A DNA stretch of 64,000 nucleotides. It comes from a virus. Each line of letters begins with the position of its first letter. Positions within the stretch are counted from its first letter, which is position 1. Location: IMG/VR virus record IMGVR_UViG_3300042387_001967. One strand, 5' to 3'. Below the pieces are notes generated by a model, which was given only the letters and a program-made list of their open reading frames with translations, was not told the DNA's origin and did no database searches. Both the position numbers and the translations under genes were made by a program. Shown here in pieces: positions 1-64,000 of the stretch.

Positions 1-1347
1 GGTGCACATCCAAACTGATGCCGCCTTCTCTTCGTCCTCAGTCTTCCGCTTCTCGAAGCTCATACCGCCGCAGCTCGGGCACTTGTCGCCGATGTGATTC
101 GTCAAGAAGAAGATGCTCTGGATCTTTCGCTCGCCGTGCGTAATCGACCGCAAAACTTCGGGTATAATCGCCCCAGCCTTGCGAACGACCACCCGGTCGC
201 CCACCTGCAGCCCCAGGCGGTTGATCTGGTCCTCGTTGTGCAGAGTGGCGCGGGAAACGATGGTCCCATCCACCTCGACCGGTTCCAGCTCAGCGACTGG
301 CGTCAGGACGCCGCTGCGGCCCACCTGGACGGTGATGGCCTTCAGCGTGGTCTCAACCTCCTCCTGCTTGAACTTGAAGGCGATGGCCCACCGCGGCGCC
401 CGGGAGGTGCTGCCGAGGTGCTTGCGCAGGTCGTAGTCGTTGACCTTGAGCACGACTCCGTCGGTCGGATAGGGCTGATCGGCGATCTCCTTCAGCCGGA
501 GCCGCGAGATCACCTCGCCCGTCGCTCGGTGGCTGCCGTCCGCGAGGAGGTAGACCGCCGGTGCGAACTTGAGCCCCAGCGATTGCAACCACTCCGCGTC
601 GTCGCCGTAACAGTCGGACAACGTGCCAGAGGCGATGCCGTGTGCGATGAACGACAGCCCCTGTCCAATCACCTCCTCGAAGTTCTTGCGCCGCAGGATG
701 CCGGCCGCTGCGTTGCGCGGGTTGGAGTAGACCTCCTCGCCCGCTGCCTTCTGCCGGGCGTTCAGCGCCTCGAAGTCGGCGAAGGTCATGAAGACCTCGC
801 CGTTGATCTCGATCGGGTCGCAGTTCAGCTCCAGCGGCACCAGCTCGGCCATCATCACGTTGAGCGTGACATCATCCCCGGTCTCGCCGTCGCCGCGGGT
901 GACCGCCTTGAGCAGTGCCACCCCCTTCGTCAGCCGCGGGTTCAGCCCGTAGGTCAGCCGCAGGCTCAGCCCGTCGATCTTCGGCTCGGCGACGAGCGCG
1001 CAGCCTTTGCAGGCCTCGTCGTCGTTCAGCTTCGCCAGCCACTTGGTCAGCTCATCGATGTTGCCGTCGTCCCCGGCGAACACGTTGTCCAGTGACTGCA
1101 TCGGGCAGCTGTGCTTCGCCTTGGCGAAGCCGGACTGCGGATGCGGGGCCGCCCCCACCTTGTTCAGGATGGTGTCGCGCCACACCGGGTCGTCCGTCTC
1201 GTGGGCATCGTCGGCGCGTGCGTCCTGGTGTTCCCGCCAGAGCGCGTCGTATTCTGCGTCCCGCATGGAGGGCTGGCCGTTGTGATAGTTCTCGTTGGCA
1301 AGCCGCAACACTTTCTCTCGGGCTGCGTTAGTCATGGGTGTGTTCAT
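1..1347 (-). CDS. ligA: NAD-dependent DNA ligase (partial, runs off left edge)
   Basis: Hand translation from ATG 1347 is open to base 1. It shows EPKIDG (KxDG adenylation motif), AVTRGDG, ATLHN, GDRVVVRKAGAIIPEV (OB fold) and the CPSCG zinc finger. Missing from the ORF track because no stop lies in the window. Confidence 0.95.
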   Translation of the reverse strand, partial: MNTPMTNAAREKVLRLANENYHNGQPSMRDAEYDALWREHQDARADDAHETDDPVWRDTILNKVGAAPHPQSGFAKAKHSCPMQSLDNVFAGDDGNIDELTKWLAKLNDDEACKGCALVAEPKIDGLSLRLTYGLNPRLTKGVALLKAVTRGDGETGDDVTLNVMMAELVPLELNCDPIEINGEVFMTFADFEALNARQKAAGEEVYSNPRNAAAGILRRKNFEEVIGQGLSFIAHGIASGTLSDCYGDDAEWLQSLGLKFAPAVYLLADGSHRATGEVISRLRLKEIADQPYPTDGVVLKVNDYDLRKHLGSTSRAPRWAIAFKFKQEEVETTLKAITVQVGRSGVLTPVAELEPVEVDGTIVSRATLHNEDQINRLGLQVGDRVVVRKAGAIIPEVLRSITHGERKIQSIFFLTNHIGDKCPSCGGMSFEKRKTEDEEKAASVWMCT

Positions 1348-1559
1348 TGTGCAGTGATGTGTAGTTTGTCGAGGGCCTCGTCAGCCCATGTGCGTCCGAA
1401 GATTCGGACTGCTATCTCAGGGCTCATTTCTGGCCAGAGTGAATACCCCGTTTCGTTCATGTCCGCGTCGAAGTAGTAGACGATCGTGCCGCTCGACCTC
1501 CTTCCTGAGAAGGCGGAGATGCTGCGCAGGTAATCGTCGGTGCAGGGATGGCTAGTCAT
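1344..1559 (-). CDS. hypothetical protein
   Basis: 3' part of track ORF 1344..1667 (MTSHPCTDDY...). Stop overlaps the ligase ATG. Confidence 0.5.
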   Translation of the reverse strand: MTSHPCTDDYLRSISAFSGRRSSGTIVYYFDADMNETGYSLWPEMSPEIAVRIFGRTWADEALDKLHITAQ

Positions 1560-2001
1560 CCTTGGTCTCCCTCTCGGCAATCGCGATCCGGTCCATCGCC
1601 TTGTAGTGAGCGCCGCGTATCTCTGCGAGCCGTTCGCGCTTGGCGATGTAGAGCGCGCTCCACGCATAGCGTTCCTTGAGCTGCGCCGGGGTGCGTTGGT
1701 CTGCTGCCTCTGGCTGGTCGCTGGCGAGCATTTGCTTCTCCATGTGGACCATCTCCGCTGAGATACGATCCCACTCCGGCTTCACCTTCAGCCAGGCGTT
1801 TTCCTCCACCAGCTCGTCGTAGCGGTTCCAGCAGAGGACCAGCCGCTCGGCGTTTCTCAGTCCGTCCACGGCTGCGTGGTCCTCCGCCGTTTCCGCCACG
1901 AGCGCCGCGCCGTCGACCGCGCGTATGGAGAACCCCTGATTGAGGCGTGTGCGCTCCGTGACCACGTGCAGCTTCCCTTGTGTGTGCGCGGCGGTGGTCA
2001 T
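1552..2001 (-). CDS. hypothetical protein
   Basis: Start MTTAAH at 2001 has an ATGA overlap with the upstream stop; GC3-rich codons. Confidence 0.65.
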   Translation of the reverse strand: MTTAAHTQGKLHVVTERTRLNQGFSIRAVDGAALVAETAEDHAAVDGLRNAERLVLCWNRYDELVEENAWLKVKPEWDRISAEMVHMEKQMLASDQPEAADQRTPAQLKERYAWSALYIAKRERLAEIRGAHYKAMDRIAIAERETKDD

Positions 2002-2522
2002 GATGACACCTCCACGTCTGCCGACGTCATGTAGGACGTCAGCCCGGCCCCAGGGATCACGTGACCGTCGATGAACACCTTGACCGCCTCCATGGGAATT
2101 TCGAAGGATATGGTCGCCAGCTCTTCCGGCATGAACTGCTTCGGCAGCGTGACGCAAAACGTCACGTCTACTGACACCTTTTGCGGCGCCGACCCGTCGC
2201 CGATCAGGATGAGCCACCCAGGGTTGCACGCGACGAGCCAGCTCGCGAAGGTGAACTCGATGCCCGGGTGGTGCGCGGCGTGCCGGTGGGTGAGCTCGAC
2301 GATCTGGTTGGTCTCGCCTTCGCCCCGTATGCGGCACGTCCAGTCGCCTGCTTCGTCGAGGACGAAAACAGAGACCGCATCGGTCTCTGAGAGCGTGTGC
2401 GGCGGTCCGTCGGGGTCGTAGCCTGGCAGGAGGCGTGCGACTTCAAAGGCCGTGGAAAACCTGCTGAAGTATGTCGTGGAACCGCCGCGACTCGACGCGA
2501 CTGTTGTTTGGATTCTGATCAT
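1998..2522 (-). CDS. hypothetical protein
   Basis: Start MIRIQT at 2522, ATGA overlap. Confidence 0.6.
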   Translation of the reverse strand: MIRIQTTVASSRGGSTTYFSRFSTAFEVARLLPGYDPDGPPHTLSETDAVSVFVLDEAGDWTCRIRGEGETNQIVELTHRHAAHHPGIEFTFASWLVACNPGWLILIGDGSAPQKVSVDVTFCVTLPKQFMPEELATISFEIPMEAVKVFIDGHVIPGAGLTSYMTSADVEVSS

Positions 2523-3013
2523 TTGAAGAGTTGCAGTTGTTTGACGTTGATGCCCCAGATTTCGACGTAGTCCCTGATTACCAGCTTCTGGCAGTCCGCC
2601 GGCAGAAGCCGGAACGGAATGCGCCGGCTGTCGCCGTCTCCCCATTTGGCCTTGTCGCCGATCTTTGGCGGCCAGCCGCCAGGCGCGTCGAAGTTCAACT
2701 CCGCTTCCCCGTGCATGCCGACTCCCTGGGGATGGAACGGGTGACAGCTCATCCCCACGTAGTGCGCGCGACCGCCGCGTCCTTTGAAGCGCCCAGTGAA
2801 CACCACGGTGTAGCGGTCGGCGGTGCCTTTGCCGGCAGGCAGCAGACGGTGTCCGCAATCCTTCACCGGGCAACGCTTGCCGCCTCCGCTGCTGAACTCG
2901 AAGCATTTCGCGCAGAACGACTCGTAGACACTACCTCCGTTATCGTAAACGCGGACGTGCTTGGGAACGCCGTCCGGCATCAGCCGCTGGCGTCTCGTTT
3001 CTTGGTTCATCAT
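2519..3013 (-). CDS. conserved phage hypothetical protein (YDNGG...DRYTVV...FHPQG type) with Cys-rich insert
   Basis: Motifs RVYDNGG, TADRYTVVF, GMSCHPFHPQG and LPADCQ recalled from a widespread phage family. Confidence 0.7.
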   Translation of the reverse strand: MMNQETRRQRLMPDGVPKHVRVYDNGGSVYESFCAKCFEFSSGGGKRCPVKDCGHRLLPAGKGTADRYTVVFTGRFKGRGGRAHYVGMSCHPFHPQGVGMHGEAELNFDAPGGWPPKIGDKAKWGDGDSRRIPFRLLPADCQKLVIRDYVEIWGINVKQLQLFK

Positions 3014-3030
3014 TTTTTATCTGCAACGAC

Positions 3031-3061
3031 TCGCGCCGGGGAGAGTGTCTCCCCGGCGCGA
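3031..3061. terminator. 14-bp stem hairpin (terminator or processing site)
   Basis: TCGCGCCGGGGAGA-gtg-TCTCCCCGGCGCGA, intergenic, no clear U-tract. Confidence 0.55.
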
Positions 3062-3073
3062 TGTTGCTGCTTG

Positions 3074-4903
3074 TTAGTTTACGCCGTGCGGTGACGCCGA
3101 CGCTTCCTCGTCCTTGTAGACGTGCTGCTCGTGAGCATACGCCTCCGCCTCCTTGATGATGTTCTCCTGCACCGGCTTCGGCAGCTTGCCGCCGCGACGC
3201 AGCATGATGTTGATGAACGTCTGGTATGCCCTCCGGCACGCATCAGGCAGCGCCTCGGTGAAGTCCGCGTAGCGTTGCAGGCACTCCACGCTGTCGTCCT
3301 TTTCCGCCGTGCTGTCGCTCGTGAAGGCATACATGTCCGCCACGATGAGACCCGCCTTGAACCAGTCGCGCTCCATGCTGAGATTCAGCGTGGCGACAAA
3401 GTTACGGTCGAACGTGATGTGACTGACGCCGTCCGTCCACGCTTTTGTCAGGTCCGTCTGTCCGATGCCAGCGGAACGGTTTTCCCTGTCTTGGAATCCG
3501 TTCACGGAGTAGTCCAGATGGCTCATGACGTTCTCGATGCAGCGAACGAAGTCATCCTCCCGCTGCGTGTATTCGTCCGGACTGAGGCGGTGGTAATCGC
3601 GGTCGTCCACATCCTCGAGCAGAAGCTTGTAGTCCGCCCAGACCAGCATGCCGCGAAAGCGGTCATACGGTTGTTCGTTGCTCCTCGACGGCAGCACTTC
3701 GCAGATCACCTTGATAGCTGCTGCTCCCTGTTCGGCAGGGTCGTCGATATCGTCCGCATGCAGCCACTCCAGGACCACTTCGTCCAGGACGACAGCCCGT
3801 TTCAGCTGCATCACCTTCTCGGCCTCGTGATCGCCCTTCGGCCCGAAACACAGAGACACGCGACCATCAGCGTCGCGCAGGATCTTCGGCGTGTCGGACC
3901 GGGTGTGGATGAGGTTGTAGAGCTGATGCGGAGACCAGAGCTTCCCGGTGACATCCGGTAGGCAGGCGGTGTCGTAGAACACACCGTGGGCGACATAGCC
4001 GCCGCCGGCGTATTCCTCCACGAAGTTCCGCGCCTCCTGGCGGTTCAGCTTCTTCTTGTTCGAGGCGCTCCTGATGCCCTCTTCCTTCAACAGCTGCGCG
4101 ATCTTTTTCCAGCGCGCGCAGCGGCGTAGCACCTGGTTGCGGGCGAAGTTGACGCTGACTTCCTGCCGAATGACGATCACCCCCTCGAGTCCGAATTCCG
4201 ACAACGGCAGGGACTCGACAAAAACGCCCTGCTGGTAAACGTCCAGCCCGGTGCCGTTGCGGTAGCGGTGTTCGACCACTTTCTTCTTGATGTAGGCGAG
4301 GTCGTTGACCACGTCCCACTTCAGCGTGGCCGGGTCCGTCGCGACACTCTTGCCGTTGACGACCAGGTTGCGGTCGGTGTAGCGGCAGAACTTCGTGATC
4401 TGGTCCACGGTGTGCTGGATGTCGCGCAGCGACAGCGCATCGTAGAGATCGATCTCGACGATGCATCCGGGCTGGTCGGGGTGTCCCTCCTCGTAGTCAT
4501 AATCGAGCCCCCACTTTTCGACGTCGGTGATCATCCTGAAGTTGGCCGAGCGCCAGGTGTTCTTTCCGAACGCGAACATCTGCCCGCGTCCGATGCGGAA
4601 CTTGCCGAATACGGTGTCCTTGGCGAAGCCTTCGTCGTCCATGGGGTGCGGGTTGCCGAACTCCTCGAATACGTCCTTGACGATCTGCCCGGCGAAGCCC
4701 CTGCCGTCGTCCGTGATGCGGACCAGCTTGGCCGTGATGGTGACCGCGATGTTCTTCGCGGCCTGGTCAATGGAGTTCATGACCCCTTCCAGAATGGCTT
4801 TGGCTATGGTGCCGGCCTGCGATTTGATGACCTGGAGGACTAGGTTGCTGTGCGCACGCATGGTGCGGCGCTCTGTTTTGATAGGTGCTGGTGCTGTTGT
4901 CAT
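3074..4903 (-). CDS. GHKL (HSP90/MORC-like) ATPase domain protein
   Basis: N-terminal ILEGVMNSID (ExxxN), ITDDGRG (DxGxG) and FGKFRIGRG motifs; 609 aa. Confidence 0.85.
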   Translation of the reverse strand: MTTAPAPIKTERRTMRAHSNLVLQVIKSQAGTIAKAILEGVMNSIDQAAKNIAVTITAKLVRITDDGRGFAGQIVKDVFEEFGNPHPMDDEGFAKDTVFGKFRIGRGQMFAFGKNTWRSANFRMITDVEKWGLDYDYEEGHPDQPGCIVEIDLYDALSLRDIQHTVDQITKFCRYTDRNLVVNGKSVATDPATLKWDVVNDLAYIKKKVVEHRYRNGTGLDVYQQGVFVESLPLSEFGLEGVIVIRQEVSVNFARNQVLRRCARWKKIAQLLKEEGIRSASNKKKLNRQEARNFVEEYAGGGYVAHGVFYDTACLPDVTGKLWSPHQLYNLIHTRSDTPKILRDADGRVSLCFGPKGDHEAEKVMQLKRAVVLDEVVLEWLHADDIDDPAEQGAAAIKVICEVLPSRSNEQPYDRFRGMLVWADYKLLLEDVDDRDYHRLSPDEYTQREDDFVRCIENVMSHLDYSVNGFQDRENRSAGIGQTDLTKAWTDGVSHITFDRNFVATLNLSMERDWFKAGLIVADMYAFTSDSTAEKDDSVECLQRYADFTEALPDACRRAYQTFINIMLRRGGKLPKPVQENIIKEAEAYAHEQHVYKDEEASASPHGVN

Positions 4904-4954
4904 GTTGTTGTTGTTGTCGTGGTTGCTATTTTCCTCGTTGTAGGCTGTCGGCTG

Positions 4955-5206
4955 TCAGCCTTCGTCTTCTTGTGCGGCTGTCCGGTCCGCGCAGATCGGG
5001 CATTCGCCGTCCCATCCGTCCCCGTTGTCCGCGTAGGGCTCGAAGCAGGTGCGGCAGTAGTCGTCGGGATTGTCCTGGTAGCGCTGCTCCACCCATTCCG
5101 GGTAGTCCAGCTTGGTCTCGCCGGCCTGCGTCTCGTGCAGCCAGTCGGCCACCGGATGTCCCGGGATCTCGTCCGGCGCGCTCGGCAGTATCCGGGGCGT
5201 GCTCAT
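4955..5206 (-). CDS. small hypothetical protein with CxxC...CxxC
   Basis: Start MSTPRI at 5206, ATGA overlap; CRTC and CPIC. Confidence 0.6.
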   Translation of the reverse strand: MSTPRILPSAPDEIPGHPVADWLHETQAGETKLDYPEWVEQRYQDNPDDYCRTCFEPYADNGDGWDGECPICADRTAAQEDEG

Positions 5207-5616
5207 GGGACGACCAGCGGGCCGTATTTGTCGCTCTGCAGCATCTCCTCCACCGTCTCGCGCAGGGCCGGCAACTGTCCGGCTTTTTCCACGGCGTCCA
5301 GGTGCGCTCCCTTGCCGTGGCTGGCCGCGACCGCGTGGAACTCCGTGCGCTTGTGATGCTCGTGGTAGACCATGACCCACATCTTGTGGAAGTCCATCCC
5401 GGTCTGGTCACACAGGACGCCGACGAGACGTTTCACGGACTTGCGCATCTCTTTCATCTCGTCGTCCACCATGGACTTCGTCTCCGGGTTGCTGCCGTCC
5501 ATGGCCTTCGCCAGTTCGGCCGTCGCTGTTTCCAGCTGTGTCATGGCCACCGTCACCGCCTCGCGGGCGGCGGTGAAGTTCATGAGCAGTTGTTTGGGGG
5601 CTGTTGTTTTCTTCAT
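5203..5616 (-). CDS. hypothetical protein
   Basis: 137-aa ORF, ATGA overlaps at both ends. Confidence 0.7.
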   Translation of the reverse strand: MKKTTAPKQLLMNFTAAREAVTVAMTQLETATAELAKAMDGSNPETKSMVDDEMKEMRKSVKRLVGVLCDQTGMDFHKMWVMVYHEHHKRTEFHAVAASHGKGAHLDAVEKAGQLPALRETVEEMLQSDKYGPLVVP

Positions 5617-6488
5617 TGGACGATCTCCATCGGTTTGATTTCCTCAGGGACGGGCTGTCCGACGCTTGCGCAGATCTCTTTCCCGCTGAAGTTGTTGATG
5701 AGCAGGATGGTCAGGTCCCTTTTGTCGGCCCACACCGGCGACTTCATTTTGTCCGTCTCCCTGTCCAGCACCTGCCATAGACCGAAGTGCTGCCTGTGCC
5801 TGCCCGTCATCATGAACCCGTCCGGCGTTTTGACGTTGATCGTCCAGCCCGTGGCGTCCAACGGATCCTTCAGCCGCGCGAGCAGCGTCTCCAGTTGCTT
5901 CAGGACGATGCCGTCCGTCAGCTTCTTGAACGTCGCCGGTCGCTTGATTTTGTGCTCGCCCCATTCGACGAGCAATACCCATCCCTCTGTGGCGTCGCCG
6001 GACAACTTCCACCCGAAGTTGATACTGCGTTTTCCGTGGGGTCCCTCGACGAGTGTCCACACCGTTATGCGCCCGTCGAACCCAAACGGCATGTCGACGT
6101 CGACCGACCGAGTCTTCGGATGCTTGCTGATGCACTCCGGGAACTTCGCCTTCAGTCCGCAGTTGATCTCCTGCGCTGCCACCTCTGGCTTGTCCTTCCT
6201 GGCTGCGGTCTTCACCCGGACATTCAGGTGCACCCATTCGTCGATGTGTTCGGTGCCGACGAACACGTAGGGCGACAGCGCGCGGATCGCTTTGGCGTGC
6301 GCGCGCATGCTGTCGATGATTTCCTGTGCGGGTTCATCGTCGCCGGCGCTGCGGCGGTCAGACGCCGTCAGCAGGATGGTTCCGTCGCTTTCGACTTCTT
6401 CACTGTCGATGCCGAGCCGCTTCAGGTAGGCACGCACCTGCTCGGCGACTTTCTGCTGCGTTTTGGTCGGTTTGATTTCAGTTTTCAT
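5613..6488 (-). CDS. hypothetical protein
   Basis: 291-aa ORF, tight packing. Confidence 0.7.
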   Translation of the reverse strand: MKTEIKPTKTQQKVAEQVRAYLKRLGIDSEEVESDGTILLTASDRRSAGDDEPAQEIIDSMRAHAKAIRALSPYVFVGTEHIDEWVHLNVRVKTAARKDKPEVAAQEINCGLKAKFPECISKHPKTRSVDVDMPFGFDGRITVWTLVEGPHGKRSINFGWKLSGDATEGWVLLVEWGEHKIKRPATFKKLTDGIVLKQLETLLARLKDPLDATGWTINVKTPDGFMMTGRHRQHFGLWQVLDRETDKMKSPVWADKRDLTILLINNFSGKEICASVGQPVPEEIKPMEIVQ

Positions 6489-6489
6489 G

Positions 6490-8589
6490 CTATGCTGCTT
6501 CGTAGATAGGCTTTACTTTGTCCCACACGTTGGAGTCCTGCGAATACCACGCCAAGCCGATGGCTCGAGACACGCCGCGGCTGACGCTGTTTCCGATGGC
6601 CCTAATGATCTCGCTCTTGTTGCAGTTTGCCCATGTCATTGAATCGGGAAAACCCATCGCGCGCTGCAGCTCGAGTGGCGTCAGCATGCGATAGAACAGG
6701 TCGATCTTGATCAGCTTCCCGTCCAGTTCGATCACCGGGTAGACCAGGGCGTGCCCGGCCTTGGTGCGCACGGTCGGCAGCGGCTCGTCGATCGACTTCC
6801 CCTCCGAGCCGTTGCTGTAGTAGACGTAGATCCACGGCTTGGCGTCGACCTTGCCCCGGCGCTTCAGCTCCGTCACCAGATGGTTGAGGAACGTGGTGGC
6901 GCGCGAGGTGTCCACGCCCTTCTCGCTGCACGCGTGAAGGAACCGGTCGGACACCACCTCGAGCTCGACCTCGATGCAGGTCTGGTTCGCCTTGGTCACG
7001 ATTGTGCGGACCGGGGCGTCGACCGGGTAGGTCCCGTCGTTGCCCCTGGCGCCGCCTGTCTGGTCGATGGCGAACATGAACGCCTCGGCAATGGCCTGGT
7101 TGCAGCCGCCAGCCGTGGAGGTCCGCAGCGGGGAGTCCACGTCCTTGCATACGCCGGTGCCGCGCTGGTTGTCCAGCGTGGCGATCTCAGGTTGCATCAC
7201 GTAGTGCCCCTGGGATGCTGTGAGCGCCGTCAGGGGGCTGTCGATGCTCTGGGCGGTGCTCTGGCCCTTCAGCTGAACGATCGCCGGCTCCACGAGGCCC
7301 TCGCCGGTCATCGTGGTGGTCACAGTGCTGACCGGCGAGTCGACGCCCTTCACCCAGTCCTTTTTGCTGCCGGCATGGTGCGGGATGATGTAGGCCTCTG
7401 ACCTCACGACGCCGCCGGCCCCGTGGCTCGTGACCGTGGGCACCGGGTCGTCCACGCTGTGCGTCCTGGGCTCTTGGCCTGGGGCTTCGCCGAAGTTCGG
7501 CGTGATGAATTCCCCTTCGGCCTTCACCAGTCCGCGCTCACCCTTCGCGGTAAACGTCAGCAGCGGCTGGTCCACGTCGTGCACACGACGATCACAGTCC
7601 GACGCCTTCGGGCTGCCATGAGCCGAGCTGATCAGGAACTCGCGCAGGCCGTATTTCACCAACCCGATGGCCAGGCGGCGGAACGTATTGTCAGCGAGGT
7701 TTTTGTCCCGCGTAAACACGCTCAGGCCTTTAATCGCCCACTGAATGATGCCCCGCGCGGTGCGCCAGTCCATCGGACGCCCGTGCCCGGTGCCGCGCTC
7801 CCCGGCGTAGGGGTCCGGCCAGACGATCTTCTTGCCTGAATCCTTGCGGACGAAGTAGACGAACAGCCTCTGGCGGATGGTGGGGTCACCGTAGTCAGCG
7901 GACTTGAGGACGCGGTAGTCGGACTCGTATCCCAGCGCCTGCATCTCGGCGATCCATGCCTGGAAGTATTCGCCGCGGCGCTCCTTGTCCGGCGCCTCGT
8001 AGGGTTGGTAGCCGGCAGCCTTCATGCGCTTGCCCCAGTCTGTCTCGGTCTCTTTCGCCCGTCGGCGCTCTTTTCTCGGCAGTTTCACTGGTCTGCCCTT
8101 CCGAGCCCACATGAGTTCGTCCACGATTGGCGGACCCGCTTTTTCCGGCCAACGCTTCTGGGTCACAGGGCCCCACGAAACGAATTCCCTAACATTTTCC
8201 ACGATTACGGCTTCAGGTCGCAGATGCTTCACCCAGTCGGTGACCGAGTGCGCGTGGCTGCGGTCCTGCTCGTTGACGCAGCTGGCCCCGCGCGCGACGC
8301 TGAAGAACGTGCATTGCGGCGACGCCCAGAGCAGGCTGCAGTAGGTGCCGACCGGGAACACAGCGGTAGGGTCCAACGTGAACAGATCCTCCGCCAGATG
8401 CCTGTGCTCCGGGTGGTTCTCTTGGTGGATGAGGATCGCCTTATCCCAGTGGTTAACGAACGTGCCGCTCACCTTGCGTCCCATCAGATCTGTGGCGTCC
8501 AGCAGTCCACCTCCGGACCCGCCAGCCCCGCAAAAGAGATCCACCATATTATCCTCTCGCTCATCGAGATACACTAGATTGTCGATCAT
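6490..8589 (-). CDS. DNA cytosine-5 methyltransferase
   Basis: DLFCGAGG (motif I), ASPQC (IV), ENV (VI), IRQRLF (VIII) and GNSV (X). Start MIDN at 8589 overlaps the upstream stop. Confidence 0.92.
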   Translation of the reverse strand: MIDNLVYLDEREDNMVDLFCGAGGSGGGLLDATDLMGRKVSGTFVNHWDKAILIHQENHPEHRHLAEDLFTLDPTAVFPVGTYCSLLWASPQCTFFSVARGASCVNEQDRSHAHSVTDWVKHLRPEAVIVENVREFVSWGPVTQKRWPEKAGPPIVDELMWARKGRPVKLPRKERRRAKETETDWGKRMKAAGYQPYEAPDKERRGEYFQAWIAEMQALGYESDYRVLKSADYGDPTIRQRLFVYFVRKDSGKKIVWPDPYAGERGTGHGRPMDWRTARGIIQWAIKGLSVFTRDKNLADNTFRRLAIGLVKYGLREFLISSAHGSPKASDCDRRVHDVDQPLLTFTAKGERGLVKAEGEFITPNFGEAPGQEPRTHSVDDPVPTVTSHGAGGVVRSEAYIIPHHAGSKKDWVKGVDSPVSTVTTTMTGEGLVEPAIVQLKGQSTAQSIDSPLTALTASQGHYVMQPEIATLDNQRGTGVCKDVDSPLRTSTAGGCNQAIAEAFMFAIDQTGGARGNDGTYPVDAPVRTIVTKANQTCIEVELEVVSDRFLHACSEKGVDTSRATTFLNHLVTELKRRGKVDAKPWIYVYYSNGSEGKSIDEPLPTVRTKAGHALVYPVIELDGKLIKIDLFYRMLTPLELQRAMGFPDSMTWANCNKSEIIRAIGNSVSRGVSRAIGLAWYSQDSNVWDKVKPIYEAA

Positions 8590-8846
8590 TTCGACCTCCT
8601 GCGCGCTACTCGCAAGGCTGGCAGGAGTCTGCCGTTCGCAGCACTCCAGCGCTTGCATGTATAATCCATTGCGCGGTCATGCTGCACGGACTCGGCGTCA
8701 GTAGTGCCCGCACAAGGGCAACCTCGGTCGTCCTTGTAGCTGAACGCGGTCGCCGGTTTACCGTCATACGGCTTCCAGCTGCGACCAGTCCACATGTGAA
8801 TATCCGTCGCATCCTTCGGCGGTCTGCAGAGCTTTCCTTTCTTCAC
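8586..8846 (-). CDS. hypothetical protein
   Basis: GTG start at 8846 overlaps the upstream TGA; stop overlaps the MTase ATG. Confidence 0.55.
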   Translation of the reverse strand: MKKGKLCRPPKDATDIHMWTGRSWKPYDGKPATAFSYKDDRGCPCAGTTDAESVQHDRAMDYTCKRWSAANGRLLPALRVARRRSK

Positions 8847-9115
8847 GGCTTCACCCCCATCCGCCGCAGGTGCATCTCCGCGTCCATCTTGGCACGCTCC
8901 CAGTCTGCCCACGCGTCTGGGTAGCCGGTCTTGTCGAAGCACTCGTTCGCGTAGTTGACCTCCTCGATGAGGGCTTTCGACACGGTGATGAGAGCGTCGT
9001 GCGAGTCGTCCATGCGTCCGCCGCGGGCCGACCGCAGGGCAGCATCGAACTTGTTCTTCTTGGTGGTCAGCCGGGTCTTGAGGCGGCGATACTGCGACTG
9101 GTCGAAGTCGCTCAT
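8843..9115 (-). CDS. hypothetical protein (TGYP...WE paralogue 1)
   Basis: 90-aa ORF, coupled; FDKTGYPDAWADWERA. Confidence 0.7.
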   Translation of the reverse strand: MSDFDQSQYRRLKTRLTTKKNKFDAALRSARGGRMDDSHDALITVSKALIEEVNYANECFDKTGYPDAWADWERAKMDAEMHLRRMGVKP

Positions 9116-9375
9116 ACGGTTGCCCCCAGGCTGCGCATTTGCTGCTCCGCCGTCGCCCGGCCCGTCTCCCAGCGTTCCAACTTCTCGGACGTCGGGTAGC
9201 CGGTCTCGGCGAAGGCCTCCACTGCCCGCCAGAACGTGCGAATGAACTCTCGGGCGGTCCGTATGACGGCACGCACGGTCGCCGCGCTCCGGCTGACTGT
9301 AGTCTGATGCACAGCTTGGAGGAGCTGCGCGTGCGATGCATTGAGACGGGATTCGATCTGCTTGTGCTTTTTCAT
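9112..9375 (-). CDS. hypothetical protein (TGYP...WE paralogue 2)
   Basis: 87-aa ORF; FAETGYPTSEKLERWETG. Confidence 0.7.
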   Translation of the reverse strand: MKKHKQIESRLNASHAQLLQAVHQTTVSRSAATVRAVIRTAREFIRTFWRAVEAFAETGYPTSEKLERWETGRATAEQQMRSLGATV

Positions 9376-9399
9376 GGTTGGTTGGTTGGTTGGTTGGTT
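9376..9399 (-). repeat. (AACC)6 microsatellite directly 5' of a start codon
   Basis: The plus strand reads (GGTT)6 immediately after CAT at 9373-9375. Confidence 0.9.
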
Positions 9400-9433
9400 A
9401 GTTGGCTTGGTTCCTCTTTGGTATTCATACCGG

Positions 9434-9664
9434 TCACGCGACCTCTTTCACGTAGACATTGGCGTGCTCGGCCGGGCATTGCACCACGAAGGTCGACGGC
9501 ACCGCCTGTCTGAACTTCTCGGGCCACACGGACGGCATCCTTACCCACTCGTCCCGCTTCTTCGGCGAGTTAAAGTGGACTACCTCCGTCCGCATTCCGC
9601 CGCTGGTGTAGTAGCAGTCGCTCCCGAAAGGCGACTCGTAGCACCTGATGGCGTAGTATTTCAT
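9434..9664 (-). CDS. hypothetical protein
   Basis: Start MKYYAI at 9664. Confidence 0.6.
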   Translation of the reverse strand: MKYYAIRCYESPFGSDCYYTSGGMRTEVVHFNSPKKRDEWVRMPSVWPEKFRQAVPSTFVVQCPAEHANVYVKEVA

Positions 9665-9668
9665 ACGC

Positions 9669-10256
9669 CTAGTTTGCTGGGTCCTCTTTGTCCGGATACA
9701 GTCCGCGCTTCTCGTCTCGTCGCTGTGTTTCGGCATCCGCCGCGCGCCGGTCTGCCACATCGCGCTCGGCCTCAGCGCGGTCCGTATAGACGATCCCTCG
9801 GCAGTCGCCCTGCGTGGTCATGTAGGCCAGTTCGTTCTGCGCCGCGTCCACGCTTGTGAACGTCTCGATCACGCCGGTGCCGGCCCACACAACGTAGGCG
9901 CTCGGCTCCTCCGGATCTTCGGACAGCACGGTGTCGTAGTATTCGGTGGCATCCCACGCCAGGCCCTCCATGGACAGGAGCTTCACACCGTGCCTGCGCA
10001 AGATGGTCACAAACTCCTCGTCGTTCTGCGGCTGTGTGAGGAGCAGGTCGCCGATGTTGAGATCCTCTCTGGACGCCTCCCAGACCTCCCGCCCGGCTTG
10101 GGTGTCGTCGACCCACTCGGTAATCCCGCGCTTGAACATCTCCATCGCGTCCGTGCTGGAGGCAGTCTCATCGTCGGTCTCCAGGATAAGCACAGCGGCG
10201 TTCGTCATGCCTGACGTCCCCTCGTGCCTGGTGAACAGAATCGTGTGCTTCTTCAT
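9669..10256 (-). CDS. hypothetical protein
   Basis: 195-aa ORF, coupled. Confidence 0.7.
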   Translation of the reverse strand: MKKHTILFTRHEGTSGMTNAAVLILETDDETASSTDAMEMFKRGITEWVDDTQAGREVWEASREDLNIGDLLLTQPQNDEEFVTILRRHGVKLLSMEGLAWDATEYYDTVLSEDPEEPSAYVVWAGTGVIETFTSVDAAQNELAYMTTQGDCRGIVYTDRAEAERDVADRRAADAETQRRDEKRGLYPDKEDPAN

Positions 10257-10576
10257 GATTTGTTCGGTTTCGGCAGCTTCTGCAGCAGCACATCAGACGC
10301 CGCCGCGAGCCTTGCCATCTGGCCCATAGTCCTCGCATTGGCGAAGCCCCGGAGAAGTCGCAGCATCTTCGGGATCGCCAGGATCAGCTTGATGTTCGCG
10401 CGGTCCTCGTTCGTCATGACGCGCTCGTCCATGTTTCCATCCGCCCGCCCGGCCGCCACATGGGCGGCGCACACGTCCAGCTTGACGTTACCGATGTCCA
10501 CGCCGGTCAGATTGCCGTCGTCGTCGCACACCTCGCCAGCCTTCCATGGGAACGGAGTGTGTCCGGAGCGGCTCAT
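10253..10576 (-). CDS. hypothetical protein (HTPxPW...ANxxLIxAxP type)
   Basis: GHTPFPW and RANIKLILAIP match a common phage family pattern. Confidence 0.7.
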   Translation of the reverse strand: MSRSGHTPFPWKAGEVCDDDGNLTGVDIGNVKLDVCAAHVAAGRADGNMDERVMTNEDRANIKLILAIPKMLRLLRGFANARTMGQMARLAAASDVLLQKLPKPNKS

Positions 10577-11685
10577 TTCGAGTCCTCCTCGGCCGGGTGC
10601 AGATCCACGGTGATGCGGCCCTGGTCGTCGCACACGTATGCCGTGCGTCCGTCGTCGTGCCGATACCAGTGTTCGGCGCCCACGCCGGTCGAGGGGCCGT
10701 CAGTCGGCGTCCACTCATCCGAGTTGGTGCCCGTTTCCGTGCACAACTTCCGCATGTGCGCGGGCAGACTCTCGTAGTCGCCCTGCGCGTCGTCATCCTC
10801 CTCCTCGTCGCCGATGAACACGACTCGCAGCTCGGCAACGCGGCGGCCCCAAGCTTTGTCTTCCACATACCTTGCGGTCACTGGGTAGACTCCGTCCCCG
10901 AATCCAGTGCGGGCGACCACGCCCGCTCCGGCGTGCCCCTTCGTGTGGTTCAACTGCCCTCCCTGGAGCTTGGGATCGTCGGTCGCAGCGCAGCTGCCAG
11001 AGTAGGAGAACTCACCCGGGTTTTTGTGGACTGCTGGTATCGCGTAAACGACGCATTCCCCACCCATCTGGTTCATCGTCTTGCCATACTTTTCGATCAC
11101 GATATCGTAGGCGGCGAACCCGATCGCGTCCTTCTGCGGAGCGTCCCCGTGCAGCGTGCAGTAGAGGATGGTGCCGTCCTTGTGCCGGTAAGCCGGCGCT
11201 ACCGTTCTCGTTTCCGCATCTGCTTTCTTCCACTGGTTCTCGATGTAGCACGGGTCACAGAGCATGAGCTGCCCGGAGTCCACGTCTACCTCTCCTAACT
11301 CCAGCCACTCCCCGTCCTTCAGTGGCGGTGGTGTGTCGATGATCATCTCGTTGTCGCACTCCTCGCTGCTGACGAACTCGATGAAGCTCAGCGGCGTCCA
11401 GCCTTCGCTCTCGATTCGTTCCAGGTTGTCGTTGACATACTTGGTGTATGCCTGGGTGGCCGTCATGCGCACCGGCACGACACGCACGGACAGATTGTCC
11501 GTGACCCACTCCAGCGTCTGGCTTACGCCATTCGCGTCCAGGTAATGTCCCTGACCGTAGTGACGATGCAGGAACCTTGCGGCCGCGCAGACCAGTTCGT
11601 CCAGCGTGGGATACGGATACGGGAATAGCGGACGGTTGTCAGGCCCGATGAGTAGGTAGCCCTCCGGCTTCGATTGTTTATGCAT
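10573..11685 (-). CDS. hypothetical protein with DSGQL...GxGDGxYPV domain
   Basis: LGEVDVDSGQLMLCDPCYI and TGFGDGVYPV; DUF4241-like by recall. Confidence 0.7.
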   Translation of the reverse strand: MHKQSKPEGYLLIGPDNRPLFPYPYPTLDELVCAAARFLHRHYGQGHYLDANGVSQTLEWVTDNLSVRVVPVRMTATQAYTKYVNDNLERIESEGWTPLSFIEFVSSEECDNEMIIDTPPPLKDGEWLELGEVDVDSGQLMLCDPCYIENQWKKADAETRTVAPAYRHKDGTILYCTLHGDAPQKDAIGFAAYDIVIEKYGKTMNQMGGECVVYAIPAVHKNPGEFSYSGSCAATDDPKLQGGQLNHTKGHAGAGVVARTGFGDGVYPVTARYVEDKAWGRRVAELRVVFIGDEEEDDDAQGDYESLPAHMRKLCTETGTNSDEWTPTDGPSTGVGAEHWYRHDDGRTAYVCDDQGRITVDLHPAEEDSK

Positions 11686-11688
11686 GTT

Positions 11689-12216
11689 TTATTGGTTGAG
11701 TGCATACCGCGGGTGGAAGATGCCTTCCAACTTGCCGGTGTTCCTATTGAGGAAGCTGCGGATCCCGATCATGTCGTGAGTGAACTCATCGGCGCTGGCT
11801 GCCAGCAGCTCCGCCAGCATAAGCGGGCAGCCGTGATTGTGGCAGAGGACGATGTCCGTCACCCACTGCTGCTCATCCTCGGTGCACGGCAGAATACTGC
11901 GCGTATGTATACCCAGACTCAGCGTATGTATACCCAGACTCATTGCGCGTTGAGCGACGCGTAGGATGAGATAACCCTCGTAGGCGCTGGTTCTGAGGTT
12001 TAGTTCAGTCTTCTCCCGTATGGGCTCGACGCTTTGGATCAGCGCCTCGTATGTCACGTCCTCCGGAAACTGATTGTAGTCAGTGTTCCTGGCCTTCTCC
12101 CTGGCCGCGTCCCTTGCCCTTGCTGCCTCTCCGGAGACTTCTCCGTCCATCACGACGTCGAATGTGGCCTCGCGGATGGAAAGTCGGCGAACGCCGATGT
12201 GGTATTTGTGTTTCAT
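11689..12216 (-). CDS. hypothetical protein, C-terminal DUF6874-like domain
   Basis: CPLMLAELLAA...FTHDMIGI...TGKLEGIFHPRY pattern; start MKHKYH at 12216. Confidence 0.65.
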   Translation of the reverse strand: MKHKYHIGVRRLSIREATFDVVMDGEVSGEAARARDAAREKARNTDYNQFPEDVTYEALIQSVEPIREKTELNLRTSAYEGYLILRVAQRAMSLGIHTLSLGIHTRSILPCTEDEQQWVTDIVLCHNHGCPLMLAELLAASADEFTHDMIGIRSFLNRNTGKLEGIFHPRYALNQ

Positions 12217-12458
12217 GATTCTGTGGTTTCTGCTTTGTGTTGCCACCATCCGCGATACTCCACCCCATCGGGCGGGTCGGTGTCGTCCATCCGGATGTGA
12301 TCGTTCAGCTCGCCCTCGCGGTAACCCTGCTTTACCATTTCCGCGATTCTGTTCTGCGCCGTCTCCTCCAGCGCGTCGCAATGCTTGGTATCGATCGACT
12401 GTCCGCCCGGGCGCCACCAGCGAAAGGTGTAGGTGTGCTTTCCAGTGAACTCTTTCAC
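12213..12458 (-). CDS. hypothetical protein
   Basis: 81-aa ORF, coupled at both ends. Confidence 0.65.
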   Translation of the reverse strand: MKEFTGKHTYTFRWWRPGGQSIDTKHCDALEETAQNRIAEMVKQGYREGELNDHIRMDDTDPPDGVEYRGWWQHKAETTES

Positions 12459-13306
12459 GCCATCAGCGACATCTTCCCGAGCGCCTCCTCCATGTTGAAG
12501 TCGCGCCCGTCGAAGTGCAGGTCGCGCTCGGCCGGCAGCTTAAACCGGGGACCACGGATGGTCTCCAGTTCCTTGAGGCTCACCGTGCCATACTCGACGC
12601 ATCCGAGGCCGAGGTCGCAGACAGCCCACAACGTGTCTCCGTCGTCCTCGATGCTGCACAGCAGCCACGTCGCCGAGCCCTCCGGCAGGAAGATCTTGTA
12701 GATCGGCTGCGGCTCCTTGCCGACGGCCGCACGCAGCTTCGCCTTCATCGCATCGGTCAGCAGCGACTTGCGCTCCGGTTCTTTCGGCGCCGCGCGCTCC
12801 ATCTCCACGGGCTGCCCCAGTGCCGTCAGCAGCTTCTTCTTGAAGTCGTGGTCGGCAATCGCCCGTGTGTCCCTGACGCTGTCCTTCTTCTCGACGAGCA
12901 GCGTCAGGGTGTGACTCCACCCCAGCGTATGCAGCACCAAGTGCTTCTTGAGGTAGTCGATCAGCGCATCGGTGCCCTCCGCGTTGTAGTCGATGAAGCG
13001 TCCGCCCTTGCCGTCCATGACGAACGACAGGCATCCGCCTTCGGCGCGCGCGTGGGACTCGAAGATGGGGCGCGACTCCTCGTGGCCGCGCAGCACGATG
13101 GCGCCGGCCCTCAGGACTCCCTCCAGTCCGTAGATCTTGCGACCGCGCGGCTCGGAGTAGCACAGCTTCTCGCCTTGCGACGTCTCAAGCCAGCCTTTGG
13201 ACACGATGGGTTTGCGGACGTCGCAACCCATCATGCCGCCACCGACGACCAGCAGGGTGAATTTGGACTTTGGCTTGGATAGGATTTCGATTGCAGGATT
13301 TCTCAT
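12455..13306 (-). CDS. DUF2958-domain protein
   Basis: C-terminal ATWLL...DLGLGCVEYGTVSLKEL...ERDLHF is typical of DUF2958. Confidence 0.75.
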   Translation of the reverse strand: MRNPAIEILSKPKSKFTLLVVGGGMMGCDVRKPIVSKGWLETSQGEKLCYSEPRGRKIYGLEGVLRAGAIVLRGHEESRPIFESHARAEGGCLSFVMDGKGGRFIDYNAEGTDALIDYLKKHLVLHTLGWSHTLTLLVEKKDSVRDTRAIADHDFKKKLLTALGQPVEMERAAPKEPERKSLLTDAMKAKLRAAVGKEPQPIYKIFLPEGSATWLLCSIEDDGDTLWAVCDLGLGCVEYGTVSLKELETIRGPRFKLPAERDLHFDGRDFNMEEALGKMSLMA

Positions 13307-13581
13307 GGGATTTTGATGAATAGTGTTTTTAGATGCTCCTCGGTGCGTCGGAACGGGTCCGACAGGTCTCCTTCGTCTGACTGCACCAAGCACCGTTTGC
13401 CTTTGTAGGTGCAGAACACCGGATTGAAGTTGCCGATCTGCTCAGCGCGCAGCACGCGCTTGATCGTCTCCACCTTCTCGTGGTGTCCGTAGTTGCCGGT
13501 GATGGCGCCCATGGATTCGCTGCCGTAATCCGTCTGGCCGGGCAGGTAGCGTCGGACCTCGATGGTGTGTTTCTTCTTCAT
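13303..13581 (-). CDS. hypothetical protein
   Basis: Start MKKKHT at 13581, coupled. Confidence 0.65.
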   Translation of the reverse strand: MKKKHTIEVRRYLPGQTDYGSESMGAITGNYGHHEKVETIKRVLRAEQIGNFNPVFCTYKGKRCLVQSDEGDLSDPFRRTEEHLKTLFIKIP

Positions 13582-14189
13582 GCCAGATTGCTGACCCACA
13601 CCAGCACCTCCTCGTTCCAGCCGTATTTTTCAGCCACTAGGATCTCCAGATACCTCCAGATTTCTTCCGGGATACCGGGGCGGTCGGGAATCGACGGGTA
13701 GTCCGAACCTTCGCCTTGGCAGAAGGTGAAGAACACGTCCGAAAACTCGTTCGGCTCCTCGCCCTGGTGCCACGTCGCCGTGCCCTTGTGCGTGAGCCAT
13801 CGGACGAACTCCGGATTCTCGAACCAGGCCGGCGCGTTGATGCGCAGCAGTTCCATGGAGCCGCTGTAGGAGTCGACCTTGAGCGCCTCGTCGTCGCACG
13901 ACTTGTAGCGAGCCAGTCTGCGCGCGAGCGCCAGTAGAGCCGGCGCGTCGCTTTCGAGGCCCGCAGAATCCGGTATCGTGTCGAACATCTGCAGACCAAA
14001 CGCCGGCAGTAGATCGAGTATATCCGTGAATGCCTGCGTCACACACAGGTAGCGCGCGAGCTGGCGCGGATCATCCATGGGCGACGCCAACGGCGACCTC
14101 TGTATGGCGTCCTCGATGATCGTCGACACCTCGGGCGACACCTGCGCCCATATCTCGTCGAACTCCTGCGGAGTGAGTAGTGCGCTCAT
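13578..14189 (-). CDS. hypothetical protein
   Basis: 203-aa ORF, coupled. Confidence 0.7.
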   Translation of the reverse strand: MSALLTPQEFDEIWAQVSPEVSTIIEDAIQRSPLASPMDDPRQLARYLCVTQAFTDILDLLPAFGLQMFDTIPDSAGLESDAPALLALARRLARYKSCDDEALKVDSYSGSMELLRINAPAWFENPEFVRWLTHKGTATWHQGEEPNEFSDVFFTFCQGEGSDYPSIPDRPGIPEEIWRYLEILVAEKYGWNEEVLVWVSNLA

Positions 14190-14950
14190 ACGAGTTCAAG
14201 CCATCCCGGCTCGGGTATCTGACCGCCCCACGTCCCGCCGATGACGTGCGAGAAGAGCGCGTCATTGCATATCCAATTGCCGTCCGCGTCCAGCCACTTG
14301 ACCGCCGGTACGCCGTCGCCGTGGGTCATCGAACTGCCCGCGCATGTCAGGATACGTCCGACATCGAGGTGCTCGTGGTGTCCCTGGCTTGCGTATGGCG
14401 CTATCGGCTTCATGCCGCTGATGTAAGCGCCTTTCTTGATCACGCGGAACTTCGCACCTTTGATGAACAGATCGCGGTAAGCTTGCAACTCCATTGGTTC
14501 AGCTTTTCGGTTGGTCTCGTCCTTCATCGCGCCGCACGCGAGGCGGTTGATCAGTTCGCGGCTTACCGAGCTTCCAGGCCAGTCGGTGTCGTAGCGCTTC
14601 TGTACCGCCTGCAGGAAATCCTCCGGCCCGCTGAACTCAGGCGCGAAGTCGATGGCGTCCACGTAGCGCAGGTCGACCCGCGCTCCAGTGGTCCGCGGGT
14701 CGCGATCCGGAGGCGGAACGAACCCGGGCGGATCTCCGATGTTGAACTGGCTGTCAAACAGATGGTCGGTCTCCACCTCCACCCATTTGCCGGCGGCGAA
14801 GTCCATGACGGCGAACCAGCCCTGCATCGTCGGCTGCTGCCGGCTCTGCGCGGCGAAGGACTTGTAGTCCGCGCCAGTCTTCAGCCCTCGCCCTTTCGCC
14901 ATGCTTGCCGCGTAGCTGTCGTCAATGTCCTCGGTGATCTTAATTCGCAT
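14186..14950 (-). CDS. hypothetical protein
   Basis: Start MRIKIT at 14950. Confidence 0.65.
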   Translation of the reverse strand: MRIKITEDIDDSYAASMAKGRGLKTGADYKSFAAQSRQQPTMQGWFAVMDFAAGKWVEVETDHLFDSQFNIGDPPGFVPPPDRDPRTTGARVDLRYVDAIDFAPEFSGPEDFLQAVQKRYDTDWPGSSVSRELINRLACGAMKDETNRKAEPMELQAYRDLFIKGAKFRVIKKGAYISGMKPIAPYASQGHHEHLDVGRILTCAGSSMTHGDGVPAVKWLDADGNWICNDALFSHVIGGTWGGQIPEPGWLELV

Positions 14951-15239
14951 TTGCAGCCTCGTGGATGTTGCGACGCGCAGCCTCGGACAGTTTGGGCCAG
15001 GCGGCCGCAAGGTCCGAGTCGTATTCCCCGGACGTGACGACGGGCTCCTCGATGGTGCCGTCGCTGCCGTCACCGCCTAGCGGCTTGGCGTTTCTGGCCT
15101 TGTATGCCTCCTCCAGGGTAGCCCACAGTTCGCTGTAGGTGGCGTCCGTGAGTCCGGAGACGCACTCGGCGACTTCGTCGACGGAGTGATATCGGAGTTT
15201 CCCGGGCGGTTGTGTGATGTCGATGTTTCTCATGCTCAT
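14940..15239 (-). CDS. hypothetical protein
   Basis: 99-aa ORF preceded by a (TCACAA)4 leader. Confidence 0.65.
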   Translation of the reverse strand: MSMRNIDITQPPGKLRYHSVDEVAECVSGLTDATYSELWATLEEAYKARNAKPLGGDGSDGTIEEPVVTSGEYDSDLAAAWPKLSEAARRNIHEAANAN

Positions 15240-15276
15240 GCTTGTGATTGTGATTGTGATTGTGATGTTGTTGCGC

Positions 15277-15702
15277 TCATCCGCCGACCCCCTGAGCCCT
15301 CAGCCACTGCGAGGTGCTGAATGTCCGAGCCTCCGTCGCCGTGATGTATGCCGCGCCGCCGCCGTAGGCATCCGTCCTGGGCTTGGAGCAGTCGTTCGAC
15401 CACTCGAACGAGACCGGCTCGGTCATGTCGAACTTCTGCATGAGATGCCGGATGAGCTTGATGATCTCGTCGATGCACCCGCACTCGCTGTGAATACAGA
15501 TCGACCTGTCGCCCTCTTTCTTGATGTCGAAGTTCCAGTTTTCGTCCTCGGCGTCCTTCTCCCAGCCTTTGGGTATGTCCGTTTCCGGCTTGTCGCCGTT
15601 CGCGCAATCAGCCATCGCCTGCGCTAGTTCGACGGCATACTGGACAGCTTCCGCAGACGGAAGCGCCAGTTCCATGCTCACATTTGTGTAATAATCAGCC
15701 AT
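15277..15702 (-). CDS. conserved phage hypothetical protein (CSKPR...GGGA)
   Basis: EWSNDCSKPRTDAYGGGAAYIT motif. Confidence 0.7.
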   Translation of the reverse strand: MADYYTNVSMELALPSAEAVQYAVELAQAMADCANGDKPETDIPKGWEKDAEDENWNFDIKKEGDRSICIHSECGCIDEIIKLIRHLMQKFDMTEPVSFEWSNDCSKPRTDAYGGGAAYITATEARTFSTSQWLRAQGVGG

Positions 15703-15716
15703 AATAATCAGCCATT

Positions 15717-16463
15717 TTATGTTTCGCGCAGAAGCACGATTTGTAGTTGTGGTTGTACCTGGTGCGACAATCCGGTGGACGAGTAGTAAACGCTGGCCAT
15801 CAGCGGTCGCATATCGATGTCGAAATACTCCTTCGCGTAGTTCTGCACCCAGTGAGGAATGCCGCGCACCTTCAGATTGCTGGTATACTTGTCCTCGCCC
15901 CTGGCGTCGTAAAACGCCAACGGAAGGTCGTAGGACAGATCCGTCAATTCGTCCATGGTCTCCGGCCGTCCGCGACGCAATGAGACGGTCAGCAGCAGCA
16001 TGCCGCCGACTGCCAGAAGTTCGTTGCGAAACATGGCGGCGATGTCTTCCTTCTTCTCCTTGGACCAGGTTCCCATCCAGTCCAGGTAGATAACGTCATA
16101 AGGCCGGCGCCTGGTCGTCAGGTCCGCGAAGCTGCGGAAGTCAACCGGACCAGCGGTCATCTTGAAGTGTTGCGGCAGAGCCTCGCCGAACTTGGCGGTC
16201 TTCTTGTGAATCCTCGGATCCCGCTCGAGCCCGAGGAATTCCATCTTAACGTCCGGGAAGTCACTTGCCAGCGCCTGCTCCCACACCCATGTCTGCGCAG
16301 GGAAGGACAGTATCCGCAGTCGCTTCTTCATTCGGCGATACTGTCGCATCAAATCAAACGCCATGGACCGATACAGCATGGCGTCTGCCAATCGCTTGGA
16401 GGTGTTCAGTCCCCATGCTATACGGCTGGGGTCGACGGTTTCTTTCTGTAGCTTCGGCTTCAT
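15717..16463 (-). CDS. putative class I SAM-dependent methyltransferase
   Basis: Rossmann-like pattern LRILSFPA, FLGLERD, YDVIYLDWMG and GGMLLLT. Confidence 0.55.
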   Translation of the reverse strand: MKPKLQKETVDPSRIAWGLNTSKRLADAMLYRSMAFDLMRQYRRMKKRLRILSFPAQTWVWEQALASDFPDVKMEFLGLERDPRIHKKTAKFGEALPQHFKMTAGPVDFRSFADLTTRRRPYDVIYLDWMGTWSKEKKEDIAAMFRNELLAVGGMLLLTVSLRRGRPETMDELTDLSYDLPLAFYDARGEDKYTSNLKVRGIPHWVQNYAKEYFDIDMRPLMASVYYSSTGLSHQVQPQLQIVLLRET

Positions 16464-17440
16464 GCGTTGGTTGGTGTGAGTAGATACACCTCGTAGTCGC
16501 CATCGCGGATGCAGTCGTGCTCCTTCAGCGTGTCCCGGAAGCCGTCCTTAATCTCCTCGATGTCACTCGGCGATGTTTCGTCAGTCACCGGATACAGGTT
16601 CTCCAAAGCACACTGCACCGCATACCGCAGAGCTTCCTCCTCGGTCGCGTGCAGGCTGACCGATGGTCTCTGGCAGATGACCTCGCAGACGATGTGCTGC
16701 CCTGCGCCCTCGAACCAGCCCTCCAGCAGCCTGCGCCAGGCGGTCCGATCGGCGCGAATGAACGGCTTCAGCTGGCAGCCCAGTTTCTCGGTGAAGTATT
16801 CCAGCATGAACTTAGGCACAGACACTGCGCAGTCGGCGTGATGCTGATCCACTTCCCGCGGGTCAACGCCGGCTTTGTATGCCTCGCCCAGCATCTTGAC
16901 ATACTCCGTCATCACGCCGCACCACTCGATCATGGAATGGATGCCGCACTGGGCGCCCAGCGCGTAATAGGAAGATGCCAGATCCCTCGCGCGCTGAAGC
17001 GCCTCCTCCGCTGAGGTAGGCGACACCCCGGAGTTGCTCCAGGTCGGCGCGCGAAACACGAACGGTTCCATCAGTCCGGTCGCCGCGCGTGGCGTGGCTG
17101 GCTCGGCGTGGTCCAAGTAGTTCCGCAGGCGCTCCTGCAGCCTGGCTAGATATTCCTCGCACAGATCCAGCACGTCGGACAGACGTCCGCGCATGCCCAG
17201 ATCCCGCAGCGCCACGCTGGCGATCTCCATCAGCTCGTTCAGCTCCGTGTCCGTGAACGGCGGAATCTCCGGCAGCTTCTCCTGCCCGCAGTTCAGCCGC
17301 TCACACAGGTCTCCGATTTCGTCCTCCGTGGGCAGCGGCAGTCTGCCGCTGTCGGTGGCGATGTCGTCGATATCACGATGGTTGCCGACAGTCGACTGGT
17401 AGCAGCGCAAGGCTGCCAGGATGGTGTGGATGTGGTTCAT
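16460..17440 (-). CDS. hypothetical multidomain protein
   Basis: Start MNHIHTILAALR at 17440, coupled. Confidence 0.7.
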   Translation of the reverse strand: MNHIHTILAALRCYQSTVGNHRDIDDIATDSGRLPLPTEDEIGDLCERLNCGQEKLPEIPPFTDTELNELMEIASVALRDLGMRGRLSDVLDLCEEYLARLQERLRNYLDHAEPATPRAATGLMEPFVFRAPTWSNSGVSPTSAEEALQRARDLASSYYALGAQCGIHSMIEWCGVMTEYVKMLGEAYKAGVDPREVDQHHADCAVSVPKFMLEYFTEKLGCQLKPFIRADRTAWRRLLEGWFEGAGQHIVCEVICQRPSVSLHATEEEALRYAVQCALENLYPVTDETSPSDIEEIKDGFRDTLKEHDCIRDGDYEVYLLTPTNA

Positions 17441-17871
17441 TCTTTGAATGTGATGGTGGTGCGGTTGCCGATTGTGCACATGTTGAACTCGCCCTTGGCT
17501 GCCCGTCTGCCAATGGTGTCGATCTGCTCCTGTGACCAGACGGTGTCCTCGGTGCCAATGAGTTCACACACTTTCTGCACCTGCCGCAGATCCATGGCCA
17601 CGTAGGCCGGGTGGTGCGGTAGGTCGACCGACGATATTCTGACGATGGCCAAGGCAGGCGACCCCAGATTTTTCTCAAGTTTGCGCTGCACTTCCTCCCT
17701 GACCTCACGCTTTCGCCTGGCTGCGTCATACACGACCTGACGTGCCTCTTCTTCCCGCTTTGCTTCTTCTCCGTGTTCGCCGCGGAGCGCCTCCTCCGAG
17801 CGCTCTATAGCGCGGTCAATTTCGTCATCTTCGATTTCCTGGTCGGTGGGACCATTGTTGCTATCACTCAT
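17437..17871 (-). CDS. hypothetical protein
   Basis: 144-aa ORF after an AC-rich leader. Confidence 0.7.
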   Translation of the reverse strand: MSDSNNGPTDQEIEDDEIDRAIERSEEALRGEHGEEAKREEEARQVVYDAARRKREVREEVQRKLEKNLGSPALAIVRISSVDLPHHPAYVAMDLRQVQKVCELIGTEDTVWSQEQIDTIGRRAAKGEFNMCTIGNRTTITFKE

Positions 17872-17960
17872 TTTTGGTTGTTGGGGTTGTTGGGGTTGTT
17901 GTTGCGGTTATTCGGTGGTCCTCAGATTGGTGCATTAGATGGTGAGCCATCTACTCGATC

Positions 17961-18167
17961 TCATAGCTTCTCCGGGTCCGGCACGTAGCCGCATCCTTCC
18001 ATGGCGCCGTCGATGCCCTTGGCGCGCAGTGCCTTCTTGATGACGCCCTCCTTCGCTGAGCACTCCAGGCAGATGGCGTCATTGTTGAACCACGACATGA
18101 TGCGTGCGATCAGTTCGTTTGGACACCGAGCGCACTTGTTCGCGGCGAAGAACGGGTCTGGTGTCAT
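17961..18167 (-). CDS. small CxxC...CxxC protein
   Basis: CARC...MSWFNNDAICLEC. Confidence 0.65.
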   Translation of the reverse strand: MTPDPFFAANKCARCPNELIARIMSWFNNDAICLECSAKEGVIKKALRAKGIDGAMEGCGYVPDPEKL

Positions 18168-18217
18168 GCTGCTGGGCAGTCGCGGCGCGCGGTTAGATCT
18201 GAATTGTTGACCTGCTG

Positions 18218-19060
18218 TTAAGCGCATTGGGTTGATGTGTGTTTGCTAAATTCCTCCAGGATCTGCAGCGCCGGGAGATGCCGGTATTTCTCGAAGCCTT
18301 TCGCCTCCAGCTGCTCTACGCCGGGTCGATGGTCCATGGAAGACTGCAAGTCAGCAGCATCGCCGCCGGCGGCAATCACGGCAGAACGCAGCCCGGCGCC
18401 GAAGCCTGCGATCATCAGATCCCACTCGGCTATCTCGCCCACCAGCGCCTGCAGGTCACGATCATCCCAGTAGCCAGACTCGTCGCTGACGCGTGCCAGA
18501 ATTCCAAGTTCCTTGGCCTTGTCCAGAATGGCGATGACGCACAGATGGCACTCGAGGAAGTGCTTCAGCCCGCCGCAGCGGGGGTCGTTGGCATACTGCG
18601 TCTTGCAGAATGAATTCCACCGCCAGGTCGCACCTTCCGCCTTCAGCTTCTTTCCGTTGAAAATCCTCGATCTGGGAAACCGCACCAGACCGAAGTTGGC
18701 AGCCTCGCAGCCTTCGCCCGGCCACGTGCTGAACCCATGGAACTCCTGCGCGTGGATGTCGACCGATCGCCTGTAGCCCGACGCCTTCTCGCGCGGCGTG
18801 GTCACATCCACCGAGTCGCGCAAGCCCTGAATTGCCCACCAGCGAAAGGACTCTGCGTCCATGTCGTCCGGCAGTTTTGGATACGTCTCTGCCTTGTTGT
18901 AGTCCACGTCGGCGCCTCCGCTGAACACGCCGGAGACGGTTTCGAACGGAAGGTCCATCGCGAATGATCCCAACGCGGCGATCGCGTCGAGCGCTTTCTT
19001 GCTCCCTGCTTTTGTTGCCGGCGCTTCGAGCGCCAGGTCGTAGTGTACGGTGAGTCCCAT
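18218..19060 (-). CDS. conserved phage hypothetical protein (FCKTQYA)
   Basis: MGLTVHY start; FCKTQYA and VSDESGYW motifs. Confidence 0.75.
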   Translation of the reverse strand: MGLTVHYDLALEAPATKAGSKKALDAIAALGSFAMDLPFETVSGVFSGGADVDYNKAETYPKLPDDMDAESFRWWAIQGLRDSVDVTTPREKASGYRRSVDIHAQEFHGFSTWPGEGCEAANFGLVRFPRSRIFNGKKLKAEGATWRWNSFCKTQYANDPRCGGLKHFLECHLCVIAILDKAKELGILARVSDESGYWDDRDLQALVGEIAEWDLMIAGFGAGLRSAVIAAGGDAADLQSSMDHRPGVEQLEAKGFEKYRHLPALQILEEFSKHTSTQCA

Positions 19061-19316
19061 ATTGTAATTTTTTTCGGTGTGAGAACAGCGGTTTCCCGTC
19101 TGCTCCCGTCGGTGTGAGTTCCACTTCGATGTCGTCCTTGGGAACCTTCCCATGATTGCGCCACCAGATTGCATGCCTCAGCTGCTTCACACTCTTGCCG
19201 CGGGCATACATCCAGAACTCACAGGCCAATAATCACAGGAGCCCGCGCGTCCAGCAGGCGTTGCATTTCGGCAGGAATCAGGATGTTCGCTGACACCGTG
19301 ACTGTCTTTGCTGCGC

Positions 19317-19844
19317 TCATGACTTCGCCGCCTTGCACGTCGCCATGGCCTCGTCGCGCAGCACTGGCGTGCCGGATTGTAGAAGAGTGATGCCGCGGAG
19401 GTGGTCGTGTTCGTGCTGGAACACGCGTGCCGGCAGACCGGTCAACTTCTTGTCCGCGATCTTGTGCCCCTGCTCGTTGGTCCAGGACGCCAGGATGACG
19501 TGTTCGCGTTCGACGCGGAACTGCCGTCCGGGTAGGGACAAGCAGCCTTCGACGTCGGTGACCTTGACCGACTTGGGCCCGGGGCGCCAGGTCGGGTTGA
19601 CGCACAGGTGCGCGACGCTCGAATTGACGTTCCCGGAGGACGTGACTCTGGCGCTCGCGGCCAGGAAGAAGAAATTCTCCCGCAGGCCGACCTGGTTCGC
19701 GGCGAGGCCGCATGCGGACTTCTCACGGGCGAGCCGCATCAGGTCCGGGCGGTAAGCGCGTATTGCCGCTGGGTCCGATTGTATCCCGGTCAGGTCTTCT
19801 CCGAGAATGTTGTCGCGCGTGTTGATCAGTTTTATGGTTATCAT
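19317..19844 (-). CDS. def: peptide deformylase
   Basis: All three PDF motifs: GLAANQVG, EGCLS and HEHDH. Confidence 0.95.
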   Translation of the reverse strand: MITIKLINTRDNILGEDLTGIQSDPAAIRAYRPDLMRLAREKSACGLAANQVGLRENFFFLAASARVTSSGNVNSSVAHLCVNPTWRPGPKSVKVTDVEGCLSLPGRQFRVEREHVILASWTNEQGHKIADKKLTGLPARVFQHEHDHLRGITLLQSGTPVLRDEAMATCKAAKS

Positions 19845-19854
19845 GGGTACAGCA

Positions 19855-19888
19855 AGAAGGCGTCCACGTGTACACGTGGACGCCTTCT
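19855..19888. other. perfect 34-bp palindrome at a module boundary
   Basis: AGAAGGCGTCCACGTGT|ACACGTGGACGCCTTCT. Confidence 0.9.
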
Positions 19889-19912
19889 GAAAGAGGTTAA
19901 GTTGTGGTCCGA

Positions 19913-20134
19913 CTAGACGGCCTGAGCGATGCTCGCTTCGGCTTCCTCGATCATCAGACCGGTGCCCAGCATGCGAGCGAGGGTCGCGACCTTCGTCAGC
20001 TGCTCGTCTTCGCGCGGCCAGCCGGCGGCGAGGAGCTCTTGCTGCTGCGGCGAGGCCGAGGCAGATTTTTCCAGGGTGGAGAATCCGGAACGAACAACAG
20101 CCCCGGTGATTTGGAGAAGCGCGAGATTAGTCAT
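19913..20134 (-). CDS. small hypothetical (virion block) protein
   Basis: 73 aa; contains EKSAS and TKVAT. Confidence 0.6.
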   Translation of the reverse strand: MTNLALLQITGAVVRSGFSTLEKSASASPQQQELLAAGWPREDEQLTKVATLARMLGTGLMIEEAEASIAQAV

Positions 20135-20170
20135 GGCGGAATCCTACGCCAGCCGGTCTCGCAGCTCAAG

Positions 20171-22084
20171 CTATTTCTGCATGACATCCGCCAGCGGCAC
20201 ACGCCCAGCGAGGACGTCCTCGAGCTGCTGCTTCGTCAGTCCCATCATCGTGCGCGCGGCGTCTTCCATCGCTGGATTGAGGATGGGCCGCGGCAGACGA
20301 ATGCGGCCCCACCGCTCTCCATTCAGCAGCCGATTGTCGAAAAGGCCACCGGGGATCGGTGTCAGGTTGCGAAGATTTACCATCTCGCCGTTTTCGACGT
20401 CGATCGGATCGCGCTCGTCCAGGTCGCCGTCCGTGAATGGCGCGAGGCGATACTTGCCCTTGCCGGAGTTGCGCGTGTTGATGCCGGCGCCCGCCAGCAG
20501 CGCGCGGAACTTGTGCCAGACAAACGGCTCGCCGATCTTTGGTAGCGTCTTGTCCGTGCGCAGTGCCATCCAGAAGTCGTGATTCTTCTGCCCGCGGATT
20601 GTGGCATTCTCCCGCATCAGCGAGTAGGCCCCGCTGGACAGTGTTGCAAAATTCTCGAGACCCGAGAAGCGTTTGGCCTGTGCGAATTCGCCACCGCCGC
20701 GCGTCGGCTGCTGATTCTGGTCGTAGCTGCCCGTGCCGCGGGCGCTGATCTTGCCTTCCGACGTGTGGTGGAGCTTGTGGACGAAACCGTAGCCCACCGT
20801 CACCGGCGCATCCAGCGTCCGGCCTTCTTCCGGATCGTAGACCATCTCCTGTGACTGCACGCCATTCTCGCGTTCCAACTGGTCGATGTAGTCGTTCCAG
20901 TTTTGTCCCTTCGGCAGGTAGCTGGGCAGCTTCAGCGCGTGCCCCAGCTTCTTGGCGACCTTGCCGAGCCGCAGCTCGTGCTGTGACGCCGGGTTCGCCC
21001 GGGAGACCAGGGACAGCGGATTGAGCAGCGCATCCAGCGGCTGTCCGTCCTCCGTCCGCGGCATCTGGTCGTCGGGAATGATCTTCGAGACGGTCGCCTT
21101 GGCGCCCTGCCGCAGCACGATCTTGTCTCCGACTTCCGTCGGCTTCAGGAATTTCAGCACCACCTTGTAGCCGTTCTTGGTCGCGCGCGCGGCGATGACC
21201 TGGGCCGGCTGCTGTCCGTGCCACACCTGAGCGGCGTCGCGGCGCTGCTGCCTCAGCGCCTTGCTGAGGCGCCCGATGTTTGCGCCGTCTGACGACAGCG
21301 TGCGAGGCATCGTCGCGAGCATGACGGGGTCGCCAGACTCCAGCACGGTGCCAGGTCGCACCAGCCCGTGTTCGTCAAAATTTTCCAGCTTCTCCTTGGT
21401 GAAGCGGTTCGGGAAGAGGGCGCGGTAGTGGCTGAGACCTGTCTTCAGATTGTCCGAGCGGTCCTGGTGCATCACCTTGTATTGGACGGCGGACAGGCGC
21501 TTGGCGAACGACTCGCTGACAGGCATGGCGTCGTCCATTCCGAAGCCCTTGAATGGCACCAGAGCGATGCGGGCGTTCAGCCCCATGTTTTGCACGCCGT
21601 TGTCGTCCGTGTAGGACGATGCTGCCATCATCTGCCCGGGTTTGAAGGTGTCACCTTTCTTGAGCAGTGCGCGGGAGGTTATGCCCGATTTCTGGTTGAA
21701 AAATTGTTCGTTGTACAGGTCGACGTCCGCCGTCTCGCCGTCATCGTAGGAGACGCGGATGTAGTCCGGCGTGACGCTGATGACGCGACCGGCACGCTTG
21801 GCGCGGACGGCGCCCATGTTCTCGCCGACGATTTCGTCAAAGCTGCGCCCTTCGGGGTCGGACGTGTCCAAGTTCTGGATCAGCGGAGCTTCGCCCTTGT
21901 CGATCGCCAGCGCCTGGTTCGCGAACCGCGCGCCGTAGAACAGCCGCGGCGCTTGCACTGCTCCCGCCAGCGGAATCATGTTGGTGTGTGACCCAAACTG
22001 CTGCGAGGGCGAGGACAGCTCGTAATCGACATCCGGATCGTCATCCGGCACCTCTTCGAGGCGGTTGTTGCGTACGACGTGCAT
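20171..22084 (-). CDS. multisubunit RNA polymerase: beta C-terminal half fused to beta' N-terminus
   Basis: Beta motifs: NMIPL..EAPLI, GLNARIALVPFKGFGMDD, GDKIVLRQGAK, QMPRTEDGQPLDALLNPL..SRAN, HKLHH..KISARGTG..QQP. These are followed by a beta' N-terminal pattern: ENGEMVNLRNLTPIPGGLFD..WGRIRLPRP. Confidence 0.92.
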   Translation of the reverse strand: MHVVRNNRLEEVPDDDPDVDYELSSPSQQFGSHTNMIPLAGAVQAPRLFYGARFANQALAIDKGEAPLIQNLDTSDPEGRSFDEIVGENMGAVRAKRAGRVISVTPDYIRVSYDDGETADVDLYNEQFFNQKSGITSRALLKKGDTFKPGQMMAASSYTDDNGVQNMGLNARIALVPFKGFGMDDAMPVSESFAKRLSAVQYKVMHQDRSDNLKTGLSHYRALFPNRFTKEKLENFDEHGLVRPGTVLESGDPVMLATMPRTLSSDGANIGRLSKALRQQRRDAAQVWHGQQPAQVIAARATKNGYKVVLKFLKPTEVGDKIVLRQGAKATVSKIIPDDQMPRTEDGQPLDALLNPLSLVSRANPASQHELRLGKVAKKLGHALKLPSYLPKGQNWNDYIDQLERENGVQSQEMVYDPEEGRTLDAPVTVGYGFVHKLHHTSEGKISARGTGSYDQNQQPTRGGGEFAQAKRFSGLENFATLSSGAYSLMRENATIRGQKNHDFWMALRTDKTLPKIGEPFVWHKFRALLAGAGINTRNSGKGKYRLAPFTDGDLDERDPIDVENGEMVNLRNLTPIPGGLFDNRLLNGERWGRIRLPRPILNPAMEDAARTMMGLTKQQLEDVLAGRVPLADVMQK

Positions 22085-22087
22085 GCG

Positions 22088-24184
22088 CTAGGACTGAGCC
22101 GCGGCGAGGCGCGGATCGGTTGTGATCTGGTTGCCGTAGATCTGACTGATGATCCCCATCCGATCGGGTGAGTTTACCATGTCGGACTCGCGCATGTAGC
22201 GCGGCGGCTGAGGCGTAGTGAGACGCTTCTTCAGCATCCAATCGAACATCGTGTCTCCAAGCGCTCCGTAGGATGCGCGATAGAGTCCAAGCCGCGGAAA
22301 CAGCGCGTTGGCGCCGGCGTGATTGTTGAGCATCTGCCCTGATTCGGGCGCGAGATGCCGGAAAGGCTTCGGCACGGTCCGTCCGGTCTCCGGGTCGATC
22401 GAGCCGGGCACACCGGCGGTGCCAGTGGTGTAACTATCGTTGCCGTTGACCTGCAGACGCCCAGGTGCAGGAGGTCCGATCATCGGCGGCGGCGGACTTG
22501 CGACTTCGGGCGGCTCGGGCGGTATGCCGGTGGTGTAGGATCGTCCGTTCACCACCGTGTTGCCCTGCGCGGCCGCCTTGATTTGACCGACACGCTTCTG
22601 CAGCCGATCGATGCGGTTGCCGATCAGCCGTCCGGCGATCGTGTTCTCGCTGTCGCTCGCGGACGCCGCGCCGTCCGCCTGGGCCTTGCCCATCGCGGCC
22701 GTCATCTTCGCCTGCTCCTTCTGCACTGCGGACGTGGCCTTTGCCTGCTCCTTCTGCAGTGCAGCCGTGGCCTTTGCCGTCTCGAGCTGCAACTTCAGCA
22801 CTTCTTTTTCCTGCTGCTGCTTGCCCAGCTCTTGCTGAAAGCGCTGCTCCTGCTCCATCTGCGCCTGCGTGGCTGCCTGCTCCGTCTGGCCCTGCTGCTG
22901 TGCAGCGGCCTGCTCGGCCTGCATGGCTTTTTGTTCGGCCTGCATCACCGCAGGGTTTGCGGCCGGCGGTGGCGTGATGGAGTTGGCAGTCGCCTGCTGC
23001 TGATTCTGCATCCGCAGCGCTGGGTTCTGTCCGAGCTGCGGCGGCACTGGGACGGCGCCGGCCGGCGCTGGTCCTAGCGCATACTTGGTGAGTTCGGCGA
23101 CGAGACCCACCAGCGACGCAGCGGACTTCTCCACAGGCTGCGGCTGCTTCTCGTTGCGATGCTTCGTGCGCGCGCGAGTTTCCGTGCGCAGGCGGCGGCG
23201 TGTATCGCGCCCCAACCGCTGCAGCAGCGTGTTTGAGAGCTGCAGGTTTCCGACAGGCATCTGAATTTGCGTTTCGATGTCGCCGGGGTTCGCTGTCGGC
23301 AGCGTGACGCTCGCCGTCCCGGCTGAGTCCAGAGCCAGCCGCTTCTGCTCCATGTCGCTGTTCTGCTTCGCCTTGTAGAGCAGTATACCGAGGGCACCCA
23401 GGCCGAGCCCGCCGGCTCCCAACCAGACTTCCTTCGGGATGGATTTGATCGGGTTCTCGGCTGGCGGTTTCGCGCGGTCGTGTGCAAAGGATTTCGCCGC
23501 CTCGGTCGCCGCGTTGTCGACGTTGTAGAGAGTGCCGACTCCTTTCATCGCGAGATCTTTGGTCGGCGCGAGCGCGATAGCACCGAGCCCGGTGAGGACG
23601 TTCTTGCTCGCGATCTGATGTCCGCCGACGGCCCCGAGCAGGGCGTTCAGCCCGCCCATCAGCGTGCGCTCCTTGTCCCACTTCCACGGTTGGAAGGTGC
23701 TGCCGATCGGACGCTTCGTGTCGGCCGCCTGGTCGAAGAACGCGGTCGTGCCGAGTGCTCCGAGAACGCTGGCCAGCGCTTGGGTTTTGGTGTTCGCACA
23801 CTTCTCGATGACCTCGATGTTCAGACTGCGCGCCAGGGCCTTGGACGGCGAGTTGTGCCGCATGATCATGGCCTTCACGTCATCGCAATGATCGCGGACT
23901 TCCCGGATGACTTGCGCGACGGCCGACTTCGCGAAGCCACGCTCACGGTAGGCCGGCAGAATGCCGACCGCGTAGTATCCGACTTTTTTTTCGCCCTCGT
24001 CGAACTTCTGCCAGCCGACAAAACCCACCGGGTCCGCGGTGGCAGATTCTTTCACGAGATACAGCCCGCCGTTGAACTGATTGGTCTTCAGTCCGTGCGG
24101 CCAGTAGGACGGATCCTCGTGCAGGATCCGACTCATGATGCCTTCGACGATGGGCAGCTCGGAGGCCGCGGCAACTTTGATCAT
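22088..24184 (-). CDS. GNAT acetyltransferase / glycine-zipper / coiled-coil multidomain protein
   Basis: Likely start MIKVAA at 24184. GNAT motif A VGILPAYRERGFAKS and NSPS; then GxxxG hydrophobic helices and a Q/A-rich coil. Confidence 0.75.
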   Translation of the reverse strand: MIKVAAASELPIVEGIMSRILHEDPSYWPHGLKTNQFNGGLYLVKESATADPVGFVGWQKFDEGEKKVGYYAVGILPAYRERGFAKSAVAQVIREVRDHCDDVKAMIMRHNSPSKALARSLNIEVIEKCANTKTQALASVLGALGTTAFFDQAADTKRPIGSTFQPWKWDKERTLMGGLNALLGAVGGHQIASKNVLTGLGAIALAPTKDLAMKGVGTLYNVDNAATEAAKSFAHDRAKPPAENPIKSIPKEVWLGAGGLGLGALGILLYKAKQNSDMEQKRLALDSAGTASVTLPTANPGDIETQIQMPVGNLQLSNTLLQRLGRDTRRRLRTETRARTKHRNEKQPQPVEKSAASLVGLVAELTKYALGPAPAGAVPVPPQLGQNPALRMQNQQQATANSITPPPAANPAVMQAEQKAMQAEQAAAQQQGQTEQAATQAQMEQEQRFQQELGKQQQEKEVLKLQLETAKATAALQKEQAKATSAVQKEQAKMTAAMGKAQADGAASASDSENTIAGRLIGNRIDRLQKRVGQIKAAAQGNTVVNGRSYTTGIPPEPPEVASPPPPMIGPPAPGRLQVNGNDSYTTGTAGVPGSIDPETGRTVPKPFRHLAPESGQMLNNHAGANALFPRLGLYRASYGALGDTMFDWMLKKRLTTPQPPRYMRESDMVNSPDRMGIISQIYGNQITTDPRLAAAQS

Positions 24185-24224
24185 GCGGAATGCTACCGCA
24201 CTTTCCGTCGCAGGTAAAGAGGAA

Positions 24225-24260
24225 GCAGCCGCCGCCACCGGTGAGGGTGGCGGCGGCTGC
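24225..24260 (-). terminator. 15-bp stem hairpin followed by a pyrimidine tract
   Basis: GCAGCCGCCGCCACC-ggtgag-GGTGGCGGCGGCTGC; on the minus strand followed by TTCCTCTTTACCT. Confidence 0.65.
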
Positions 24261-24290
24261 GACGATTTCCTTGTAGTGGTTGCGCGCGGC

Positions 24291-25190
24291 TTACGCCGCG
24301 CCGTCCTCTTTTGCGGCGTCGAACGCCGCTGCGACGCTGCCCTCGAACGCAGCGTGAACTTCCAGCCCGCCTCCGCCGTGTTGCGCACTATAGCGAGCGG
24401 TCCGCGCGCTGTCGCGTTTGACTTTCGCCGCCTTACGCATCTCGCCCTCCCCAGTAAGCTCGCGAACAAGCACGGGGGGCGCTCCGATTATTTTCGGAAT
24501 CGTTGCCTTGTCGAACCCACCAAAGCACTGGCACGCGGCGAGGAATGGGTCCCACGCTGTGACGTGGTTCTCGGCGAACTCCCGCGCCGACGGGGCCAGT
24601 CTGGCCATGAGGTCTGACGCGCTGGAGCCAGGCACTACCATGCCTTTCACCTCTTTCCATGTCCGAGGGTCCAGATACTGCTCGGCATTCTTGCTGTTCG
24701 GCAGGTGTCCGTCCATCCGCTTTAGAGGATCCAGGTAGCCCTTCATGATCCCCCAGCCTGCCGCCGTGGGCAGCAGGCGTCCCATGTAGGCCGACAACCA
24801 CGGGATCTCGACCATTTTGATCGTATAGTCGCGCCGCGCCTCGTCACCATCCAGGACTGTCACCGTCGCATCCGGATGTTTGCCGGCTTTCATGCCGGCC
24901 GCGACCATCTCTAGCGTAAGCGACACCACGTGATGTCGCGTGTCCGACTCCTTCCTGCGGAACATAGCAGCCAAGACCGCCAGGATTTTACTGTCGTCGT
25001 CAAGGACGGTGAGTGCGCACATTTCCATGCTGGAGAGGAAGCAGCCACTCCATCGGTGACCGTAGTCGGTGCTGAGACGTTCCGGAGACGTCTGTTGTAG
25101 CCGCGGGTCCTCCAGTGGACTCAATGGCAACTGGGCAATTGAGGTTTTATATTGCTGCTTAGTCTCTTGATCGTAGTTGTCGTTATCCAT
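24291..25190 (-). CDS. hypothetical protein
   Basis: 299-aa ORF after an (AACC)n leader. Confidence 0.7.
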   Translation of the reverse strand: MDNDNYDQETKQQYKTSIAQLPLSPLEDPRLQQTSPERLSTDYGHRWSGCFLSSMEMCALTVLDDDSKILAVLAAMFRRKESDTRHHVVSLTLEMVAAGMKAGKHPDATVTVLDGDEARRDYTIKMVEIPWLSAYMGRLLPTAAGWGIMKGYLDPLKRMDGHLPNSKNAEQYLDPRTWKEVKGMVVPGSSASDLMARLAPSAREFAENHVTAWDPFLAACQCFGGFDKATIPKIIGAPPVLVRELTGEGEMRKAAKVKRDSARTARYSAQHGGGGLEVHAAFEGSVAAAFDAAKEDGAA

Positions 25191-25252
25191 TTTACTTGGT
25201 TGGTTGGTTGGTGTTCGTTACGCGAACGGCATGAATTGCCGCTAGCAATGTA

Positions 25253-25678
25253 TTATGACGCAATCCGCGTCATTTTTGCATGGAGCGCCGCGTGCTCCTG
25301 AACACTCACCTGCACCGTCATTGGCGGTTTTCCGCGCAGCTTCGAGCTATACAACCCCAGAATCCGCCGTGCCCTACCCTCCAGGCGACCGTTGATGTCC
25401 CGCGGACGCAGCGTCCAGCCGATCACCGGCAGTCCTTTGAGATTCCATTTGAGCACCCGGATGAAGTAAATGCGGGCCGGCTGTCCGGGTAGTCGCAGCT
25501 GATCCAGCGCTCCTATCAGTTTTCCGTAACGGTCGATGCGGTAGATCACCGACGGGTAGCATGGGATCTCGGCCAGGCTGTAAATCAAGCTGATGGCCCG
25601 CTTCGTGTCGCGTATCCCGTACACGACCACTGAGTCCAGCGGTTTGCTTACGGCGTCCGGTGTCGGAGCATCAGCCAC
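25253..25678 (-). CDS. basic hypothetical protein
   Basis: Probable GTG start at 25678 overlapping the upstream stop. Confidence 0.5.
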   Translation of the reverse strand: MADAPTPDAVSKPLDSVVVYGIRDTKRAISLIYSLAEIPCYPSVIYRIDRYGKLIGALDQLRLPGQPARIYFIRVLKWNLKGLPVIGWTLRPRDINGRLEGRARRILGLYSSKLRGKPPMTVQVSVQEHAALHAKMTRIAS

Positions 25679-26384
25679 GCGGGTAGAGCACCTGCACCGC
25701 CAGCCGGCGCGTGAGGTTGACAGACACCCCGTCGCGTCCTGGCGGAATGTCGGCGGAGCAGTCGGCTGCGTCGAACGGCACATCGAACACCTGCACGTCG
25801 TAGCGTCGGTTCCCTTTCCCGGCGACGATACAGACCTGCTTGCCGCTTTCGATGGCGTTGATGACACCCTCGATCTCCGCCTTCGCCTCTTCGATACCCA
25901 TGAGCGAGCCAATGTTCTTAAACAGCGATGCGCGCGCTGCGGCGGACAACCGCACCGCCGGGGTTGTCGGAACTTCTGATCGTAGATGCTCAACGGTGGC
26001 GCTCGTCACCGCGGCGAATGCGTCAGTCACCGCGGATGGGATAACGACAACGGACAGGTCGCTCGCGGCTGTTGGCTGAGTCGGAATGGCGATGTCGATA
26101 TGCGCATCCAAGCCGTCCACGATCCGCCTGGAAATCTCGGCTCGCGTGCCTTCCGTATCGAGTCCCATGGATATAACGACAACGGACGGGTCGCTCGCGG
26201 CTGTTGGCTGAGTCGGAATGGCGATGTCGATATGCGCATCCAAGCCGTCCACGATCCGCCTGGAAATCTCGGCTCGCGTGCCTTCCGTATCGAGTCCCAT
26301 GGATTCCGCGATGGCAATCACATCCGTTTTGCGGGGCAGTTCGGCAAGTGATTCGATGGTGTGAGGCGTAGCGGATTCGTTCAT
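25671..26384 (-). CDS. hypothetical protein with duplicated SAP/HeH-like segment
   Basis: KTDVIAIAESMGLDTEGTRAEISRRI resembles SAP/HeH; a 44-aa segment is present twice. Confidence 0.65.
   Translation of the reverse strand: MNESATPHTIESLAELPRKTDVIAIAESMGLDTEGTRAEISRRIVDGLDAHIDIAIPTQPTAASDPSVVVISMGLDTEGTRAEISRRIVDGLDAHIDIAIPTQPTAASDLSVVVIPSAVTDAFAAVTSATVEHLRSEVPTTPAVRLSAAARASLFKNIGSLMGIEEAKAEIEGVINAIESGKQVCIVAGKGNRRYDVQVFDVPFDAADCSADIPPGRDGVSVNLTRRLAVQVLYPRG
26041..26304. repeat. tandem 2 x 132-bp duplication
   Basis: 26041-26172 and 26173-26304 differ at one base (CCG/CTG, Pro/Leu). Confidence 0.95.
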
Positions 26385-26397
26385 GGTGTCGGGTTGG

Positions 26398-27174
26398 TTA
26401 TCGGATTTTGACGTTGAGACCAGCTTGGAAGTCGGTCACTTTCTGGAGCATGACATCCTGGTCCAGGCAGGTAAAGGCGAAAGGATACTCAGGGTCGCCG
26501 GCACACTTGTTCTTCCGCTTGCGCACGTCCCTCCAGTGCGCGTCGAACGTCGAGTCGGAGATCGGCTCCGCTACCACGCCGTCGTCCACCTTCGGATAAA
26601 CCTCCCGCAGATCCTCGAACATGAACTCAGGACGCGGCGGACGCTCCCATCGTTGCCACAGGCGCAGGGCCAGCTCCGCGGCTTTCTGCACTTCCATGGG
26701 CGCGTAGATGAAATACTCGCGATGCGTCGGCTCGATCTGGAACTTGCTGTGATAGACCAGCAGCGTCACGATGTATGGCACCTGCGCACGCACAAGCGAC
26801 TCGCGAATCGGATCTCCGGACTGTCCGCTATCGTCGTAATTGCCGACGCGAGCCATCCCCTGGATGTAGTAGGTCCGCATCTGCTTGGCGGACAGCACCG
26901 CGCCGTGCTTCGGATTATCCACGGGCCGCCCGAGATGATCCCGCAACTGCACATTTTTGAAAATCTGCGCGTGTCTGGCTGTGTTTTCCATGCCCCAGTA
27001 ATGCGTCGCCGCCCGGATTCCGTCAACCCGTTTCTCTCTAAGCAAATTACGTTTCGCGCCGGGTATCATGGGTCGGTGCAGTGTATTTGACAATCCGTGA
27101 TACCCTGGTCTCGTGCGCGGCGCCCCCGAACGCGTTGAGCTACCGCGTCTTACAGATTTCGACTCGAGTATCAT
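26398..27174 (-). CDS. hypothetical protein
   Basis: 258-aa ORF; alternative start MIPGAK at 27069. Confidence 0.6.
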   Translation of the reverse strand: MILESKSVRRGSSTRSGAPRTRPGYHGLSNTLHRPMIPGAKRNLLREKRVDGIRAATHYWGMENTARHAQIFKNVQLRDHLGRPVDNPKHGAVLSAKQMRTYYIQGMARVGNYDDSGQSGDPIRESLVRAQVPYIVTLLVYHSKFQIEPTHREYFIYAPMEVQKAAELALRLWQRWERPPRPEFMFEDLREVYPKVDDGVVAEPISDSTFDAHWRDVRKRKNKCAGDPEYPFAFTCLDQDVMLQKVTDFQAGLNVKIR

Positions 27175-27241
27175 TTTGCCTCTTTTGAACTTCCCGATCG
27201 AGTATCATTTAGCCGTTTGCATGATACCTTTCTTCTGGGTC

Positions 27242-27814
27242 CTATAATGCTGGCGGCAAAACCACCTCGCGCGTGATGCGCAGAGTCTCGAACTTTCCAG
27301 GCTCCAATTTCAGCGTGTGGATGTAGTATCGGGTCGGCAGATTCAGCCACCGCGTCAGTTCCTGTTTCGCCCGTGGAACACTGCCCTTGGCTGGCTTCGG
27401 CATGCCTGGCTCTTGCAGGGATTTCAACCGCATCAGGTAGAGTGCGGTGTCTGACGTCGGCAGCGTGGCGACGTTCGGCGAGATCATGTGATACTCCGCG
27501 CCCCTGGAGCCGCCGCTGCCTTCTTCGCGCGCCTGCGTGGACTTCTCGCGAGACTCGATCAGCTGCGCTCGTGCTGCGATCAGATCGACCAGCTGCAGGT
27601 CGCCACGATCGGACGCCGCCAGGTTATCGTCCACTTTCGCTTCCCGCAGCCGCTTCAGATCTTCGGCTTGCATCGCGGCGTATGCTTCCAAGGACAGAAG
27701 CTCTACCCGGATGTCTTTTGCGACGCCTTCGGAATCGCGGTAGTTGAGGATCTCGATCGTGGTGCCTGGCGCTGCGCTCAGTAGCGCGGCTTTGATTTGT
27801 GTGATGTCGTTCAT
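27242..27814 (-). CDS. hypothetical protein
   Basis: Start MNDITQ at 27814 after an AC-rich leader. Confidence 0.65.
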   Translation of the reverse strand: MNDITQIKAALLSAAPGTTIEILNYRDSEGVAKDIRVELLSLEAYAAMQAEDLKRLREAKVDDNLAASDRGDLQLVDLIAARAQLIESREKSTQAREEGSGGSRGAEYHMISPNVATLPTSDTALYLMRLKSLQEPGMPKPAKGSVPRAKQELTRWLNLPTRYYIHTLKLEPGKFETLRITREVVLPPAL

Positions 27815-27841
27815 GATGATGTGATGGTTGTTGGTGTACGC

Positions 27842-27877
27842 AAAAAGCCCGGTCACCGCACTGGGCGATGACCGGGC
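27842..27877 (-). terminator. intrinsic terminator
   Basis: GCCCGGTCA-loop-TGACCGGGC followed by TTTTT on the minus strand, just downstream of the 27910 stop. Confidence 0.75.
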
Positions 27878-27909
27878 AGATGAACCGCAAAGAAATTCTA
27901 CATTTTGTC

Positions 27910-29385
27910 CTACGCGCTGGCCACGGCGTCCGACGCAACCGCCGGCTCGAGAATCGGAGACTGCTCCTGCTTCATCGCCATGAACTGATCGACAGGGTCC
28001 GGGTTGTTCGGCTGCAACCGTTCGCCCTGCTCCTGCATCATGTCGCCGCCCTCGGCATCCTCACTCATGCCGCCGGCAGAGTCAGACGTGAGTTCCTCCT
28101 GCATGGCGTCGCTGACTGCCGGATCTCCGGACGGCATCCGACCTTCAAGCGCGGGGTCCGCCGCCAGCATATCGTCGCTGATTGCCGGGTCTTCGGCCAT
28201 CATCTGTTCGAGCTCTGCGGAGAGCTGTGTGTCCGCCGCGGTCTTTTCCAGAATCTGCGGACGGAAATAAGTCAGCTGCAGCAGGGTGGCAATTCCGGCG
28301 AATTTTTCGATCTGCTCTTCGCCGTGCGACAGGACCTCGTCATACAGACTCGGCACGAGATCGGCGAACTCCGCAGCGGCCAGCGCTGCGACAACGGGCC
28401 GGAGCCTGGCGGACTTGCAGATCGCAACCGCCGCAAGCGCGCGCTCTGGTAGCGGCAGCGGCTCATCCGATGCTCCGCGGGCGAACTCCACCAACGCTTC
28501 CATTCCGCCGTCGCGCTGGGTTTGCACCATCCCGGCGATACCATCCCGGGCTGCCTTGTGCAGCAAGTCCGAGGTGACACACACCGATGCCGATTTTTCG
28601 TGGGCCATCTGATCCACAGCCAGCATCAGGAATTCCTGGGCCGCAGCTTCACAGTCCGCCTCCGCCCACAACGTCGCGGCCGACTTCAGCTGCTCTTCGT
28701 CGCCAACCTCCGGCTCACTCAGGTGGCCGTCGGCAGCCACCTGGCGCACGCGCTTCGGGTATCTGGACTTCGGTGTCTGGACTGTCGGAAAGGCTTTGCG
28801 CAGTGTCGCGAAAGTGACCCCGCCGGCCGCGAGCGCAGCCAGCAGCGGCAGCGCCACAGGCGTCGCCGAGATCAGGTCATACAGATTCATCTTGGCATCC
28901 ACTGCCGGAGCCGCCGCGGCACGTTTCGACACCTCGAGGTCCGCGGCGAGAAGCGCCTCGCCCTGCGCTTCGTCCAGCAGCTTCTGCTTGTGCTTTTTCT
29001 GCAGGTAATTGTAGACGGCCTGGGTCAGCGCGTAAGCGCCGCCGGCGCCCAGAATGCCGCCCGTGACAGCCAACCCGGGCGCGATCCACCGATTCACGTC
29101 TGACGCAGACTTCTGCTGCGGGTGCGGGGATGAGATGTAGAGCGTGTCGTCGTTCAGGCGCGATTTGTCCGCGAGCTCGTTCTCCTCGCGCAGCGACTTC
29201 AGATAGTTCAGCAGCGCCACGACCGCGCTGGCGCCGGCCCCCAGGGCCATGCCGCCGACGGCCATGTTGCGCACGAGACTTGTTCCGCGCGCGTCTTGCG
29301 CGGCGGCTACATCCGGCGAGTTGACCGTGCCGGTGAGTTTACCGGCGGCTCCTCTTGCTACAGTTTCGATCAGGTTGGTTGGCAT
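27910..29385 (-). CDS. glycine-zipper membrane-type virion protein (putative)
   Basis: Three hydrophobic GxxxG helices; five K-x-A-[AS] motifs; acidic tail. Confidence 0.7.
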   Translation of the reverse strand: MPTNLIETVARGAAGKLTGTVNSPDVAAAQDARGTSLVRNMAVGGMALGAGASAVVALLNYLKSLREENELADKSRLNDDTLYISSPHPQQKSASDVNRWIAPGLAVTGGILGAGGAYALTQAVYNYLQKKHKQKLLDEAQGEALLAADLEVSKRAAAAPAVDAKMNLYDLISATPVALPLLAALAAGGVTFATLRKAFPTVQTPKSRYPKRVRQVAADGHLSEPEVGDEEQLKSAATLWAEADCEAAAQEFLMLAVDQMAHEKSASVCVTSDLLHKAARDGIAGMVQTQRDGGMEALVEFARGASDEPLPLPERALAAVAICKSARLRPVVAALAAAEFADLVPSLYDEVLSHGEEQIEKFAGIATLLQLTYFRPQILEKTAADTQLSAELEQMMAEDPAISDDMLAADPALEGRMPSGDPAVSDAMQEELTSDSAGGMSEDAEGGDMMQEQGERLQPNNPDPVDQFMAMKQEQSPILEPAVASDAVASA

Positions 29386-29389
29386 GGTG

Positions 29390-29869
29390 TCAGAACTGCA
29401 TGTATTGGACTTCTTGGTAAGTGATGAACACGACCCAGGAGCCTTCGTAGGGTTGCTTTTCCAGCACGGAGATCGCCAGCGTCGGCGTCTCCGGGTCTGC
29501 GGATGCTTTCAGCAGGCGGTTGTACTCGGCCAGGTCCGCCGGTTTCGATAGTGTGAGTATTTTGGTCTCGGGGTTGACGAGTCGCACGGATGACGGCTGC
29601 TCCGCCATCTGCCCGCGGATGGACGGTTTGCTTCCCCACCTGGTATCGGTCGGTCGCGTCGGCGTTTCGTCGTCATCCTTGGTTGCGTCCTTGTCGTCCG
29701 GACCCGCGGGCGGACGGTCTTCAAACCGATCCGCATCGACTTTCGCGAACTTCTCCTGGTCCTCCGCCGAAAGCGCGGAGGCGGATTTTTCAAACATCTC
29801 TTCAGCGCTATCCATCAGCGCGGCTTCCTGCTCTGCGGGCGTTGAGCGTTTTGTTTTCGCGTCAGACAT
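29390..29869 (-). CDS. hypothetical (virion block) protein
   Basis: 159 aa; FEKSAS. Confidence 0.7.
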   Translation of the reverse strand: MSDAKTKRSTPAEQEAALMDSAEEMFEKSASALSAEDQEKFAKVDADRFEDRPPAGPDDKDATKDDDETPTRPTDTRWGSKPSIRGQMAEQPSSVRLVNPETKILTLSKPADLAEYNRLLKASADPETPTLAISVLEKQPYEGSWVVFITYQEVQYMQF

Positions 29870-30446
29870 TGTAGCGTGAGCGTGTTGTTTTTGCGGCGGG
29901 TTGAACTTCGTTCGCCATGTCCTCCTCGATGTCGTTCTTCAGCTTTCGATACGCCTTGACCTTCTCCATAATGATCGCGTTCTCCGCCGATGACTGCTCG
30001 GCGTTGCGTGACAGCAGAAACGCGAGCGAACCCAGTGCAGTTCCGGTGAGCGCACCGCCGGCTGTGAGGGTCTTGAGGATGTTCCCGCCGATGTTGTCAT
30101 GCAACGCCACGGCGGCCGGCAGCAAGGCAGCCCCGGCCTCCTTGCGCAGCTCCTCCTGGTTTGCGAGCGCGCGACGGACACTGTCCGTGAAGCGCCGATA
30201 AGAGGCGTGCCACGTCGCAGTTTTTTCGAGGTTGCGGAAGAGAATGCACACCGGCGAATGCGCGTCGCCGAATCCTTCAAAAAGATCTGCGGCCAGCTTG
30301 CACAGCTGACGCTCAAAAGGGATGCCCTCTTCGCTGGTCATGACGCGCTGTCTGCCCTGCCGACGCAGCATCTCGTTGCGTCCGATTCCGAACGCGGAAG
30401 CGGCCAGTCCTTGTCCAAACGCGAATCCTACAGCGGTTGCATTCAT
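29862..30446 (-). CDS. glycine-zipper protein
   Basis: Start MNATAV at 30446; TLTAGGALTGTALGSLAFLL followed by a coil. Confidence 0.65.
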   Translation of the reverse strand: MNATAVGFAFGQGLAASAFGIGRNEMLRRQGRQRVMTSEEGIPFERQLCKLAADLFEGFGDAHSPVCILFRNLEKTATWHASYRRFTDSVRRALANQEELRKEAGAALLPAAVALHDNIGGNILKTLTAGGALTGTALGSLAFLLSRNAEQSSAENAIIMEKVKAYRKLKNDIEEDMANEVQPAAKTTRSRYNV

Positions 30447-30451
30447 AAATG

Positions 30452-31315
30452 TTACAGATAGTCGGTGATTGAAACTTGTCCCAGAATGTTGCGGCTCGGA
30501 CCGGCGTCGTAGCCATACCCCATCGCGCCGCCCAGCATACCACCCGCAATCATTGGTAGCAAGCCTTTGGAGCCCAGAAAACGCACGGCCAGCGCGCCAA
30601 TGCCGGCACCAGTCGCAGTGCGGAGTAGGCGATAGAGGTCCTCCTGATCGGAAGATCTGGCACTCGCAAGAGCGCGCAGGATCAGCGCGCGCTGTCCGGA
30701 GTTGATCGACGGATCGCTGTTCAACAGTTGAATGACGAGAGGCAACCAGTCCGTCGCTGCCTGCTTTGAGAGCCACGCCTCGCGGCGGTTGTGCTTGCTC
30801 TGCGCCCATGCAGTGCCGGCCGCGCCAACGCCGCCGGCAAGCAGCGCAGCCATGAGCGCGCGCTTGATCGGACTCCCACCCTCCCGCTTGCTGGGTCCCC
30901 ACAGATAGCCACCCACTCCGCCGGCCAGCGCCGACAGCAGCCCGGCCGTTCCGACGGCCTTGCCCTGCGACGAACTCCCCCAGTCAAGCGCCTTGCCGAT
31001 GCCGCTGGCAATCGAATCGTTCCACTGCCGCGCGGGGGTTTTCGGAATGCGCTGCAGCGGCGCATACCCGTTGTTGGCCGCTTCTTGCAGATGCATCATC
31101 CGGTAGGCCGGATCGAAACTCAGCTTGTACTCGTCGGGAGTCATATACACCCGGGAGTCGTCTGGCGAGAGCCCAATGGAAGCCTTCGGATGTTGGAACG
31201 AAATTTTACCGTCAGGTTCGTTCCGAAAATCCCACACCTCGCCCTGCAGGTGGTGCGGAATGGACTTCGGAACCGCGCCGTGCGGTATGAGCGGATGCAC
31301 GATCTCCTCGCTCAT
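30452..31315 (-). CDS. glycine-zipper membrane-type protein
   Basis: Four GxxxG hydrophobic segments; LSKQAA. Confidence 0.7.
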   Translation of the reverse strand: MSEEIVHPLIPHGAVPKSIPHHLQGEVWDFRNEPDGKISFQHPKASIGLSPDDSRVYMTPDEYKLSFDPAYRMMHLQEAANNGYAPLQRIPKTPARQWNDSIASGIGKALDWGSSSQGKAVGTAGLLSALAGGVGGYLWGPSKREGGSPIKRALMAALLAGGVGAAGTAWAQSKHNRREAWLSKQAATDWLPLVIQLLNSDPSINSGQRALILRALASARSSDQEDLYRLLRTATGAGIGALAVRFLGSKGLLPMIAGGMLGGAMGYGYDAGPSRNILGQVSITDYL

Positions 31316-31551
31316 CGCCGTCCTCCACTTCCGTTCCCGACGTGCGGGGAGTTCTGTCCTGGATACTTTGCCACCCAGTTCTCCGAGTCAAACCGGTCCG
31401 CTGCGTCTGTCGCACTTCCACGCGGAGTCGCCGCGTGATCGTGGTCGAAACTCAGTTCGCCTTCCGTCAACTTCTTGGACGCGGCTGCGGCAACTTCCTG
31501 CACCGCCGCCTCGCGGAGTTTTCGTGGGTATTGGGATTTCTGGTGAGACAT
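31312..31551 (-). CDS. hypothetical protein
   Basis: 79 aa, ATGA-coupled. Confidence 0.55.
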   Translation of the reverse strand: MSHQKSQYPRKLREAAVQEVAAAASKKLTEGELSFDHDHAATPRGSATDAADRFDSENWVAKYPGQNSPHVGNGSGGRR

Positions 31552-31569
31552 CGCATCGAGACTATACGA

Positions 31570-33441
31570 TTATTGCTGCTGTCCGGCAAGCATTTGCCCG
31601 ACTTGGGCGCGACCTTGCGAACCAGCCTGCGCGCGCATCTTTTCCATGGCGTCTTTCGCCGCGGCGTAAAGCGTCGGATTGATTGCCTCGGCCCGCTGCA
31701 TCTCCTTGCGGTGCGAATTCGGCTGCTGCGTGTGCATCTGGATCCACTGCTGGGCGATCTCCTGGGCGCGCTGCTGCACCATGGTCGGGTCAGCATTTGT
31801 ATCGACGGCGTAATCCAACGGAGAAGCGGGGGCGCCGCCTGCGCCGGCCGCCGCACCAGCCCCGCCCTGAGCGGTCTGCTGCATGGACTGCTCGGCCGCT
31901 GCCATTGCGAGATCGGCCATGGAACCCTGCGTGCGTTCCTTCTCGTAATTCTTCGCAAGCTCTTCGGCTCCGCGCTGAATCTCCTGATCCTCCTCGATGG
32001 CCCGAATGTTCGCGGCCTCCGGGTCGGTGACTCCGATGTCCGGGTAGACATCCTTTCGGGGGATCTCGCGGTTTGCGGCGAGCTGCATGCGCAGCTGCAT
32101 CCACTCGGCGTTGTATGCCACGACCGGACGCTTGAGTCGCACCTCCATCTCCTTCGATTCGAAGGCTCGCTGCACCGTGCGCGCGATAAATTTGAGCAGC
32201 CCGTCGAGTTCTGCGTAGAGCCACTCATACTGCCGCTCGAACATGCGAATGGCATTCGGCAGCTGCTCCGGATTCAGCGTGCCACGGAATAATTCACGCG
32301 GGAATCCAAGCCCGTCGAACAGCTGGTTGGTGTATGCCTCCACGACGTCATACAGCACCATGGCCTTGCCTCCGCCGTCGAAGGTCTGCATCTCGATCGG
32401 GAACGGCACCGCGTGGATCGATGTGGCGTCCCTCCGGCGCGCGGCGATCATGTTCTGCATCTCCGAGCGCCAGCGCGACATCAGTGTGGTGAGCACGGCG
32501 TCGCCGATGTTTCCACCGAAGTTCGGACTCAGCACTCTCGTCGGATGCAGGAATTCCTGCGCGACGGCGAAGTCCGCCTTCCGGTAAATCGCCAGTTGGT
32601 AGAGCGCATCGTAGTGCATCAGCACTTCCGGCACTGCCCATCCGGAATCGGAGACTCCGCACGGCGTCGGCGATCGAAAATGATGCACCTCGCCCTTGCG
32701 GAATCGATAGTCCTTGTTCTTCGAGATCGCCTCCAGCAGACCGCGCGGCGTGTTGTTGATCTCGTGCAGCTTGTTGTGCTTGACCCTGGCCTCCATGTCC
32801 GGAGGAATCCGGTAGATGTATTCCGTCGTGTCCGCGTGGTGCGGCGAGTCCAGATCCACGTAGCGCGGGTCCAGGAAGATGATGGAGAAGCGGTCAGGCG
32901 CAGCAGACGGCTTGTCGCGGAATTCCAACCTCACAGTCGGCAGATCGGCCATCTTGCGCTTTTGTTTCGGCAGCTTCGCCGCCGCTGCCATGTCCGGCAC
33001 CTCGTAAACCATATCGGACCAGTGATACTTCACCAAATGTTCCGGAAATATGTCCAACGAAATGGCGCGCTGGAGTCCGTCGCGGTTGTCGACGAGCCAG
33101 CGATCGAACGGCTCGACGCAGCGGACGAACGCCTGGCCGTAGATGGCCCACTCTGTGCCGGCCTTCTGCATCTTCGAGAAGATGCGCAGCGTTTCCGTCA
33201 GCAGCCGCTCCAGCTTCTTCTGTTCGTCCTTGTCGCCCGCGTCGACGAATTCGATCCCGGTGATGAAATAGGAAATTACCCGGTTGCATACTGCTCCGTA
33301 CAGACGGTTGGTCCGGTAGAGATAGAGACACAAGTCGAACGTGGACTTGATGTCGCTCGGGAATGAATCTGTCGACGGAAGCAGGAATGGATCTCCAAAC
33401 TTTTTGGAACCGTTCAGAAAGGAGTTGGAGATGACGGCCAT
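31570..33441 (-). CDS. putative portal protein
   Basis: 623 aa. The N-terminal pattern GDPF..P...Y.AVCNRVISYFIT...YGQAFV resembles large-phage portals by recall, and the gene sits in the virion block. Confidence 0.6.
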   Translation of the reverse strand: MAVISNSFLNGSKKFGDPFLLPSTDSFPSDIKSTFDLCLYLYRTNRLYGAVCNRVISYFITGIEFVDAGDKDEQKKLERLLTETLRIFSKMQKAGTEWAIYGQAFVRCVEPFDRWLVDNRDGLQRAISLDIFPEHLVKYHWSDMVYEVPDMAAAAKLPKQKRKMADLPTVRLEFRDKPSAAPDRFSIIFLDPRYVDLDSPHHADTTEYIYRIPPDMEARVKHNKLHEINNTPRGLLEAISKNKDYRFRKGEVHHFRSPTPCGVSDSGWAVPEVLMHYDALYQLAIYRKADFAVAQEFLHPTRVLSPNFGGNIGDAVLTTLMSRWRSEMQNMIAARRRDATSIHAVPFPIEMQTFDGGGKAMVLYDVVEAYTNQLFDGLGFPRELFRGTLNPEQLPNAIRMFERQYEWLYAELDGLLKFIARTVQRAFESKEMEVRLKRPVVAYNAEWMQLRMQLAANREIPRKDVYPDIGVTDPEAANIRAIEEDQEIQRGAEELAKNYEKERTQGSMADLAMAAAEQSMQQTAQGGAGAAAGAGGAPASPLDYAVDTNADPTMVQQRAQEIAQQWIQMHTQQPNSHRKEMQRAEAINPTLYAAAKDAMEKMRAQAGSQGRAQVGQMLAGQQQ

Positions 33442-33454
33442 CGGTTAAAGCGTG

Positions 33455-34261
33455 TCAGTTTGCGCGCGGACGATCGAAGTCCAGCCTGGCTGCCCCGGCG
33501 ACATTAGCGACGGATTTGCCGACCTCCGGGAACCGCGCGCTGGCGCTCTTCTCGCCCTCCGCAATGGGCTCGCCGGTTTCGTCGTCAACGCGATCGCTCG
33601 GTCGTCCGGAAACGACCGAAGGAACTCCGTCATGTAATACGCCTTGTTTTTCCACGCTGGCAGACTGAGGCAAAAAGCAGAGCAAGTCAATCCCAACCCC
33701 CGGATAAAGCTGCATCGGCGGCGCCAGGCACAGCACGCGCACGCGCGGGGAATCGCGGTGCTCCAGAAAGCTGATCTCCAGTTCAGATCCCGGGTGCGGC
33801 GCGAACATCGACTCCGAAGATCTCACCATGATCAGCAGCAGGTGCTTGACGCGATGCAGATGCATCGGCTCGGCGCTGCTCCACGCGACTGGTGATTTGA
33901 CGTCGCCAATCGGCGTGTGGAACACCAGCGTGAGTTTCTTCCTGGTGCGATCGCTCAGGCACTTGGCCACGGCCAGCAACTCGCTCTCTGCCTCGGTGCC
34001 GAGCAGTTGCACAAGCACCGGTGGTATGCGTATTCCCGCTTCGCGAACCGTGACAATGGGCGAGTCCGGAATGTCATACTCCGGCGTCGGGACCGCAGGA
34101 ATGCGAATTGTGGCCTGCTCGATTTCGTCCGCTTCGATGACCTCGCTCAGGTCTCCGCTGCGCATTCTCGCCACCAGCGCGTCGGTGGCGTCACCTGGGT
34201 TCGGGGGTCTGGATCCGGACTTCGCGCTCGAGTCCGGCGGCATGGTGGGTTGTGAGTGCAT
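33455..34261 (-). CDS. hypothetical (virion block) protein
   Basis: 268 aa; GEKSAS near the C-terminus. Confidence 0.65.
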   Translation of the reverse strand: MHSQPTMPPDSSAKSGSRPPNPGDATDALVARMRSGDLSEVIEADEIEQATIRIPAVPTPEYDIPDSPIVTVREAGIRIPPVLVQLLGTEAESELLAVAKCLSDRTRKKLTLVFHTPIGDVKSPVAWSSAEPMHLHRVKHLLLIMVRSSESMFAPHPGSELEISFLEHRDSPRVRVLCLAPPMQLYPGVGIDLLCFLPQSASVEKQGVLHDGVPSVVSGRPSDRVDDETGEPIAEGEKSASARFPEVGKSVANVAGAARLDFDRPRAN

Positions 34262-34907
34262 TGATTCTGGTAATGTGACGTTCGACTAGGTCGTAGGTCA
34301 TGGGTTGCTTGTCGATTCTGCCGTCTATTTTGTGGTGCCGGCTGACGAACATACGGCGCTGTCCATCTGCGCCCCGTTCCATCGTCGCGACGATTCGGTG
34401 CGGTGCGAATTTGTCAGCCAGCGGTATCAGCTCCGGGTGCTGCGTCAGGGAGACGTCCACGCTCGTCGGCCAGCCGGCGTCGTAGCGCAGCGTGAACCAG
34501 CCGCGTAGCCCGAACGCGTTGAACGCGAGAACGCAGATCGACAGCGCGCAATCGGTGGCCAGCTGCATCGCTTCCGAGAAAGTTGCCGCCGACGCCCATC
34601 CCACCATGGCCTCCACGCAGGTGCGCGTCACCCGCGCGGGTGCCACGCTGCTCAGCGGCTGGCCGACGACGTCGCAGATGCGCGCAGCCCGCCCGGTTCG
34701 CATCCGTCCGCGATACGGCTTGCTTTTGGAAAGCAGCCGCTTGGCAGTAATCTGCGAGCAGTTCAGCAGCTTCGCAACCGCAGCGCAGCGGTTCGGGAAG
34801 CCGTCGGCATACGAGGACAGGTATTGCATCAGCAGCGGAGTCGACTCCGCTGGCAGCAGACGGTTCTCCGCCCTGCCGATGACACCACCGGCCGGTCCCG
34901 CTGACAT
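34191..34907 (-). CDS. putative HTH DNA-binding protein
   Basis: CAAVAKLLNCSQITAKRLLS fits a helix-turn-helix pattern. Confidence 0.45.
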   Translation of the reverse strand: MSAGPAGGVIGRAENRLLPAESTPLLMQYLSSYADGFPNRCAAVAKLLNCSQITAKRLLSKSKPYRGRMRTGRAARICDVVGQPLSSVAPARVTRTCVEAMVGWASAATFSEAMQLATDCALSICVLAFNAFGLRGWFTLRYDAGWPTSVDVSLTQHPELIPLADKFAPHRIVATMERGADGQRRMFVSRHHKIDGRIDKQPMTYDLVERHITRINALTTHHAAGLEREVRIQTPEPR

Positions 34908-35090
34908 TTACTTCGAGCCCATGATAGTCTTGAAGAATCCGGACACGTTGCGCTCGCGCCGCGTGTCCTGCTTCACATAACTCGCATTCAGCGCGCTGCG
35001 GCGGGGCTCCGCAATGATCGCTGTGCTGTTGCCGTAACCTTGGTGGCGGGCGTTGCGGATCTGCTCTTGTGTGGGTTGGGATTGGCTCAT
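34908..35090 (-). CDS. small hypothetical protein
   Basis: Start MSQSQP at 35090. Confidence 0.55.
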   Translation of the reverse strand: MSQSQPTQEQIRNARHQGYGNSTAIIAEPRRSALNASYVKQDTRRERNVSGFFKTIMGSK

Positions 35091-35094
35091 GGAA

Positions 35095-36906
35095 TTAGTC
35101 GGGTAGTTTGAGGGTCTTCCCCCGCAGGTTGCTGGGGCTGACCCACTCCTTCTTACCCGTGCGCCGGTTGACGAGCAACTGATAAATTCGACCGTCAGAT
35201 CCGACACGTGCGCCGTGCGCCAGTCGGACGTCGATGCCGGCTTTTTCAGACTCCGGCCCCGCGATCGGATCCACGAAGCCGAACTGCGTGGCGCTGACTG
35301 CCGTCATGTCGTCCGTGATGGCATTCGGGTCGCCGATGCCGCCGGGTCCCATCTTGGTGATGCGACGCTTCTGCTCGAGGATGTGCATCGGGTTGATCTC
35401 CTCCAGCGCTGTGACCAGCGGATTGGACTTGAGGTAGCCCATCGTGTATCCGCCGAACGCGTCCGGGCCCACAGGGTCCAGGGTGCGCATGCGGCTCAGC
35501 CGTCCCATCATCGCGCGCAGGGCATGTCCGTGGTCGAGCTTGATGCGCTCGGCCATCAGGCGGTCCACCGTGTGGACGCGGTCGTTCGGCAGGCTGTCGC
35601 GGTCGTCCGTCTCAGCCAGGCCGCGGTTCACGGCCAGCAGCTTCTCGGTGGCAGCCAGCAGGCCGTCGATGCCCACCGGTGCATACTTCTCGTGCTCGTC
35701 GTCGTCCGCCAGGTAGCGGTGATGCGCCATGGGCGACTTCATCGGCGCTTTCGGCATCGGCTTCGGGACACCGATCGGGACGTAGGTCGATGCCGCCTTC
35801 GCAAACGCAGTCGGGCCATAATCCTGCGGATTGGCAAGCTGGTCCTCGTAAATGGGCACCTCACCCATCAATTGCCGAAGGGCGCGCGCCGTCACATTGC
35901 CGTGCAGCGCGTTATCCCGATGGGTCAGGTTGAACCGATCCGCCACCCACTTCCGACGATCGTCAGGCGTCTTGTCGAAATTCCTGATGAAGCCCTGCCG
36001 GGTGTTGAACGTCATGACGTCATCATCCACCATCTCCACCCGATGCAGCGGCTCATCCTCCTCTGGCTCGATCTCGGGATGTTCCAGCCCCTGCGCGACG
36101 AGGTAGGCGCGCAATTTCTCCAGTGCGACATCAGCGTGCTTGTCCTCCACCGATGCGTGCACATCCCCGGTGTGGGCGTCATTCACGGCCAGGCCCGAAG
36201 CTTGCAGCTCCTTGAGGATCGCGTGCCAGTTCTTCCGCAGCCCCACGCCCTGCAGCTTGTCGCCGGACAGCCGGAAAGTCTTCGCCATCTTTTCCATCGG
36301 AAACTCCAGATACTTCGGATCAATCTTCCCCGTCGGATGGATGATCTGGACGTGCGGCACGTCGCCGGCATACCGGCCGTGCCCGGGCTCGAAGTGCTTC
36401 CACAGTTCCTTCGGATTCTTCGCGCGCTCGATGAGCTGCTTGATCTCATCGATCTTCAGGTCGTGATGCCGCGCGGCAAGGATCGGCTCCTTCTCTTCGT
36501 CCGACATGGCGTCCCACTCCTCGTCGCTCAGATGTCCCCACAGCGACTTCCCTGGGGCCAGCTCGACGCCGTGCAGGCGCGTGTCTGGCGCGTCCCGCAG
36601 CAGGGCTTCGAGATCGATCCGCAGCGGCACAGACTTCCGCTGGTTCATCGGGTGCGTCGCGTCGCCCTTGATGCGGTCCGTGTCGGGCTGGCCGAAGAAT
36701 GCGGACGGGCCGGCGAACGACGCCTTCCACGGTTCCTCCTTCAGCTTCTTCTCCCGGAATGCCAGCCACTCGTCGGCCGCCTTGCCGGGGCGCGCGAGTT
36801 CCAGCAGGTGCCGGTTCTCCGGGCGCGCAAGGATGTCGCCGGACAGCAGCCCGTGCTCACGGACGGAGTCCAGCGTTTCTTCGGGGATGTAGGACAGGAG
36901 TTTCAT
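35095..36906 (-). CDS. polyprotein: ART-like + acylphosphatase-like + RNA polymerase beta middle fragment
   Basis: C-terminal DDRDSLPNDRV, EEINPMHILEQKRRITKMGPGG and FGFVDPIAGPES form the beta fork/Rif region. Central KLQGVGLR..GLAVN is the acylphosphatase signature. N-terminal LDSVREHGLLS..GKIDPKYL is ART-like. Confidence 0.85.
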   Translation of the reverse strand: MKLLSYIPEETLDSVREHGLLSGDILARPENRHLLELARPGKAADEWLAFREKKLKEEPWKASFAGPSAFFGQPDTDRIKGDATHPMNQRKSVPLRIDLEALLRDAPDTRLHGVELAPGKSLWGHLSDEEWDAMSDEEKEPILAARHHDLKIDEIKQLIERAKNPKELWKHFEPGHGRYAGDVPHVQIIHPTGKIDPKYLEFPMEKMAKTFRLSGDKLQGVGLRKNWHAILKELQASGLAVNDAHTGDVHASVEDKHADVALEKLRAYLVAQGLEHPEIEPEEDEPLHRVEMVDDDVMTFNTRQGFIRNFDKTPDDRRKWVADRFNLTHRDNALHGNVTARALRQLMGEVPIYEDQLANPQDYGPTAFAKAASTYVPIGVPKPMPKAPMKSPMAHHRYLADDDEHEKYAPVGIDGLLAATEKLLAVNRGLAETDDRDSLPNDRVHTVDRLMAERIKLDHGHALRAMMGRLSRMRTLDPVGPDAFGGYTMGYLKSNPLVTALEEINPMHILEQKRRITKMGPGGIGDPNAITDDMTAVSATQFGFVDPIAGPESEKAGIDVRLAHGARVGSDGRIYQLLVNRRTGKKEWVSPSNLRGKTLKLPD

Positions 36907-37220
36907 AACGTCGCGCAGGTTGGTTGCGGCATGCTGCGTATCCAGACTGCCTCCACCCTGTGCTCGATCCCGCTCATGCCCAAAGGAGGGCGATGAGTAG
37001 TGACGTATTCAAGCGTTCCGCGCATGAGATCAGTCACCGCCTTGATTTGAGCATCGCACGTGTCTGACAATTCTTGCGTCAGAGTCCCGTCGCCGGGCAG
37101 AGAGATTACCATGAACCACATGTCTTCGTCCGCCGCCTTGCGTATCTCGAAAGGCAGAGCGAAAACTCCCAGCGCCTCATAGCCTCCATGTTGTGCTTGT
37201 GTCATTTGTGATTGTGTCAT
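36903..37220 (-). CDS. hypothetical protein
   Basis: Start MTQSQM at 37220. Confidence 0.55.
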   Translation of the reverse strand: MTQSQMTQAQHGGYEALGVFALPFEIRKAADEDMWFMVISLPGDGTLTQELSDTCDAQIKAVTDLMRGTLEYVTTHRPPLGMSGIEHRVEAVWIRSMPQPTCATL

Positions 37221-37221
37221 T

Positions 37222-37449
37222 TTATTGTAGATCCTCCGGTTTGCTGTATCCCCCAAGTGAGCACTCAGACACGCGCTCCGTGCCAGGTATCTGCACTCGG
37301 TAATGACGCACCTGGAATCTTACATCATCCCGAGGTTGCCTAAGCCCGCACGTGAGCAAATTGATCACATCTTCTTCCTGATCCCTGGTAGGCGGGGCAG
37401 CAGACTCCGTCGTAATTTCCACCTCGAATTTGTGCGTGGTTGTCGTCAC
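37222..37449 (-). CDS. small hypothetical protein between 24-bp direct repeats
   Basis: 75 aa, ATGA-coupled; ends GYSKPEDLQ like the upstream gene (GYIKPEDLS). Confidence 0.55.
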   Translation of the reverse strand: MTTTTHKFEVEITTESAAPPTRDQEEDVINLLTCGLRQPRDDVRFQVRHYRVQIPGTERVSECSLGGYSKPEDLQ

Positions 37450-38933
37450 GACAGATCCTCCGGTTTGATGTAGCCCTCCAGCGCCAGCGTCATCAGCTCC
37501 CCAGGTCCAGGGGTGCCGACCGCGTCAGCGCCGCGACCGCGCGCCAGCTTAGCCAGGCGTTCGCGCTCGGAGTCGTCGAAGTCGTGCCGCTGCATGTAGT
37601 GGCGGACATACTCCTTGCGCCGGTAGCCTTCCATCCCCTCCTTGAAGTCTTCCCGCTGCTTAGCGGGCAGCAGCTTCAGCGGGTCGATGCCCCAGTTGAC
37701 CAGGGCGAACGCGCGGCGTGGTGTCGGCTTGGCCTCGAACTGCGCGCCGGTCCGAGCCTTGAAACTTTTCCACCTGGCGATCTGCTTCTCGTCTGTCTCG
37801 CCGCGGCGACCGGTGTGGTAGTTCTCATACCACTGCAGCCAGCCCTGCTTGTCGGTGTCGTCCAGCCAGTGCTCCGGCCACGCGCGCATGGACGCAAGGC
37901 GCGGACCTTTGCCGCCGTAGATCGCGTTGTAGGACTCCTTGAGTTCGTCCGGCGTGAAGTCCGGGGAGAACGCTGCGCGCTTGGTCAGCGGCACGTCGAA
38001 CGATTCCCACTGTCCCCAGATCTGTTCGGGCGTGAAGTCAGGATCGAACGGGACGGCTGCCGCCTTGGTCATGCGGTCGGCTGCGTCGATCGCGGTCCCC
38101 GCCATCCTCCAGCTTGCCGCCTTCTCGTGGCTGTAGAGGTTCGGCAGGTTCTGCTTGAGAATCGACTCCGCCACCTGGGCGCGGTCCAGCGCCGCCCGGA
38201 TGTCCTTCACGCGGTCCTCTGGCGCACGCGCGGGGTCGCGCTCCCACTTTGGGATCACCTTGTTGTACACGCGGTCCAGTGTATGCCTCGAATACTTCGC
38301 CCGGTTGGCTTCGAGAATCTCCGGCCCCCACCGACGCGCGAGCTCCTCGTCCGTCACCCCGAGGTCCTTGAACACCGAGTAGGCGTGCAGGTCCGACGAT
38401 CCCACCTTGAGACGATACTGCGCCGTGCGCGGGTCGAACGACACCCGCAGGGCCGAGCCGGTGCCGGGGCGCACGTTCAGATGCGTCTCGAGCTCGCCAT
38501 TGTCCCGGCGTCGCGTGTAGGCCCCAGGCAGCAGGCGCGACTGCATGGCTGGGGCATACTCGGATCCGTTCTCGATGAACGTCCCGCGCTCCGTCAGGTA
38601 AGGCACTCGGGCCAGCGTCACATTCTTGCGCTCGTCGAGCACCTCGTTGGTCACGTCGTCCACGAGCCGCATCGTTCCGCGCAGCCGGCGCACGAGCGAC
38701 TTGTCGTCCAGCAGCGCCTCGCGTTGCTCGGCTTTGGTGAACCTCGCCGGACCGACATGCTTCATGTCTTTCAGCTCCAGCCGGACTCCGCCGTAGGCGT
38801 AGCCGTTGACGTAGCGCTGCATGGACTGCATCACAGAGGTATCGATCGCCTCCCGCGTGGCGTCGGAATCTTCCGGGTCGCGCAGCGTGACGCCTTCTGG
38901 CGGCTCAGGGATGTCGGAGGATGGATTCGGCAC
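37446..38933 (-). CDS. RNA polymerase beta N-terminal fragment fused to a GWLQWY-type domain
   Basis: LARVPYLTERGTFIENGSEY..SRLLPGAY corresponds to the beta N-terminal motif (IPxMTxxGTFIING..SPG). C-terminal GWLQWY..GRR..DEKQIARW domain. Confidence 0.85.
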   Translation of the reverse strand: MPNPSSDIPEPPEGVTLRDPEDSDATREAIDTSVMQSMQRYVNGYAYGGVRLELKDMKHVGPARFTKAEQREALLDDKSLVRRLRGTMRLVDDVTNEVLDERKNVTLARVPYLTERGTFIENGSEYAPAMQSRLLPGAYTRRRDNGELETHLNVRPGTGSALRVSFDPRTAQYRLKVGSSDLHAYSVFKDLGVTDEELARRWGPEILEANRAKYSRHTLDRVYNKVIPKWERDPARAPEDRVKDIRAALDRAQVAESILKQNLPNLYSHEKAASWRMAGTAIDAADRMTKAAAVPFDPDFTPEQIWGQWESFDVPLTKRAAFSPDFTPDELKESYNAIYGGKGPRLASMRAWPEHWLDDTDKQGWLQWYENYHTGRRGETDEKQIARWKSFKARTGAQFEAKPTPRRAFALVNWGIDPLKLLPAKQREDFKEGMEGYRRKEYVRHYMQRHDFDDSERERLAKLARGRGADAVGTPGPGELMTLALEGYIKPEDLS

Positions 38934-38977
38934 GTACAGCTTTTACCGCAGTCTGTCACTCGTTGCAATCCGTTACA

Positions 38978-41626
38978 TTATCGGTTCAGGTGTTTCTCCA
39001 GGAAGTCGTGCTTCGCATCGTCCGCCTCGTTCGTGTAGTCCAGCACCAGCTCCAGGTCCGCATTCGCGCGCGCAGACTTCTCGTGCAGTCGGTCAAACGA
39101 CTCCTTCGGAATTTCGTCAGGACGACGCAAGATCTGCAGCGGCTTGCGCGTGGTGGACCGCACCCATTCCAGGATGTTCTTGTCGTGCATCTTTCGCATG
39201 CGCGACATCACCGTGACCGGCTCGGCGCCGCACTGCTCCGCCAGCGCATCCACGTCGAACTGCCACCAGCCGTCCTTCTCCACGCCGACGTCGAAGATCG
39301 CGTCGCGCGTTTCCGATTCCTTCTTCGTCATGGTCGGAATGACTTCCTCAAACCGGATGCGATGCTGCCGCGCGGCGTCCGCGTCGTGCGCGAAGATTCG
39401 CTCACCCAGGCAGAACGACATGATGGCCTGGGTCGCGAACGGATCGATCGAAGCCCGCTTGCATATCTCATCGCGCGACGCCGTGATCGCCCCGTTGGCG
39501 CCCTCACGCATCTGACTTGCCGCCTTGAAGAACGCCTTGATGTCCTCCGGCGTTGGATTGCCGCAGCGGATGAAGTGCTTCCGCGTGCGAATGCCCTCAG
39601 GAGTCGGGATGATCGTGCAGTAGGAGTCGAGACCGTCTCTGCCTGCGCGACCCGCTTCTTGCGCCAAAGCCACCAGAGTGCCCGGGATGTCGAAGTGCAC
39701 CACGTGTCTGATATTGCTTTTGTCCACGCCCATGCCGAACGCGTTCGTGGCCACGATGACTGCCTCGGGGTCCGCCATGAACTTGTCCTGGTTGAACCGA
39801 CGATCCGGCTGCAGCATTCCGCCGTGGTAGAAGTAGACCGGGCGGTTGGTGTAGCGGCTGATGGCCGCCGCGTATTCCTCCACCCTCTTACGCGTGGAAG
39901 CGTAGACGATGGTCGGCCCCTCGCAGTTCGCAGCCACCCAGGGTGCGGCCTCCGACATGCGGTCCAGGAACAGGGACGCCAGATGCAGATTCGTGCGGCG
40001 CGGGTAGTGGTAGATCAGCTTGGCCTTGAGGATGCCCAGACCGCTCCGCACCTCCGCCTCAGCCTCCTCGGACAGCGTCGCAGAGAACGCCGCCACCACT
40101 TTCGGCTGCACCTTCTGGATGAACTCCCCGGCGAACTTGTAGCCGGGACGGAAGGTGTCCGCCCAGTCATGGAACGTGTGACAGTTTCCTATCACGACAA
40201 CTTTTCCGCTGCGTCGAACCACGATGCACCCGGTGGGTACAGTCACGCAGTAGACCATTCCGTCGTAGTCCGTCACGCGCTTCCTGAATTCCTGCGTGTC
40301 TACGGTTGGCTCGCCCAGGCGAATGAACAACCGGTGTACATCGCTGAATGCGTCCGACCTGTGATCCACCTGCAATGTTTTTCGGGCGCGCAGTCCAGCG
40401 CGTATGCAGACTTCCTGGAAGTAGTCTGTGTTGTCCTCCACCGTGCTGCTGTAGTAACCCAGCGAATCGCTGACGTCGCTACCATCCCAGGCGATGCATT
40501 CGTCGACCAGCGCGCGACAGGCATCAGCCGACAGATCGTTGTAATCAAGCACCTCGCGCATGATCTTGGAAAGCCCGGGCACCCCCGTCACGATGAACCT
40601 TCGACGGCTACCATCTGATCGGTCTTTTACCTCGTTGAAGGCATAACCGCCGTCTTTCATGATCTGCAGGAATCGCTTGATCTTTCGCTGCTTCACGAAC
40701 GAAAACGCAGCAGACGATTTGCTGTGGGCGTTTCCGTCCGCCTGAAAAGCAGTCTGAAGACGCTCCCAAGGTGTCAATGCGGAGCGTCCAGTGCCGGCGC
40801 CGGCTGCGGCTCTCATACGCCACATGTAGCTGAACTTGGCGTCCGCGGCAGTTCGCTTTCGCCAGCTGCCGTCAGCCCTGTAAACCAGCAGATCGTGATT
40901 CGGAGTTACCGAGATGTCTATGCCGCTGGTCGATTCGATGTGGATCATCTCTCCTTTGTGCCGCCTACGTATGACGCGCGACGGAACGACCAGCGTCATC
41001 TCGTGCGTGTCCGGATCCACCTGAGCCACCTGATCTGCATCGTCCAGTGCATCGAATCTCACGAATCCACGACCCGTGAGAATCTCAACGTCAGGCGCAA
41101 AGCACTCGTCCATCGCCACAAAATCAGGCGGGAACTGCGACACCACGTTCGACCACTCCGGATTCGAGAAGCGCTCCGGGCTGACCAGCATGAACTGCAG
41201 CGTGCCCGACGCCCAGTCCCGCAGCACCGAGGCGTTGTGTCCGTCCGTCTCCTGGCTGGAGATGGACGCCGCAGCAAGCCCCTTGCGCTGCATGGACGTG
41301 GCCTGGTCACGCATGAGCGCGATCAGCGGGTAGATGACGATGGTGCGCCAGCCCATGCACAGCGTCGGCACAACGAAGCATGCACTTTTCCCAGACCCGG
41401 TTGGCAGGATCGTGATCGTGTCCCGCTGCGCCATGATGGACTTCACCGATCGGTCCTGCCCCTCCCGGAGCGTGCTGAACCGCAGGCTGTTCAGGACCGC
41501 CGGCATCTTCTTCATTCCCTGCATCAGCGCCTGTATTTCGGCGGTGGTTGTTACGGCTTTCCGCGCTTCGATCGGAGGACTTTCAGTTTCGGATTCTTCG
41601 GGTTTCGGTTTGGTCAGAGTCGACAT
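38978..41626 (-). CDS. recQ: RecQ-family helicase with intein
   Basis: LPTGSGKS, PLIALMRDQ, SPER, DE|CH, SAT, YHGG, ATNAFGMGVD and QEAGRAGRDG. Confidence 0.93.
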   Translation of the reverse strand: MSTLTKPKPEESETESPPIEARKAVTTTAEIQALMQGMKKMPAVLNSLRFSTLREGQDRSVKSIMAQRDTITILPTGSGKSACFVVPTLCMGWRTIVIYPLIALMRDQATSMQRKGLAAASISSQETDGHNASVLRDWASGTLQFMLVSPERFSNPEWSNVVSQFPPDFVAMDECFAPDVEILTGRGFVRFDALDDADQVAQVDPDTHEMTLVVPSRVIRRRHKGEMIHIESTSGIDISVTPNHDLLVYRADGSWRKRTAADAKFSYMWRMRAAAGAGTGRSALTPWERLQTAFQADGNAHSKSSAAFSFVKQRKIKRFLQIMKDGGYAFNEVKDRSDGSRRRFIVTGVPGLSKIMREVLDYNDLSADACRALVDECIAWDGSDVSDSLGYYSSTVEDNTDYFQEVCIRAGLRARKTLQVDHRSDAFSDVHRLFIRLGEPTVDTQEFRKRVTDYDGMVYCVTVPTGCIVVRRSGKVVVIGNCHTFHDWADTFRPGYKFAGEFIQKVQPKVVAAFSATLSEEAEAEVRSGLGILKAKLIYHYPRRTNLHLASLFLDRMSEAAPWVAANCEGPTIVYASTRKRVEEYAAAISRYTNRPVYFYHGGMLQPDRRFNQDKFMADPEAVIVATNAFGMGVDKSNIRHVVHFDIPGTLVALAQEAGRAGRDGLDSYCTIIPTPEGIRTRKHFIRCGNPTPEDIKAFFKAASQMREGANGAITASRDEICKRASIDPFATQAIMSFCLGERIFAHDADAARQHRIRFEEVIPTMTKKESETRDAIFDVGVEKDGWWQFDVDALAEQCGAEPVTVMSRMRKMHDKNILEWVRSTTRKPLQILRRPDEIPKESFDRLHEKSARANADLELVLDYTNEADDAKHDFLEKHLNR
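40184..41104 (-). mobile_element. intein (307 aa) with LAGLIDADG-like endonuclease in RecQ
   Basis: Starts CFAPDVEIL, ends VVIGN, +1 residue Cys; internal AFQADG and AWDGS blocks. Confidence 0.9.
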
Positions 41627-42063
41627 GATGATAGTTGCACGGCGATGATCATGGAGAGGTCATCGCCGACTTTGAATGTGTGGAATAAACCTCGACATCT
41701 CATGCGTTGCAGCGCCGCCAGCATGTCCGCCCACGGATCGGCGACAGCCAGCCATAACGACTCCGGGCCGGATGCGGTCGTGTCCTTCACCACATACATC
41801 GACCCCGGCGTCGACAGCAGATGTTCCGCAAGCGGCGTCGACTCCTCGTTCATGATGTCCGTCGCGACAGCCGCCACCCACGGATACAACCCGTGGGTGG
41901 CGACGATCAACAGCCGCAGGGGTGAGTCGGCCGGCAGGCTGTCCACTGCCGCGGTCTTGACATCGTCGAGAGCGTCAGACGCCGGCACTCCCAGCAGCTT
42001 CGCCAGCATGCGGCTGACGACCGAGTCCGATGCCTTCACCGGCGACGGTGCGTGACGCTTCAC
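41614..42063 (-). CDS. hypothetical protein
   Basis: 149 aa, coupled to the recA-like gene. Confidence 0.65.
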   Translation of the reverse strand: MKRHAPSPVKASDSVVSRMLAKLLGVPASDALDDVKTAAVDSLPADSPLRLLIVATHGLYPWVAAVATDIMNEESTPLAEHLLSTPGSMYVVKDTTASGPESLWLAVADPWADMLAALQRMRCRGLFHTFKVGDDLSMIIAVQLSSCRL

Positions 42064-43499
42064 GGCACCACCTCCGGCTCGGCGCCGTCATCCTCGTCCT
42101 CGTCATCAGCGACGTCGTTCTCGGCGGGCACGATATGTTTGATCGCCCGCGCATACCCTTCGATGTCCAGCTGACCGCCGATATACTCGATGTGCTCAGG
42201 GTGCGTATGCAGCGCGCGCATCAGCTCCTCGGGCTTCACAGCCACGCAGCCCAGCGCATCGCAGGTGTAGAGGTCCTTCTCGACAGTCGTACCGAGGAAC
42301 TTGTTGGTCACCATCCAGGTAGCGGTCCGGTCTGCGTAGGTGAACGCGGGTGCCTGATAATCCTCAGTGTCCTCATGGCGGTCGAAGAACAGCGTCATGT
42401 CGCATGTCCTGCCCCTTGGTCCATAGGAGTTTTTCAGCAGCATCACACGCAGGACATGCCCGTAGACCTCCTTGTTGCCGTCCTTCGCGCGAATGTCCGT
42501 CGTCGACATCATGGTCATCCGATAGGCGCACAGGCGCTTCATCGCCCGACCGCCGACACGCGTGTCGTTCTTCAGCGGGCTCGGCGCCATATAGGACGGC
42601 AAGGGCTTGGCGGCCATGTCGACCTTGTCGTTCTGCTTGTTGATGAACACCACCGTGGTGTTGTTCTTCTCCATGAACGCCGGCAACCAGCGCGCCATTC
42701 CCTGCGCATGCTTCGAGTGTCCGAAGTTGGATCCGTCCACCGTGTCCTTGGGCGCTTCCTTCTTCGCGTTGGCGGCCAGACCCCAGTCCGTATTGCCTAC
42801 GGCCTCGCTCTTTGACATCAACCCGCTCCACGGATCAGCGAAGAAGAAGATCGGATTGCCTTTCGTTTCGGGATCGCTGTCGCACCTCTTGCGCAGATCT
42901 TCGACCGTCTTCCGGAGCGTGTCGTCGAACTGCGGCAGCGACCTGGCTTCAGTGTATTCGATCGAGTTGACCTTGATGACCGCCAGCTTCGGGTCGCGGT
43001 CCATGATGCGCTTGATGCGCTTGTCGGACATCTGCTTGCCCTCGCACTCGCAGTAGATGGCGTAACAGCCCATATCCAGCAGCCGGCTGATCCAGTCGAA
43101 CACGAACGTCGTGCTGCCGACGCCCTCCTGCGCGATGATCTCGATGGCCAATGGGTAGCGGAAACCGATCGAGCCCAGCATGTTCTGGAACTGCAGTTCG
43201 TCGTATGGAATCATGTTCCTGCGCAGCATGGCCGGGGTGAACAGGCGGATGGGCCGCTGCTTCGATCGCTCATGCAAGACGTCGATGCTCTTGCGGATGT
43301 TCTCGGTCATCTTGCTGAGGACCTTCACCCTGTTACCGGCGTCGACCCGCGGCTTGAGCAGCAGCGGCTGGAACTTGTCCGGGTCTTCGATCTGGAGCTC
43401 GGCGGGCGTTTTGGTTGGTCTCCGCGCGACTTTCTTGGGGGCGGGTTTTGCAGCCGGCACAACGGGCTGCTTCTTGGGTGTGCGTTTTTTAGCTGGCAT
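42060..43499 (-). CDS. RecA/UvsX-like recombinase with degenerate Walker A
   Basis: IEIIAQEGVGSTT, FFADPWSGL, VFINK, GGRAMKRLCAYR and LLKNSYGP align with RecA motifs. Confidence 0.8.
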   Translation of the reverse strand: MPAKKRTPKKQPVVPAAKPAPKKVARRPTKTPAELQIEDPDKFQPLLLKPRVDAGNRVKVLSKMTENIRKSIDVLHERSKQRPIRLFTPAMLRRNMIPYDELQFQNMLGSIGFRYPLAIEIIAQEGVGSTTFVFDWISRLLDMGCYAIYCECEGKQMSDKRIKRIMDRDPKLAVIKVNSIEYTEARSLPQFDDTLRKTVEDLRKRCDSDPETKGNPIFFFADPWSGLMSKSEAVGNTDWGLAANAKKEAPKDTVDGSNFGHSKHAQGMARWLPAFMEKNNTTVVFINKQNDKVDMAAKPLPSYMAPSPLKNDTRVGGRAMKRLCAYRMTMMSTTDIRAKDGNKEVYGHVLRVMLLKNSYGPRGRTCDMTLFFDRHEDTEDYQAPAFTYADRTATWMVTNKFLGTTVEKDLYTCDALGCVAVKPEELMRALHTHPEHIEYIGGQLDIEGYARAIKHIVPAENDVADDEDEDDGAEPEVVP

Positions 43500-43521
43500 A
43501 TGATAGGTAAAGGAACAGAGA

Positions 43522-43547
43522 CACCGGGGAGGACGGCCTCCCCGGTG
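43522..43547 (-). terminator. 11-bp stem hairpin + CTTTACCT
   Basis: CACCGGGGAGG-acgg-CCTCCCCGGTG, intergenic. Confidence 0.6.
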
Positions 43548-43575
43548 CTCAAGTTACTGTTGGTGTGGGTGTCGT

Positions 43576-45318
43576 TTAGTCGAGCAGTTCCATCAAGCCG
43601 GAGACCACGTCATCCGGCAGTTCCGTGCTGCGGCCTTTGTCGGTGGCGTTCCACGCGCGTTCGACCAAGACTTTGGCCTTCTTCTGCTTGTCGGCGGCGA
43701 GCCGCTGGAAGCTGCCGGCGTCAGGAAACAGCCGCGTATGCATGCCCTCCAGTGTCACCTCGCCTGCTGCTGAACCAGCGGGCACCGTGGGCGGTTCCTC
43801 GTCATCCGGCACCATGGGTGGTTCTTCGTCGGCTGGCACCATGGGTGGTTCTTCGTCGGCTGGCACCATGGGTGGTGCGTCATCACCTGCCGGCAGAGTG
43901 ACCAGCCCGGACTCCTCCAGGCTGACCCACGTGTTCGGCCTGATCATGACTTTGACGCCTTCGATCTGTCCGGCGTCTGTCATCGCCTGGAGTTCCGCCA
44001 GCGTTTTCTTCGCCGGTTTCACGCCTGACGCGCCCGCCCAGAACGGCGAGGCGAGGTCGCCCGCCTTCGCGATCGGTGCGTCAGCAGGCGCGCGCTCCTT
44101 CGGAGGGGACGTGCGTTCTGGCATCGGCGGCTTCGCGTTGGTCGGAGCGAGACGCGAAGCAGCAGGGCCTCCGCCGGTCACAGCGGCGACTGGATCGCCG
44201 TCGTCCGGCGCGGCTTCGCGCGACGTACGGCTCGCGCGCGACGTGCGAGTCTCCGCGTTATCTGGCGACTCTCCGTCCGGCGTGCGCGAGGCGGCTCCCG
44301 CTGTGAGGCGGACATATTCAGGACGGTCTGCGGGCAGTTCCCCGCTGTAGCGCTGCGCGCAGGCGCCGCGAATCATTTCCATCGTGACGGCCGCGTCGTA
44401 GGTCTTGATCATGTGATCCACCTGCTCCTCGTAGGTGGGGATGTTCCAATTCGCCGGGTCCGGCAGCAGGAAGCGGCTGGCCAGCACCTCCGCGCTGATC
44501 TTGTGGATCTTCGGCTTTTCGTCGAGGATCTCGGCCCGGTCCGTGAAGCAGATCACGTTGGTGTCATACGGGTCCTTCGGGTCCAGGTTGACCTTGTCAA
44601 TGTGCCATTCCAGCGCGCTGGTCGGGTCGGTCGGATCGCCCAGCAGGTAGTGCGGCCAGTTGGGATCGCGCGCCGGCCCGTCATCCGAGCGGTGCGCCCA
44701 GCGCATCTGCTCGATGCAGTAGGAATACGCCGCCTGCGTGATGGCAAGGACGCCGTTGTGCCAGCTGTGCTCCTTGGTGATGCAGCGCGCCAGCGCAAAG
44801 AAACGCAGCGAGCGTCCGGGCACCAGGGCGTTTTCCTTCATGGACGGGGCCTTCAGATAGAAGTCCTTCTTGGAATCGCTGAACGCCTTGTTCCGGCGAA
44901 TCCAGCGATTGAGGTCATCGAACGCGTCCGCGACATCATCGTTGCTGAGGGTCTCGCCTCCGATCATGTTGCGACGATTCGACGGTGAGAGCCAGTGCTC
45001 CTTCTTCTCGCCGAGGAACGGGTAGCACGTCAGCGGCAGCGCGAACGCGTTCGGCGTGAAGTGCCGCGGCAGACGCTTGTCGGGTGTGTCGCTCCAGCAT
45101 GCTGCGACCGAGGCGGCGAACGCCTTGTCGTCGAAGGAGAGCGTCCAGTCGTAGGACGGCAGCAGGAAGCCGCGGAGTTTGGCGTCGATCGACTGCTTGC
45201 CGATCATGTAGAGCTTGAATGCGTCCCCGCCGCGCGGCGTGGCGCCCAGCAGTGGGCGCCAATCGCCCTCTCCGTAAGCGGCATCGGCATCGACAACAGG
45301 TGTGAATTTCTTGGACAT
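43576..45318 (-). CDS. hypothetical replication-block protein (SSB-like candidate) with GYF_2-like segment and acidic Pro repeats
   Basis: 580 aa, adjacent to the recA-like gene; low-complexity linker; DEEPPMVPA repeats. Confidence 0.6.
   Translation of the reverse strand: MSKKFTPVVDADAAYGEGDWRPLLGATPRGGDAFKLYMIGKQSIDAKLRGFLLPSYDWTLSFDDKAFAASVAACWSDTPDKRLPRHFTPNAFALPLTCYPFLGEKKEHWLSPSNRRNMIGGETLSNDDVADAFDDLNRWIRRNKAFSDSKKDFYLKAPSMKENALVPGRSLRFFALARCITKEHSWHNGVLAITQAAYSYCIEQMRWAHRSDDGPARDPNWPHYLLGDPTDPTSALEWHIDKVNLDPKDPYDTNVICFTDRAEILDEKPKIHKISAEVLASRFLLPDPANWNIPTYEEQVDHMIKTYDAAVTMEMIRGACAQRYSGELPADRPEYVRLTAGAASRTPDGESPDNAETRTSRASRTSREAAPDDGDPVAAVTGGGPAASRLAPTNAKPPMPERTSPPKERAPADAPIAKAGDLASPFWAGASGVKPAKKTLAELQAMTDAGQIEGVKVMIRPNTWVSLEESGLVTLPAGDDAPPMVPADEEPPMVPADEEPPMVPDDEEPPTVPAGSAAGEVTLEGMHTRLFPDAGSFQRLAADKQKKAKVLVERAWNATDKGRSTELPDDVVSGLMELLD
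43781..43885. repeat. 4 x 27-bp coding tandem repeat
   Basis: Unit GGCACCATGGGTGGTTCTTCGTCGGCT, encoding DEEPPMVPA. Confidence 0.9.
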
Positions 45319-45351
45319 AGGTATTTTGGTTTCTGCGTAGTTTCTGAGTGC

Positions 45352-45381
45352 GCAAAGGCGGACCGAATGGTCCGCCTTTGC
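45352..45381. terminator. 13-bp stem hairpin
   Basis: GCAAAGGCGGACC-gaat-GGTCCGCCTTTGC. Confidence 0.6.
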
Positions 45382-45410
45382 AGTGATTGATCCTCGTGTG
45401 TGTCGGTGAG

Positions 45411-46058
45411 TTAAGCGCTCTGAACTTCGGTCGCTTCCTCTTCGCCTTCCTCATCAATGGCGTCGGGGTCCATCTTGCTGTCGGACGGCTTCGTCGCTTC
45501 GCGGCGGCTCGCCGCGTTCAGCTTGATCTCGACTGAGTTTTCCGTCGTGTTGACGACCCGCCCGAGATTGCCAAGCCGCGTCGATGTCTCAACCGGCTTG
45601 CCAGACGCGAACAGCCTGTCCAGCTCGAGGATGATCGCGGCCGACTGCTCGAAGCGCACGTTGAACGGACGCTGGGTCACCCGGGCGACCACTCCGTCCA
45701 GATCGTATTGCACGATCATGGTGGTGACGCCGTCCTGCGACTTGGGCACGACTCCCGACCGGTAGAGCCGGTTCGGGATGATGTCGAGCCCGACTGCCTT
45801 GCCGGCGTCGTTGGTGTGCACGATGAACTGGTGGTTCTGCAGTCTGTCCAGTCCATCCGGGACCTCGCCAACTTCGTTGGTGCCTGCTGCGTAGAGGAAC
45901 AGTGCTTTCGTGGTCGGGCTGTGCTGCTGGTAGCTGCTGCCGTCAATGTAGGAGAGAAGGACGATGTTCTTCCCTGTGTTCGGGTCGAGCCGCGTCTCAG
46001 GTGCGGTGATCCGTTTGGCGATGGTTCTGGTGGCGGTTGCGCGTGATTTGATTTTCAT
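45411..46058 (-). CDS. hypothetical protein
   Basis: 215 aa, acidic tail. Confidence 0.7.
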   Translation of the reverse strand: MKIKSRATATRTIAKRITAPETRLDPNTGKNIVLLSYIDGSSYQQHSPTTKALFLYAAGTNEVGEVPDGLDRLQNHQFIVHTNDAGKAVGLDIIPNRLYRSGVVPKSQDGVTTMIVQYDLDGVVARVTQRPFNVRFEQSAAIILELDRLFASGKPVETSTRLGNLGRVVNTTENSVEIKLNAASRREATKPSDSKMDPDAIDEEGEEEATEVQSA

Positions 46059-46636
46059 GTTTTAGCGGAGCGTTCATACTCCGCGCGCAATTTAGCCGCC
46101 TCGTTCTCCGCCTGCAAGGTTTTTTGTTCAATCTCTTGAAGCAAGTCCGGATTGGTCGTCGTCTGAATCCGGTGCTGCTGGCAGAACTGCTCGTGCTCGA
46201 TCACCGGCGTGCTGAAGGATGCCGGCTTGCACTTCGGGCAGGACGCGATGTGGTAGTGCCGCCCGTTCTCAAACACGAAACCCGTCGCCTGCTTGCCAGG
46301 CTTGTAGAACCCCATCAGCGACCGGCATCCCAGACAGACGATGCGTGGCCAGTTCTTGAACTCCTTCCGGCAATCCTCACACAGCAGGTCCGTGTAGTTG
46401 ATGCCGGGCGCGATCATCACGCCCTTGCAGAACCGTCCGCTGTGCCACTTCACTTCCCACGCGATCACGTCCAGCAGCTTGCCGCAGAGGCACGGCTCGT
46501 AGCGCGTCAGCTTCAGATCTGATGCCGACTGAGTCGAGACGCCTCGCAGCATCTCCAGCATCGCGGGCGTGAGCTTGAAATCATCAGGCTGGTCAGTCAT
46601 GGCGGCAGTCGAGCAGCACACGCCGATGCAGTCCAT
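46055..46636 (-). CDS. zinc-finger protein
   Basis: CLC, CEDC, CLGC and CPKC; alternative start at 46600. Confidence 0.65.
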   Translation of the reverse strand: MDCIGVCCSTAAMTDQPDDFKLTPAMLEMLRGVSTQSASDLKLTRYEPCLCGKLLDVIAWEVKWHSGRFCKGVMIAPGINYTDLLCEDCRKEFKNWPRIVCLGCRSLMGFYKPGKQATGFVFENGRHYHIASCPKCKPASFSTPVIEHEQFCQQHRIQTTTNPDLLQEIEQKTLQAENEAAKLRAEYERSAKT

Positions 46637-46665
46637 CGGAATTTCGTCAGCCAGGTAAAGAAGAT

Positions 46666-46696
46666 GAAGAGCCGGGGACCATGTCCCCGGCTCTTC
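46666..46696 (-). terminator. 14-bp stem hairpin + CTTTACCT
   Basis: GAAGAGCCGGGGAC-cat-GTCCCCGGCTCTTC. Confidence 0.6.
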
Positions 46697-46738
46697 CCAC
46701 GCGAAGTCATTCCACGCTTATGCCCTGCGGCTCAGGTG

Positions 46739-46945
46739 TTACCCTTTGCCGTATCCTATGCGGGAGGCGGCATAAGCCGCGCCTCCCAAGCAGGCGAGTG
46801 CCGGTATCGACAAGACGATACCGTTACCAAGACCTTTCAGCACCGCCACGACGGCGGCAGCTGAGAAGCCTATGCCTGCCAGGATCGCCACCGCGCAAGC
46901 GGCAGCACCCAGAGCACCTATGATCATTTTGATGAGGTCATTCAT
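46739..46945 (-). CDS. small membrane protein
   Basis: 68 aa, two hydrophobic helices. Confidence 0.55.
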   Translation of the reverse strand: MNDLIKMIIGALGAAACAVAILAGIGFSAAAVVAVLKGLGNGIVLSIPALACLGGAAYAASRIGYGKG

Positions 46946-47146
46946 GTGCAATACATTATGACACGCCAGGCTGCGCTTTTGCAAGGAGCGCGACGCGTCA
47001 GTTAAGCGTGCCGTCGCCGCGGATGTCGCCGAACTGGAGGGCATACACGCCCACGAAATATGGGTCCGTGGTGCCGTAGCCGCTCTGGCACGCCTCGGCG
47101 CCTGCCTCGCGCAGCATGATGTTGCCGAGCTCGATCATTGTTTTCG

Positions 47147-47872
47147 TCATTGGTGTTTTGGCTGGGGTAGTCCGGCGAGCGCCCGCTGCAAACGCAGAAC
47201 GTAGGCGCGTAGAAACTCGAAGAATTCGTCCTCCGTCCTGGTCCACTTCAACGTGTTGCAGTCGTAGCAGGCGATGCGGAAGTTCGCCGTGTGGTGTGCG
47301 CCTCCTCGATCGCACGGGGTAGCGTGATCGACTGAAGTTGCTTCCGGGCGTAGTGGATCAGTGCAGTAGTAGCACTCACCTCGTTGTCGCTCGAATATCT
47401 GCAGCAGGTCTTGCGGTTTGCAGACGTAGTCCAAATCCTTCAGCGCCACTTTGCTCACCTTCACGCCGCGTCGTTTGGCCAACGCTTGTCGGCCGGCGGT
47501 GTTACACGTGTATGCTTTCTTGCGCCACCATGCCTCGTCAAAACCAGAAGACCGGCGAGAGTCCGAGTTGTAGACGCGCGTCAGACAAGTGTCGCATATC
47601 TTGTTCAACTTTTCCTGGCATCGTCGATTCTTTCTCGGTGAGAACTCGCTGAGAAGCTTATGTCGAAAACATTTCACACAGACACGCCGCCCAGACGCGT
47701 CGTCCGGCGCGGCTAGGAGTGCCAGCTTTTTATCTCGCCGCTTTTTCGCGATTTCCTCTTTGTTGTAGCTGCGGACGCACGCCAGACACCTCCCTTTGGA
47801 TTTGCCACCGGAATAGTGTATCGGCGCTCCTGTGTCGCAGTGCGGGCATATAGGATCGTTCATGGCGATCAA
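47147..47872 (-). CDS. HNH homing endonuclease
   Basis: CYYC..SVDHATP..GG..ANFRIACYDCN; N-terminal Cys pairs; start overlaps the polymerase stop. Confidence 0.88.
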   Translation of the reverse strand: MIAMNDPICPHCDTGAPIHYSGGKSKGRCLACVRSYNKEEIAKKRRDKKLALLAAPDDASGRRVCVKCFRHKLLSEFSPRKNRRCQEKLNKICDTCLTRVYNSDSRRSSGFDEAWWRKKAYTCNTAGRQALAKRRGVKVSKVALKDLDYVCKPQDLLQIFERQRGECYYCTDPLRPEATSVDHATPCDRGGAHHTANFRIACYDCNTLKWTRTEDEFFEFLRAYVLRLQRALAGLPQPKHQ

Positions 47873-50800
47873 CTTACACCATACGCAGTCTTGACGTCAA
47901 CAGGCTTCTGTAGGTGCCCCAAACCCGCGAGCATAAGCAGATTGGGGTGCTGCTCTAAAAACTTCAACTTGCTGGAAGGTGCGTGAAACTCTCGATCATC
48001 CAACGTCCGCTGATCCTCATCGTTCGGTCGTGTAGACCACCGGTAGTTGAACTCGTTCTCGATAGAGTAGCGCAGCGTTCTAGCTCCGCGCTCATCGTTG
48101 TAGTCCCAGGTGTTCAACTCAGACATGCAGAGCGTGTGTAACCGCGCGACGAGGAATCGCTCCTCTAGCGGAGCCAGCGTCACGACGGAGTCATATAAAC
48201 AGATCATCGGACGCGCTTTCATTCCCAGTCTACGATACGCCATCAGCAACCAGTTACACGCTCGCGCTGAGGTGCTTGCAACTGATTCCTGCATGGCGTA
48301 ATTCTTCATCTCGCGACCCAGGGCGCTGTCGATCGAGTTGCGCGTGCGCCAGCTCACGCCGCTACCGGCCGAGTGCGTCAGGCAGTGACGAATGCGTCCG
48401 GACGCTGCGCGATACATACCACGCTCCTTCGGCGTCCTGGCCATCTCCTCCAGGAACTCTGTCGCGCGCGGTTGACGTTCGCGTATAGCTTCCAGCCCAC
48501 GCTCGCCGGTACCCTCCTCCGGCTTGACGCCGGTGACAGCTTCGATCTGTCGCTCTAGCGAATTTTCAGAGGCGCCATAGGCGCTAGAAAAGTTGAGTAC
48601 CTTCCCGGCCGCTCTATCCTTCTTGGCCTTCATCATCTCGCGATACTTACCGTATGTGCTCTCCACCAGCGACCAGTGAATGTCGTAGCGAGTGTGTACC
48701 ACGGCGCCGGACTCGTCCCGCAGCAAATCGCTCTCCTCGACCTTACCAAGACACACACCATCCGCCCATACGTGCATCAGGAATTTCGGGTTTTGCGCAT
48801 TCTCCGGGATGCCAGATGTCTTCGCGTCAGTGAACGCCACCCTCACCACGGTCGCGCCATACATCTTACTCTTCAGTCTCGCCCACTCGGGGTCCGGATC
48901 AAACAGAATGCGCATCAGATCCTTGTCCCCGGAGATCATCGCCAGCGCGACCATCTCAGCCGTGACGTAATCGCTCTCGACCAGCACGTAGCCTTCCGGA
49001 GCCTGCACGCACGACCGTATCGACGGCAAGTCGTCTGCGTCCCTGTCGACCCATCGCAGCAGATTCTCCGGCAGGTCGCCTTCCTCGTGGGCTTCCTTCA
49101 CGCAGCGCGCCACAGACGCCGAGATGCGCCTGTTCACGAAGCTCGGCCAGTTGAGCACGTTTGGGAAGAACGTCCGCGGCCGGCCCGTCTCCGTCGATGA
49201 CGTCTGCGGGTGGATGCGGCCGTCGCTCTGCAGCCACAGGTGCAAGCCGTTCTCCTCGATGACTTCCTCGCCGGTGTCCTCGTCGATCTCGATCGTCGGC
49301 TCCTTCAGGAACGCCTTCGACAAGTTGCCGACGGCGTTCAGGTTCAGAAGCTCGTCGATGGCGGGCAGCTGCTCCGAGAGAATCGCGAGCGTCTGCTTGT
49401 CCACCGCGGGCTTGTAAAGCGACTGGCGGTCCTCAGGCAGCTCCAGCACTTTCTCCCACGCCATGGACGGCAGGCCCTTGGCCTTCTGGTTGGTGGACTT
49501 GATCGGGACGAGCTCCTCGAAGTCGAACAACCAGCGCACCATCTGGTCAGGAGACCGGATGTTGAACGCCGGGGAATCCTCCCAATGGGCGATCCACTTG
49601 TTCCACTTCGGCACCTCCGCGAGCTTGCCGGCGTCGAGCAGCATCTGCTTCACCTGCGTGCGCAGCAGCTCGCCGTCATGCGCCACGATCGCCGGCAGGC
49701 ACAGCTTAGTCGCCGCGACACCGAACGCCTTGATGAGCTTCGACCTGAGCTTCGACTCCGCCTCCGCAGCCACCCGTCGCTTGAACGTCTTGTCCAGACG
49801 CAGCTTCGCGAAGGTGAACAGGTGACGCAGGTCGTCCATCATCGAGATGTCCATCGGCAGCCCGGTCATGCAGAACTCGACGAACACGTCCGATGAGAAC
49901 GGACCGAACATGTCGCGGTAGTAGGCCCACAGCCGCTGCGCCTCCAGCTGCCGCTTGATCAGCGGGTAGGCACGATACGGCGTGATGACGTCAGCCGCAG
50001 CGTAGGGATGCAGGATGGCGCTCGGGATGAAGCCGTAGCCGCCCTTGCAGAGATCCTTATTCTCGCGCTTCCACATGACGAGCTCTTGGTCGTATCGACC
50101 CAGGCTCGTGTATTGCATTGCGATGCGCTCCAACCCGAGGTCCGAGCTTTCGTCGGAAACCTGCTGCGCAAACTCCGTGTCCATTTCCAGCTTCCCGTAG
50201 GTCTCCATCCCGAGCCAGTGCTGCATCCACGGGGCGTCCGCCGGGAAGTGGTGGCCGATGTAGCGGACGCCGAGGCGTGCGAAGGTGCTCGCGATCGGTC
50301 TGCCGATGGTTGCGTAGCGGAACCTGTCGACGACTTCCGGACACGTCTTCTCCTTTTGCAGCGCCGCCAGCCGGTTGGCCTCGACTATGAAGTGCACGTA
50401 GGCTTCCCTGCTTTCTGCTGGGTTCGGTGTTGGCATCTCGAAACTCCACTCACCCTTCTCGTCCCGAAACTCGATCACCACGGCGTCAGTCTCCGACCAC
50501 GCGAACTGAATCGTCCGAAACTTTCCGTCGATGTGCGTCCTGCCGTGCCACTCGCCGTCCACCGACACGAGCGGGTTGCCGTGCTCGTCCTTGAGTCCCG
50601 GCCAGCGGTCCTCCTCGACAAGCGTCTCCAGGTGGCTAAGCCAGTCCTCCAGTTCGTCCATGTTGCGAATCACCTGATGCGTGAAGGTCTGGCCGACGAT
50701 GTTACCGCCGTTGTCCAGGATCTCCTTGCGCCGGGCCGCCTCCTTGAAGTCGATGCGGAACATCTCGTAATACTCCGGCTTGCCGACCAGAAGCGACGGC

Positions 50801-51366
50801 GCATACATCACGTAGAGGTGCGCCTGGTGATCCTCTGACCAGAACCAGCAGCCGTGGGCGTCATCGAAGCTGATCTTCTGCGGGCTGAGCATGTCGAACA
50901 CGTGCTTGCCCAGGCAGACGATGATCTTCGGTTTCACGCGGGCGATCTCGTCCTCGAGGATCGGCATCCCCCACTTCATGATCTTCTTCGCCGGCTTCGA
51001 CCGCTGCGCGCGCGGCAGCAGCCACTTGCAGCACGCGGTGTAGTAGCACCGCTCCATGTCGATTCCGGCCCGCAGCGCCACGTCCTTGATGATGCCCGTG
51101 GACCCTTTCAGATACTCGGCCGGCTGCGGGATTCGCATGCCGAACACCGAGGTGGCCGCAGTCGCCGCCTCGTCCTCCTCAAGGGAGGACGTGACGAACA
51201 TGATGTCGTATTCCTCCTGCTTGTCCACCAGGGCCCGGCCTGCGACGTAGAGCACGCCGTCGATGTGTCGGGTCTTGGTCAGCGTCCTGGGGCACTTCGC
51301 AGCCTCGTCGTAGGGAGGTTGCAGCTCCTCCAGTGTCCGCCCGCGGCGGGATGGTGTTTCGCTCAT
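47869..51366 (-). CDS. polA: family A DNA polymerase with N-terminal UDG-like and 3'-5' exonuclease domains
   Basis: Exo VDGE and YAAAD; TETGR; motif A SDYVTAE; motif B RAAGKVLNFSSAYG; motif C LYDS. N-terminal RVKPKIIVCLGK resembles UDG family 4. Confidence 0.93.
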   Translation of the reverse strand: MSETPSRRGRTLEELQPPYDEAAKCPRTLTKTRHIDGVLYVAGRALVDKQEEYDIMFVTSSLEEDEAATAATSVFGMRIPQPAEYLKGSTGIIKDVALRAGIDMERCYYTACCKWLLPRAQRSKPAKKIMKWGMPILEDEIARVKPKIIVCLGKHVFDMLSPQKISFDDAHGCWFWSEDHQAHLYVMYAPSLLVGKPEYYEMFRIDFKEAARRKEILDNGGNIVGQTFTHQVIRNMDELEDWLSHLETLVEEDRWPGLKDEHGNPLVSVDGEWHGRTHIDGKFRTIQFAWSETDAVVIEFRDEKGEWSFEMPTPNPAESREAYVHFIVEANRLAALQKEKTCPEVVDRFRYATIGRPIASTFARLGVRYIGHHFPADAPWMQHWLGMETYGKLEMDTEFAQQVSDESSDLGLERIAMQYTSLGRYDQELVMWKRENKDLCKGGYGFIPSAILHPYAAADVITPYRAYPLIKRQLEAQRLWAYYRDMFGPFSSDVFVEFCMTGLPMDISMMDDLRHLFTFAKLRLDKTFKRRVAAEAESKLRSKLIKAFGVAATKLCLPAIVAHDGELLRTQVKQMLLDAGKLAEVPKWNKWIAHWEDSPAFNIRSPDQMVRWLFDFEELVPIKSTNQKAKGLPSMAWEKVLELPEDRQSLYKPAVDKQTLAILSEQLPAIDELLNLNAVGNLSKAFLKEPTIEIDEDTGEEVIEENGLHLWLQSDGRIHPQTSSTETGRPRTFFPNVLNWPSFVNRRISASVARCVKEAHEEGDLPENLLRWVDRDADDLPSIRSCVQAPEGYVLVESDYVTAEMVALAMISGDKDLMRILFDPDPEWARLKSKMYGATVVRVAFTDAKTSGIPENAQNPKFLMHVWADGVCLGKVEESDLLRDESGAVVHTRYDIHWSLVESTYGKYREMMKAKKDRAAGKVLNFSSAYGASENSLERQIEAVTGVKPEEGTGERGLEAIRERQPRATEFLEEMARTPKERGMYRAASGRIRHCLTHSAGSGVSWRTRNSIDSALGREMKNYAMQESVASTSARACNWLLMAYRRLGMKARPMICLYDSVVTLAPLEERFLVARLHTLCMSELNTWDYNDERGARTLRYSIENEFNYRWSTRPNDEDQRTLDDREFHAPSSKLKFLEQHPNLLMLAGLGHLQKPVDVKTAYGVS

Positions 51367-51375
51367 GGTTTCGGT

Positions 51376-51570
51376 TCAGTATGTTGGCGGTCCGGCTTCG
51401 AGCCGCAGCAGCCGCCGGTGGATGTCGATCAGCTTCTCCTCGGTGGTCTTCGCCATCCACGCAGCCAGCGCTTCGCGCTGTTCGCGCGCGCGGCAGTTGT
51501 TGCACTTGTTGTTGGTGAACGTCGTGTATTCCGCGCAGACGTCACAGTGTTGTCGTATCACGTAGGCCAT
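51376..51570 (-). CDS. small Cys-rich protein
   Basis: CDVC..CNNC. Confidence 0.55.
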   Translation of the reverse strand: MAYVIRQHCDVCAEYTTFTNNKCNNCRAREQREALAAWMAKTTEEKLIDIHRRLLRLEAGPPTY

Positions 51571-51573
51571 GAC

Positions 51574-52062
51574 TCAACCCTCCTGCATTCCGGTTGCGGG
51601 CAATTCGGCGATCATCGGCATCCGGCCCAGCGCCTCGCAGGCATCCACGTATGCGTGCGCCAAGTCCAGCCAGTCCTCGTCGGCGGCGCAACCCTGCACC
51701 TGCCCGTCGCGGTCTTCGATGACGCCGCCGCTGTTCTCGATCGTCCGCACCAATTTCATCAGCGCGGCCTCATAAGCGAACTCCTCCTCGCTCGACAGCC
51801 GGTAGTCAAGATTCCACTCGTCGTGGATGCACTCTCCGTCCTCCCCGCCGAGATGCACGCTGGCATACACCAGCCGCTCGCTCATCTCGCCGGCGACGCG
51901 GAAGAGCTCACTCAGGACGTGCTTCGCCTGCTGCTTGGCCTCCGGCAAATTGTTCGCGCGCCGGTCCGCCGACCATCCGGTAATGTGCCACGTCTTGCCT
52001 CTGCATTTCTCGACGGCCATCCGGTCGTAGCCGAGGATTGTGTATTTGGAGTCTGAGTTCAT
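51574..52062 (-). CDS. hypothetical protein
   Basis: 162 aa. Confidence 0.65.
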   Translation of the reverse strand: MNSDSKYTILGYDRMAVEKCRGKTWHITGWSADRRANNLPEAKQQAKHVLSELFRVAGEMSERLVYASVHLGGEDGECIHDEWNLDYRLSSEEEFAYEAALMKLVRTIENSGGVIEDRDGQVQGCAADEDWLDLAHAYVDACEALGRMPMIAELPATGMQEG

Positions 52063-52325
52063 ACGATTTCGCGTGGCGTCGGGACTCTTCGGCGGATGAT
52101 CCGGAATGATGACATCGCCGAGTCGGCACCGCAGGCGACGTAAATCGGATCTTTGACACCCAACAATTCTGCGGCGGTGTGCAGCAGCGCGACGATCTTC
52201 CCTTCGTCGATGTCATCCGGCAGGTGCATGTCGATTTGCGCAACTTTCACGAACTCGCGGTCGTTGCTGATGATGATAAGCTGACTGCCTTTGTTGGCGG
52301 CTTCTTGTATGCTATTGAGGTTCAT
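52059..52325 (-). CDS. small hypothetical protein between 43-bp direct repeats
   Basis: 88 aa, ATGA-coupled. Confidence 0.6.
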   Translation of the reverse strand: MNLNSIQEAANKGSQLIIISNDREFVKVAQIDMHLPDDIDEGKIVALLHTAAELLGVKDPIYVACGADSAMSSFRIIRRRVPTPREIV

Positions 52326-52419
52326 ATGGTTTCAGTCGTTGTTATTCGTAGGGGATTCCTAACTCATCGAGCTCCGGTCGTAGCCGAGGATTGTGTATTT
52401 GTAGTCTGAGTTCATGTGA

Positions 52420-52680
52420 TTATTGGCCGGAGACAGCCGGCGCGCTGAAGACTTCGATCGTCAGCGAAGCAGCGTGCTTGTGCACGTGCGCCGCTGCTTT
52501 GCGTCCGCCGACCGCCAAGGCCAGCGCACGTATAGAGTTACCCAGCGCAGAAGGGTCTACGCTCGATGCATTGTTAATTAGAATATCCGCGAGCTTGGTC
52601 CGCCCGCGCATATCCATCTTGTCGATTCGCAGTCCTTCGTTTGCCGCTCTTTCGACAGCGGCGTGTATAGATGTGCTCAT
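52420..52680 (-). CDS. hypothetical protein
   Basis: 86 aa. Confidence 0.55.
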   Translation of the reverse strand: MSTSIHAAVERAANEGLRIDKMDMRGRTKLADILINNASSVDPSALGNSIRALALAVGGRKAAAHVHKHAASLTIEVFSAPAVSGQ

Positions 52681-52723
52681 AGTGTGTTTGTTGTTATTCG
52701 ATCAGTTTGTTATCGATCATGCG

Positions 52724-54445
52724 TCACGGTACGATGTTCGGCGGTTCGGCGTCAGCATTGCCCTCGCGGATGCTGCGGTAATACCGCATGACGTGCGGGT
52801 CCACCTTCGCCACGAAGTCGTCCTCGGCGAGTATCAAGCCCTCCGGCGACCGCAAGCGGGACAGTCCTACGTAGACGTGCCCGGATGCAAACGCGCGGGA
52901 AAGCGCCAGGATCGCGCTGTCCATCGAAAGGCCTTGCGATTTGTGGATTGTGATCGAGGTAGCCGGGATGAGCGGGAACTGCCGCACCGTCGGATACAGG
53001 CTAATCTCCGGCGGCAGCTTCGGGTTGTCGATGTTCATGCGCCATGAAGGCGGAACGACGATTAGTTCCCTCGGGTCCTGCTCGCGTGTTCGCGTGTAGT
53101 TGTGACGATATAATGCCACAAGCCGTTCCTCGTCCTCCGGCTTGCGCCCTGGGACACCGATGACGATGTTGTCCTCGTCGTAGCTCTCACTGTCGCGCGG
53201 CAAAATGTTGATCTCGCGCACGAAGCCGCGCGTGCCGTTCACGAATCTGCCGTCGGGGTCGTTGACTGTGAACATCACAGGATACCCGATGCGCACGAAC
53301 GTCCGCTTGTCCAGCAGGCGTCGCTGCAACGCTTTAGTCAATTCATCCTTCACGCCTTCGACGTTCTTGGTCTCCCAGTCCTTCATCTGTTGCACCCCGG
53401 GCACGATGCAGAACTCTGCGTCGAGTGGTTGCGTGGGGGCCGGATAGTGTTCCAGCGCCTGCGCGTTGATCGCTTTCGCCTGTTTGTTGGTCGGCACCAG
53501 AAACGTGTAGAACCGCGTCTCCTCCAGCGTCATGTCCTTGCGCACAAACCTTCGCGCATACGCCCGGTCGTCCTGCGTCGTGATGCCCACGCGAATGTTA
53601 TTAAGGAACTCGACGAACCGATGATCGCCCTGCCGAAACACCTTCGTCAGCGCGATCGGTTTCACGCGTGCGTCGTCCCATGCGCGCGCCAGGAATGCCC
53701 AGTCGGGACGCTCATCGTTCATACCCTCCTCGACCGGAGGCAGCTGCGCGAAGTCGCCGATGAATACCATCTGCAGCCCGCCGAACGGCTGCTCGTTGCC
53801 GCGGATACGCTTCAGCATGAAGTCCAGGTAGCCGAGCATGGCAGCGCCGGAGAGCATGGAGACTTCGTCGAGCAGCAGCACCTCGTGAGCGCGCAGCCGC
53901 GCCAGCACGCCGTGGCGCATGAACGGCTTGATCTTCGGATCAGTCATCCAGCGCTCGTAGAACATCTCATACCACGCGTCCAACTCCTCCTTGCTCATGT
54001 CCGCCGCCCGCGGCACATCGGCGCCTGGCCGCACGTCCGCCAGGAACTCGCACATTTTCTTCGGGTAGCACGGCGGCCAGTCCGGCCCCAGGCCAATCCC
54101 GAAGAACGAGTGCATGGTCTTGCCGTCCAGATGGCTGCCGGCGATGCCGGTCGTAGCTGTGACTGACCAATGCATGTTGCGATAATCCAGCTCCGGCATC
54201 ACCACAGCCTTCACGAACGTCGTCTTGCCGACGCCAGCACCTCCGGTGATCAGAACGTGCCGGTGCTCGGTGAAGATGGACACGAGAGCATCCAGATGTT
54301 CTTCCGTGCCCTCGAACCCCGGAGTGTTCTTCTCGTAGTATTTCAACCGGGCTGCGAGTTCGGCGCGCTCGATGCGTTTGCGACGATTCGGCGCCTCGGC
54401 GAACGGGTCTTCCGCCGTCTGTTTCAGGAATAGGCTCAGGTCCAT
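52724..54445 (-). CDS. PIF1/RecD-like SF1B helicase
   Basis: TGGAGVGKT, ATTGIA, TMHSFFG, LDEVSM, FGGLQMVFIGDFAQLPPV, VFRQ, TIHKSQG and YVGLSR. Confidence 0.93.
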   Translation of the reverse strand: MDLSLFLKQTAEDPFAEAPNRRKRIERAELAARLKYYEKNTPGFEGTEEHLDALVSIFTEHRHVLITGGAGVGKTTFVKAVVMPELDYRNMHWSVTATTGIAGSHLDGKTMHSFFGIGLGPDWPPCYPKKMCEFLADVRPGADVPRAADMSKEELDAWYEMFYERWMTDPKIKPFMRHGVLARLRAHEVLLLDEVSMLSGAAMLGYLDFMLKRIRGNEQPFGGLQMVFIGDFAQLPPVEEGMNDERPDWAFLARAWDDARVKPIALTKVFRQGDHRFVEFLNNIRVGITTQDDRAYARRFVRKDMTLEETRFYTFLVPTNKQAKAINAQALEHYPAPTQPLDAEFCIVPGVQQMKDWETKNVEGVKDELTKALQRRLLDKRTFVRIGYPVMFTVNDPDGRFVNGTRGFVREINILPRDSESYDEDNIVIGVPGRKPEDEERLVALYRHNYTRTREQDPRELIVVPPSWRMNIDNPKLPPEISLYPTVRQFPLIPATSITIHKSQGLSMDSAILALSRAFASGHVYVGLSRLRSPEGLILAEDDFVAKVDPHVMRYYRSIREGNADAEPPNIVP

Positions 54446-55108
54446 TTACTCGCCCTCCTTTTTGTCGGCGCGCGCCTGCGCTGCGGCGTCGGAATACGTC
54501 CCATCCTTGTAGCGGGCGTTCGGTCCTCGCTCAAGCTTCACGATGTTGAGTTCGCGCAAGCGGTCTTCGTCGATTTCCAGCAGCCCCGCCATCTCACGCA
54601 CGACCCAGCAATCCTGCAGCAGCAGATCCCTGAGTTTGTCCCGGTCCAAATCTTTGCGATAGAACACGTGCTTCTTGATGACGTCCAGGATGTGGCCCGC
54701 CAATACGGAGTGCATGCTGATGAGGTTGCAGAGAGCGTCATCCGGATACGGGCACGAAGGCGGACCCCACGGCATCGCCCACGACGCCGGCATTGACAAC
54801 TCGGCATCGCCTAGCTGCACAAAACCCGCGGCGATTCGCAACGCGCCCTCGTAGAACAGATGGTCGCCCAGCTCCTCGATAATGTTTTCGGCATCCAACT
54901 TCGGATGCAAGATCGACGACAACTTGAAGCCGGACATTCTGACTCCGATCGCCGCTTTTTCAAGTTCCGCCGCTTCGGTGGCGATGCCTACGGCGGCGTG
55001 CAGCATCGAGAGTGCGTCTGCGGTGATCCCCGTGATGATCTGATCGCCGCCCTTGAAGAGGCGCGCGATCAGGTCGAGGTGTGCGGGTGGAATAGTGAGT
55101 GGGTTCAT
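54446..55108 (-). CDS. MazG-like nucleotide pyrophosphohydrolase
   Basis: LHAAVGIATEAAEL, EELGD, KKHVFY and NIVKL. Confidence 0.75.
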   Translation of the reverse strand: MNPLTIPPAHLDLIARLFKGGDQIITGITADALSMLHAAVGIATEAAELEKAAIGVRMSGFKLSSILHPKLDAENIIEELGDHLFYEGALRIAAGFVQLGDAELSMPASWAMPWGPPSCPYPDDALCNLISMHSVLAGHILDVIKKHVFYRKDLDRDKLRDLLLQDCWVVREMAGLLEIDEDRLRELNIVKLERGPNARYKDGTYSDAAAQARADKKEGE

Positions 55109-55893
55109 CGTTTGAGTGTAGTGGATTTGTTCTTGTTGTAGGAGAACTGGACGTTCTCCCGCTTGAGCCGTTTGATCGCGTCCGAGCCTGTCGAGCCAGC
55201 TTTCTGCGCGCCGTGAAGAAGTAACGCGAAGTCATGTCCGTCGTCCGCCCTCGCGTGACTGTCGTCGTGGTCAATCTCCAGCCCGAGCCGCTCGGCCTCA
55301 TCCGGGTGGAAGACTATCCGGGCGCTGCGCAGCTTGTTCGGTTCGATCAGGCTGTCCCACTTTCCTCCCCATGAAGCAGTCAGCACGAAGTTCTTCGGTA
55401 CCTTCTTGCGGTGGGCGATCCAGATCGGAAGGCTTTTGGTGTAGGCATAGAACCACCGGTTCGGGTTGCTGCGCGCCGCCGCCATCCAGGCCAGAAAATA
55501 ATCCTGGTGGTAGAAATCCCCGTCCACGTGCACCCGCACGTTGTGCAGCCATGCCGCGGGCAGGGACAGGTCGATGATGTTCGTCATCCGTTCCGTGGTG
55601 CGCGCCTCCTGTAGGATGGCCAGATTGCGATCCACAGACGCGCGCAGCGTCGGTGTGTAAGCCTCCATCGAGGCGGCGAAGCAGCGATGCTCTGACTTCG
55701 GTCCGTCGACGAGTCGTTTTTCCTTGCGGTCGAACCACGCCAGACACTTCTCGGCGCCTGGGCATGTGTAGCCGGCCGGCAGTGAGAAGGTGGCAGTGCC
55801 TTCGATTTTTGCGTTGCCGATACCGAAGAAGAGCGTGCGACGCTCTTCAGGATACGGAGGCTTGAGTTTATTGAATGGTGAGTAGGTAGACAT
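55105..55893 (-). CDS. phage gp88-like protein
   Basis: FSLPAGYTCPGA..C..CFA, RVHVDGDFY and YAYTKS. Confidence 0.75.
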   Translation of the reverse strand: MSTYSPFNKLKPPYPEERRTLFFGIGNAKIEGTATFSLPAGYTCPGAEKCLAWFDRKEKRLVDGPKSEHRCFAASMEAYTPTLRASVDRNLAILQEARTTERMTNIIDLSLPAAWLHNVRVHVDGDFYHQDYFLAWMAAARSNPNRWFYAYTKSLPIWIAHRKKVPKNFVLTASWGGKWDSLIEPNKLRSARIVFHPDEAERLGLEIDHDDSHARADDGHDFALLLHGAQKAGSTGSDAIKRLKRENVQFSYNKNKSTTLKR

Positions 55894-57362
55894 TAAAGGC
55901 TGCGTTTTAAGCGCTTGAGCGCTCGGTTAAAGATCCTCTGGTATTCTTCTGGCGTCAGGTCGCCCAGGTCCTTCCCTGCTGGGAGTTCCAGTTTGGCGAG
56001 CGCCAGCATGATCTGCTCCTTGTGCTGCGTGGACCGCAACAGCTTGGCAATCTTCTCCGTCGCCTCGCGGCCAGCGACGTCGTCGTCGAACGCCAAGAAC
56101 ACCAGGTGAAAGTGTCTTACCACCTTTGCGGCGTTCTCCAGGCTGATGGACGAGCCGGTGACGGGGAGGACACCGGGGCCTCCGCGCCCGCCGTCCAGTG
56201 GTCCTTCGGTGAGCACCGCCCACTTGAGATCGTCCGGATCGCTCTTCGCGCGCGCGATCGCCGCGTCCCACCCCATCAGCTGCCGCTGTGAGTATTTCGC
56301 GGTGCGATACTTCGACGGTCGGAACTTGAGCGTGCCGTCCTTGATTTCGTCGTATGGCGGCATCGGCTGCCACGCCGCGCTGGGGTTCGCGCGAGTGTGC
56401 GTGTGGCTCCAGACGCACAGCCAGTAGCCGCCGCGCTGCTCGTCTCGCACCATCCGCATCTGGTCTCCCGGCCCGCCCGACTTGAACGATGCCCTGTGCG
56501 ATCTGGCGATCGTCGATAAGTCGAACCCGCGGTAGAAGCCGCCGCCGTATGGATGCAGCATGTAGCGGTTGAGGCCATCCTCGGACTCCCGCTCGATGAC
56601 ACGCGCCTGCCAGCCCAAGGGTATGCCGTCCACCGTCGCCTTGAAGATGATGCGGTGCTGCGGCGTGTCCTTCCAGCCGCCTGGCATCTTCCGGTAGAAT
56701 ATCTGCTTCTCGCCGTAGGGATATTCCTTCACGCAAAACCCAACGTCGAACTGCTGCACGAGCGCCTTGATGTCGTAGCGCCGGTTGACCAGATACCGGA
56801 CTGCCGGATGCTCAGCAGGCAGCGTGTCCAACCCCACCACCTCGCCGGGCGGCGGAGGGGCCAGTTCGCCGCTCTTCGGATCCTTCTCCCACATCTCCTT
56901 GATATCGTCCGCGACGGCCCCGCCGCGCATGTCTGCGCGCGTGGCGATGTCGGGGAATCGTTCGGAAACGGTTCCCATGTTCAGCAGGTCATCCAGCGGG
57001 ATCATGTGCGGTTGCCGCGATGACCGCGTGCGCATGCAGATGCCGGCGCCGTATTCCTGCTTCTTCCGCAGTTCCTCGCGTTCCTCGAACATCCTGGGGC
57101 GCCAGGCTTGCCCGGCGGTGGTGTCCCGGAAGTCGCCAAGGCCGGCGAGCACGCTCAGGTTGATCGCATATTTCGGATCGTCCAGCTCGCGCCGTCCGTG
57201 GTCCTCCAGGCACTTCGGACACGGGATGTAGAGGTGGTAGCCGCTGACTTCGCGCGCAAGTACCGTGGGGCACCCTTGCAACTCCGTGATCCTCTGCGCC
57301 CATTTTCGAACCTCCTCCGGCGCGTGCGCCGCGCTGTCGTTCGTGTGAATTTCGCTACTCAT
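55893..57362 (-). CDS. DnaG-like DNA primase
   Basis: N-terminal CPKC zinc finger; TOPRIM LTEGPLD and AFDDDVAG. Confidence 0.85.
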   Translation of the reverse strand: MSSEIHTNDSAAHAPEEVRKWAQRITELQGCPTVLAREVSGYHLYIPCPKCLEDHGRRELDDPKYAINLSVLAGLGDFRDTTAGQAWRPRMFEEREELRKKQEYGAGICMRTRSSRQPHMIPLDDLLNMGTVSERFPDIATRADMRGGAVADDIKEMWEKDPKSGELAPPPPGEVVGLDTLPAEHPAVRYLVNRRYDIKALVQQFDVGFCVKEYPYGEKQIFYRKMPGGWKDTPQHRIIFKATVDGIPLGWQARVIERESEDGLNRYMLHPYGGGFYRGFDLSTIARSHRASFKSGGPGDQMRMVRDEQRGGYWLCVWSHTHTRANPSAAWQPMPPYDEIKDGTLKFRPSKYRTAKYSQRQLMGWDAAIARAKSDPDDLKWAVLTEGPLDGGRGGPGVLPVTGSSISLENAAKVVRHFHLVFLAFDDDVAGREATEKIAKLLRSTQHKEQIMLALAKLELPAGKDLGDLTPEEYQRIFNRALKRLKRSL

Positions 57363-57372
57363 GTTGTGGTTA

Positions 57373-59157
57373 TCACGCCGGCACGACGGCCGGCACGTCT
57401 TGTAGGTGTCCCCAGTAGGCGGCGAGCTTCAGCTTGCCGGCCCTGTTCCAGTCGCAGAAATCCTCGCCGTTCGGCTTGTGCTTGACCCACAGATTGATGC
57501 CGTCCTTATCGATCGGAGCATCATCGTCATCGGCAATAATCGGCGGCTCGGGAATGCCCACCGCCCCGCCGCGCAGCAGGAGCGAGTCTGGAAACATGTC
57601 GAGCAGCTTCGGCAGCACCCTGCGCTCCAGCTTCGACATGCGGGTGAGCGACACGACTGGCAGGAAATGCACCGCGTAAATCGCGTCCGCCTTGTGCCCC
57701 AGCGTAACCATCATCTGCAAGGCTTCGCTGTCGTGGAACGCCTCGGGGTGCTCCGCGAAGTCAGCCCGGGCCTCCTCGAACTCGTCGAGCGCGTCCTGCA
57801 GATCGATCGCCGGCGCCCGGTTCGGCAACGTGTAGGCCCGCGTCGTCCTGCCCATCTGGCATTCCTCGGTGCCGCACAGCTCCGCCAGGTCGCCGCGCGC
57901 CACCAGCTCGTCCAGCAGCGCCAGCGTGACGCCGGGGATGTCCCTGCGGACCTGTGTGCGCGGTACGCGCCTGTGCGTGGATTTCTCAATCGCTTCCTCC
58001 ATCGCCCGCTTGGCCACGGTGAGCCGGGGCGCTGTCACGAAGATGTCCCGCGGATGCCTGAGGTTGAGAATCCGCTTCTCGAACCCTGCCTGCCCGCTGG
58101 CCATACGGTAAATGTAGCGAGCCATCCCCTGCGCAAACTCCAGCGACTTCGCGTCCAGCTCCACATCGCGCAACGGACCGTCCCGGTTGGTCTGTGCGGC
58201 CTCCAGGAATGAATTGACCATGGCCGCGCGCGCGGCGAACAGGATGGCGTTCTCCGGCGACGTCGGCGAAGTTTCCGCCAGCTTCACCTGCCACGCCGGC
58301 ACCTCGGGAACGTCCAGCAGATGCGACAGCTGCCAGTTGAGAAACTTGCGCCAGCCCGCAGCAGCGTCGGCCGCGAAGCGAACCTTCACCCGCTTCTCCT
58401 CCGGCTTGTCGCCGAGCGCGAACACCCGACGTGCCAGCGAATACAGCACGTCCGCGCTGGTGCCGCTGAAGACGCCGGGGCGTCCGGGAATGACGATGGT
58501 CGTGCCGATACCAACCTGTCCGGATGCGGTGGTCTTCACCCGCTCCAGCAATGTCGTCAGATGCTGCTCCTTGCAGCTGCAGAAGAAGTTGAACGCCGGA
58601 CAGACGCCGGTCAGCGAGTGGATGAGCGCGCCACCAGTCGCGCCGGCCCGGATGAATGTCTCGTCGGTCGTGCCTTCCATCAGCGTCGTCCATCCGAGGT
58701 CACCGGCCAGATTCCGCGGATTGCTGAGATGCGCGCCGAGCCGGGCGCCGACTGGATCGACGTAAGTGAACGCTCCGTAGTAGTGCGTCTTGAGCAGCTC
58801 GATGATCGTGGACTTCTGAGTCTGATCCTCCTTCCACGCGATGTGCGCTCGCATCGCAATTTTGTCCTTCAGCTCCTTGAGCTTTGCCTTGTTCATGCCG
58901 GTCGCACTCGCGAGTTGTTCCGGCTGCTGTTCTGCTGCCTCGACTGCGCGCCGGTCTGCGGCTGTGGCGTCGTCGTGGAAGCGCTTGAACATGACCTCCG
59001 CGTTCGCCAGGTTGACCAGCGCCATGCTGGGCAGCGCTGACGTGAACACCATTCCCCGGGTCAGCGGAAATGGCGAGCTGTAGCCGCGCCCCAACGTCGC
59101 ATGGTAGAGCAGCAGCTCTGCGAGCATGGAAGCCCGGGGTTCAGTGGTGGATTGCAT
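57373..59157 (-). CDS. large hypothetical protein, possibly DUF3987-like with C-terminal winged helix
   Basis: Next to the primase; VRFAADAAAGWRKF and ELDAKSLEFAQGMARY resemble DUF3987 helices by recall only. Confidence 0.5.
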   Translation of the reverse strand: MQSTTEPRASMLAELLLYHATLGRGYSSPFPLTRGMVFTSALPSMALVNLANAEVMFKRFHDDATAADRRAVEAAEQQPEQLASATGMNKAKLKELKDKIAMRAHIAWKEDQTQKSTIIELLKTHYYGAFTYVDPVGARLGAHLSNPRNLAGDLGWTTLMEGTTDETFIRAGATGGALIHSLTGVCPAFNFFCSCKEQHLTTLLERVKTTASGQVGIGTTIVIPGRPGVFSGTSADVLYSLARRVFALGDKPEEKRVKVRFAADAAAGWRKFLNWQLSHLLDVPEVPAWQVKLAETSPTSPENAILFAARAAMVNSFLEAAQTNRDGPLRDVELDAKSLEFAQGMARYIYRMASGQAGFEKRILNLRHPRDIFVTAPRLTVAKRAMEEAIEKSTHRRVPRTQVRRDIPGVTLALLDELVARGDLAELCGTEECQMGRTTRAYTLPNRAPAIDLQDALDEFEEARADFAEHPEAFHDSEALQMMVTLGHKADAIYAVHFLPVVSLTRMSKLERRVLPKLLDMFPDSLLLRGGAVGIPEPPIIADDDDAPIDKDGINLWVKHKPNGEDFCDWNRAGKLKLAAYWGHLQDVPAVVPA

Positions 59158-59307
59158 AGTGTCGCATTGTGTTGATTCGTGATCGCCCCGCAGCAGCCAA
59201 GCCGGGGGCGACGTTGTATGGTTAGACTCTCCGCGGAAGCTCGTCAACTGCTTATTTCAAAGTCTTGAACGAATTTTTATTGACCGGGAAGTGTGCGCAA
59301 CGCTGCA

Positions 59308-59591
59308 GCACGTACAAAGCCAAAGCCAATCTCGAGATTGCTAGTGCTTTGTACGTGCTTTGATTTGATAATCACCCGGGTGTCAACGACTTACGTCAAA
59401 TCCAATCTGGAAAAGGCCTTTTCTATATAACGCGCGCGCGTTTTATTCCGGACCTCTTATATAAGAAGCGTCTTTTCCAGATTGGATTTGACGTAAGTGC
59501 CTGATGTTGTTTGTTTAATCAAATCAAAGCACGTACAAAGCACTAGCAATCTCGAGATTGGCTTTGGCTTTGTTTTCGAGATTGGCTTTGT
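59308..59591. other. concentric inverted-repeat element, candidate replication origin
   Basis: Perfect 56-bp IR (59314-369/59518-573), 27-bp IR (59389-415/59472-498) and TATATAA IR (59424-430/59457-463) all share axis 59443.5; AT-rich and non-coding. Confidence 0.7.
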
Positions 59592-59654
59592 ATTCTGCCC
59601 GGTTTTTCCAGATGTGCTATTTTAGCAGACTAGACTATCGGGACAACTCGACGA

Positions 59655-59957
59655 TTACGGCAGCCGCATCAAGATTCGCTCACGCCGTTCCATGTACACG
59701 ACGCCGATGACGTAGCTGCCGCCTTCCTCGATTGCGATGCGCCACCCCTCGTCGGGATTCCCGGGGATGCCTTGTGCACGCAGCAACGCGTCCGCTTCCT
59801 CGTAGGTGCAGAGTCTCAGCTCGAGTCGTCGGTATCGTTTGAAGATTCGGTAGTAGAGGCTTTTCAACGCTCGGAGCAGCAGCTGAAAACCAGACGCCGG
59901 TCTGGTTTTCAGTCTCCTCGATTTGAGTGCGTCATGCTGTGGTGTTTTCTGTATCAT
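59655..59957 (-). CDS. hypothetical protein
   Basis: Start MIQKTP at 59957; weak support. Confidence 0.4.
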   Translation of the reverse strand: MIQKTPQHDALKSRRLKTRPASGFQLLLRALKSLYYRIFKRYRRLELRLCTYEEADALLRAQGIPGNPDEGWRIAIEEGGSYVIGVVYMERRERILMRLP

Positions 59958-60042
59958 AGGTGATTGTGTTTGACACTGTGCGCTGTTGCGATATTTTTCC
60001 CGCGTCGAGATGCTCGTCGCATTGTATCTCAACAGCCAGCGT

Positions 60043-60078
60043 AACGCCGGCCCTCACGGGCCGGCGTTTTCGTTTTGT
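60043..60078 (+). terminator. intrinsic terminator
   Basis: AACGCCGGCCC-tcac-GGGCCGGCGTT followed by TTCGTTTT. Confidence 0.7.
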
Positions 60079-60094
60079 GCGACAGAGATGAGTC

Positions 60095-60123
60095 TTGCAC
60101 CCCGGAGAGTTTTCGCCTACATT
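60095..60123 (+). promoter_or_regulatory. sigma70-like promoter
   Basis: TTGCAC-17 nt-TACATT, about 50 nt upstream of ATG 60173. Confidence 0.5.
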
Positions 60124-60172
60124 TGATCCTCTGTAAATCCCACGCAACAAAAACCATCAACTACCCACTACC

Positions 60173-61315
60173 ATGACTGTCCGAGTTCCCACTACCAATC
60201 TCAGCGGCAACGACGGCCGCGCAGGCTTCCGCGACGTCGACTTTAAGACGGCAGATGACCTTGTCGTTACGTTTCCCAAAGTCGGGAAGCGCTACCGCAT
60301 CAAATCCATCTCGATCATCTCCAAGACGGTCTCAGTGCTGACCAACGGCGCGACCGTGGTGGCGAACGAAGCGACCACCAGCGTCGACACGGACGCGCAA
60401 GTCACGCTGACCAGCAACGCTACCGCGCCGACGAACGGCGAGACGGTCACGCTGGGCAACAAGACCTACACCCTGAAGGATTTCGTGAAAGCATCCGGGA
60501 CGCTGACGTCGGACGGCACGGCCCCTTCGGACGGTGACACTGTCACCATCGGGAACAAGACCTACACGTTCAAGACGACCCTGACGCCCACGGAAGGCCA
60601 GGTGTTGATCGGCGTCTCCGCTGCGGTGGCCCTGGACAATCTCAAGGCGGCCGTCAACCACACCGGGACTCCTGACACGGACTACAAGTGCGCGGCGGCC
60701 CACACGCAAGTCGAGGCCACCACGAACACGAACACGACCCAGCTATTCGTGGCTCTGGACGCTGGCACCGCTGGTAACGCTCTCGTCACCACGGAGGCGG
60801 GCACGCATACGTCCTTCGGCGCGGCCACGCTCGCCGGCGGCACCGACCCGACCGTCGAGGGCGAAGTGAAGATCGGCGTCTCTGCTGCCACCTGCCTCGA
60901 CAACCTCAAGGCCGCGGTCAACAAGGACGCCGGCCACGGCACCCTCTACTTCGCTGCGGCGGCCCACACGCAGTTCACGGCGACGACCAACTCGGACACC
61001 ACGCAGCTGTTCGTGGCCAGCGTGGGTGCATACACCGGCGCAGGCGGCAACGGTCTCACCGTGTCGGACACCTCGTCCACCCTGACCTGGAGCGTGGCGA
61101 CACTCGCTGGCGGTCTGGATGGCATCCTCGTCAACGAGATGGTCGACAGCACCAACCTCGCGGACACCGACGAGGACGGACTCATTCAGAACCTCACCCT
61201 TCGCTCCGACGCAGAGGTCATCACCGGCGGCAACTCGCTCATCCTGTCCATCCGCGGCGGATCCACTGCGACCACGGACGTGAAGGACGTGGACATCGAA
61301 TACAGCGTCATCTAG
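60173..61315 (+). CDS. Thr/Ala/Gly-rich beta-sandwich structural or decoration protein with nested repeats
   Basis: The only clear plus-strand gene. Two copies of GxTVTxGNKTYT..IG..LDNLKAAVN..TLAGG, a domain type common in phage sheath/decoration proteins. Confidence 0.8.
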   Translation: MTVRVPTTNLSGNDGRAGFRDVDFKTADDLVVTFPKVGKRYRIKSISIISKTVSVLTNGATVVANEATTSVDTDAQVTLTSNATAPTNGETVTLGNKTYTLKDFVKASGTLTSDGTAPSDGDTVTIGNKTYTFKTTLTPTEGQVLIGVSAAVALDNLKAAVNHTGTPDTDYKCAAAHTQVEATTNTNTTQLFVALDAGTAGNALVTTEAGTHTSFGAATLAGGTDPTVEGEVKIGVSAATCLDNLKAAVNKDAGHGTLYFAAAAHTQFTATTNSDTTQLFVASVGAYTGAGGNGLTVSDTSSTLTWSVATLAGGLDGILVNEMVDSTNLADTDEDGLIQNLTLRSDAEVITGGNSLILSIRGGSTATTDVKDVDIEYSVI

Positions 61316-61335
61316 TCCAGCAGGCTGAAACATTC

Positions 61336-61374
61336 AAGGCGCCGGTCTCTCGCGAGACCGGCGCCTTTTGTTTC
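61336..61374 (+). terminator. intrinsic terminator between convergent genes
   Basis: AAGGCGCCGGTCTC-tcgc-GAGACCGGCGCCTT followed by TTGTTT. Confidence 0.8.
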
Positions 61375-61404
61375 TACGCGATAGTGTCAACCGATCGGGG
61401 CTCG

Positions 61405-61812
61405 TTATTTGCTTCCTCCCCAGATTCCGTCCCCTGCTAGCCTTCTATCCCGGTCTGCGTGCACTTCGTGTAAGTGCAACTTCCTCCGTATCTCGTCGCG
61501 CTCCGCGAACTTCGATGAGTAAGGGCGCTTGCCTTTGAGCGCGACAGAGAGCTGCCGGTTGAGTTCGTCGAGCGCGACATCGCCCTCACGTTCAGCGGTC
61601 TGCACGTAATCCAGCATCCCGTCCACCTGCGGCAGGATTGCCAAGATCAGCTTGTCCCGGGTGCGCCAGTCGTCCGGATCCATTCCGAGCGCAAGCATCG
61701 CAGTGACGGCGATCGCGCTCGAGGCAGAGACGCCTTCTTCGTTGTCGAGTCGCCACACGCTACCTGACTTGCCTCGCCGAACTGCGAAGGGATTGGTTTT
61801 TGGTTTGCTCAT
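61405..61812 (-). CDS. hypothetical protein
   Basis: Start MSKPKT at 61812, ATGA-coupled to the helicase. Confidence 0.6.
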   Translation of the reverse strand: MSKPKTNPFAVRRGKSGSVWRLDNEEGVSASSAIAVTAMLALGMDPDDWRTRDKLILAILPQVDGMLDYVQTAEREGDVALDELNRQLSVALKGKRPYSSKFAERDEIRRKLHLHEVHADRDRRLAGDGIWGGSK

Positions 61813-64000
61813 GCTGTCTTTGCTGTGAATCGCTGGAACCGGAACTCCCGGCGCACTTGAATGTTGTTTCCCTCGCCCTTTCTGGCCTTGCACAGGCAGA
61901 ACAGCTGGTCATCGAGGAACATGCTGCGAGGCATGTCCGCCTTGCCGCGCTCTGCCGCCACGATGCCGGCCTTGTCGATCGTGTTGGTGACGCCGATCAC
62001 GGCGACCATGTTCTTGCCGAGCCCCTTGCTGATGCCTATGTCGTTGATCGTCAGTATGCGCTTGAGCTGTGCATCGTTGACCGCCTGGGCCAGGAGCAGC
62101 GTCGGGATTCCGGAGCGGTCCGCAAACTTCACGCCGCTGTTGGCTGACTGCTCCCAGAGCATTGCCCGCTCCGAGGTGCCGCCGTGCTTGCCGCCCGGCG
62201 CGGCGTCCGCCACCGAGCCCAGCCAGTCCAGACACACCCAGGTCGGGTCGTGTCCCATCTTGGACTTGTAGATCATGCACTCCCGCTCCAGCAGCATCTG
62301 CAGGTTCATCCCGTCATCCGGGGAGACCTTGTGGATGCGCGTGCGCTCGAGGAACTTTGCCAGCACCTCGTCCACCTTCTTGATGCGATACATGGACGCG
62401 GGGTTGCTCATGACCGCCTGCCGTATCTGCGCGACGTTCTCGCAGTCCTGCACGACGTTGATCGGGATACCGGCCGCGTTGGACACCGTGCGCACGGCAT
62501 ACTCACGCGGGTGCAGCTCCGTGGTCACAATCAACGGCCAGCCGTGGTTGTGGCTGGCCTCCCACCAGGCGCACTGCCCCGCGGCGATCGAGTTGTGCGT
62601 AATGGAGAAATCACCCAGCAGGTAGCGACGATCCGGTCCTTCCACGCTGAAACCGTAGTAGTCACCTTCCCCTAGACTTTCCACGGAGAACCCATTGGTC
62701 AGCGGATTTTTGATCTGCCGCCTGGTCGGCGGCGTCACCCTTTTTACAGGCAACACCACGTCGCCGTAAGGCTGTATGAGCGCGCGCCAGCTGGTGCAGT
62801 CGACATCAAACCCACGCGTTACGCGAGGACTGGACACCGTGACCGAGTATCCCAGCGAACGACCCAGAAACGCCACAGCGTTCACTAGGTCTTCCTGCGT
62901 GTTTGAAAACTCCCAGCCGGACTTCGCGACGCACCCGTCGGAATCAAGCAACCCAGCCAGCAGTGCTGCCCTCTCGTCGATGGAGGCGACCAGAAAATGA
63001 GCCGGAACATGCTTATTACGGATCAGTCCCAATTTGCGCAGAGCCGCCTTGAAACCGCCAGTGATGGAAATCTTTTCGCAACGATCCGGGTCGTCCGGAC
63101 GGCGCACGCATGTCCACCCGGCGGATTCGACTATTTCCCGAAGCATCCGCTCGCATCCTGGCTTGCTGATTTCTGGGTGCCACTTGCACCCGTCGCCTAA
63201 CCAAAATCCCAGCAGGTAAGGTGGGATTTCCAACGGAGACGCCTGCTGCGGAAACACCACGATCCCGGCTTGCACCCACTTGGTGACATGCCGAAACTTT
63301 TTGCTGCTCGCCAGATAGTCGTCCAGCGGGACATCAATCAGTGTTCCACTGCGCGCAGCTACGCCGCGAGAGGACCTCACCGTCCTCTTTCCTATGTTGG
63401 TGACAGCCAGAGTCAGCGTGTGGCTGCGGTTGACAACGACAGGTTCGGCCGACCGCAGAGGGGTGATCCGGAACATCTCTTCTCTTCCGCGGACAAGCTC
63501 GGTGACTTTTCTCGGGGTCGAGTCGGGTCCCATGAGCAGGTCGCCTACGACGACATCTTCGACTGCCTTAGTAATACCGTCATACATCAGTATTCGAGTC
63601 CCCTTGCTGTAGCACTTGCCGCCGCCTGTGCCCCCGAAGAGCAGGTAGCACTCGTTGGGGCCCCATCCGCCGTTCAGGCACTCGTCCAGCCCTGTGATGC
63701 CTGTGGGGCGCCTCAGCGTGCGTTCGAGGATCTGACTGCCGGCGAACGCCTGCATGGGGTCCTCCGCGCCTTCTGCGACCGCCTGGGCCGCGGCGGAGAG
63801 GGACCGCTGCATCTCGACGATCTGCCCGGGTACATCGGGAATCACGTCCCGCCGGAGCACCAACGCGGCTTTCTTCGCGCGGATGCTGCCATACCAGGCC
63901 TCGAAGTAGGGCCGGATGCAGTAGTGCTGCTCGCAGAACGATGGGTCCTGCAGTTCCTTGATTAACTTCACAGCGATCGCGACGATCTCGTCATCGGAGC
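61809..64000 (-). CDS. dnaB: DnaB-like replicative helicase with intein (partial, 5' end outside the window)
   Basis: TGITGLD, FGGTGGGK|S Walker A, VCLDW Walker B, LLAQ and KARKG. The frame stays open to base 64000. Confidence 0.85.
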   Translation of the reverse strand, partial: SDDEIVAIAVKLIKELQDPSFCEQHYCIRPYFEAWYGSIRAKKAALVLRRDVIPDVPGQIVEMQRSLSAAAQAVAEGAEDPMQAFAGSQILERTLRRPTGITGLDECLNGGWGPNECYLLFGGTGGGKCYSKGTRILMYDGITKAVEDVVVGDLLMGPDSTPRKVTELVRGREEMFRITPLRSAEPVVVNRSHTLTLAVTNIGKRTVRSSRGVAARSGTLIDVPLDDYLASSKKFRHVTKWVQAGIVVFPQQASPLEIPPYLLGFWLGDGCKWHPEISKPGCERMLREIVESAGWTCVRRPDDPDRCEKISITGGFKAALRKLGLIRNKHVPAHFLVASIDERAALLAGLLDSDGCVAKSGWEFSNTQEDLVNAVAFLGRSLGYSVTVSSPRVTRGFDVDCTSWRALIQPYGDVVLPVKRVTPPTRRQIKNPLTNGFSVESLGEGDYYGFSVEGPDRRYLLGDFSITHNSIAAGQCAWWEASHNHGWPLIVTTELHPREYAVRTVSNAAGIPINVVQDCENVAQIRQAVMSNPASMYRIKKVDEVLAKFLERTRIHKVSPDDGMNLQMLLERECMIYKSKMGHDPTWVCLDWLGSVADAAPGGKHGGTSERAMLWEQSANSGVKFADRSGIPTLLLAQAVNDAQLKRILTINDIGISKGLGKNMVAVIGVTNTIDKAGIVAAERGKADMPRSMFLDDQLFCLCKARKGEGNNIQVRREFRFQRFTAKTA
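62592..63614 (-). mobile_element. intein (341 aa) with LAGLIDADG endonuclease in DnaB
   Basis: Starts CYSKGTRILMYDG, ends ITHN, +1 Ser; LLGFWLGDG and LLAGLLDSDG blocks. Confidence 0.95.

Follow-up and report, generated by a model that had tools for sequence, protein, structure and literature searches.

A Lys-x-Ala-(Ala/Ser) motif as a likely head-protease cleavage signal at leader and module junctions of phage virion proteins

Introduction

The prohead protease gp21 of phage T4 acts on gp23, gp22, IPI-III and Alt, cutting after Glu in (L/I)-x-E; the proteases of phiKZ (gp175), 201phi2-1 and SPN3US (gp245) cut at S/A/G-x-E (AXE), and the maturational and release sites of herpesvirus assemblin read (V/L/I)-x-Ala|Ser. 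In SPN3US the head protease cuts itself, and essentially all cuts take off N-terminal propeptides (PMC10052503). Polyvalent proteins of phages and conjugative elements are virion-delivered chains thought to be cut into units, with an embedded zincin-like peptidase proposed as processor and no linear site named (Iyer et al. 2017, PMC5512222). In Salmonella phage Arash (OQ632216), gp206 (RNA polymerase beta) and gp216 (beta-prime) are among the most abundant virion proteins by mass spectrometry, in a paper in which the words protease and cleavage do not occur (PMC10585845).

Arash is the nearest cultured relative of the phage studied here; its polymerase beta, protease, capsid and portal are about 30% identical to those of this phage. 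The source phage is uncultured and has a 184-kb genome; the window, that is, the whole stretch of 64,000 nucleotides that was analysed, was considered together with genes elsewhere in this genome and with about 80 relatives. A reading of the window from sequence alone had proposed that a recurrent K-x-A-[A/S] motif at positions 19913-38933 (the block) marks virion proteins that are packaged, cut into separate enzymes and injected. Every computational check that this reading had suggested came out in favour of its proposal, and it is likely that the motif represents prohead-protease cleavage sites at which leaders are trimmed and cargo polyproteins are cut.

Genes and motif sites of the block

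The block comprises the following genes, all on the minus strand, with motif sites given by residue and window position.

37446..38933, minus strand: 495-aa protein; RNA polymerase beta piece 1 at aa 59-240 (tblastn to Arash gp206); linker sites EKAAS at aa 271 (38112-38123), TKAAA at aa 290 (38055-38066) and TKRAA at aa 318 (37971-37982); C-terminal passenger domain with GWLQWY after the linker
35095..36906, minus strand: 603-aa protein; N-terminal domain 1-205, EKMAK at aa 206 (36280-36291), acylphosphatase-like module at about 210-368, AKAAS at aa 370 (35788-35799), Pro/Lys-rich linker, then beta piece 2 (about 391-603)
33455..34261, minus strand: 268-aa protein of unassigned family; EKSAS at aa 238 (33539-33550), 30 residues from the C-terminus
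31570..33441, minus strand: portal protein, 623 aa (tblastn to Arash gp204 portal, E 1.5e-26)
30452..31315, minus strand: 287-aa glycine-zipper/TM-like protein; SKQAA at aa 184 (30755-30766)
29862..30446, minus strand: 194-aa gene, missing from the ORF list of the sequence-only reading; CKLAA at aa 50 (30288-30299), EKTAT at aa 75 (30213-30224)
29390..29869, minus strand: 159-aa protein; N-terminal leader ending MFEKSAS, aa 28 (29777-29788)
27910..29385, minus strand: 491-aa protein; three hydrophobic Gly/Ala-rich helices with five sites between, at aa 92 (29101-29112), 154 (28915-28926), 234 (28675-28686), 264 (28585-28596) and 381 (28234-28245)
22088..24184, minus strand: GNAT-containing protein, 698 aa; MIKVAA at aa 3 (24167-24178), EKCAN at aa 128 right after the GNAT domain (23792-23803), EKSAA at aa 353 (23117-23128), IKAAA at aa 536 (22568-22579)
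20171..22084, minus strand: RNA polymerase beta piece 3, 637 aa (Pfam Rpb2_6, E 9e-45)
19913..20134, minus strand: 73-aa protein; leader ending TLEKSAS, aa 23 (20057-20068)

The portal gene anchors the block as virion genes; the 623-aa portal protein itself is without a motif site, and the 637-aa beta piece 3, which is 30% identical to Arash gp206, is without a K.A[AS] site. The 603-aa protein has a Pfam Rpb2_3 match at aa 500-568, and its AlphaFold model (pLDDT 48.7) was too poor to place sites in linkers. By homology only, the phage would carry a multisubunit RNA polymerase in its virion. The gene model of the GNAT protein was corrected, the true start being Met96 of a 793-aa ORF (window 24184) in which Pfam GNAT matches aa 130-216.

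All strings listed in the sequence-only reading were found in the minus-strand ORFs that it had named: EKSAS in the 73-, 159-, 268- and 491-aa proteins, and EKSAA, EKCAN, IKAAA, QKSAS, SKRAA, LKSAA, EKTAA, EKTAT, CKLAA, SKQAA, EKMAK, AKAAS, EKYAP, EKAAS, TKAAA and TKRAA. Its definition, K-x-A-[A/S], fits most of them and fails for EKCAN, EKTAT, EKMAK and EKYAP, the last of which falls within the conserved beta piece and probably does not function as a site. The full form of the motif was found to be (hydrophobic)-x-Lys-x-Ala-(Ala/Ser, sometimes Gly/Asn/Thr). Synonymous codon variation among the sites identifies it as a protein motif and not a DNA repeat.

Motif enrichment

Enrichment was measured against 400 per-protein shuffles. 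The block contains 17 K.A[AS] matches versus 6.5 expected, a count reached by 1/400 shuffles, and the excess grows with the extended forms [LFMIV].K.A[AS] (11 versus 1.5) and EK.A[AS] (7 versus 0.44), which 0/400 shuffles reach; bare K-x-A shows no enrichment there (43 versus 35 expected). The comparison of block with remainder that the sequence-only reading had suggested thus left an excess after composition correction, restricted to virion-protein blocks: K.A[AS] was not enriched at window positions 1-19912 (2 versus 3.8), at 38934-64000 (9 versus 6.1), in the tail module (6 versus 5.7) or in other genes (16 versus 14.4). Proteome-wide, EKSA occurs 13 times versus 1.05 expected and EKSAS 6 times versus 0.06. 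Motifs of the Glu type were not enriched, whether T4-type [LI].E (head module 79 versus 67.7, z 1.5; block z 0.3), phiKZ-type [SAG].E (z -1.1 in the head module, -2.4 in the block) or A.E (z -0.6 and -2.0, respectively).

A cluster stronger than that of the block (K.A[AS] 43 versus 12 expected) was found in the head module, where it surrounds the capsid gene and the gene of a gp21-fold protease. This main site cluster lies outside the window and had been missed by the sequence-only reading.

Conservation among relatives

Head modules of 80/80 fetched relatives were enriched 3-6x (z 3.4-14.7, GC 37-69%), and in an unbiased scan of all X.YZ triplets over 1205 head-module proteins of relatives K.AA (z 52) and K.AS (z 50) ranked at the top. 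In Arash the motif is likewise clustered, in gp218-gp225 upstream of the capsid gene; its polymerase beta differs in being a single 1525-aa chain without internal sites.

Conservation of individual sites, also suggested as a check at the outset, was evident in an 83% identical relative (L014), in which sites are kept while their flanks drift: the motif Lys was kept at 14/16 sites (64% for other Lys) and the motif Ala at 15/16 (60% for other Ala). Together with the synonymous codon variation, this above-background conservation points to selection on the protein. All 5/5 K-x-A cores of the 491-aa protein are kept in L014, with the fourth residue alternating between A and S (M at aa 381), as are both CKLAA and EKTAT in the ORF corresponding to the 194-aa gene (69% identical); SKQAA of the 287-aa protein reads KNAA, the leader of the 73-aa protein ends in TMEKAAS, and that of the 159-aa protein in LFEKSAA, followed by 30 diverged residues. 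Across 86 homologues of the 495-aa protein, the Lys of EKAAS, TKAAA and TKRAA is kept in 70, 59 and 73, respectively, and the Ala in 71, 54 and 77.

Motif-ending leaders were found at aa 3-47 in the 73-aa, 159-aa, GNAT, protease and capsid proteins and in several head-module proteins. The capsid protein has K-x-A at a homologous N-terminal position, at about residue 30, in all relatives examined, and the GNAT family has the motif within the first 30 residues in 92/150 homologues. A short N-terminal leader ending in the motif is therefore common to unrelated head proteins, a T4-like capsid-targeting feature; the gp21 system of T4 likewise has short leaders ending at the site, and many-site scaffold-like proteins.

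Correspondence of sites with gene and module boundaries

The claim that sites fall at fold boundaries proved stronger than first stated: gene starts and ends of relatives coincide with site positions, as seen for two block proteins, and variable-cargo Pfam domains of relatives fall between sites. For beta piece 2, 20/20 fused homologues have K-x-[A/G]-x located 14-25 aa before an HHRYLADDDE marker, and 33 stand-alone genes begin 5-39 aa before the same marker. For the GNAT protein, 74/123 homologue N-termini lie at aa 90-100 of the 793-aa ORF, and homologue C-termini cluster at ORF aa 220-229 (5) and 440-469 (50/70), adjoining the sites at ORF aa 223 and 448. Among Pfam domains of relatives, InPase (107-238) sits between sites 86 and 252, AAA_33 (215-305) between sites 208 and 382, and acylphosphatase (201-259) between sites 197 and 364. 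The fusion partner of beta piece 2 varies by relative (AAA_33, InPase, NUDIX plus acylphosphatase, or LigD plus ligase), and the middle module of the fused protein differs even among relatives that are 97-99% identical; the enzyme modules found between sites are kinase-like, pyrophosphatase, NUDIX, acylphosphatase and ligase.

These chains resemble polyvalent proteins, being long, virion-associated and composed of several unrelated enzyme domains (GNAT, NUDIX, pyrophosphatase, ligase and others) whose make-up changes fast among relatives. They differ from them in that their joints are marked by a short motif linked to the capsid protease, and in that fragments of the beta subunit of a multisubunit RNA polymerase form part of the carrier. 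With phiKZ and SPN3US the phage would have in common a virion multisubunit RNA polymerase, here by homology, many internal head proteins processed at a short motif, and a protease that cuts itself. Whereas in SPN3US propeptides are removed, many sites here lie within the chain, where exchangeable enzyme modules attached to polymerase pieces meet, and such joints of multi-enzyme chains also distinguish the putative substrates from those of T4 gp21.

The head protease

A search for the prohead protease, which the sequence-only reading had placed elsewhere in the genome, identified a 488-aa protein of the T4 gp21 fold encoded at genome 33988-35454, outside the window, with the motif at the end of its catalytic domain. 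Its catalytic domain, of the gp21/herpesvirus-assemblin fold, is followed by a disordered linker and then by a C-terminal domain that is helical. Its predicted structure (core pLDDT about 88) aligned with T4 gp21 (5jbl_B) at VIA-align Z 10.3 (rmsd 2.8, 136 residues aligned) and with herpesvirus proteases at Z 6.5-6.8, and the top three Foldseek matches were gp21; a profile search against PDB sequences gave no match. The candidate catalytic residues H107 and S157/S159/S161 do not vary across 31 sequences. In the same set, which reaches down to 32% identity, K239 and A241 of the site K239-A-A-S242 are invariant and S242 is kept in at least 90%; the site lies after the catalytic domain, within a linker (228-258) of pLDDT<50, and a second conserved site (aa 42-45) precedes the catalytic core.

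The protease gene is placed among scaffold and capsid genes, with site-rich small proteins encoded between it and the capsid gene (genome 37735-38703), and the order in Arash is identical, gp222 to gp226. The fold and the head-module position are as for T4 gp21. The protein differs from gp21 in its length (488 aa), in having a Cys/His cluster and a helical C-terminal domain that is conserved, and in the key residues of its putative sites, Lys and Ala rather than Glu; it has no detectable sequence relation to the proteases of phiKZ, 201phi2-1 and SPN3US. With herpesvirus assemblin it has in common the related fold, a linker and C-terminal scaffold-like part after the protease, and a conserved x-Ala-Ser site directly after the catalytic domain.

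Proposed cleavage scheme and alternative explanations

The motif, its distribution and conservation, its coincidence with the boundaries of modules and genes, and the fold of the protease are direct observations; from these we infer cutting of these proteins, the gp21-like protease as the cutter, and injection of the products. Motif-bearing proteins would be built into the prohead, where the protease would then remove short N-terminal leaders (from the 73-aa, 159-aa and GNAT proteins, and from the capsid protein at about residue 30), free itself at K239-A-A-S242, chop scaffold-like proteins that carry 5-8 sites, and cut polyproteins at module joints. In the block, cuts at the joints would free passenger enzymes from the RNA polymerase beta pieces and split TM-like segments apart; the resulting polypeptides would be packaged and would presumably be ejected along with the DNA.

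The scissile bond is somewhat more probably than even Ala|(Ala/Ser), by analogy with herpesvirus assemblin sites: a strict Ala followed by A/S/G/N/T is compatible with an Ala|Ser bond with Ala at P1, and matches assemblin in having a small residue after Ala. Lys would then be at P3, where the herpesvirus consensus has none. Cutting at Lys|x has a substantial, if less than even, chance; it would place the hydrophobic residue at P3, two positions ahead of the key residue as in T4 (L/I)-x-E|. Protein C-termini, examined to fix the bond, gave no signal. Counting against the scheme, Lys-x-Ala specificity would have no precedent in the phage branch of the fold, since the gp21- and phiKZ-type proteases characterised to date cleave after Glu; no description of it for a T4-like head protease was found in the literature.

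A wider reading is offered tentatively: that a large, almost uncultured clade of 150-217-kb phages may possess a head protease of the gp21 fold whose specificity, Lys-x-Ala|Ser, resembles that of assemblin, and that virion RNA polymerase beta pieces may be carriers of readily exchanged cargo enzymes (kinase-like, pyrophosphatase, NUDIX, acylphosphatase, ligase, GNAT), freed in the capsid by cuts at the motif and injected to condition the host. If so, gene fission and proteolytic cleavage would be interchangeable routes to the same polypeptide set in this clade.

Of the other explanations, it is improbable that the motif serves as a docking or capsid-targeting signal which scaffold, portal or protease would recognise, giving proteins entry to the prohead without cutting. 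Short motif-ending leaders on many unrelated proteins would suit such a signal, as would the three proteins with the motif at residue 3, which are hard to explain by cleavage alone because a cut would take off only 3-5 residues. Arash gp223, with 6 sites, had 100% coverage in virion mass spectrometry (PMC10585845), so that either uncut copies exist or trypsin hides cuts after Lys. However, a tag needs no internal sites, and most sites are internal, several per protein and at gene boundaries of relatives, while the invariant protease site occupies a disordered post-catalytic linker, matching the point of self-cleavage in the related protease of SPN3US (PMC10052503). Targeting may well coexist with cleavage, as in the T4 capsid targeting sequence.

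Cleavage at these sites by a different enzyme, either a metallopeptidase module in a packaged polyvalent protein or a host protease, is quite improbable. Iyer et al. 2017 (PMC5512222) propose that polyvalent proteins are processed by zincin-like peptidases embedded in them; Pfam scans of the block proteins gave no peptidase match. Against a different enzyme, the motif flanks the catalytic domain of the gp21-like protease and sits at the capsid N-terminus, both proteins being classic prohead-protease substrates, and motif and gp21-like protease family occur together in 80/80 relatives.

That the invariant Lys is instead modified or cross-linked, through acetylation by the packaged GNAT or an isopeptide bond, is very unlikely: Lys is strictly required (EK[SAT]A[AS] 16 occurrences versus 0 for ER[SAT]A[AS]) and the block does encode a GNAT acetyltransferase, but modification leaves unexplained the match to gene boundaries, the placement at leader ends, the required Ala at +2 and the small residue at +3. 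That the motif arises from a helical, Ala-rich and Lys/Glu-rich composition, or from common descent, and serves no particular role is the least credible explanation and already largely refuted. Although the proteome is 10.7% Ala and about 6 of the block's 17 K.A[AS] matches are expected by chance, the counts in the block, the head module and 80/80 relatives, including those of 37% GC, exceed those of composition-keeping shuffles; the motif-bearing proteins are unrelated to one another, and the strong form of the motif never has Arg in place of Lys, or Gly/Ser in place of Ala.

Genomic setting of the motif-rich block

The window is taken from a single contig of 184,016 bp (GC 61%), of which it represents positions 92381-156380 on the minus strand; nearly all genes lie on one strand. 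Megablast of the block (window 19913-38933, minus-strand genes) against phage records returned no match, and thus no near relative among deposited phages. At the protein level the nearest cultured phages were Salmonella phage Arash (181 kb) and Vibrio phages D69, D181 and D148, at ~30% identity. Pfam and PHROGs gave no family for most proteins of the block and of the head module around the capsid gene. Genes were assigned by tblastn against Arash as follows:

window 31570-33441, minus strand: portal
genome 37735-38703: capsid protein
genome 33988-35454 (L002:16988-18454), outside the window: protease, homologue of Arash gp222
window 37446-38933, 35095-36906 and 20171-22084, and genome 178250-181384: RNA polymerase beta, four genes (against Arash gp206)

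RNA polymerase beta is thus a single 1525-aa chain in Arash (gp206) and four genes in the present phage; the split genes are interrupted by the portal and ~10 other genes, and the final beta piece lies ~42 kb off. Virion mass spectrometry of Arash ranked RNA polymerase beta and beta-prime among the most abundant proteins of the virion (PMC10585845), and the block was therefore taken to encode virion proteins. It is directly adjoined by a phage-encoded peptide deformylase (window 19317-19844, minus strand; Pfam E 4.5e-27).

Motif enrichment

The sequence-only reading had proposed that a recurrent K-x-A-[A/S] motif in the block is a maturation-protease code, and every motif string it listed was found in the sequence. 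Enrichment was measured against 400 per-protein shuffles, which preserve composition, and held for the block (17 observed, 6.5 expected); chance accounts for about one third of these hits. Bare K-x-A was not enriched in the block, and the true signal is the four-residue form originally given. T4-type and phiKZ-type Glu motifs showed no enrichment.

Motif counts by region (region; pattern; observed; expected; outcome)
Block; K.A[AS]; 17; 6.5; reached by 1/400 shuffles
Block; [LFMIV].K.A[AS]; 11; 1.5; reached by 0/400 shuffles
Block; EK.A[AS]; 7; 0.44; reached by 0/400 shuffles
Window 1-19912; K.A[AS]; 2; 3.8; not enriched
Window 38934-64000; K.A[AS]; 9; 6.1; not enriched
Tail module; K.A[AS]; 6; 5.7; not enriched
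All other genes; K.A[AS]; 16; 14.4; not enriched

Across the whole proteome, EKSA (13 vs 1.05 expected) and EKSAS (6 vs 0.06) were the sole strongly over-represented short words not due to tandem repeats within a protein. The strict core EK[SAT]A[AS] occurred 16 times (0.66 expected), and variants in which Arg replaced Lys, or Gly or Ser replaced Ala, did not occur at all. A composition artefact was ruled out by the per-protein shuffles and by relatives spanning 37-69% GC. A DNA repeat was likewise ruled out: codons differ between sites, and the encoding pattern was found 16 times on the coding strand, equal to the in-frame site count, and once on the opposite strand. Because synonymous codon usage varies freely at the sites, selection there acts on the peptide.

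The head-module cluster and its protease

A larger cluster than the block was found outside the window, at genome 7237-38703, with 43 K.A[AS] where 12 were expected. Besides the capsid protein and the gp222 homologue, this region encodes large multi-domain proteins; the capsid protein carries KKAS at residue 28, and several proteins encoded near the protease gene have 5-8 sites apiece. Three strong sites (KSAA, EKSAS, KSAA) are also present in a 413-aa protein encoded at a distance from the two clusters (genome 72827-74068), which may be a further packaged protein.

A prohead protease was sought elsewhere in the genome, and the 488-aa gp222 homologue proved to have a T4 gp21-like fold by structure match. 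It has 346 relatives in metagenomes, 31 of which were used to build an AlphaFold model; a family profile searched against PDB sequences gave no match. The model has a confident domain (residues 60-225), a disordered stretch (228-258) and then a helical C-terminal domain. The predicted confident domain matched the T4 gp21 protease with Z 10.3 and herpesvirus proteases with Z 6.5-6.8. Within the disordered stretch after the catalytic domain, the 31-sequence alignment shows no variation at K239 or A241 and hardly any at S242, and a second site, K-S-A-[S/A] (residues 42-45), lies immediately ahead of the core. A conserved site where the catalytic domain ends is what would be expected if the protease released itself, and the related protease of SPN3US cleaves itself (PMC10052503). 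The catalytic domain also has a zinc-site-like cluster (C169, C172 and C183 invariant, H185 nearly invariant), and the conserved ~230-aa helical C-terminal domain is absent from T4 gp21.

Clade-wide occurrence

Viral contigs (up to 208 kb, 37-69% GC) were scanned with the protease alignment, yielding 80 loci with up to 10 kb on each side. K.A[AS] was 3-6 fold above per-protein shuffles in all 80 (z 3.4 to 14.7). When X.YZ patterns were counted without bias in the 1205 distinct proteins of these loci, K.AA (z 52) and K.AS (z 50) ranked top, and EK.A and L.K.A came first within their own pattern classes; flanks of the sites were weakly informative (a hydrophobic residue at -2, Glu at -1). Capsid proteins of all relatives carry K-x-A at the same N-terminal position, with a variable fourth residue (S, A or G; I, V, E, Q or T in distant branches). 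The motif in Arash is concentrated in gp218-gp225, immediately upstream of the capsid gene. Within the block, 16 sites were compared with those of L014, an 83%-identical relative, and proved conserved: Lys was retained in 14 and Ala in 15, against 64% of other Lys and 60% of other Ala, and the residues at positions two and four varied freely between the two phages.

Sites at module and gene boundaries

The suggestion that sites mark domain junctions of polyproteins received its strongest support from relatives, whose module and gene boundaries fall on the sites. The 603-aa protein (window 35095-36906), which contains the second beta piece, has 57 homologues whose only common part is that C-terminal piece. 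Thirty-three of these stand alone as genes and begin 5-39 residues ahead of the conserved HHRYLADDDE. Where upstream sequence was present, K-x-[A/G]-x occurred 14-25 residues before HHRYLADDDE in 20/20 homologues, as strict K.A[AS] in 15. The upstream part varies among relatives: in some it is the beta piece that comes before, in others AAA_33 (kinase-like), inorganic pyrophosphatase, NUDIX with acylphosphatase, or LigD with DNA ligase; these Pfam domains fall between consecutive sites. In relatives 97-99% identical in both flanks (P0122-P0125), the middle module is ~210 aa, ~88 aa, AAA_33 kinase-like or missing, and where it is missing the two sites are fused into one, which indicates very recent exchange of cargo. 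The 603-aa protein was also modelled with AlphaFold to place its sites relative to linkers, and the model was too poor for use (mean pLDDT 48.7).

The 495-aa protein with the first beta piece retains three sites in most of its 86 homologues, and in some relatives its linker joins beta piece 1 straight to piece 2. The pattern K-x-A-x-F-x-P-D-[LF]-[ST]-P, unique in the proteome, stands twice in tandem at residues 290-330 (window 37971-38066, minus strand), and its Phe, Pro and Asp are retained in 81-83 of the 86 homologues; right behind two cleavage-type sites, the repeat looks like a candidate docking peptide.

The GNAT protein was annotated as a 793-aa ORF (window 22088-24469, minus strand). 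As 74/123 homologue N-termini map to ORF residues 90-100, its true start is Met96 (ATG, window 24184); the ORF was over-extended, and the corrected 698-aa protein begins M-I-K-V-A-A. The C-termini of its homologues concentrate at residues 220-229 and 440-469 of the ORF, adjoining sites at 223 (just past GNAT) and 448. An M-x-K-x-A-[A/S] start is also present on an 845-aa protein (genome 17936-20473, MSKQAS) and on Arash gp206 (MPKSAS). Elsewhere in the block, a 194-aa gene (window 29862-30446, minus strand; L014 ORF 69% identical) is hidden in the C-terminal part of a 346-aa ORF, the N-terminal part of which overlaps a 287-aa gene and is not conserved.

Leader peptides and the position of the proposed cut

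The motif ends a short N-terminal peptide in many unrelated proteins, and in the GNAT family it lies within 30 residues of the start in 92/150 members, often behind a few hydrophobic residues. Such leaders resemble the T4 capsid targeting sequence. Two candidate scissile bonds were considered. Cleavage between Ala and the following Ala or Ser is favoured by the motif itself: Lys and Ala, two positions apart, are strict, any residue may stand between them, and a small one follows. With this bond, the spacing would fit the alternation expected of a bound strand, Lys occupying P3 and Ala P1. Herpesvirus protease sites are cut between Ala and Ser, a likeness to the motif Ala and its small neighbour. 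Cleavage directly after Lys is favoured by the T4 motif (L/I)-x-E, which is cut after Glu; its hydrophobic residue is matched by the one two positions ahead of the motif Lys. Cuts after Lys would also be hidden in tryptic data, and such blindness of tryptic proteomics may explain why the motif went unnoticed in Arash data. Proteins ending in K-x-A, counted to fix the bond, numbered five, about the chance level.

Relation to known systems

It is textbook knowledge from T4 and phiKZ that a prohead protease processes numerous head proteins at a short motif. The SPN3US prohead protease recognizes AXE (PMC10052503), and injected multi-domain proteins have already been described (PMC5512222). The present phage differs from these Glu-type systems in its motif. 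Searches of the accessible literature for a Lys/Ala prohead-protease motif found no description, and the only paper on a cultured clade member (Arash, PMC10585845) mentions neither protease nor cleavage. Also different are the clade concerned and the fact that pieces of RNA polymerase beta serve as carriers of exchangeable, site-bounded cargo.

All in silico tests performed came out in favour of a maturation code, and we consider K-x-A-[A/S] likely to be the head-protease cleavage site; cleavage, the enzyme responsible, the bond and injection are predicted. If so, mature virion proteins and cargo enzymes could be predicted from sequence alone across a whole clade of large phages with four cultured members only and ~90% of genes unannotated. 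The specificity range of the gp21/assemblin fold would be widened from Glu to a Lys/Ala code, and an exchange mechanism for injected enzymes would be exposed, in which a conserved carrier takes up modules between its cleavage sites. These predictions are directly testable in a tractable host with Salmonella phage Arash.

Intein-type sequences

In a DEAD/Helicase_C helicase (window 38978-41626, minus strand), aa 203-464 match Pfam Intein_splicing at a level under the family cut-off. Intein-type inserts also occur among beta piece 2 homologues (PF14528 LAGLIDADG) and among protease homologues (PF05203, PF14890).

Follow-up and report, generated by a model that had tools for sequence, protein, structure and literature searches.

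The closest described relatives of the RNA polymerase (RNAP) analysed here are encoded by Salmonella phage Arash (gp206 and gp216; OQ632216) and the Vibrio phages D69, D148 and D181. In purified Arash virions, gp206 gave the most spectra (3516), with 1210 for gp216 and 467 for the sigma-like gp10; the authors warn that abundant non-structural proteins may co-purify, and cleavage sites are unmapped in their study (PMC10585845). The same paper names the subunits, without an account of fusion, motif or activity (PMC10585845). Alpha-less two-barrel RNAPs in fragments are also known from phiKZ, AR9 and SPN3US (PMC7598289, PMC8287921, PMC7824862); the phiKZ virion enzyme has at least five core chains (PMC7598289), and the fragmented RNAPs of jumbo phages have been argued to be pre-LUCA unfused relics (PMC7824862). 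Cell-like multisubunit RNAPs are encoded as well by the mReC phages (PMC7481178), YerA41, Rhizobium phage RHph_Y65 and members of PHROG 24349/25354; the mReC study left fragmented enzymes aside (Weinheimer and Aylward 2020, PMC7481178). Our literature search, from which subscription journals were mostly absent, found no paper on the RNAP architecture described below or on a K-x-A phage protease.

The window, a 64,000-nucleotide stretch of DNA, belongs to the complete, circular 184 kb genome, with direct terminal repeats (DTR), of an uncultured phage (IMG/VR record IMGVR_UViG_3300042387_001967). The genome encodes a two-barrel RNAP in five ORFs: beta-N (A), beta-middle (B), betaC-beta'N (C), beta'-middle (D) and beta'-C (E). 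Pieces A, B and C lie within the window, D and E elsewhere (Table 1). Each piece is present once, and no second RNAP set was found in the complete genome. A genome search returned no match to an alpha subunit, with 14/14 controls positive. A sigma-like gene is present, and an orthologue of the second Arash sigma (gp196) was not found. The phage's only two-barrel RNAP belongs, in fragmented form, to the Arash-type lineage and is most likely capsid-borne. No tRNAs were found in the scanned loci other than the window. Related sequences occur in MAGs labelled Verrucomicrobiaceae, Lysinibacter and Oscillospiraceae, which may be mis-binned.

Table 1. Coordinates of the RNAP pieces, cargo modules and associated genes (window positions unless marked as genome).
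Feature	Position	Strand	Remarks
Piece A, RNAP beta N-terminal (protrusion and first half of lobe)	38130..38876	-	ORF residues ~20-268; Arash gp206 ~20-261
K-x-A motif EKAAS (K271), closing piece A	38115..38123	-	
Piece A cargo tail	37449..38114	-	~225 aa; no Pfam family
Small ORF between A and B	36903..37256	-	77 aa as called in strains; unrelated to RNAP
Piece B ORF, cargo 1	36292..36906	-	Residues 1-205
Piece B ORF, cargo 2 (swappable)	35791..36291	-	Between K206 (KMA) and K370 (KAAS)
Piece B, RNAP beta middle (second half of lobe, fork region)	35098..35709	-	E. coli beta ~415-620
Probable portal protein	31570..33441	-	In the gap between B and C; PHROG 2739, E 0.0035
GNAT-headed K-x-A protein	22088..24469	-	Directly upstream of piece C
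Piece C, beta part	20477..22084	-	E. coli beta ~632-1340; contains D185, K321, K329, H440
Piece C, beta' part	20171..20476	-	E. coli beta' ~12-141; four-Cys zinc-binding domain absent
Piece D, beta' ~180-550, NADFDGD and 642-aa intein	genome 178250-181384		L001:14234-17368
Piece E, beta'-C, beta' ~577-1374	genome 22709-24562		L003:2709-4562
Sigma-like factor	genome 64605-65369		Outside window
Head protease	genome 33988-35454		Outside window

Profile mapping on E. coli confirmed the three minus-strand ORFs in canonical beta order that the preliminary description had recognised. The ORF at 37446-38933 matches RpoB 113-223 (E 3e-7), and the C-terminal 198 residues of the ORF at 35095-36906 match RpoB 423-580 (E 1e-18; Pfam Rpb2_3). 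The third ORF, 20171-22084, matches RpoB 648-1336 (E 8e-75; Pfam Rpb2_6) and then RpoC 12-62, bearing out an in-frame run from beta into the start of the beta' clamp; the beta' alignment is by profile to residue 62 and by eye from there to ~141. The chain ends at the variable loop of the beta' clamp head. The catalytic residues said to be kept are indeed in place: D185, K321, K329 and H440 of piece C align with the beta barrel residues D814, K1065, K1073 and H1237 of E. coli. Piece C is collinear with Arash gp206 483-1112 (E 4e-87). As had been proposed, piece B ends about where piece C begins: its end corresponds to gp206 residue 469 and the start of piece C to ~478-483, so the two abut. Their genes are separated by 13.0 kb, the distance given previously for a stretch of portal and membrane-type genes. 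The portal call is based on the match to PHROG 2739 and on the position of the portal next to the RNAP gene in Arash; the membrane-type label is weak, 27910-29385 being the only gap gene with two Gly-rich hydrophobic stretches. The true start of the GNAT-headed gene is probably ~95 codons into the ORF.

Strains of ~95% identity have the same ORF limits, and A, B and C are also separate genes in distant IMG/VR relatives and in near-complete relatives. This recurrence shows that the gene breaks are real and excludes an assembly error or frameshift. An alternative genetic code is likewise excluded, as A, B and C use TGA, TAA and TAG, respectively, as stop codons and the pieces are separated by unrelated genes. 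The RNAP cores are under purifying selection (dN/dS 0.11-0.21; 0.14 for piece A against relative G003 and 0.13 for piece B).

The remainder of beta' lies outside the window, as predicted. The NADFDGD motif occupies residues 308-314 of piece D (Pfam Rpb1_2, E 8e-19), which is 42 kb away from the window pieces. Piece E matches RpoC 594-1346 (E 9e-83), including the bridge helix, the trigger loop and the beta' C-terminal Zn site with its four Cys, and Arash gp216 over residues 12-610 (E 4e-70), with the same gene limits as gp216; it was present in 14/14 records tested. The three-way split therefore holds for beta, but beta' is also in three and the core comprises five genes. The intein in piece D starts with Glu and lacks both the usual first-residue nucleophile and the block-B His (block B is TDDDPR). 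Among 73 inteins at this site, 69 are without Cys/Ser1, yet the C-terminal splicing motifs are invariant. Piece D of relative G003 is intein-free.

Pieces A to D are collinear with a single 1525-residue chain, Arash gp206, and likewise with D69 gp0261. As the whole beta-beta'N chain exists in cultured phages, the betaC-beta'N junction is a remnant and not a new fusion. Identity to the Arash and Vibrio phage proteins is ~24-31% along all five pieces, and the read-through from beta to beta', the beta' N-terminus without a Zn-binding domain, the break before beta'-C, the protease, the capsid K-x-A motif and the sigma-like gene (gp10) are shared with Arash. The difference is that A+B+C+D come from one gene in Arash, with no cargo or intein, and here from four genes over 64 kb, two of them with cargo; the enzyme is thus a variant of the Arash-type RNAP. 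In a tree of the C region, with YerA41 and E. coli as the only outgroups, Arash and D69 branch first, and 81 sequences in which C begins a chain of its own form a clade (support 1.0) nested among chains with A, B, C and D fused. The break between beta-middle and betaC falls on a single branch, with fused-to-split polarity. The nodes that order the C|D states within the clade are weak (0.65-0.78), so that some C-D chains linked by K-x-A may be re-fusions. We infer that the B|C break is the older one in this clade; it shows no link to K-x-A.

In the beta-N ORF only about half of the sequence is polymerase, and in the beta-middle ORF only a third; the remainder is cargo bounded by K-x-A motifs, which the preliminary description had overlooked. 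The name beta-N thus fits only residues ~20-268 of its ORF, the other ~225 residues being cargo with further K-x-A motifs at K290 and K318. A module homologous to this tail lies inside P0191, a relative with A and B fused. Cargo 1 of the piece B ORF may be a DarT/PARP-like ADP-ribosyltransferase, a weak assignment that draws on an Atlas feature score of 0.91 and on PF00644 in 38% of members; P0178 has a homologue of this module in its A-B linker, and L028 has a similar-looking one in its C-D linker. Cargo 2 starts with a weak acylphosphatase-like domain (Pfam E 0.043) and is replaced or missing in strains P0122-P0125. Exchange or loss of cargo exactly between the two K-x-A sites is seen among strains whose piece B is 99-100% identical.

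Of 27 homologues that have an insert or tail, 26 carry K-x-A after piece A, against 2.4 expected; before piece D it is found in 17 of the 23 with cargo, against 2.3 expected. These counts are not phylogenetically independent. K-x-A is present at the junction of all 18 natural A+B fusions. Arash and D69, like all but one of the other C+D fusions seen with a linker of at least 20 residues, carry it as well. In the AlphaFold model of the A+B fusion P0155, which matches bacterial beta as one unit (E 2e-19), the linker (residues 276-343) is mostly at pLDDT <50. The motif is encoded by mixed synonymous codons, which indicates a protein-level signal; because codons vary freely and strain identity ends a few codons before K-x-A on the left side, a DNA recombination site is unlikely. 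EKYA in piece B, which is not conserved, was rejected as a cut site in favour of the conserved K370. No leader or border K-x-A is seen in pieces C and E, and the motif is absent from the B|C junction in nearly all fused chains. In a gut lineage, A and B are split with neither tail nor K-x-A, and C joins D seamlessly.

The same short motif is common to the capsid leader (K28 here, K27 in Arash gp226), scaffold-like proteins, the protease and the cargo, and it is dense in Arash gp220/223/225. The head protease has a fold like that of T4 gp21 (Z 10.3, rmsd 3.0, 131 residues in VIA-align; E 0.02 in Foldseek alone), contains the His and Ser of the gp21/assemblin fold and ends in K-x-A-S in 12/15 aligned relatives. 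Ala is found at P1 in herpes assemblins. K-x-A resembles the three-residue P3-P1 signals of gp21-fold proteases, that of SPN3US being A-x-E (PMC10052503). Two of the three new breaks are at probable head-protease cut sites with swappable cargo domains, and the K-x-A-bounded cargo is the likely reason for these two breaks.

Our preferred reading, to which we assign a probability of about two in three, is a virion-packaged, protease-trimmed RNAP fragmented from an Arash-type two-chain ancestor. One ancestral chain would have comprised all of beta and the front of beta' to just past the NADFDGD barrel, the other beta'-C. The long chain would have been divided into four genes by breaks in surface loops, one in the lobe of beta, one at the boundary of fork region and beta barrel, and one in the beta' clamp head. 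The lobe and clamp loops may have gained K-x-A linkers and cargo first and undergone gene fission later; if the mature enzyme was already cut at these loops, fission there would have cost nothing. This suggests a route to gene fission in which the protease cut precedes the gene split. The five chains would assemble without alpha and be packaged in the prohead, where the gp21-like protease would cut at K-x-A, trim the cargo off A and B and free it as separate proteins, the piece D intein excising itself. RNAP, sigma-like factor and cargo would then be injected and begin phage transcription.

The K-x-A motifs in a packaged, split RNAP might instead stay uncut, acting as flexible boundaries or capsid-targeting signals with the cargo still fused. 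There are parallels in the N4 vRNAP, a polyvalent protein that is packaged unprocessed (PMC5512222), and in SPN3US, most of whose head proteins are uncut (PMC10052503); coverage of Arash gp206 is 100%, but these figures look unreliable, as other proteins reach 100% from two peptides. We consider uncut motifs unlikely, given that K-x-A bounds the protease domain, marks the capsid leader here and, at the same position, in Arash, lies to either side of cargo and resembles the signals of gp21-fold proteases.

It is improbable, too, that the RNAP is a non-virion enzyme for middle or late transcription and the Arash signal mere carry-over. The Arash virion list does include RNR, primase and ligase, which suggests contamination, and gene A directly follows a replication block (helicase, RecA, Pol A); but gp206 has more spectra than the major capsid protein, the RNAP genes are located among portal, head and protease genes, and a head-protein motif borders the RNAP pieces. 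Packaging in the virion, previously thought probable, gains support from the detection of the Arash orthologues in purified virions (PMC10585845). A polymerase in decay, fragmented by insertions and with a dead intein blocking it beside the catalytic aspartates, might account for the aberrant intein (Glu1, TDDDPR) and for genes up to 42 kb apart. Decay is nevertheless highly improbable in view of dN/dS values of 0.04-0.21, the retention of all catalytic residues, the separate A, B and C genes in near-complete relatives, the presence of piece E wherever tested, and the prevalence at this site of inteins that lack Cys/Ser1 and keep their C-terminal motifs.

More tentatively, and at somewhat less than even odds, the graded genomes of this widespread family may be read together as showing the breakup of an RNAP, from fusion through K-x-A linkers and effector docking to gene split. 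The product would be a five-chain, alpha-less enzyme with one chain part beta and part beta', dependent on splicing of a Cys/Ser1-less intein beside its catalytic aspartates. Since Arash grows on Salmonella Typhimurium 14028 and its virion proteome exists, K-x-A cleavage and the packaged RNAP are directly testable.

The enzyme is not a phiKZ/AR9 RNAP, though two break regions coincide. Its similarity to those enzymes (E 1e-7 to 1e-11) is lower than to bacterial RNAP (1e-75). Shared features are the break after the beta' catalytic barrel and, on our preferred reading, the trimming of head proteins by a prohead protease. The beta-middle|beta-C break is within ~20-30 residues of the phiKZ gp123|gp71-73 break; gp71-73 starts near the start of piece C, gp71 residue 141 corresponding to piece C residue 142. 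The preliminary description was right that the architecture differs, but the D|E and beta-middle|beta-C break regions are not new. The phiKZ/AR9 phages have two paralogous RNAPs where there is one here, never place beta and beta' in the same chain as piece C does, break the virion beta after the barrel (gp178|gp149) but neither the lobe nor the clamp head, rely for specificity on gp68-type subunits in place of a recognisable sigma-70-like gene, and cleave at an x-x-E motif. For this separate lineage, the tree points away from the relic hypothesis and towards fragments that derive from a fused chain. YerA41 shares the break that follows the beta' barrel, but enzymes of the mReC/YerA41 type have a whole beta and a whole or two-part beta', without beta-beta' fusion.

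Cellular RNAPs offer precedents for single features. Whole beta-beta' fusions are functional (Helicobacter/Wolbachia RpoBC), and the archaeal RpoB''|B' break corresponds roughly to residue 643 of E. coli beta, not far from B|C. In work by Severinov from 1995/1996, E. coli beta reportedly still assembled when severed in the lobe (dispensable region 1), the location of A|B. The D|E break is that between cyanobacterial/plastid RpoC1 and RpoC2 (PMC7598289). None of these precedents has this set of breaks or is cut in the beta' clamp head, all need alpha, and none carries cargo. The breaks fall partly at regions also broken in phiKZ, in cyanobacteria and probably in archaea, which suggests that a few tolerant loops have been used convergently. 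As for the cargo, polyvalent proteins (PMC5512222) and the head cargo of T4 and SPN3US likewise consist of ART, GNAT, InPase and kinase-like modules that are packaged and injected, with processing proposed or shown. For polyvalent proteins, Iyer et al. (2017, PMC5512222) propose zincin self-processing, where we propose a head protease acting at K-x-A. In contrast to them, the carrier here is a fragment of a two-barrel RNAP and one short motif delimits every module. Such an arrangement suggests a way for a virion polymerase to deliver exchangeable effectors.

The front of the beta subunit, its middle, and a chain joining the back of beta to the front of beta' (pieces A, B and C) are encoded by the three ORFs in which the preliminary description had recognised them. 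Their extents on E. coli RpoB and RpoC were mapped with profiles made from homologues; beyond RpoC 12-62, piece C could be followed by eye into sequence corresponding to RpoC ~100-141, the four-Cys zinc domain being left out. The catalytic-side residues described as kept are indeed present (piece C D185/K321/K329/H440, corresponding to E. coli D814/K1065/K1073/H1237). The DxDGD-bearing remainder of beta', expected outside the window, was located by a six-frame scan, with NADFDGD at genome position 179177 in piece D; piece E completes the set. The genome is a 184,016-bp contig with 61% G+C and a 127-bp terminal repeat, from a record classed as a complete virus, of which the window is bases 92381-156380, reversed.

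Features of the polymerase and its surroundings (w, window; g, genome; L-numbers, related loci)
Feature	Coordinates	Description
Piece A (beta-N)	w 37446-38933	residues ~20-268; RpoB 113-223 + flanks (profile)
Piece B (beta-middle)	w 35095-36906	last ~200 aa; RpoB 423-580 (profile)
Piece C (betaC-beta'N)	w 20171-22084	RpoB 648-1336, then RpoC 12-62 (profile)
Piece D (beta'-middle)	g 178250-181384	1044-aa ORF; RpoC 181-550; contains 642-aa intein
Piece E (beta'-C)	g 22709-24562	617-aa ORF; RpoC 594-1346
Sigma-70-like gene	g 64605-65369	
Head protease	g 33988-35454	invariant His + Ser
Piece D intein	L001:15176-17101	directly after NADFDGD
Gut split intein	L030:7781-11827 with 18405-19382	
Gut split intein	L033:9905-13297 with 18656-19630	
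Gut split intein	L034:9953-13327 with 14349-15329	
K-x-A protein	w 22088-24469	headed by GNAT acetyltransferase; 3 bp from piece C start
Stand-alone cargo-like gene	L091:3960-4745	261 aa, between piece A and 77-aa ORF; one strain
Polyvalent-type cargo protein	L002:9153-12995	head block; 1280 aa; eight K-x-A[AS] sites, InPase domain, weak zinc-peptidase match
Family A DNA polymerase	w 47869-51366	N-terminal uracil-DNA-glycosylase-like domain (SPO1-type layout)
RecQ-like helicase	w 38978-41626	intein begins with Cys
Repeat-containing ORF	w 25671-26384	~45-residue internal direct repeat

All five genes are single-copy and lie on the same strand in canonical order, with spacings of 0.5 kb (A-B), 13 kb (B-C), 42 kb (C-D) and 25 kb (D-E, spanning the origin). 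An alpha subunit was looked for and not found. For the four cores compared with the intein-free relative G003, those of A, B, C and D, dN/dS is 0.11-0.21, indicating purifying selection. The five-gene RNA polymerase is real and conserved and probably functional. Further genes of this genome are those for a family A DNA polymerase, RecA, an intein-bearing RecQ-like helicase, a head protease, a major capsid protein and a probable portal. In strains L091 and L092 the helicase gene is intein-free (575 aa) and an additional 147-aa gene precedes piece A.

Salmonella phage Arash and the Vibrio phages D69, D148 and D181 are the top phage matches for A, C and E, and rank close to first for B and D. A+B+C+D form a single gene in Arash (gp206, 1525 aa) and D69 (gp0261, 1527 aa); the counterpart of E in Arash is a second gene, gp216. 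Because the pieces tile gp206 in order (residues 49-235, 270-469, 483-1112 and 1148-1524), the betaC-beta'N chain is a remnant of a complete beta-beta'N fusion. Among the proteins of purified Arash virions, gp206 yielded the most spectra, more than the capsid protein did, with gp216 and the sigma-like gp10 abundant too; the authors noted possible carry-over in the virion preparation and did not describe the gp206 fusion (PMC10585845). The enzyme is a phage multisubunit RNA polymerase of the Arash lineage, probably carried in the virion.

Applied to 150 representatives (50% identity) together with added loci, profile mapping gave 77 ABCD chains, 12 BCD, 38 CD and 51 with C alone. Arash/D69 and further ABCD chains are the first branches of a C-region tree (FastTree, rooted on E. 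coli). The window phage belongs to an 81-sequence clade (support 1.0) in which C starts its own chain, bar one N-terminally truncated sequence; outside it, C-initial chains are few and scattered. Within the clade C and D run together without a seam in one 22-sequence group (gut phages included), are connected through a K-x-A linker in several other groups, or are split; support is weak (0.65-0.78) at the nodes that order these states. The near-complete IMG/VR relatives have a gene each for A and B, but at least 18 homologues have the two fused. The fragments thus go back to a fused chain, and five genes are a common arrangement in the clade, not a peculiarity of this genome. A few relatives (P0343, P0335, P0339, P0349) have D joined to E, leaving beta' unbroken after the barrel; one of them is C+D+E.

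Pieces A and B share their ORFs with cargo. After piece A come EKAAS and a stretch of 225 unrelated residues, and the 370 residues ahead of piece B hold a candidate ADP-ribosyltransferase (weak match) and a weak acylphosphatase-like module. Among 27 homologues with an insert or tail, 26 have the motif K-x-A following piece A, against 2.4 expected from core windows; among 23 that carry cargo, 17 have it preceding piece D (2.3 expected). The homologues counted are not independent of one another. It occurs at the A-B junction of all 18 A+B fusions, some with cargo in the linker; in a structure model of one fusion (P0155) the linker is unconfident and the chain matches bacterial beta as one unit. 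Arash and D69 carry a ~40-aa insert with K-x-A exactly where the C|D break falls in the window phage. Strains ~95% identical in DNA, and 99-100% in piece B, have the K206-K370 module replaced or dropped with K-x-A retained on each side; in remoter relatives this slot holds a kinase-like AAA_33 or an InPase module. Because codons vary synonymously, the signal lies in the protein. The GNAT-headed protein may be a packaged effector, and the L091 product, whose short leader ends EKSAA, resembles stand-alone cargo with a capsid-type leader.

Enrichment of K-x-A is seen in two blocks, head (ratio 1.43) and RNAP/portal (1.34), and not in replication (1.06) or accessory (0.83) genes. The capsid protein has the motif at K28 (Arash: K27), and its density is high in Arash gp220, gp223 and gp225. 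The head protease, present in 18/19 records searched (Arash and D69 among them), ends in K-x-A-S in 12/15 aligned sequences, and its fold resembles T4 gp21 (Z 10.3) and herpes assemblins. Proteases of this kind recognise three-residue signals, such as A-x-E in SPN3US (PMC10052503). Two of the gene breaks overlap predicted head-protease cut sites. The idea that protease sites came first would cover at most two of three breaks, because K-x-A is absent from the B|C junction in nearly all fused chains and the A|B split of the gut lineage has neither tail nor motif.

Piece D without its intein reads as the sequence of G003 (81% identical). The intein begins with Glu, has TDDDPR as block B and ends LSN|T. 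Among inteins at this site, 69/73 lack Cys/Ser at position 1, and the C-terminal blocks are near-invariant with no conserved Cys; to our knowledge they fit none of the three known intein classes. These features argue that splicing would work, but by an atypical route. This family, sited at the polymerase's catalytic loop, is widespread, with Q, E and D commonest at position 1 (Cys, Ser or Ala is not needed), TDDDPR as block B, invariant His108 and Ser106, and no block-F Cys. The gut lineage has this intein naturally divided into a 12-13-aa N-part, directly after the catalytic DFDGD, and a C-part 1-6.5 kb downstream, giving one extra gene; the polymerase active site would therefore be built by trans-splicing. 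The clade's pieces are intein hotspots (P0126-P0240, P0361-P0412, G008-G025), with recurrent inserts at core position 148 in B and at positions ~132, ~325, ~360 and ~456 in C, ~155 and 292 in D, and ~195 and ~320 in E.

phiKZ-type phages have two polymerases. The virion form is made of no fewer than five chains, two of beta and three of beta', and in both enzymes beta' is broken behind its barrel, as in cyanobacteria (PMC7598289); Iyer et al. counted three beta parts in virion polymerases (PMC7824862). The architecture proposed as different from phiKZ/AR9 is so: a single enzyme with a fusion chain and a sigma-like factor, whose sequence is much nearer to that of bacterial polymerase. The split points differ only in part. 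The D|E break is the phiKZ/cyanobacterial one, found also in YerA41, and phiKZ gp71 begins near piece C (E. coli ~649 and ~632, respectively, by eye; gp71 residue 141 aligns with piece C residue 142). The phiKZ virion beta break (gp178|gp149) is later, and we found no precedent for the cargo-bearing lobe break, the clamp-head break or a chain of back-of-beta plus front-of-beta'. The present analysis contributes a map of the five genes, a direction for the change and the overlap between two gene breaks and probable cut sites. The enzyme would work like the phiKZ virion polymerase, yet it falls outside the phiKZ type.
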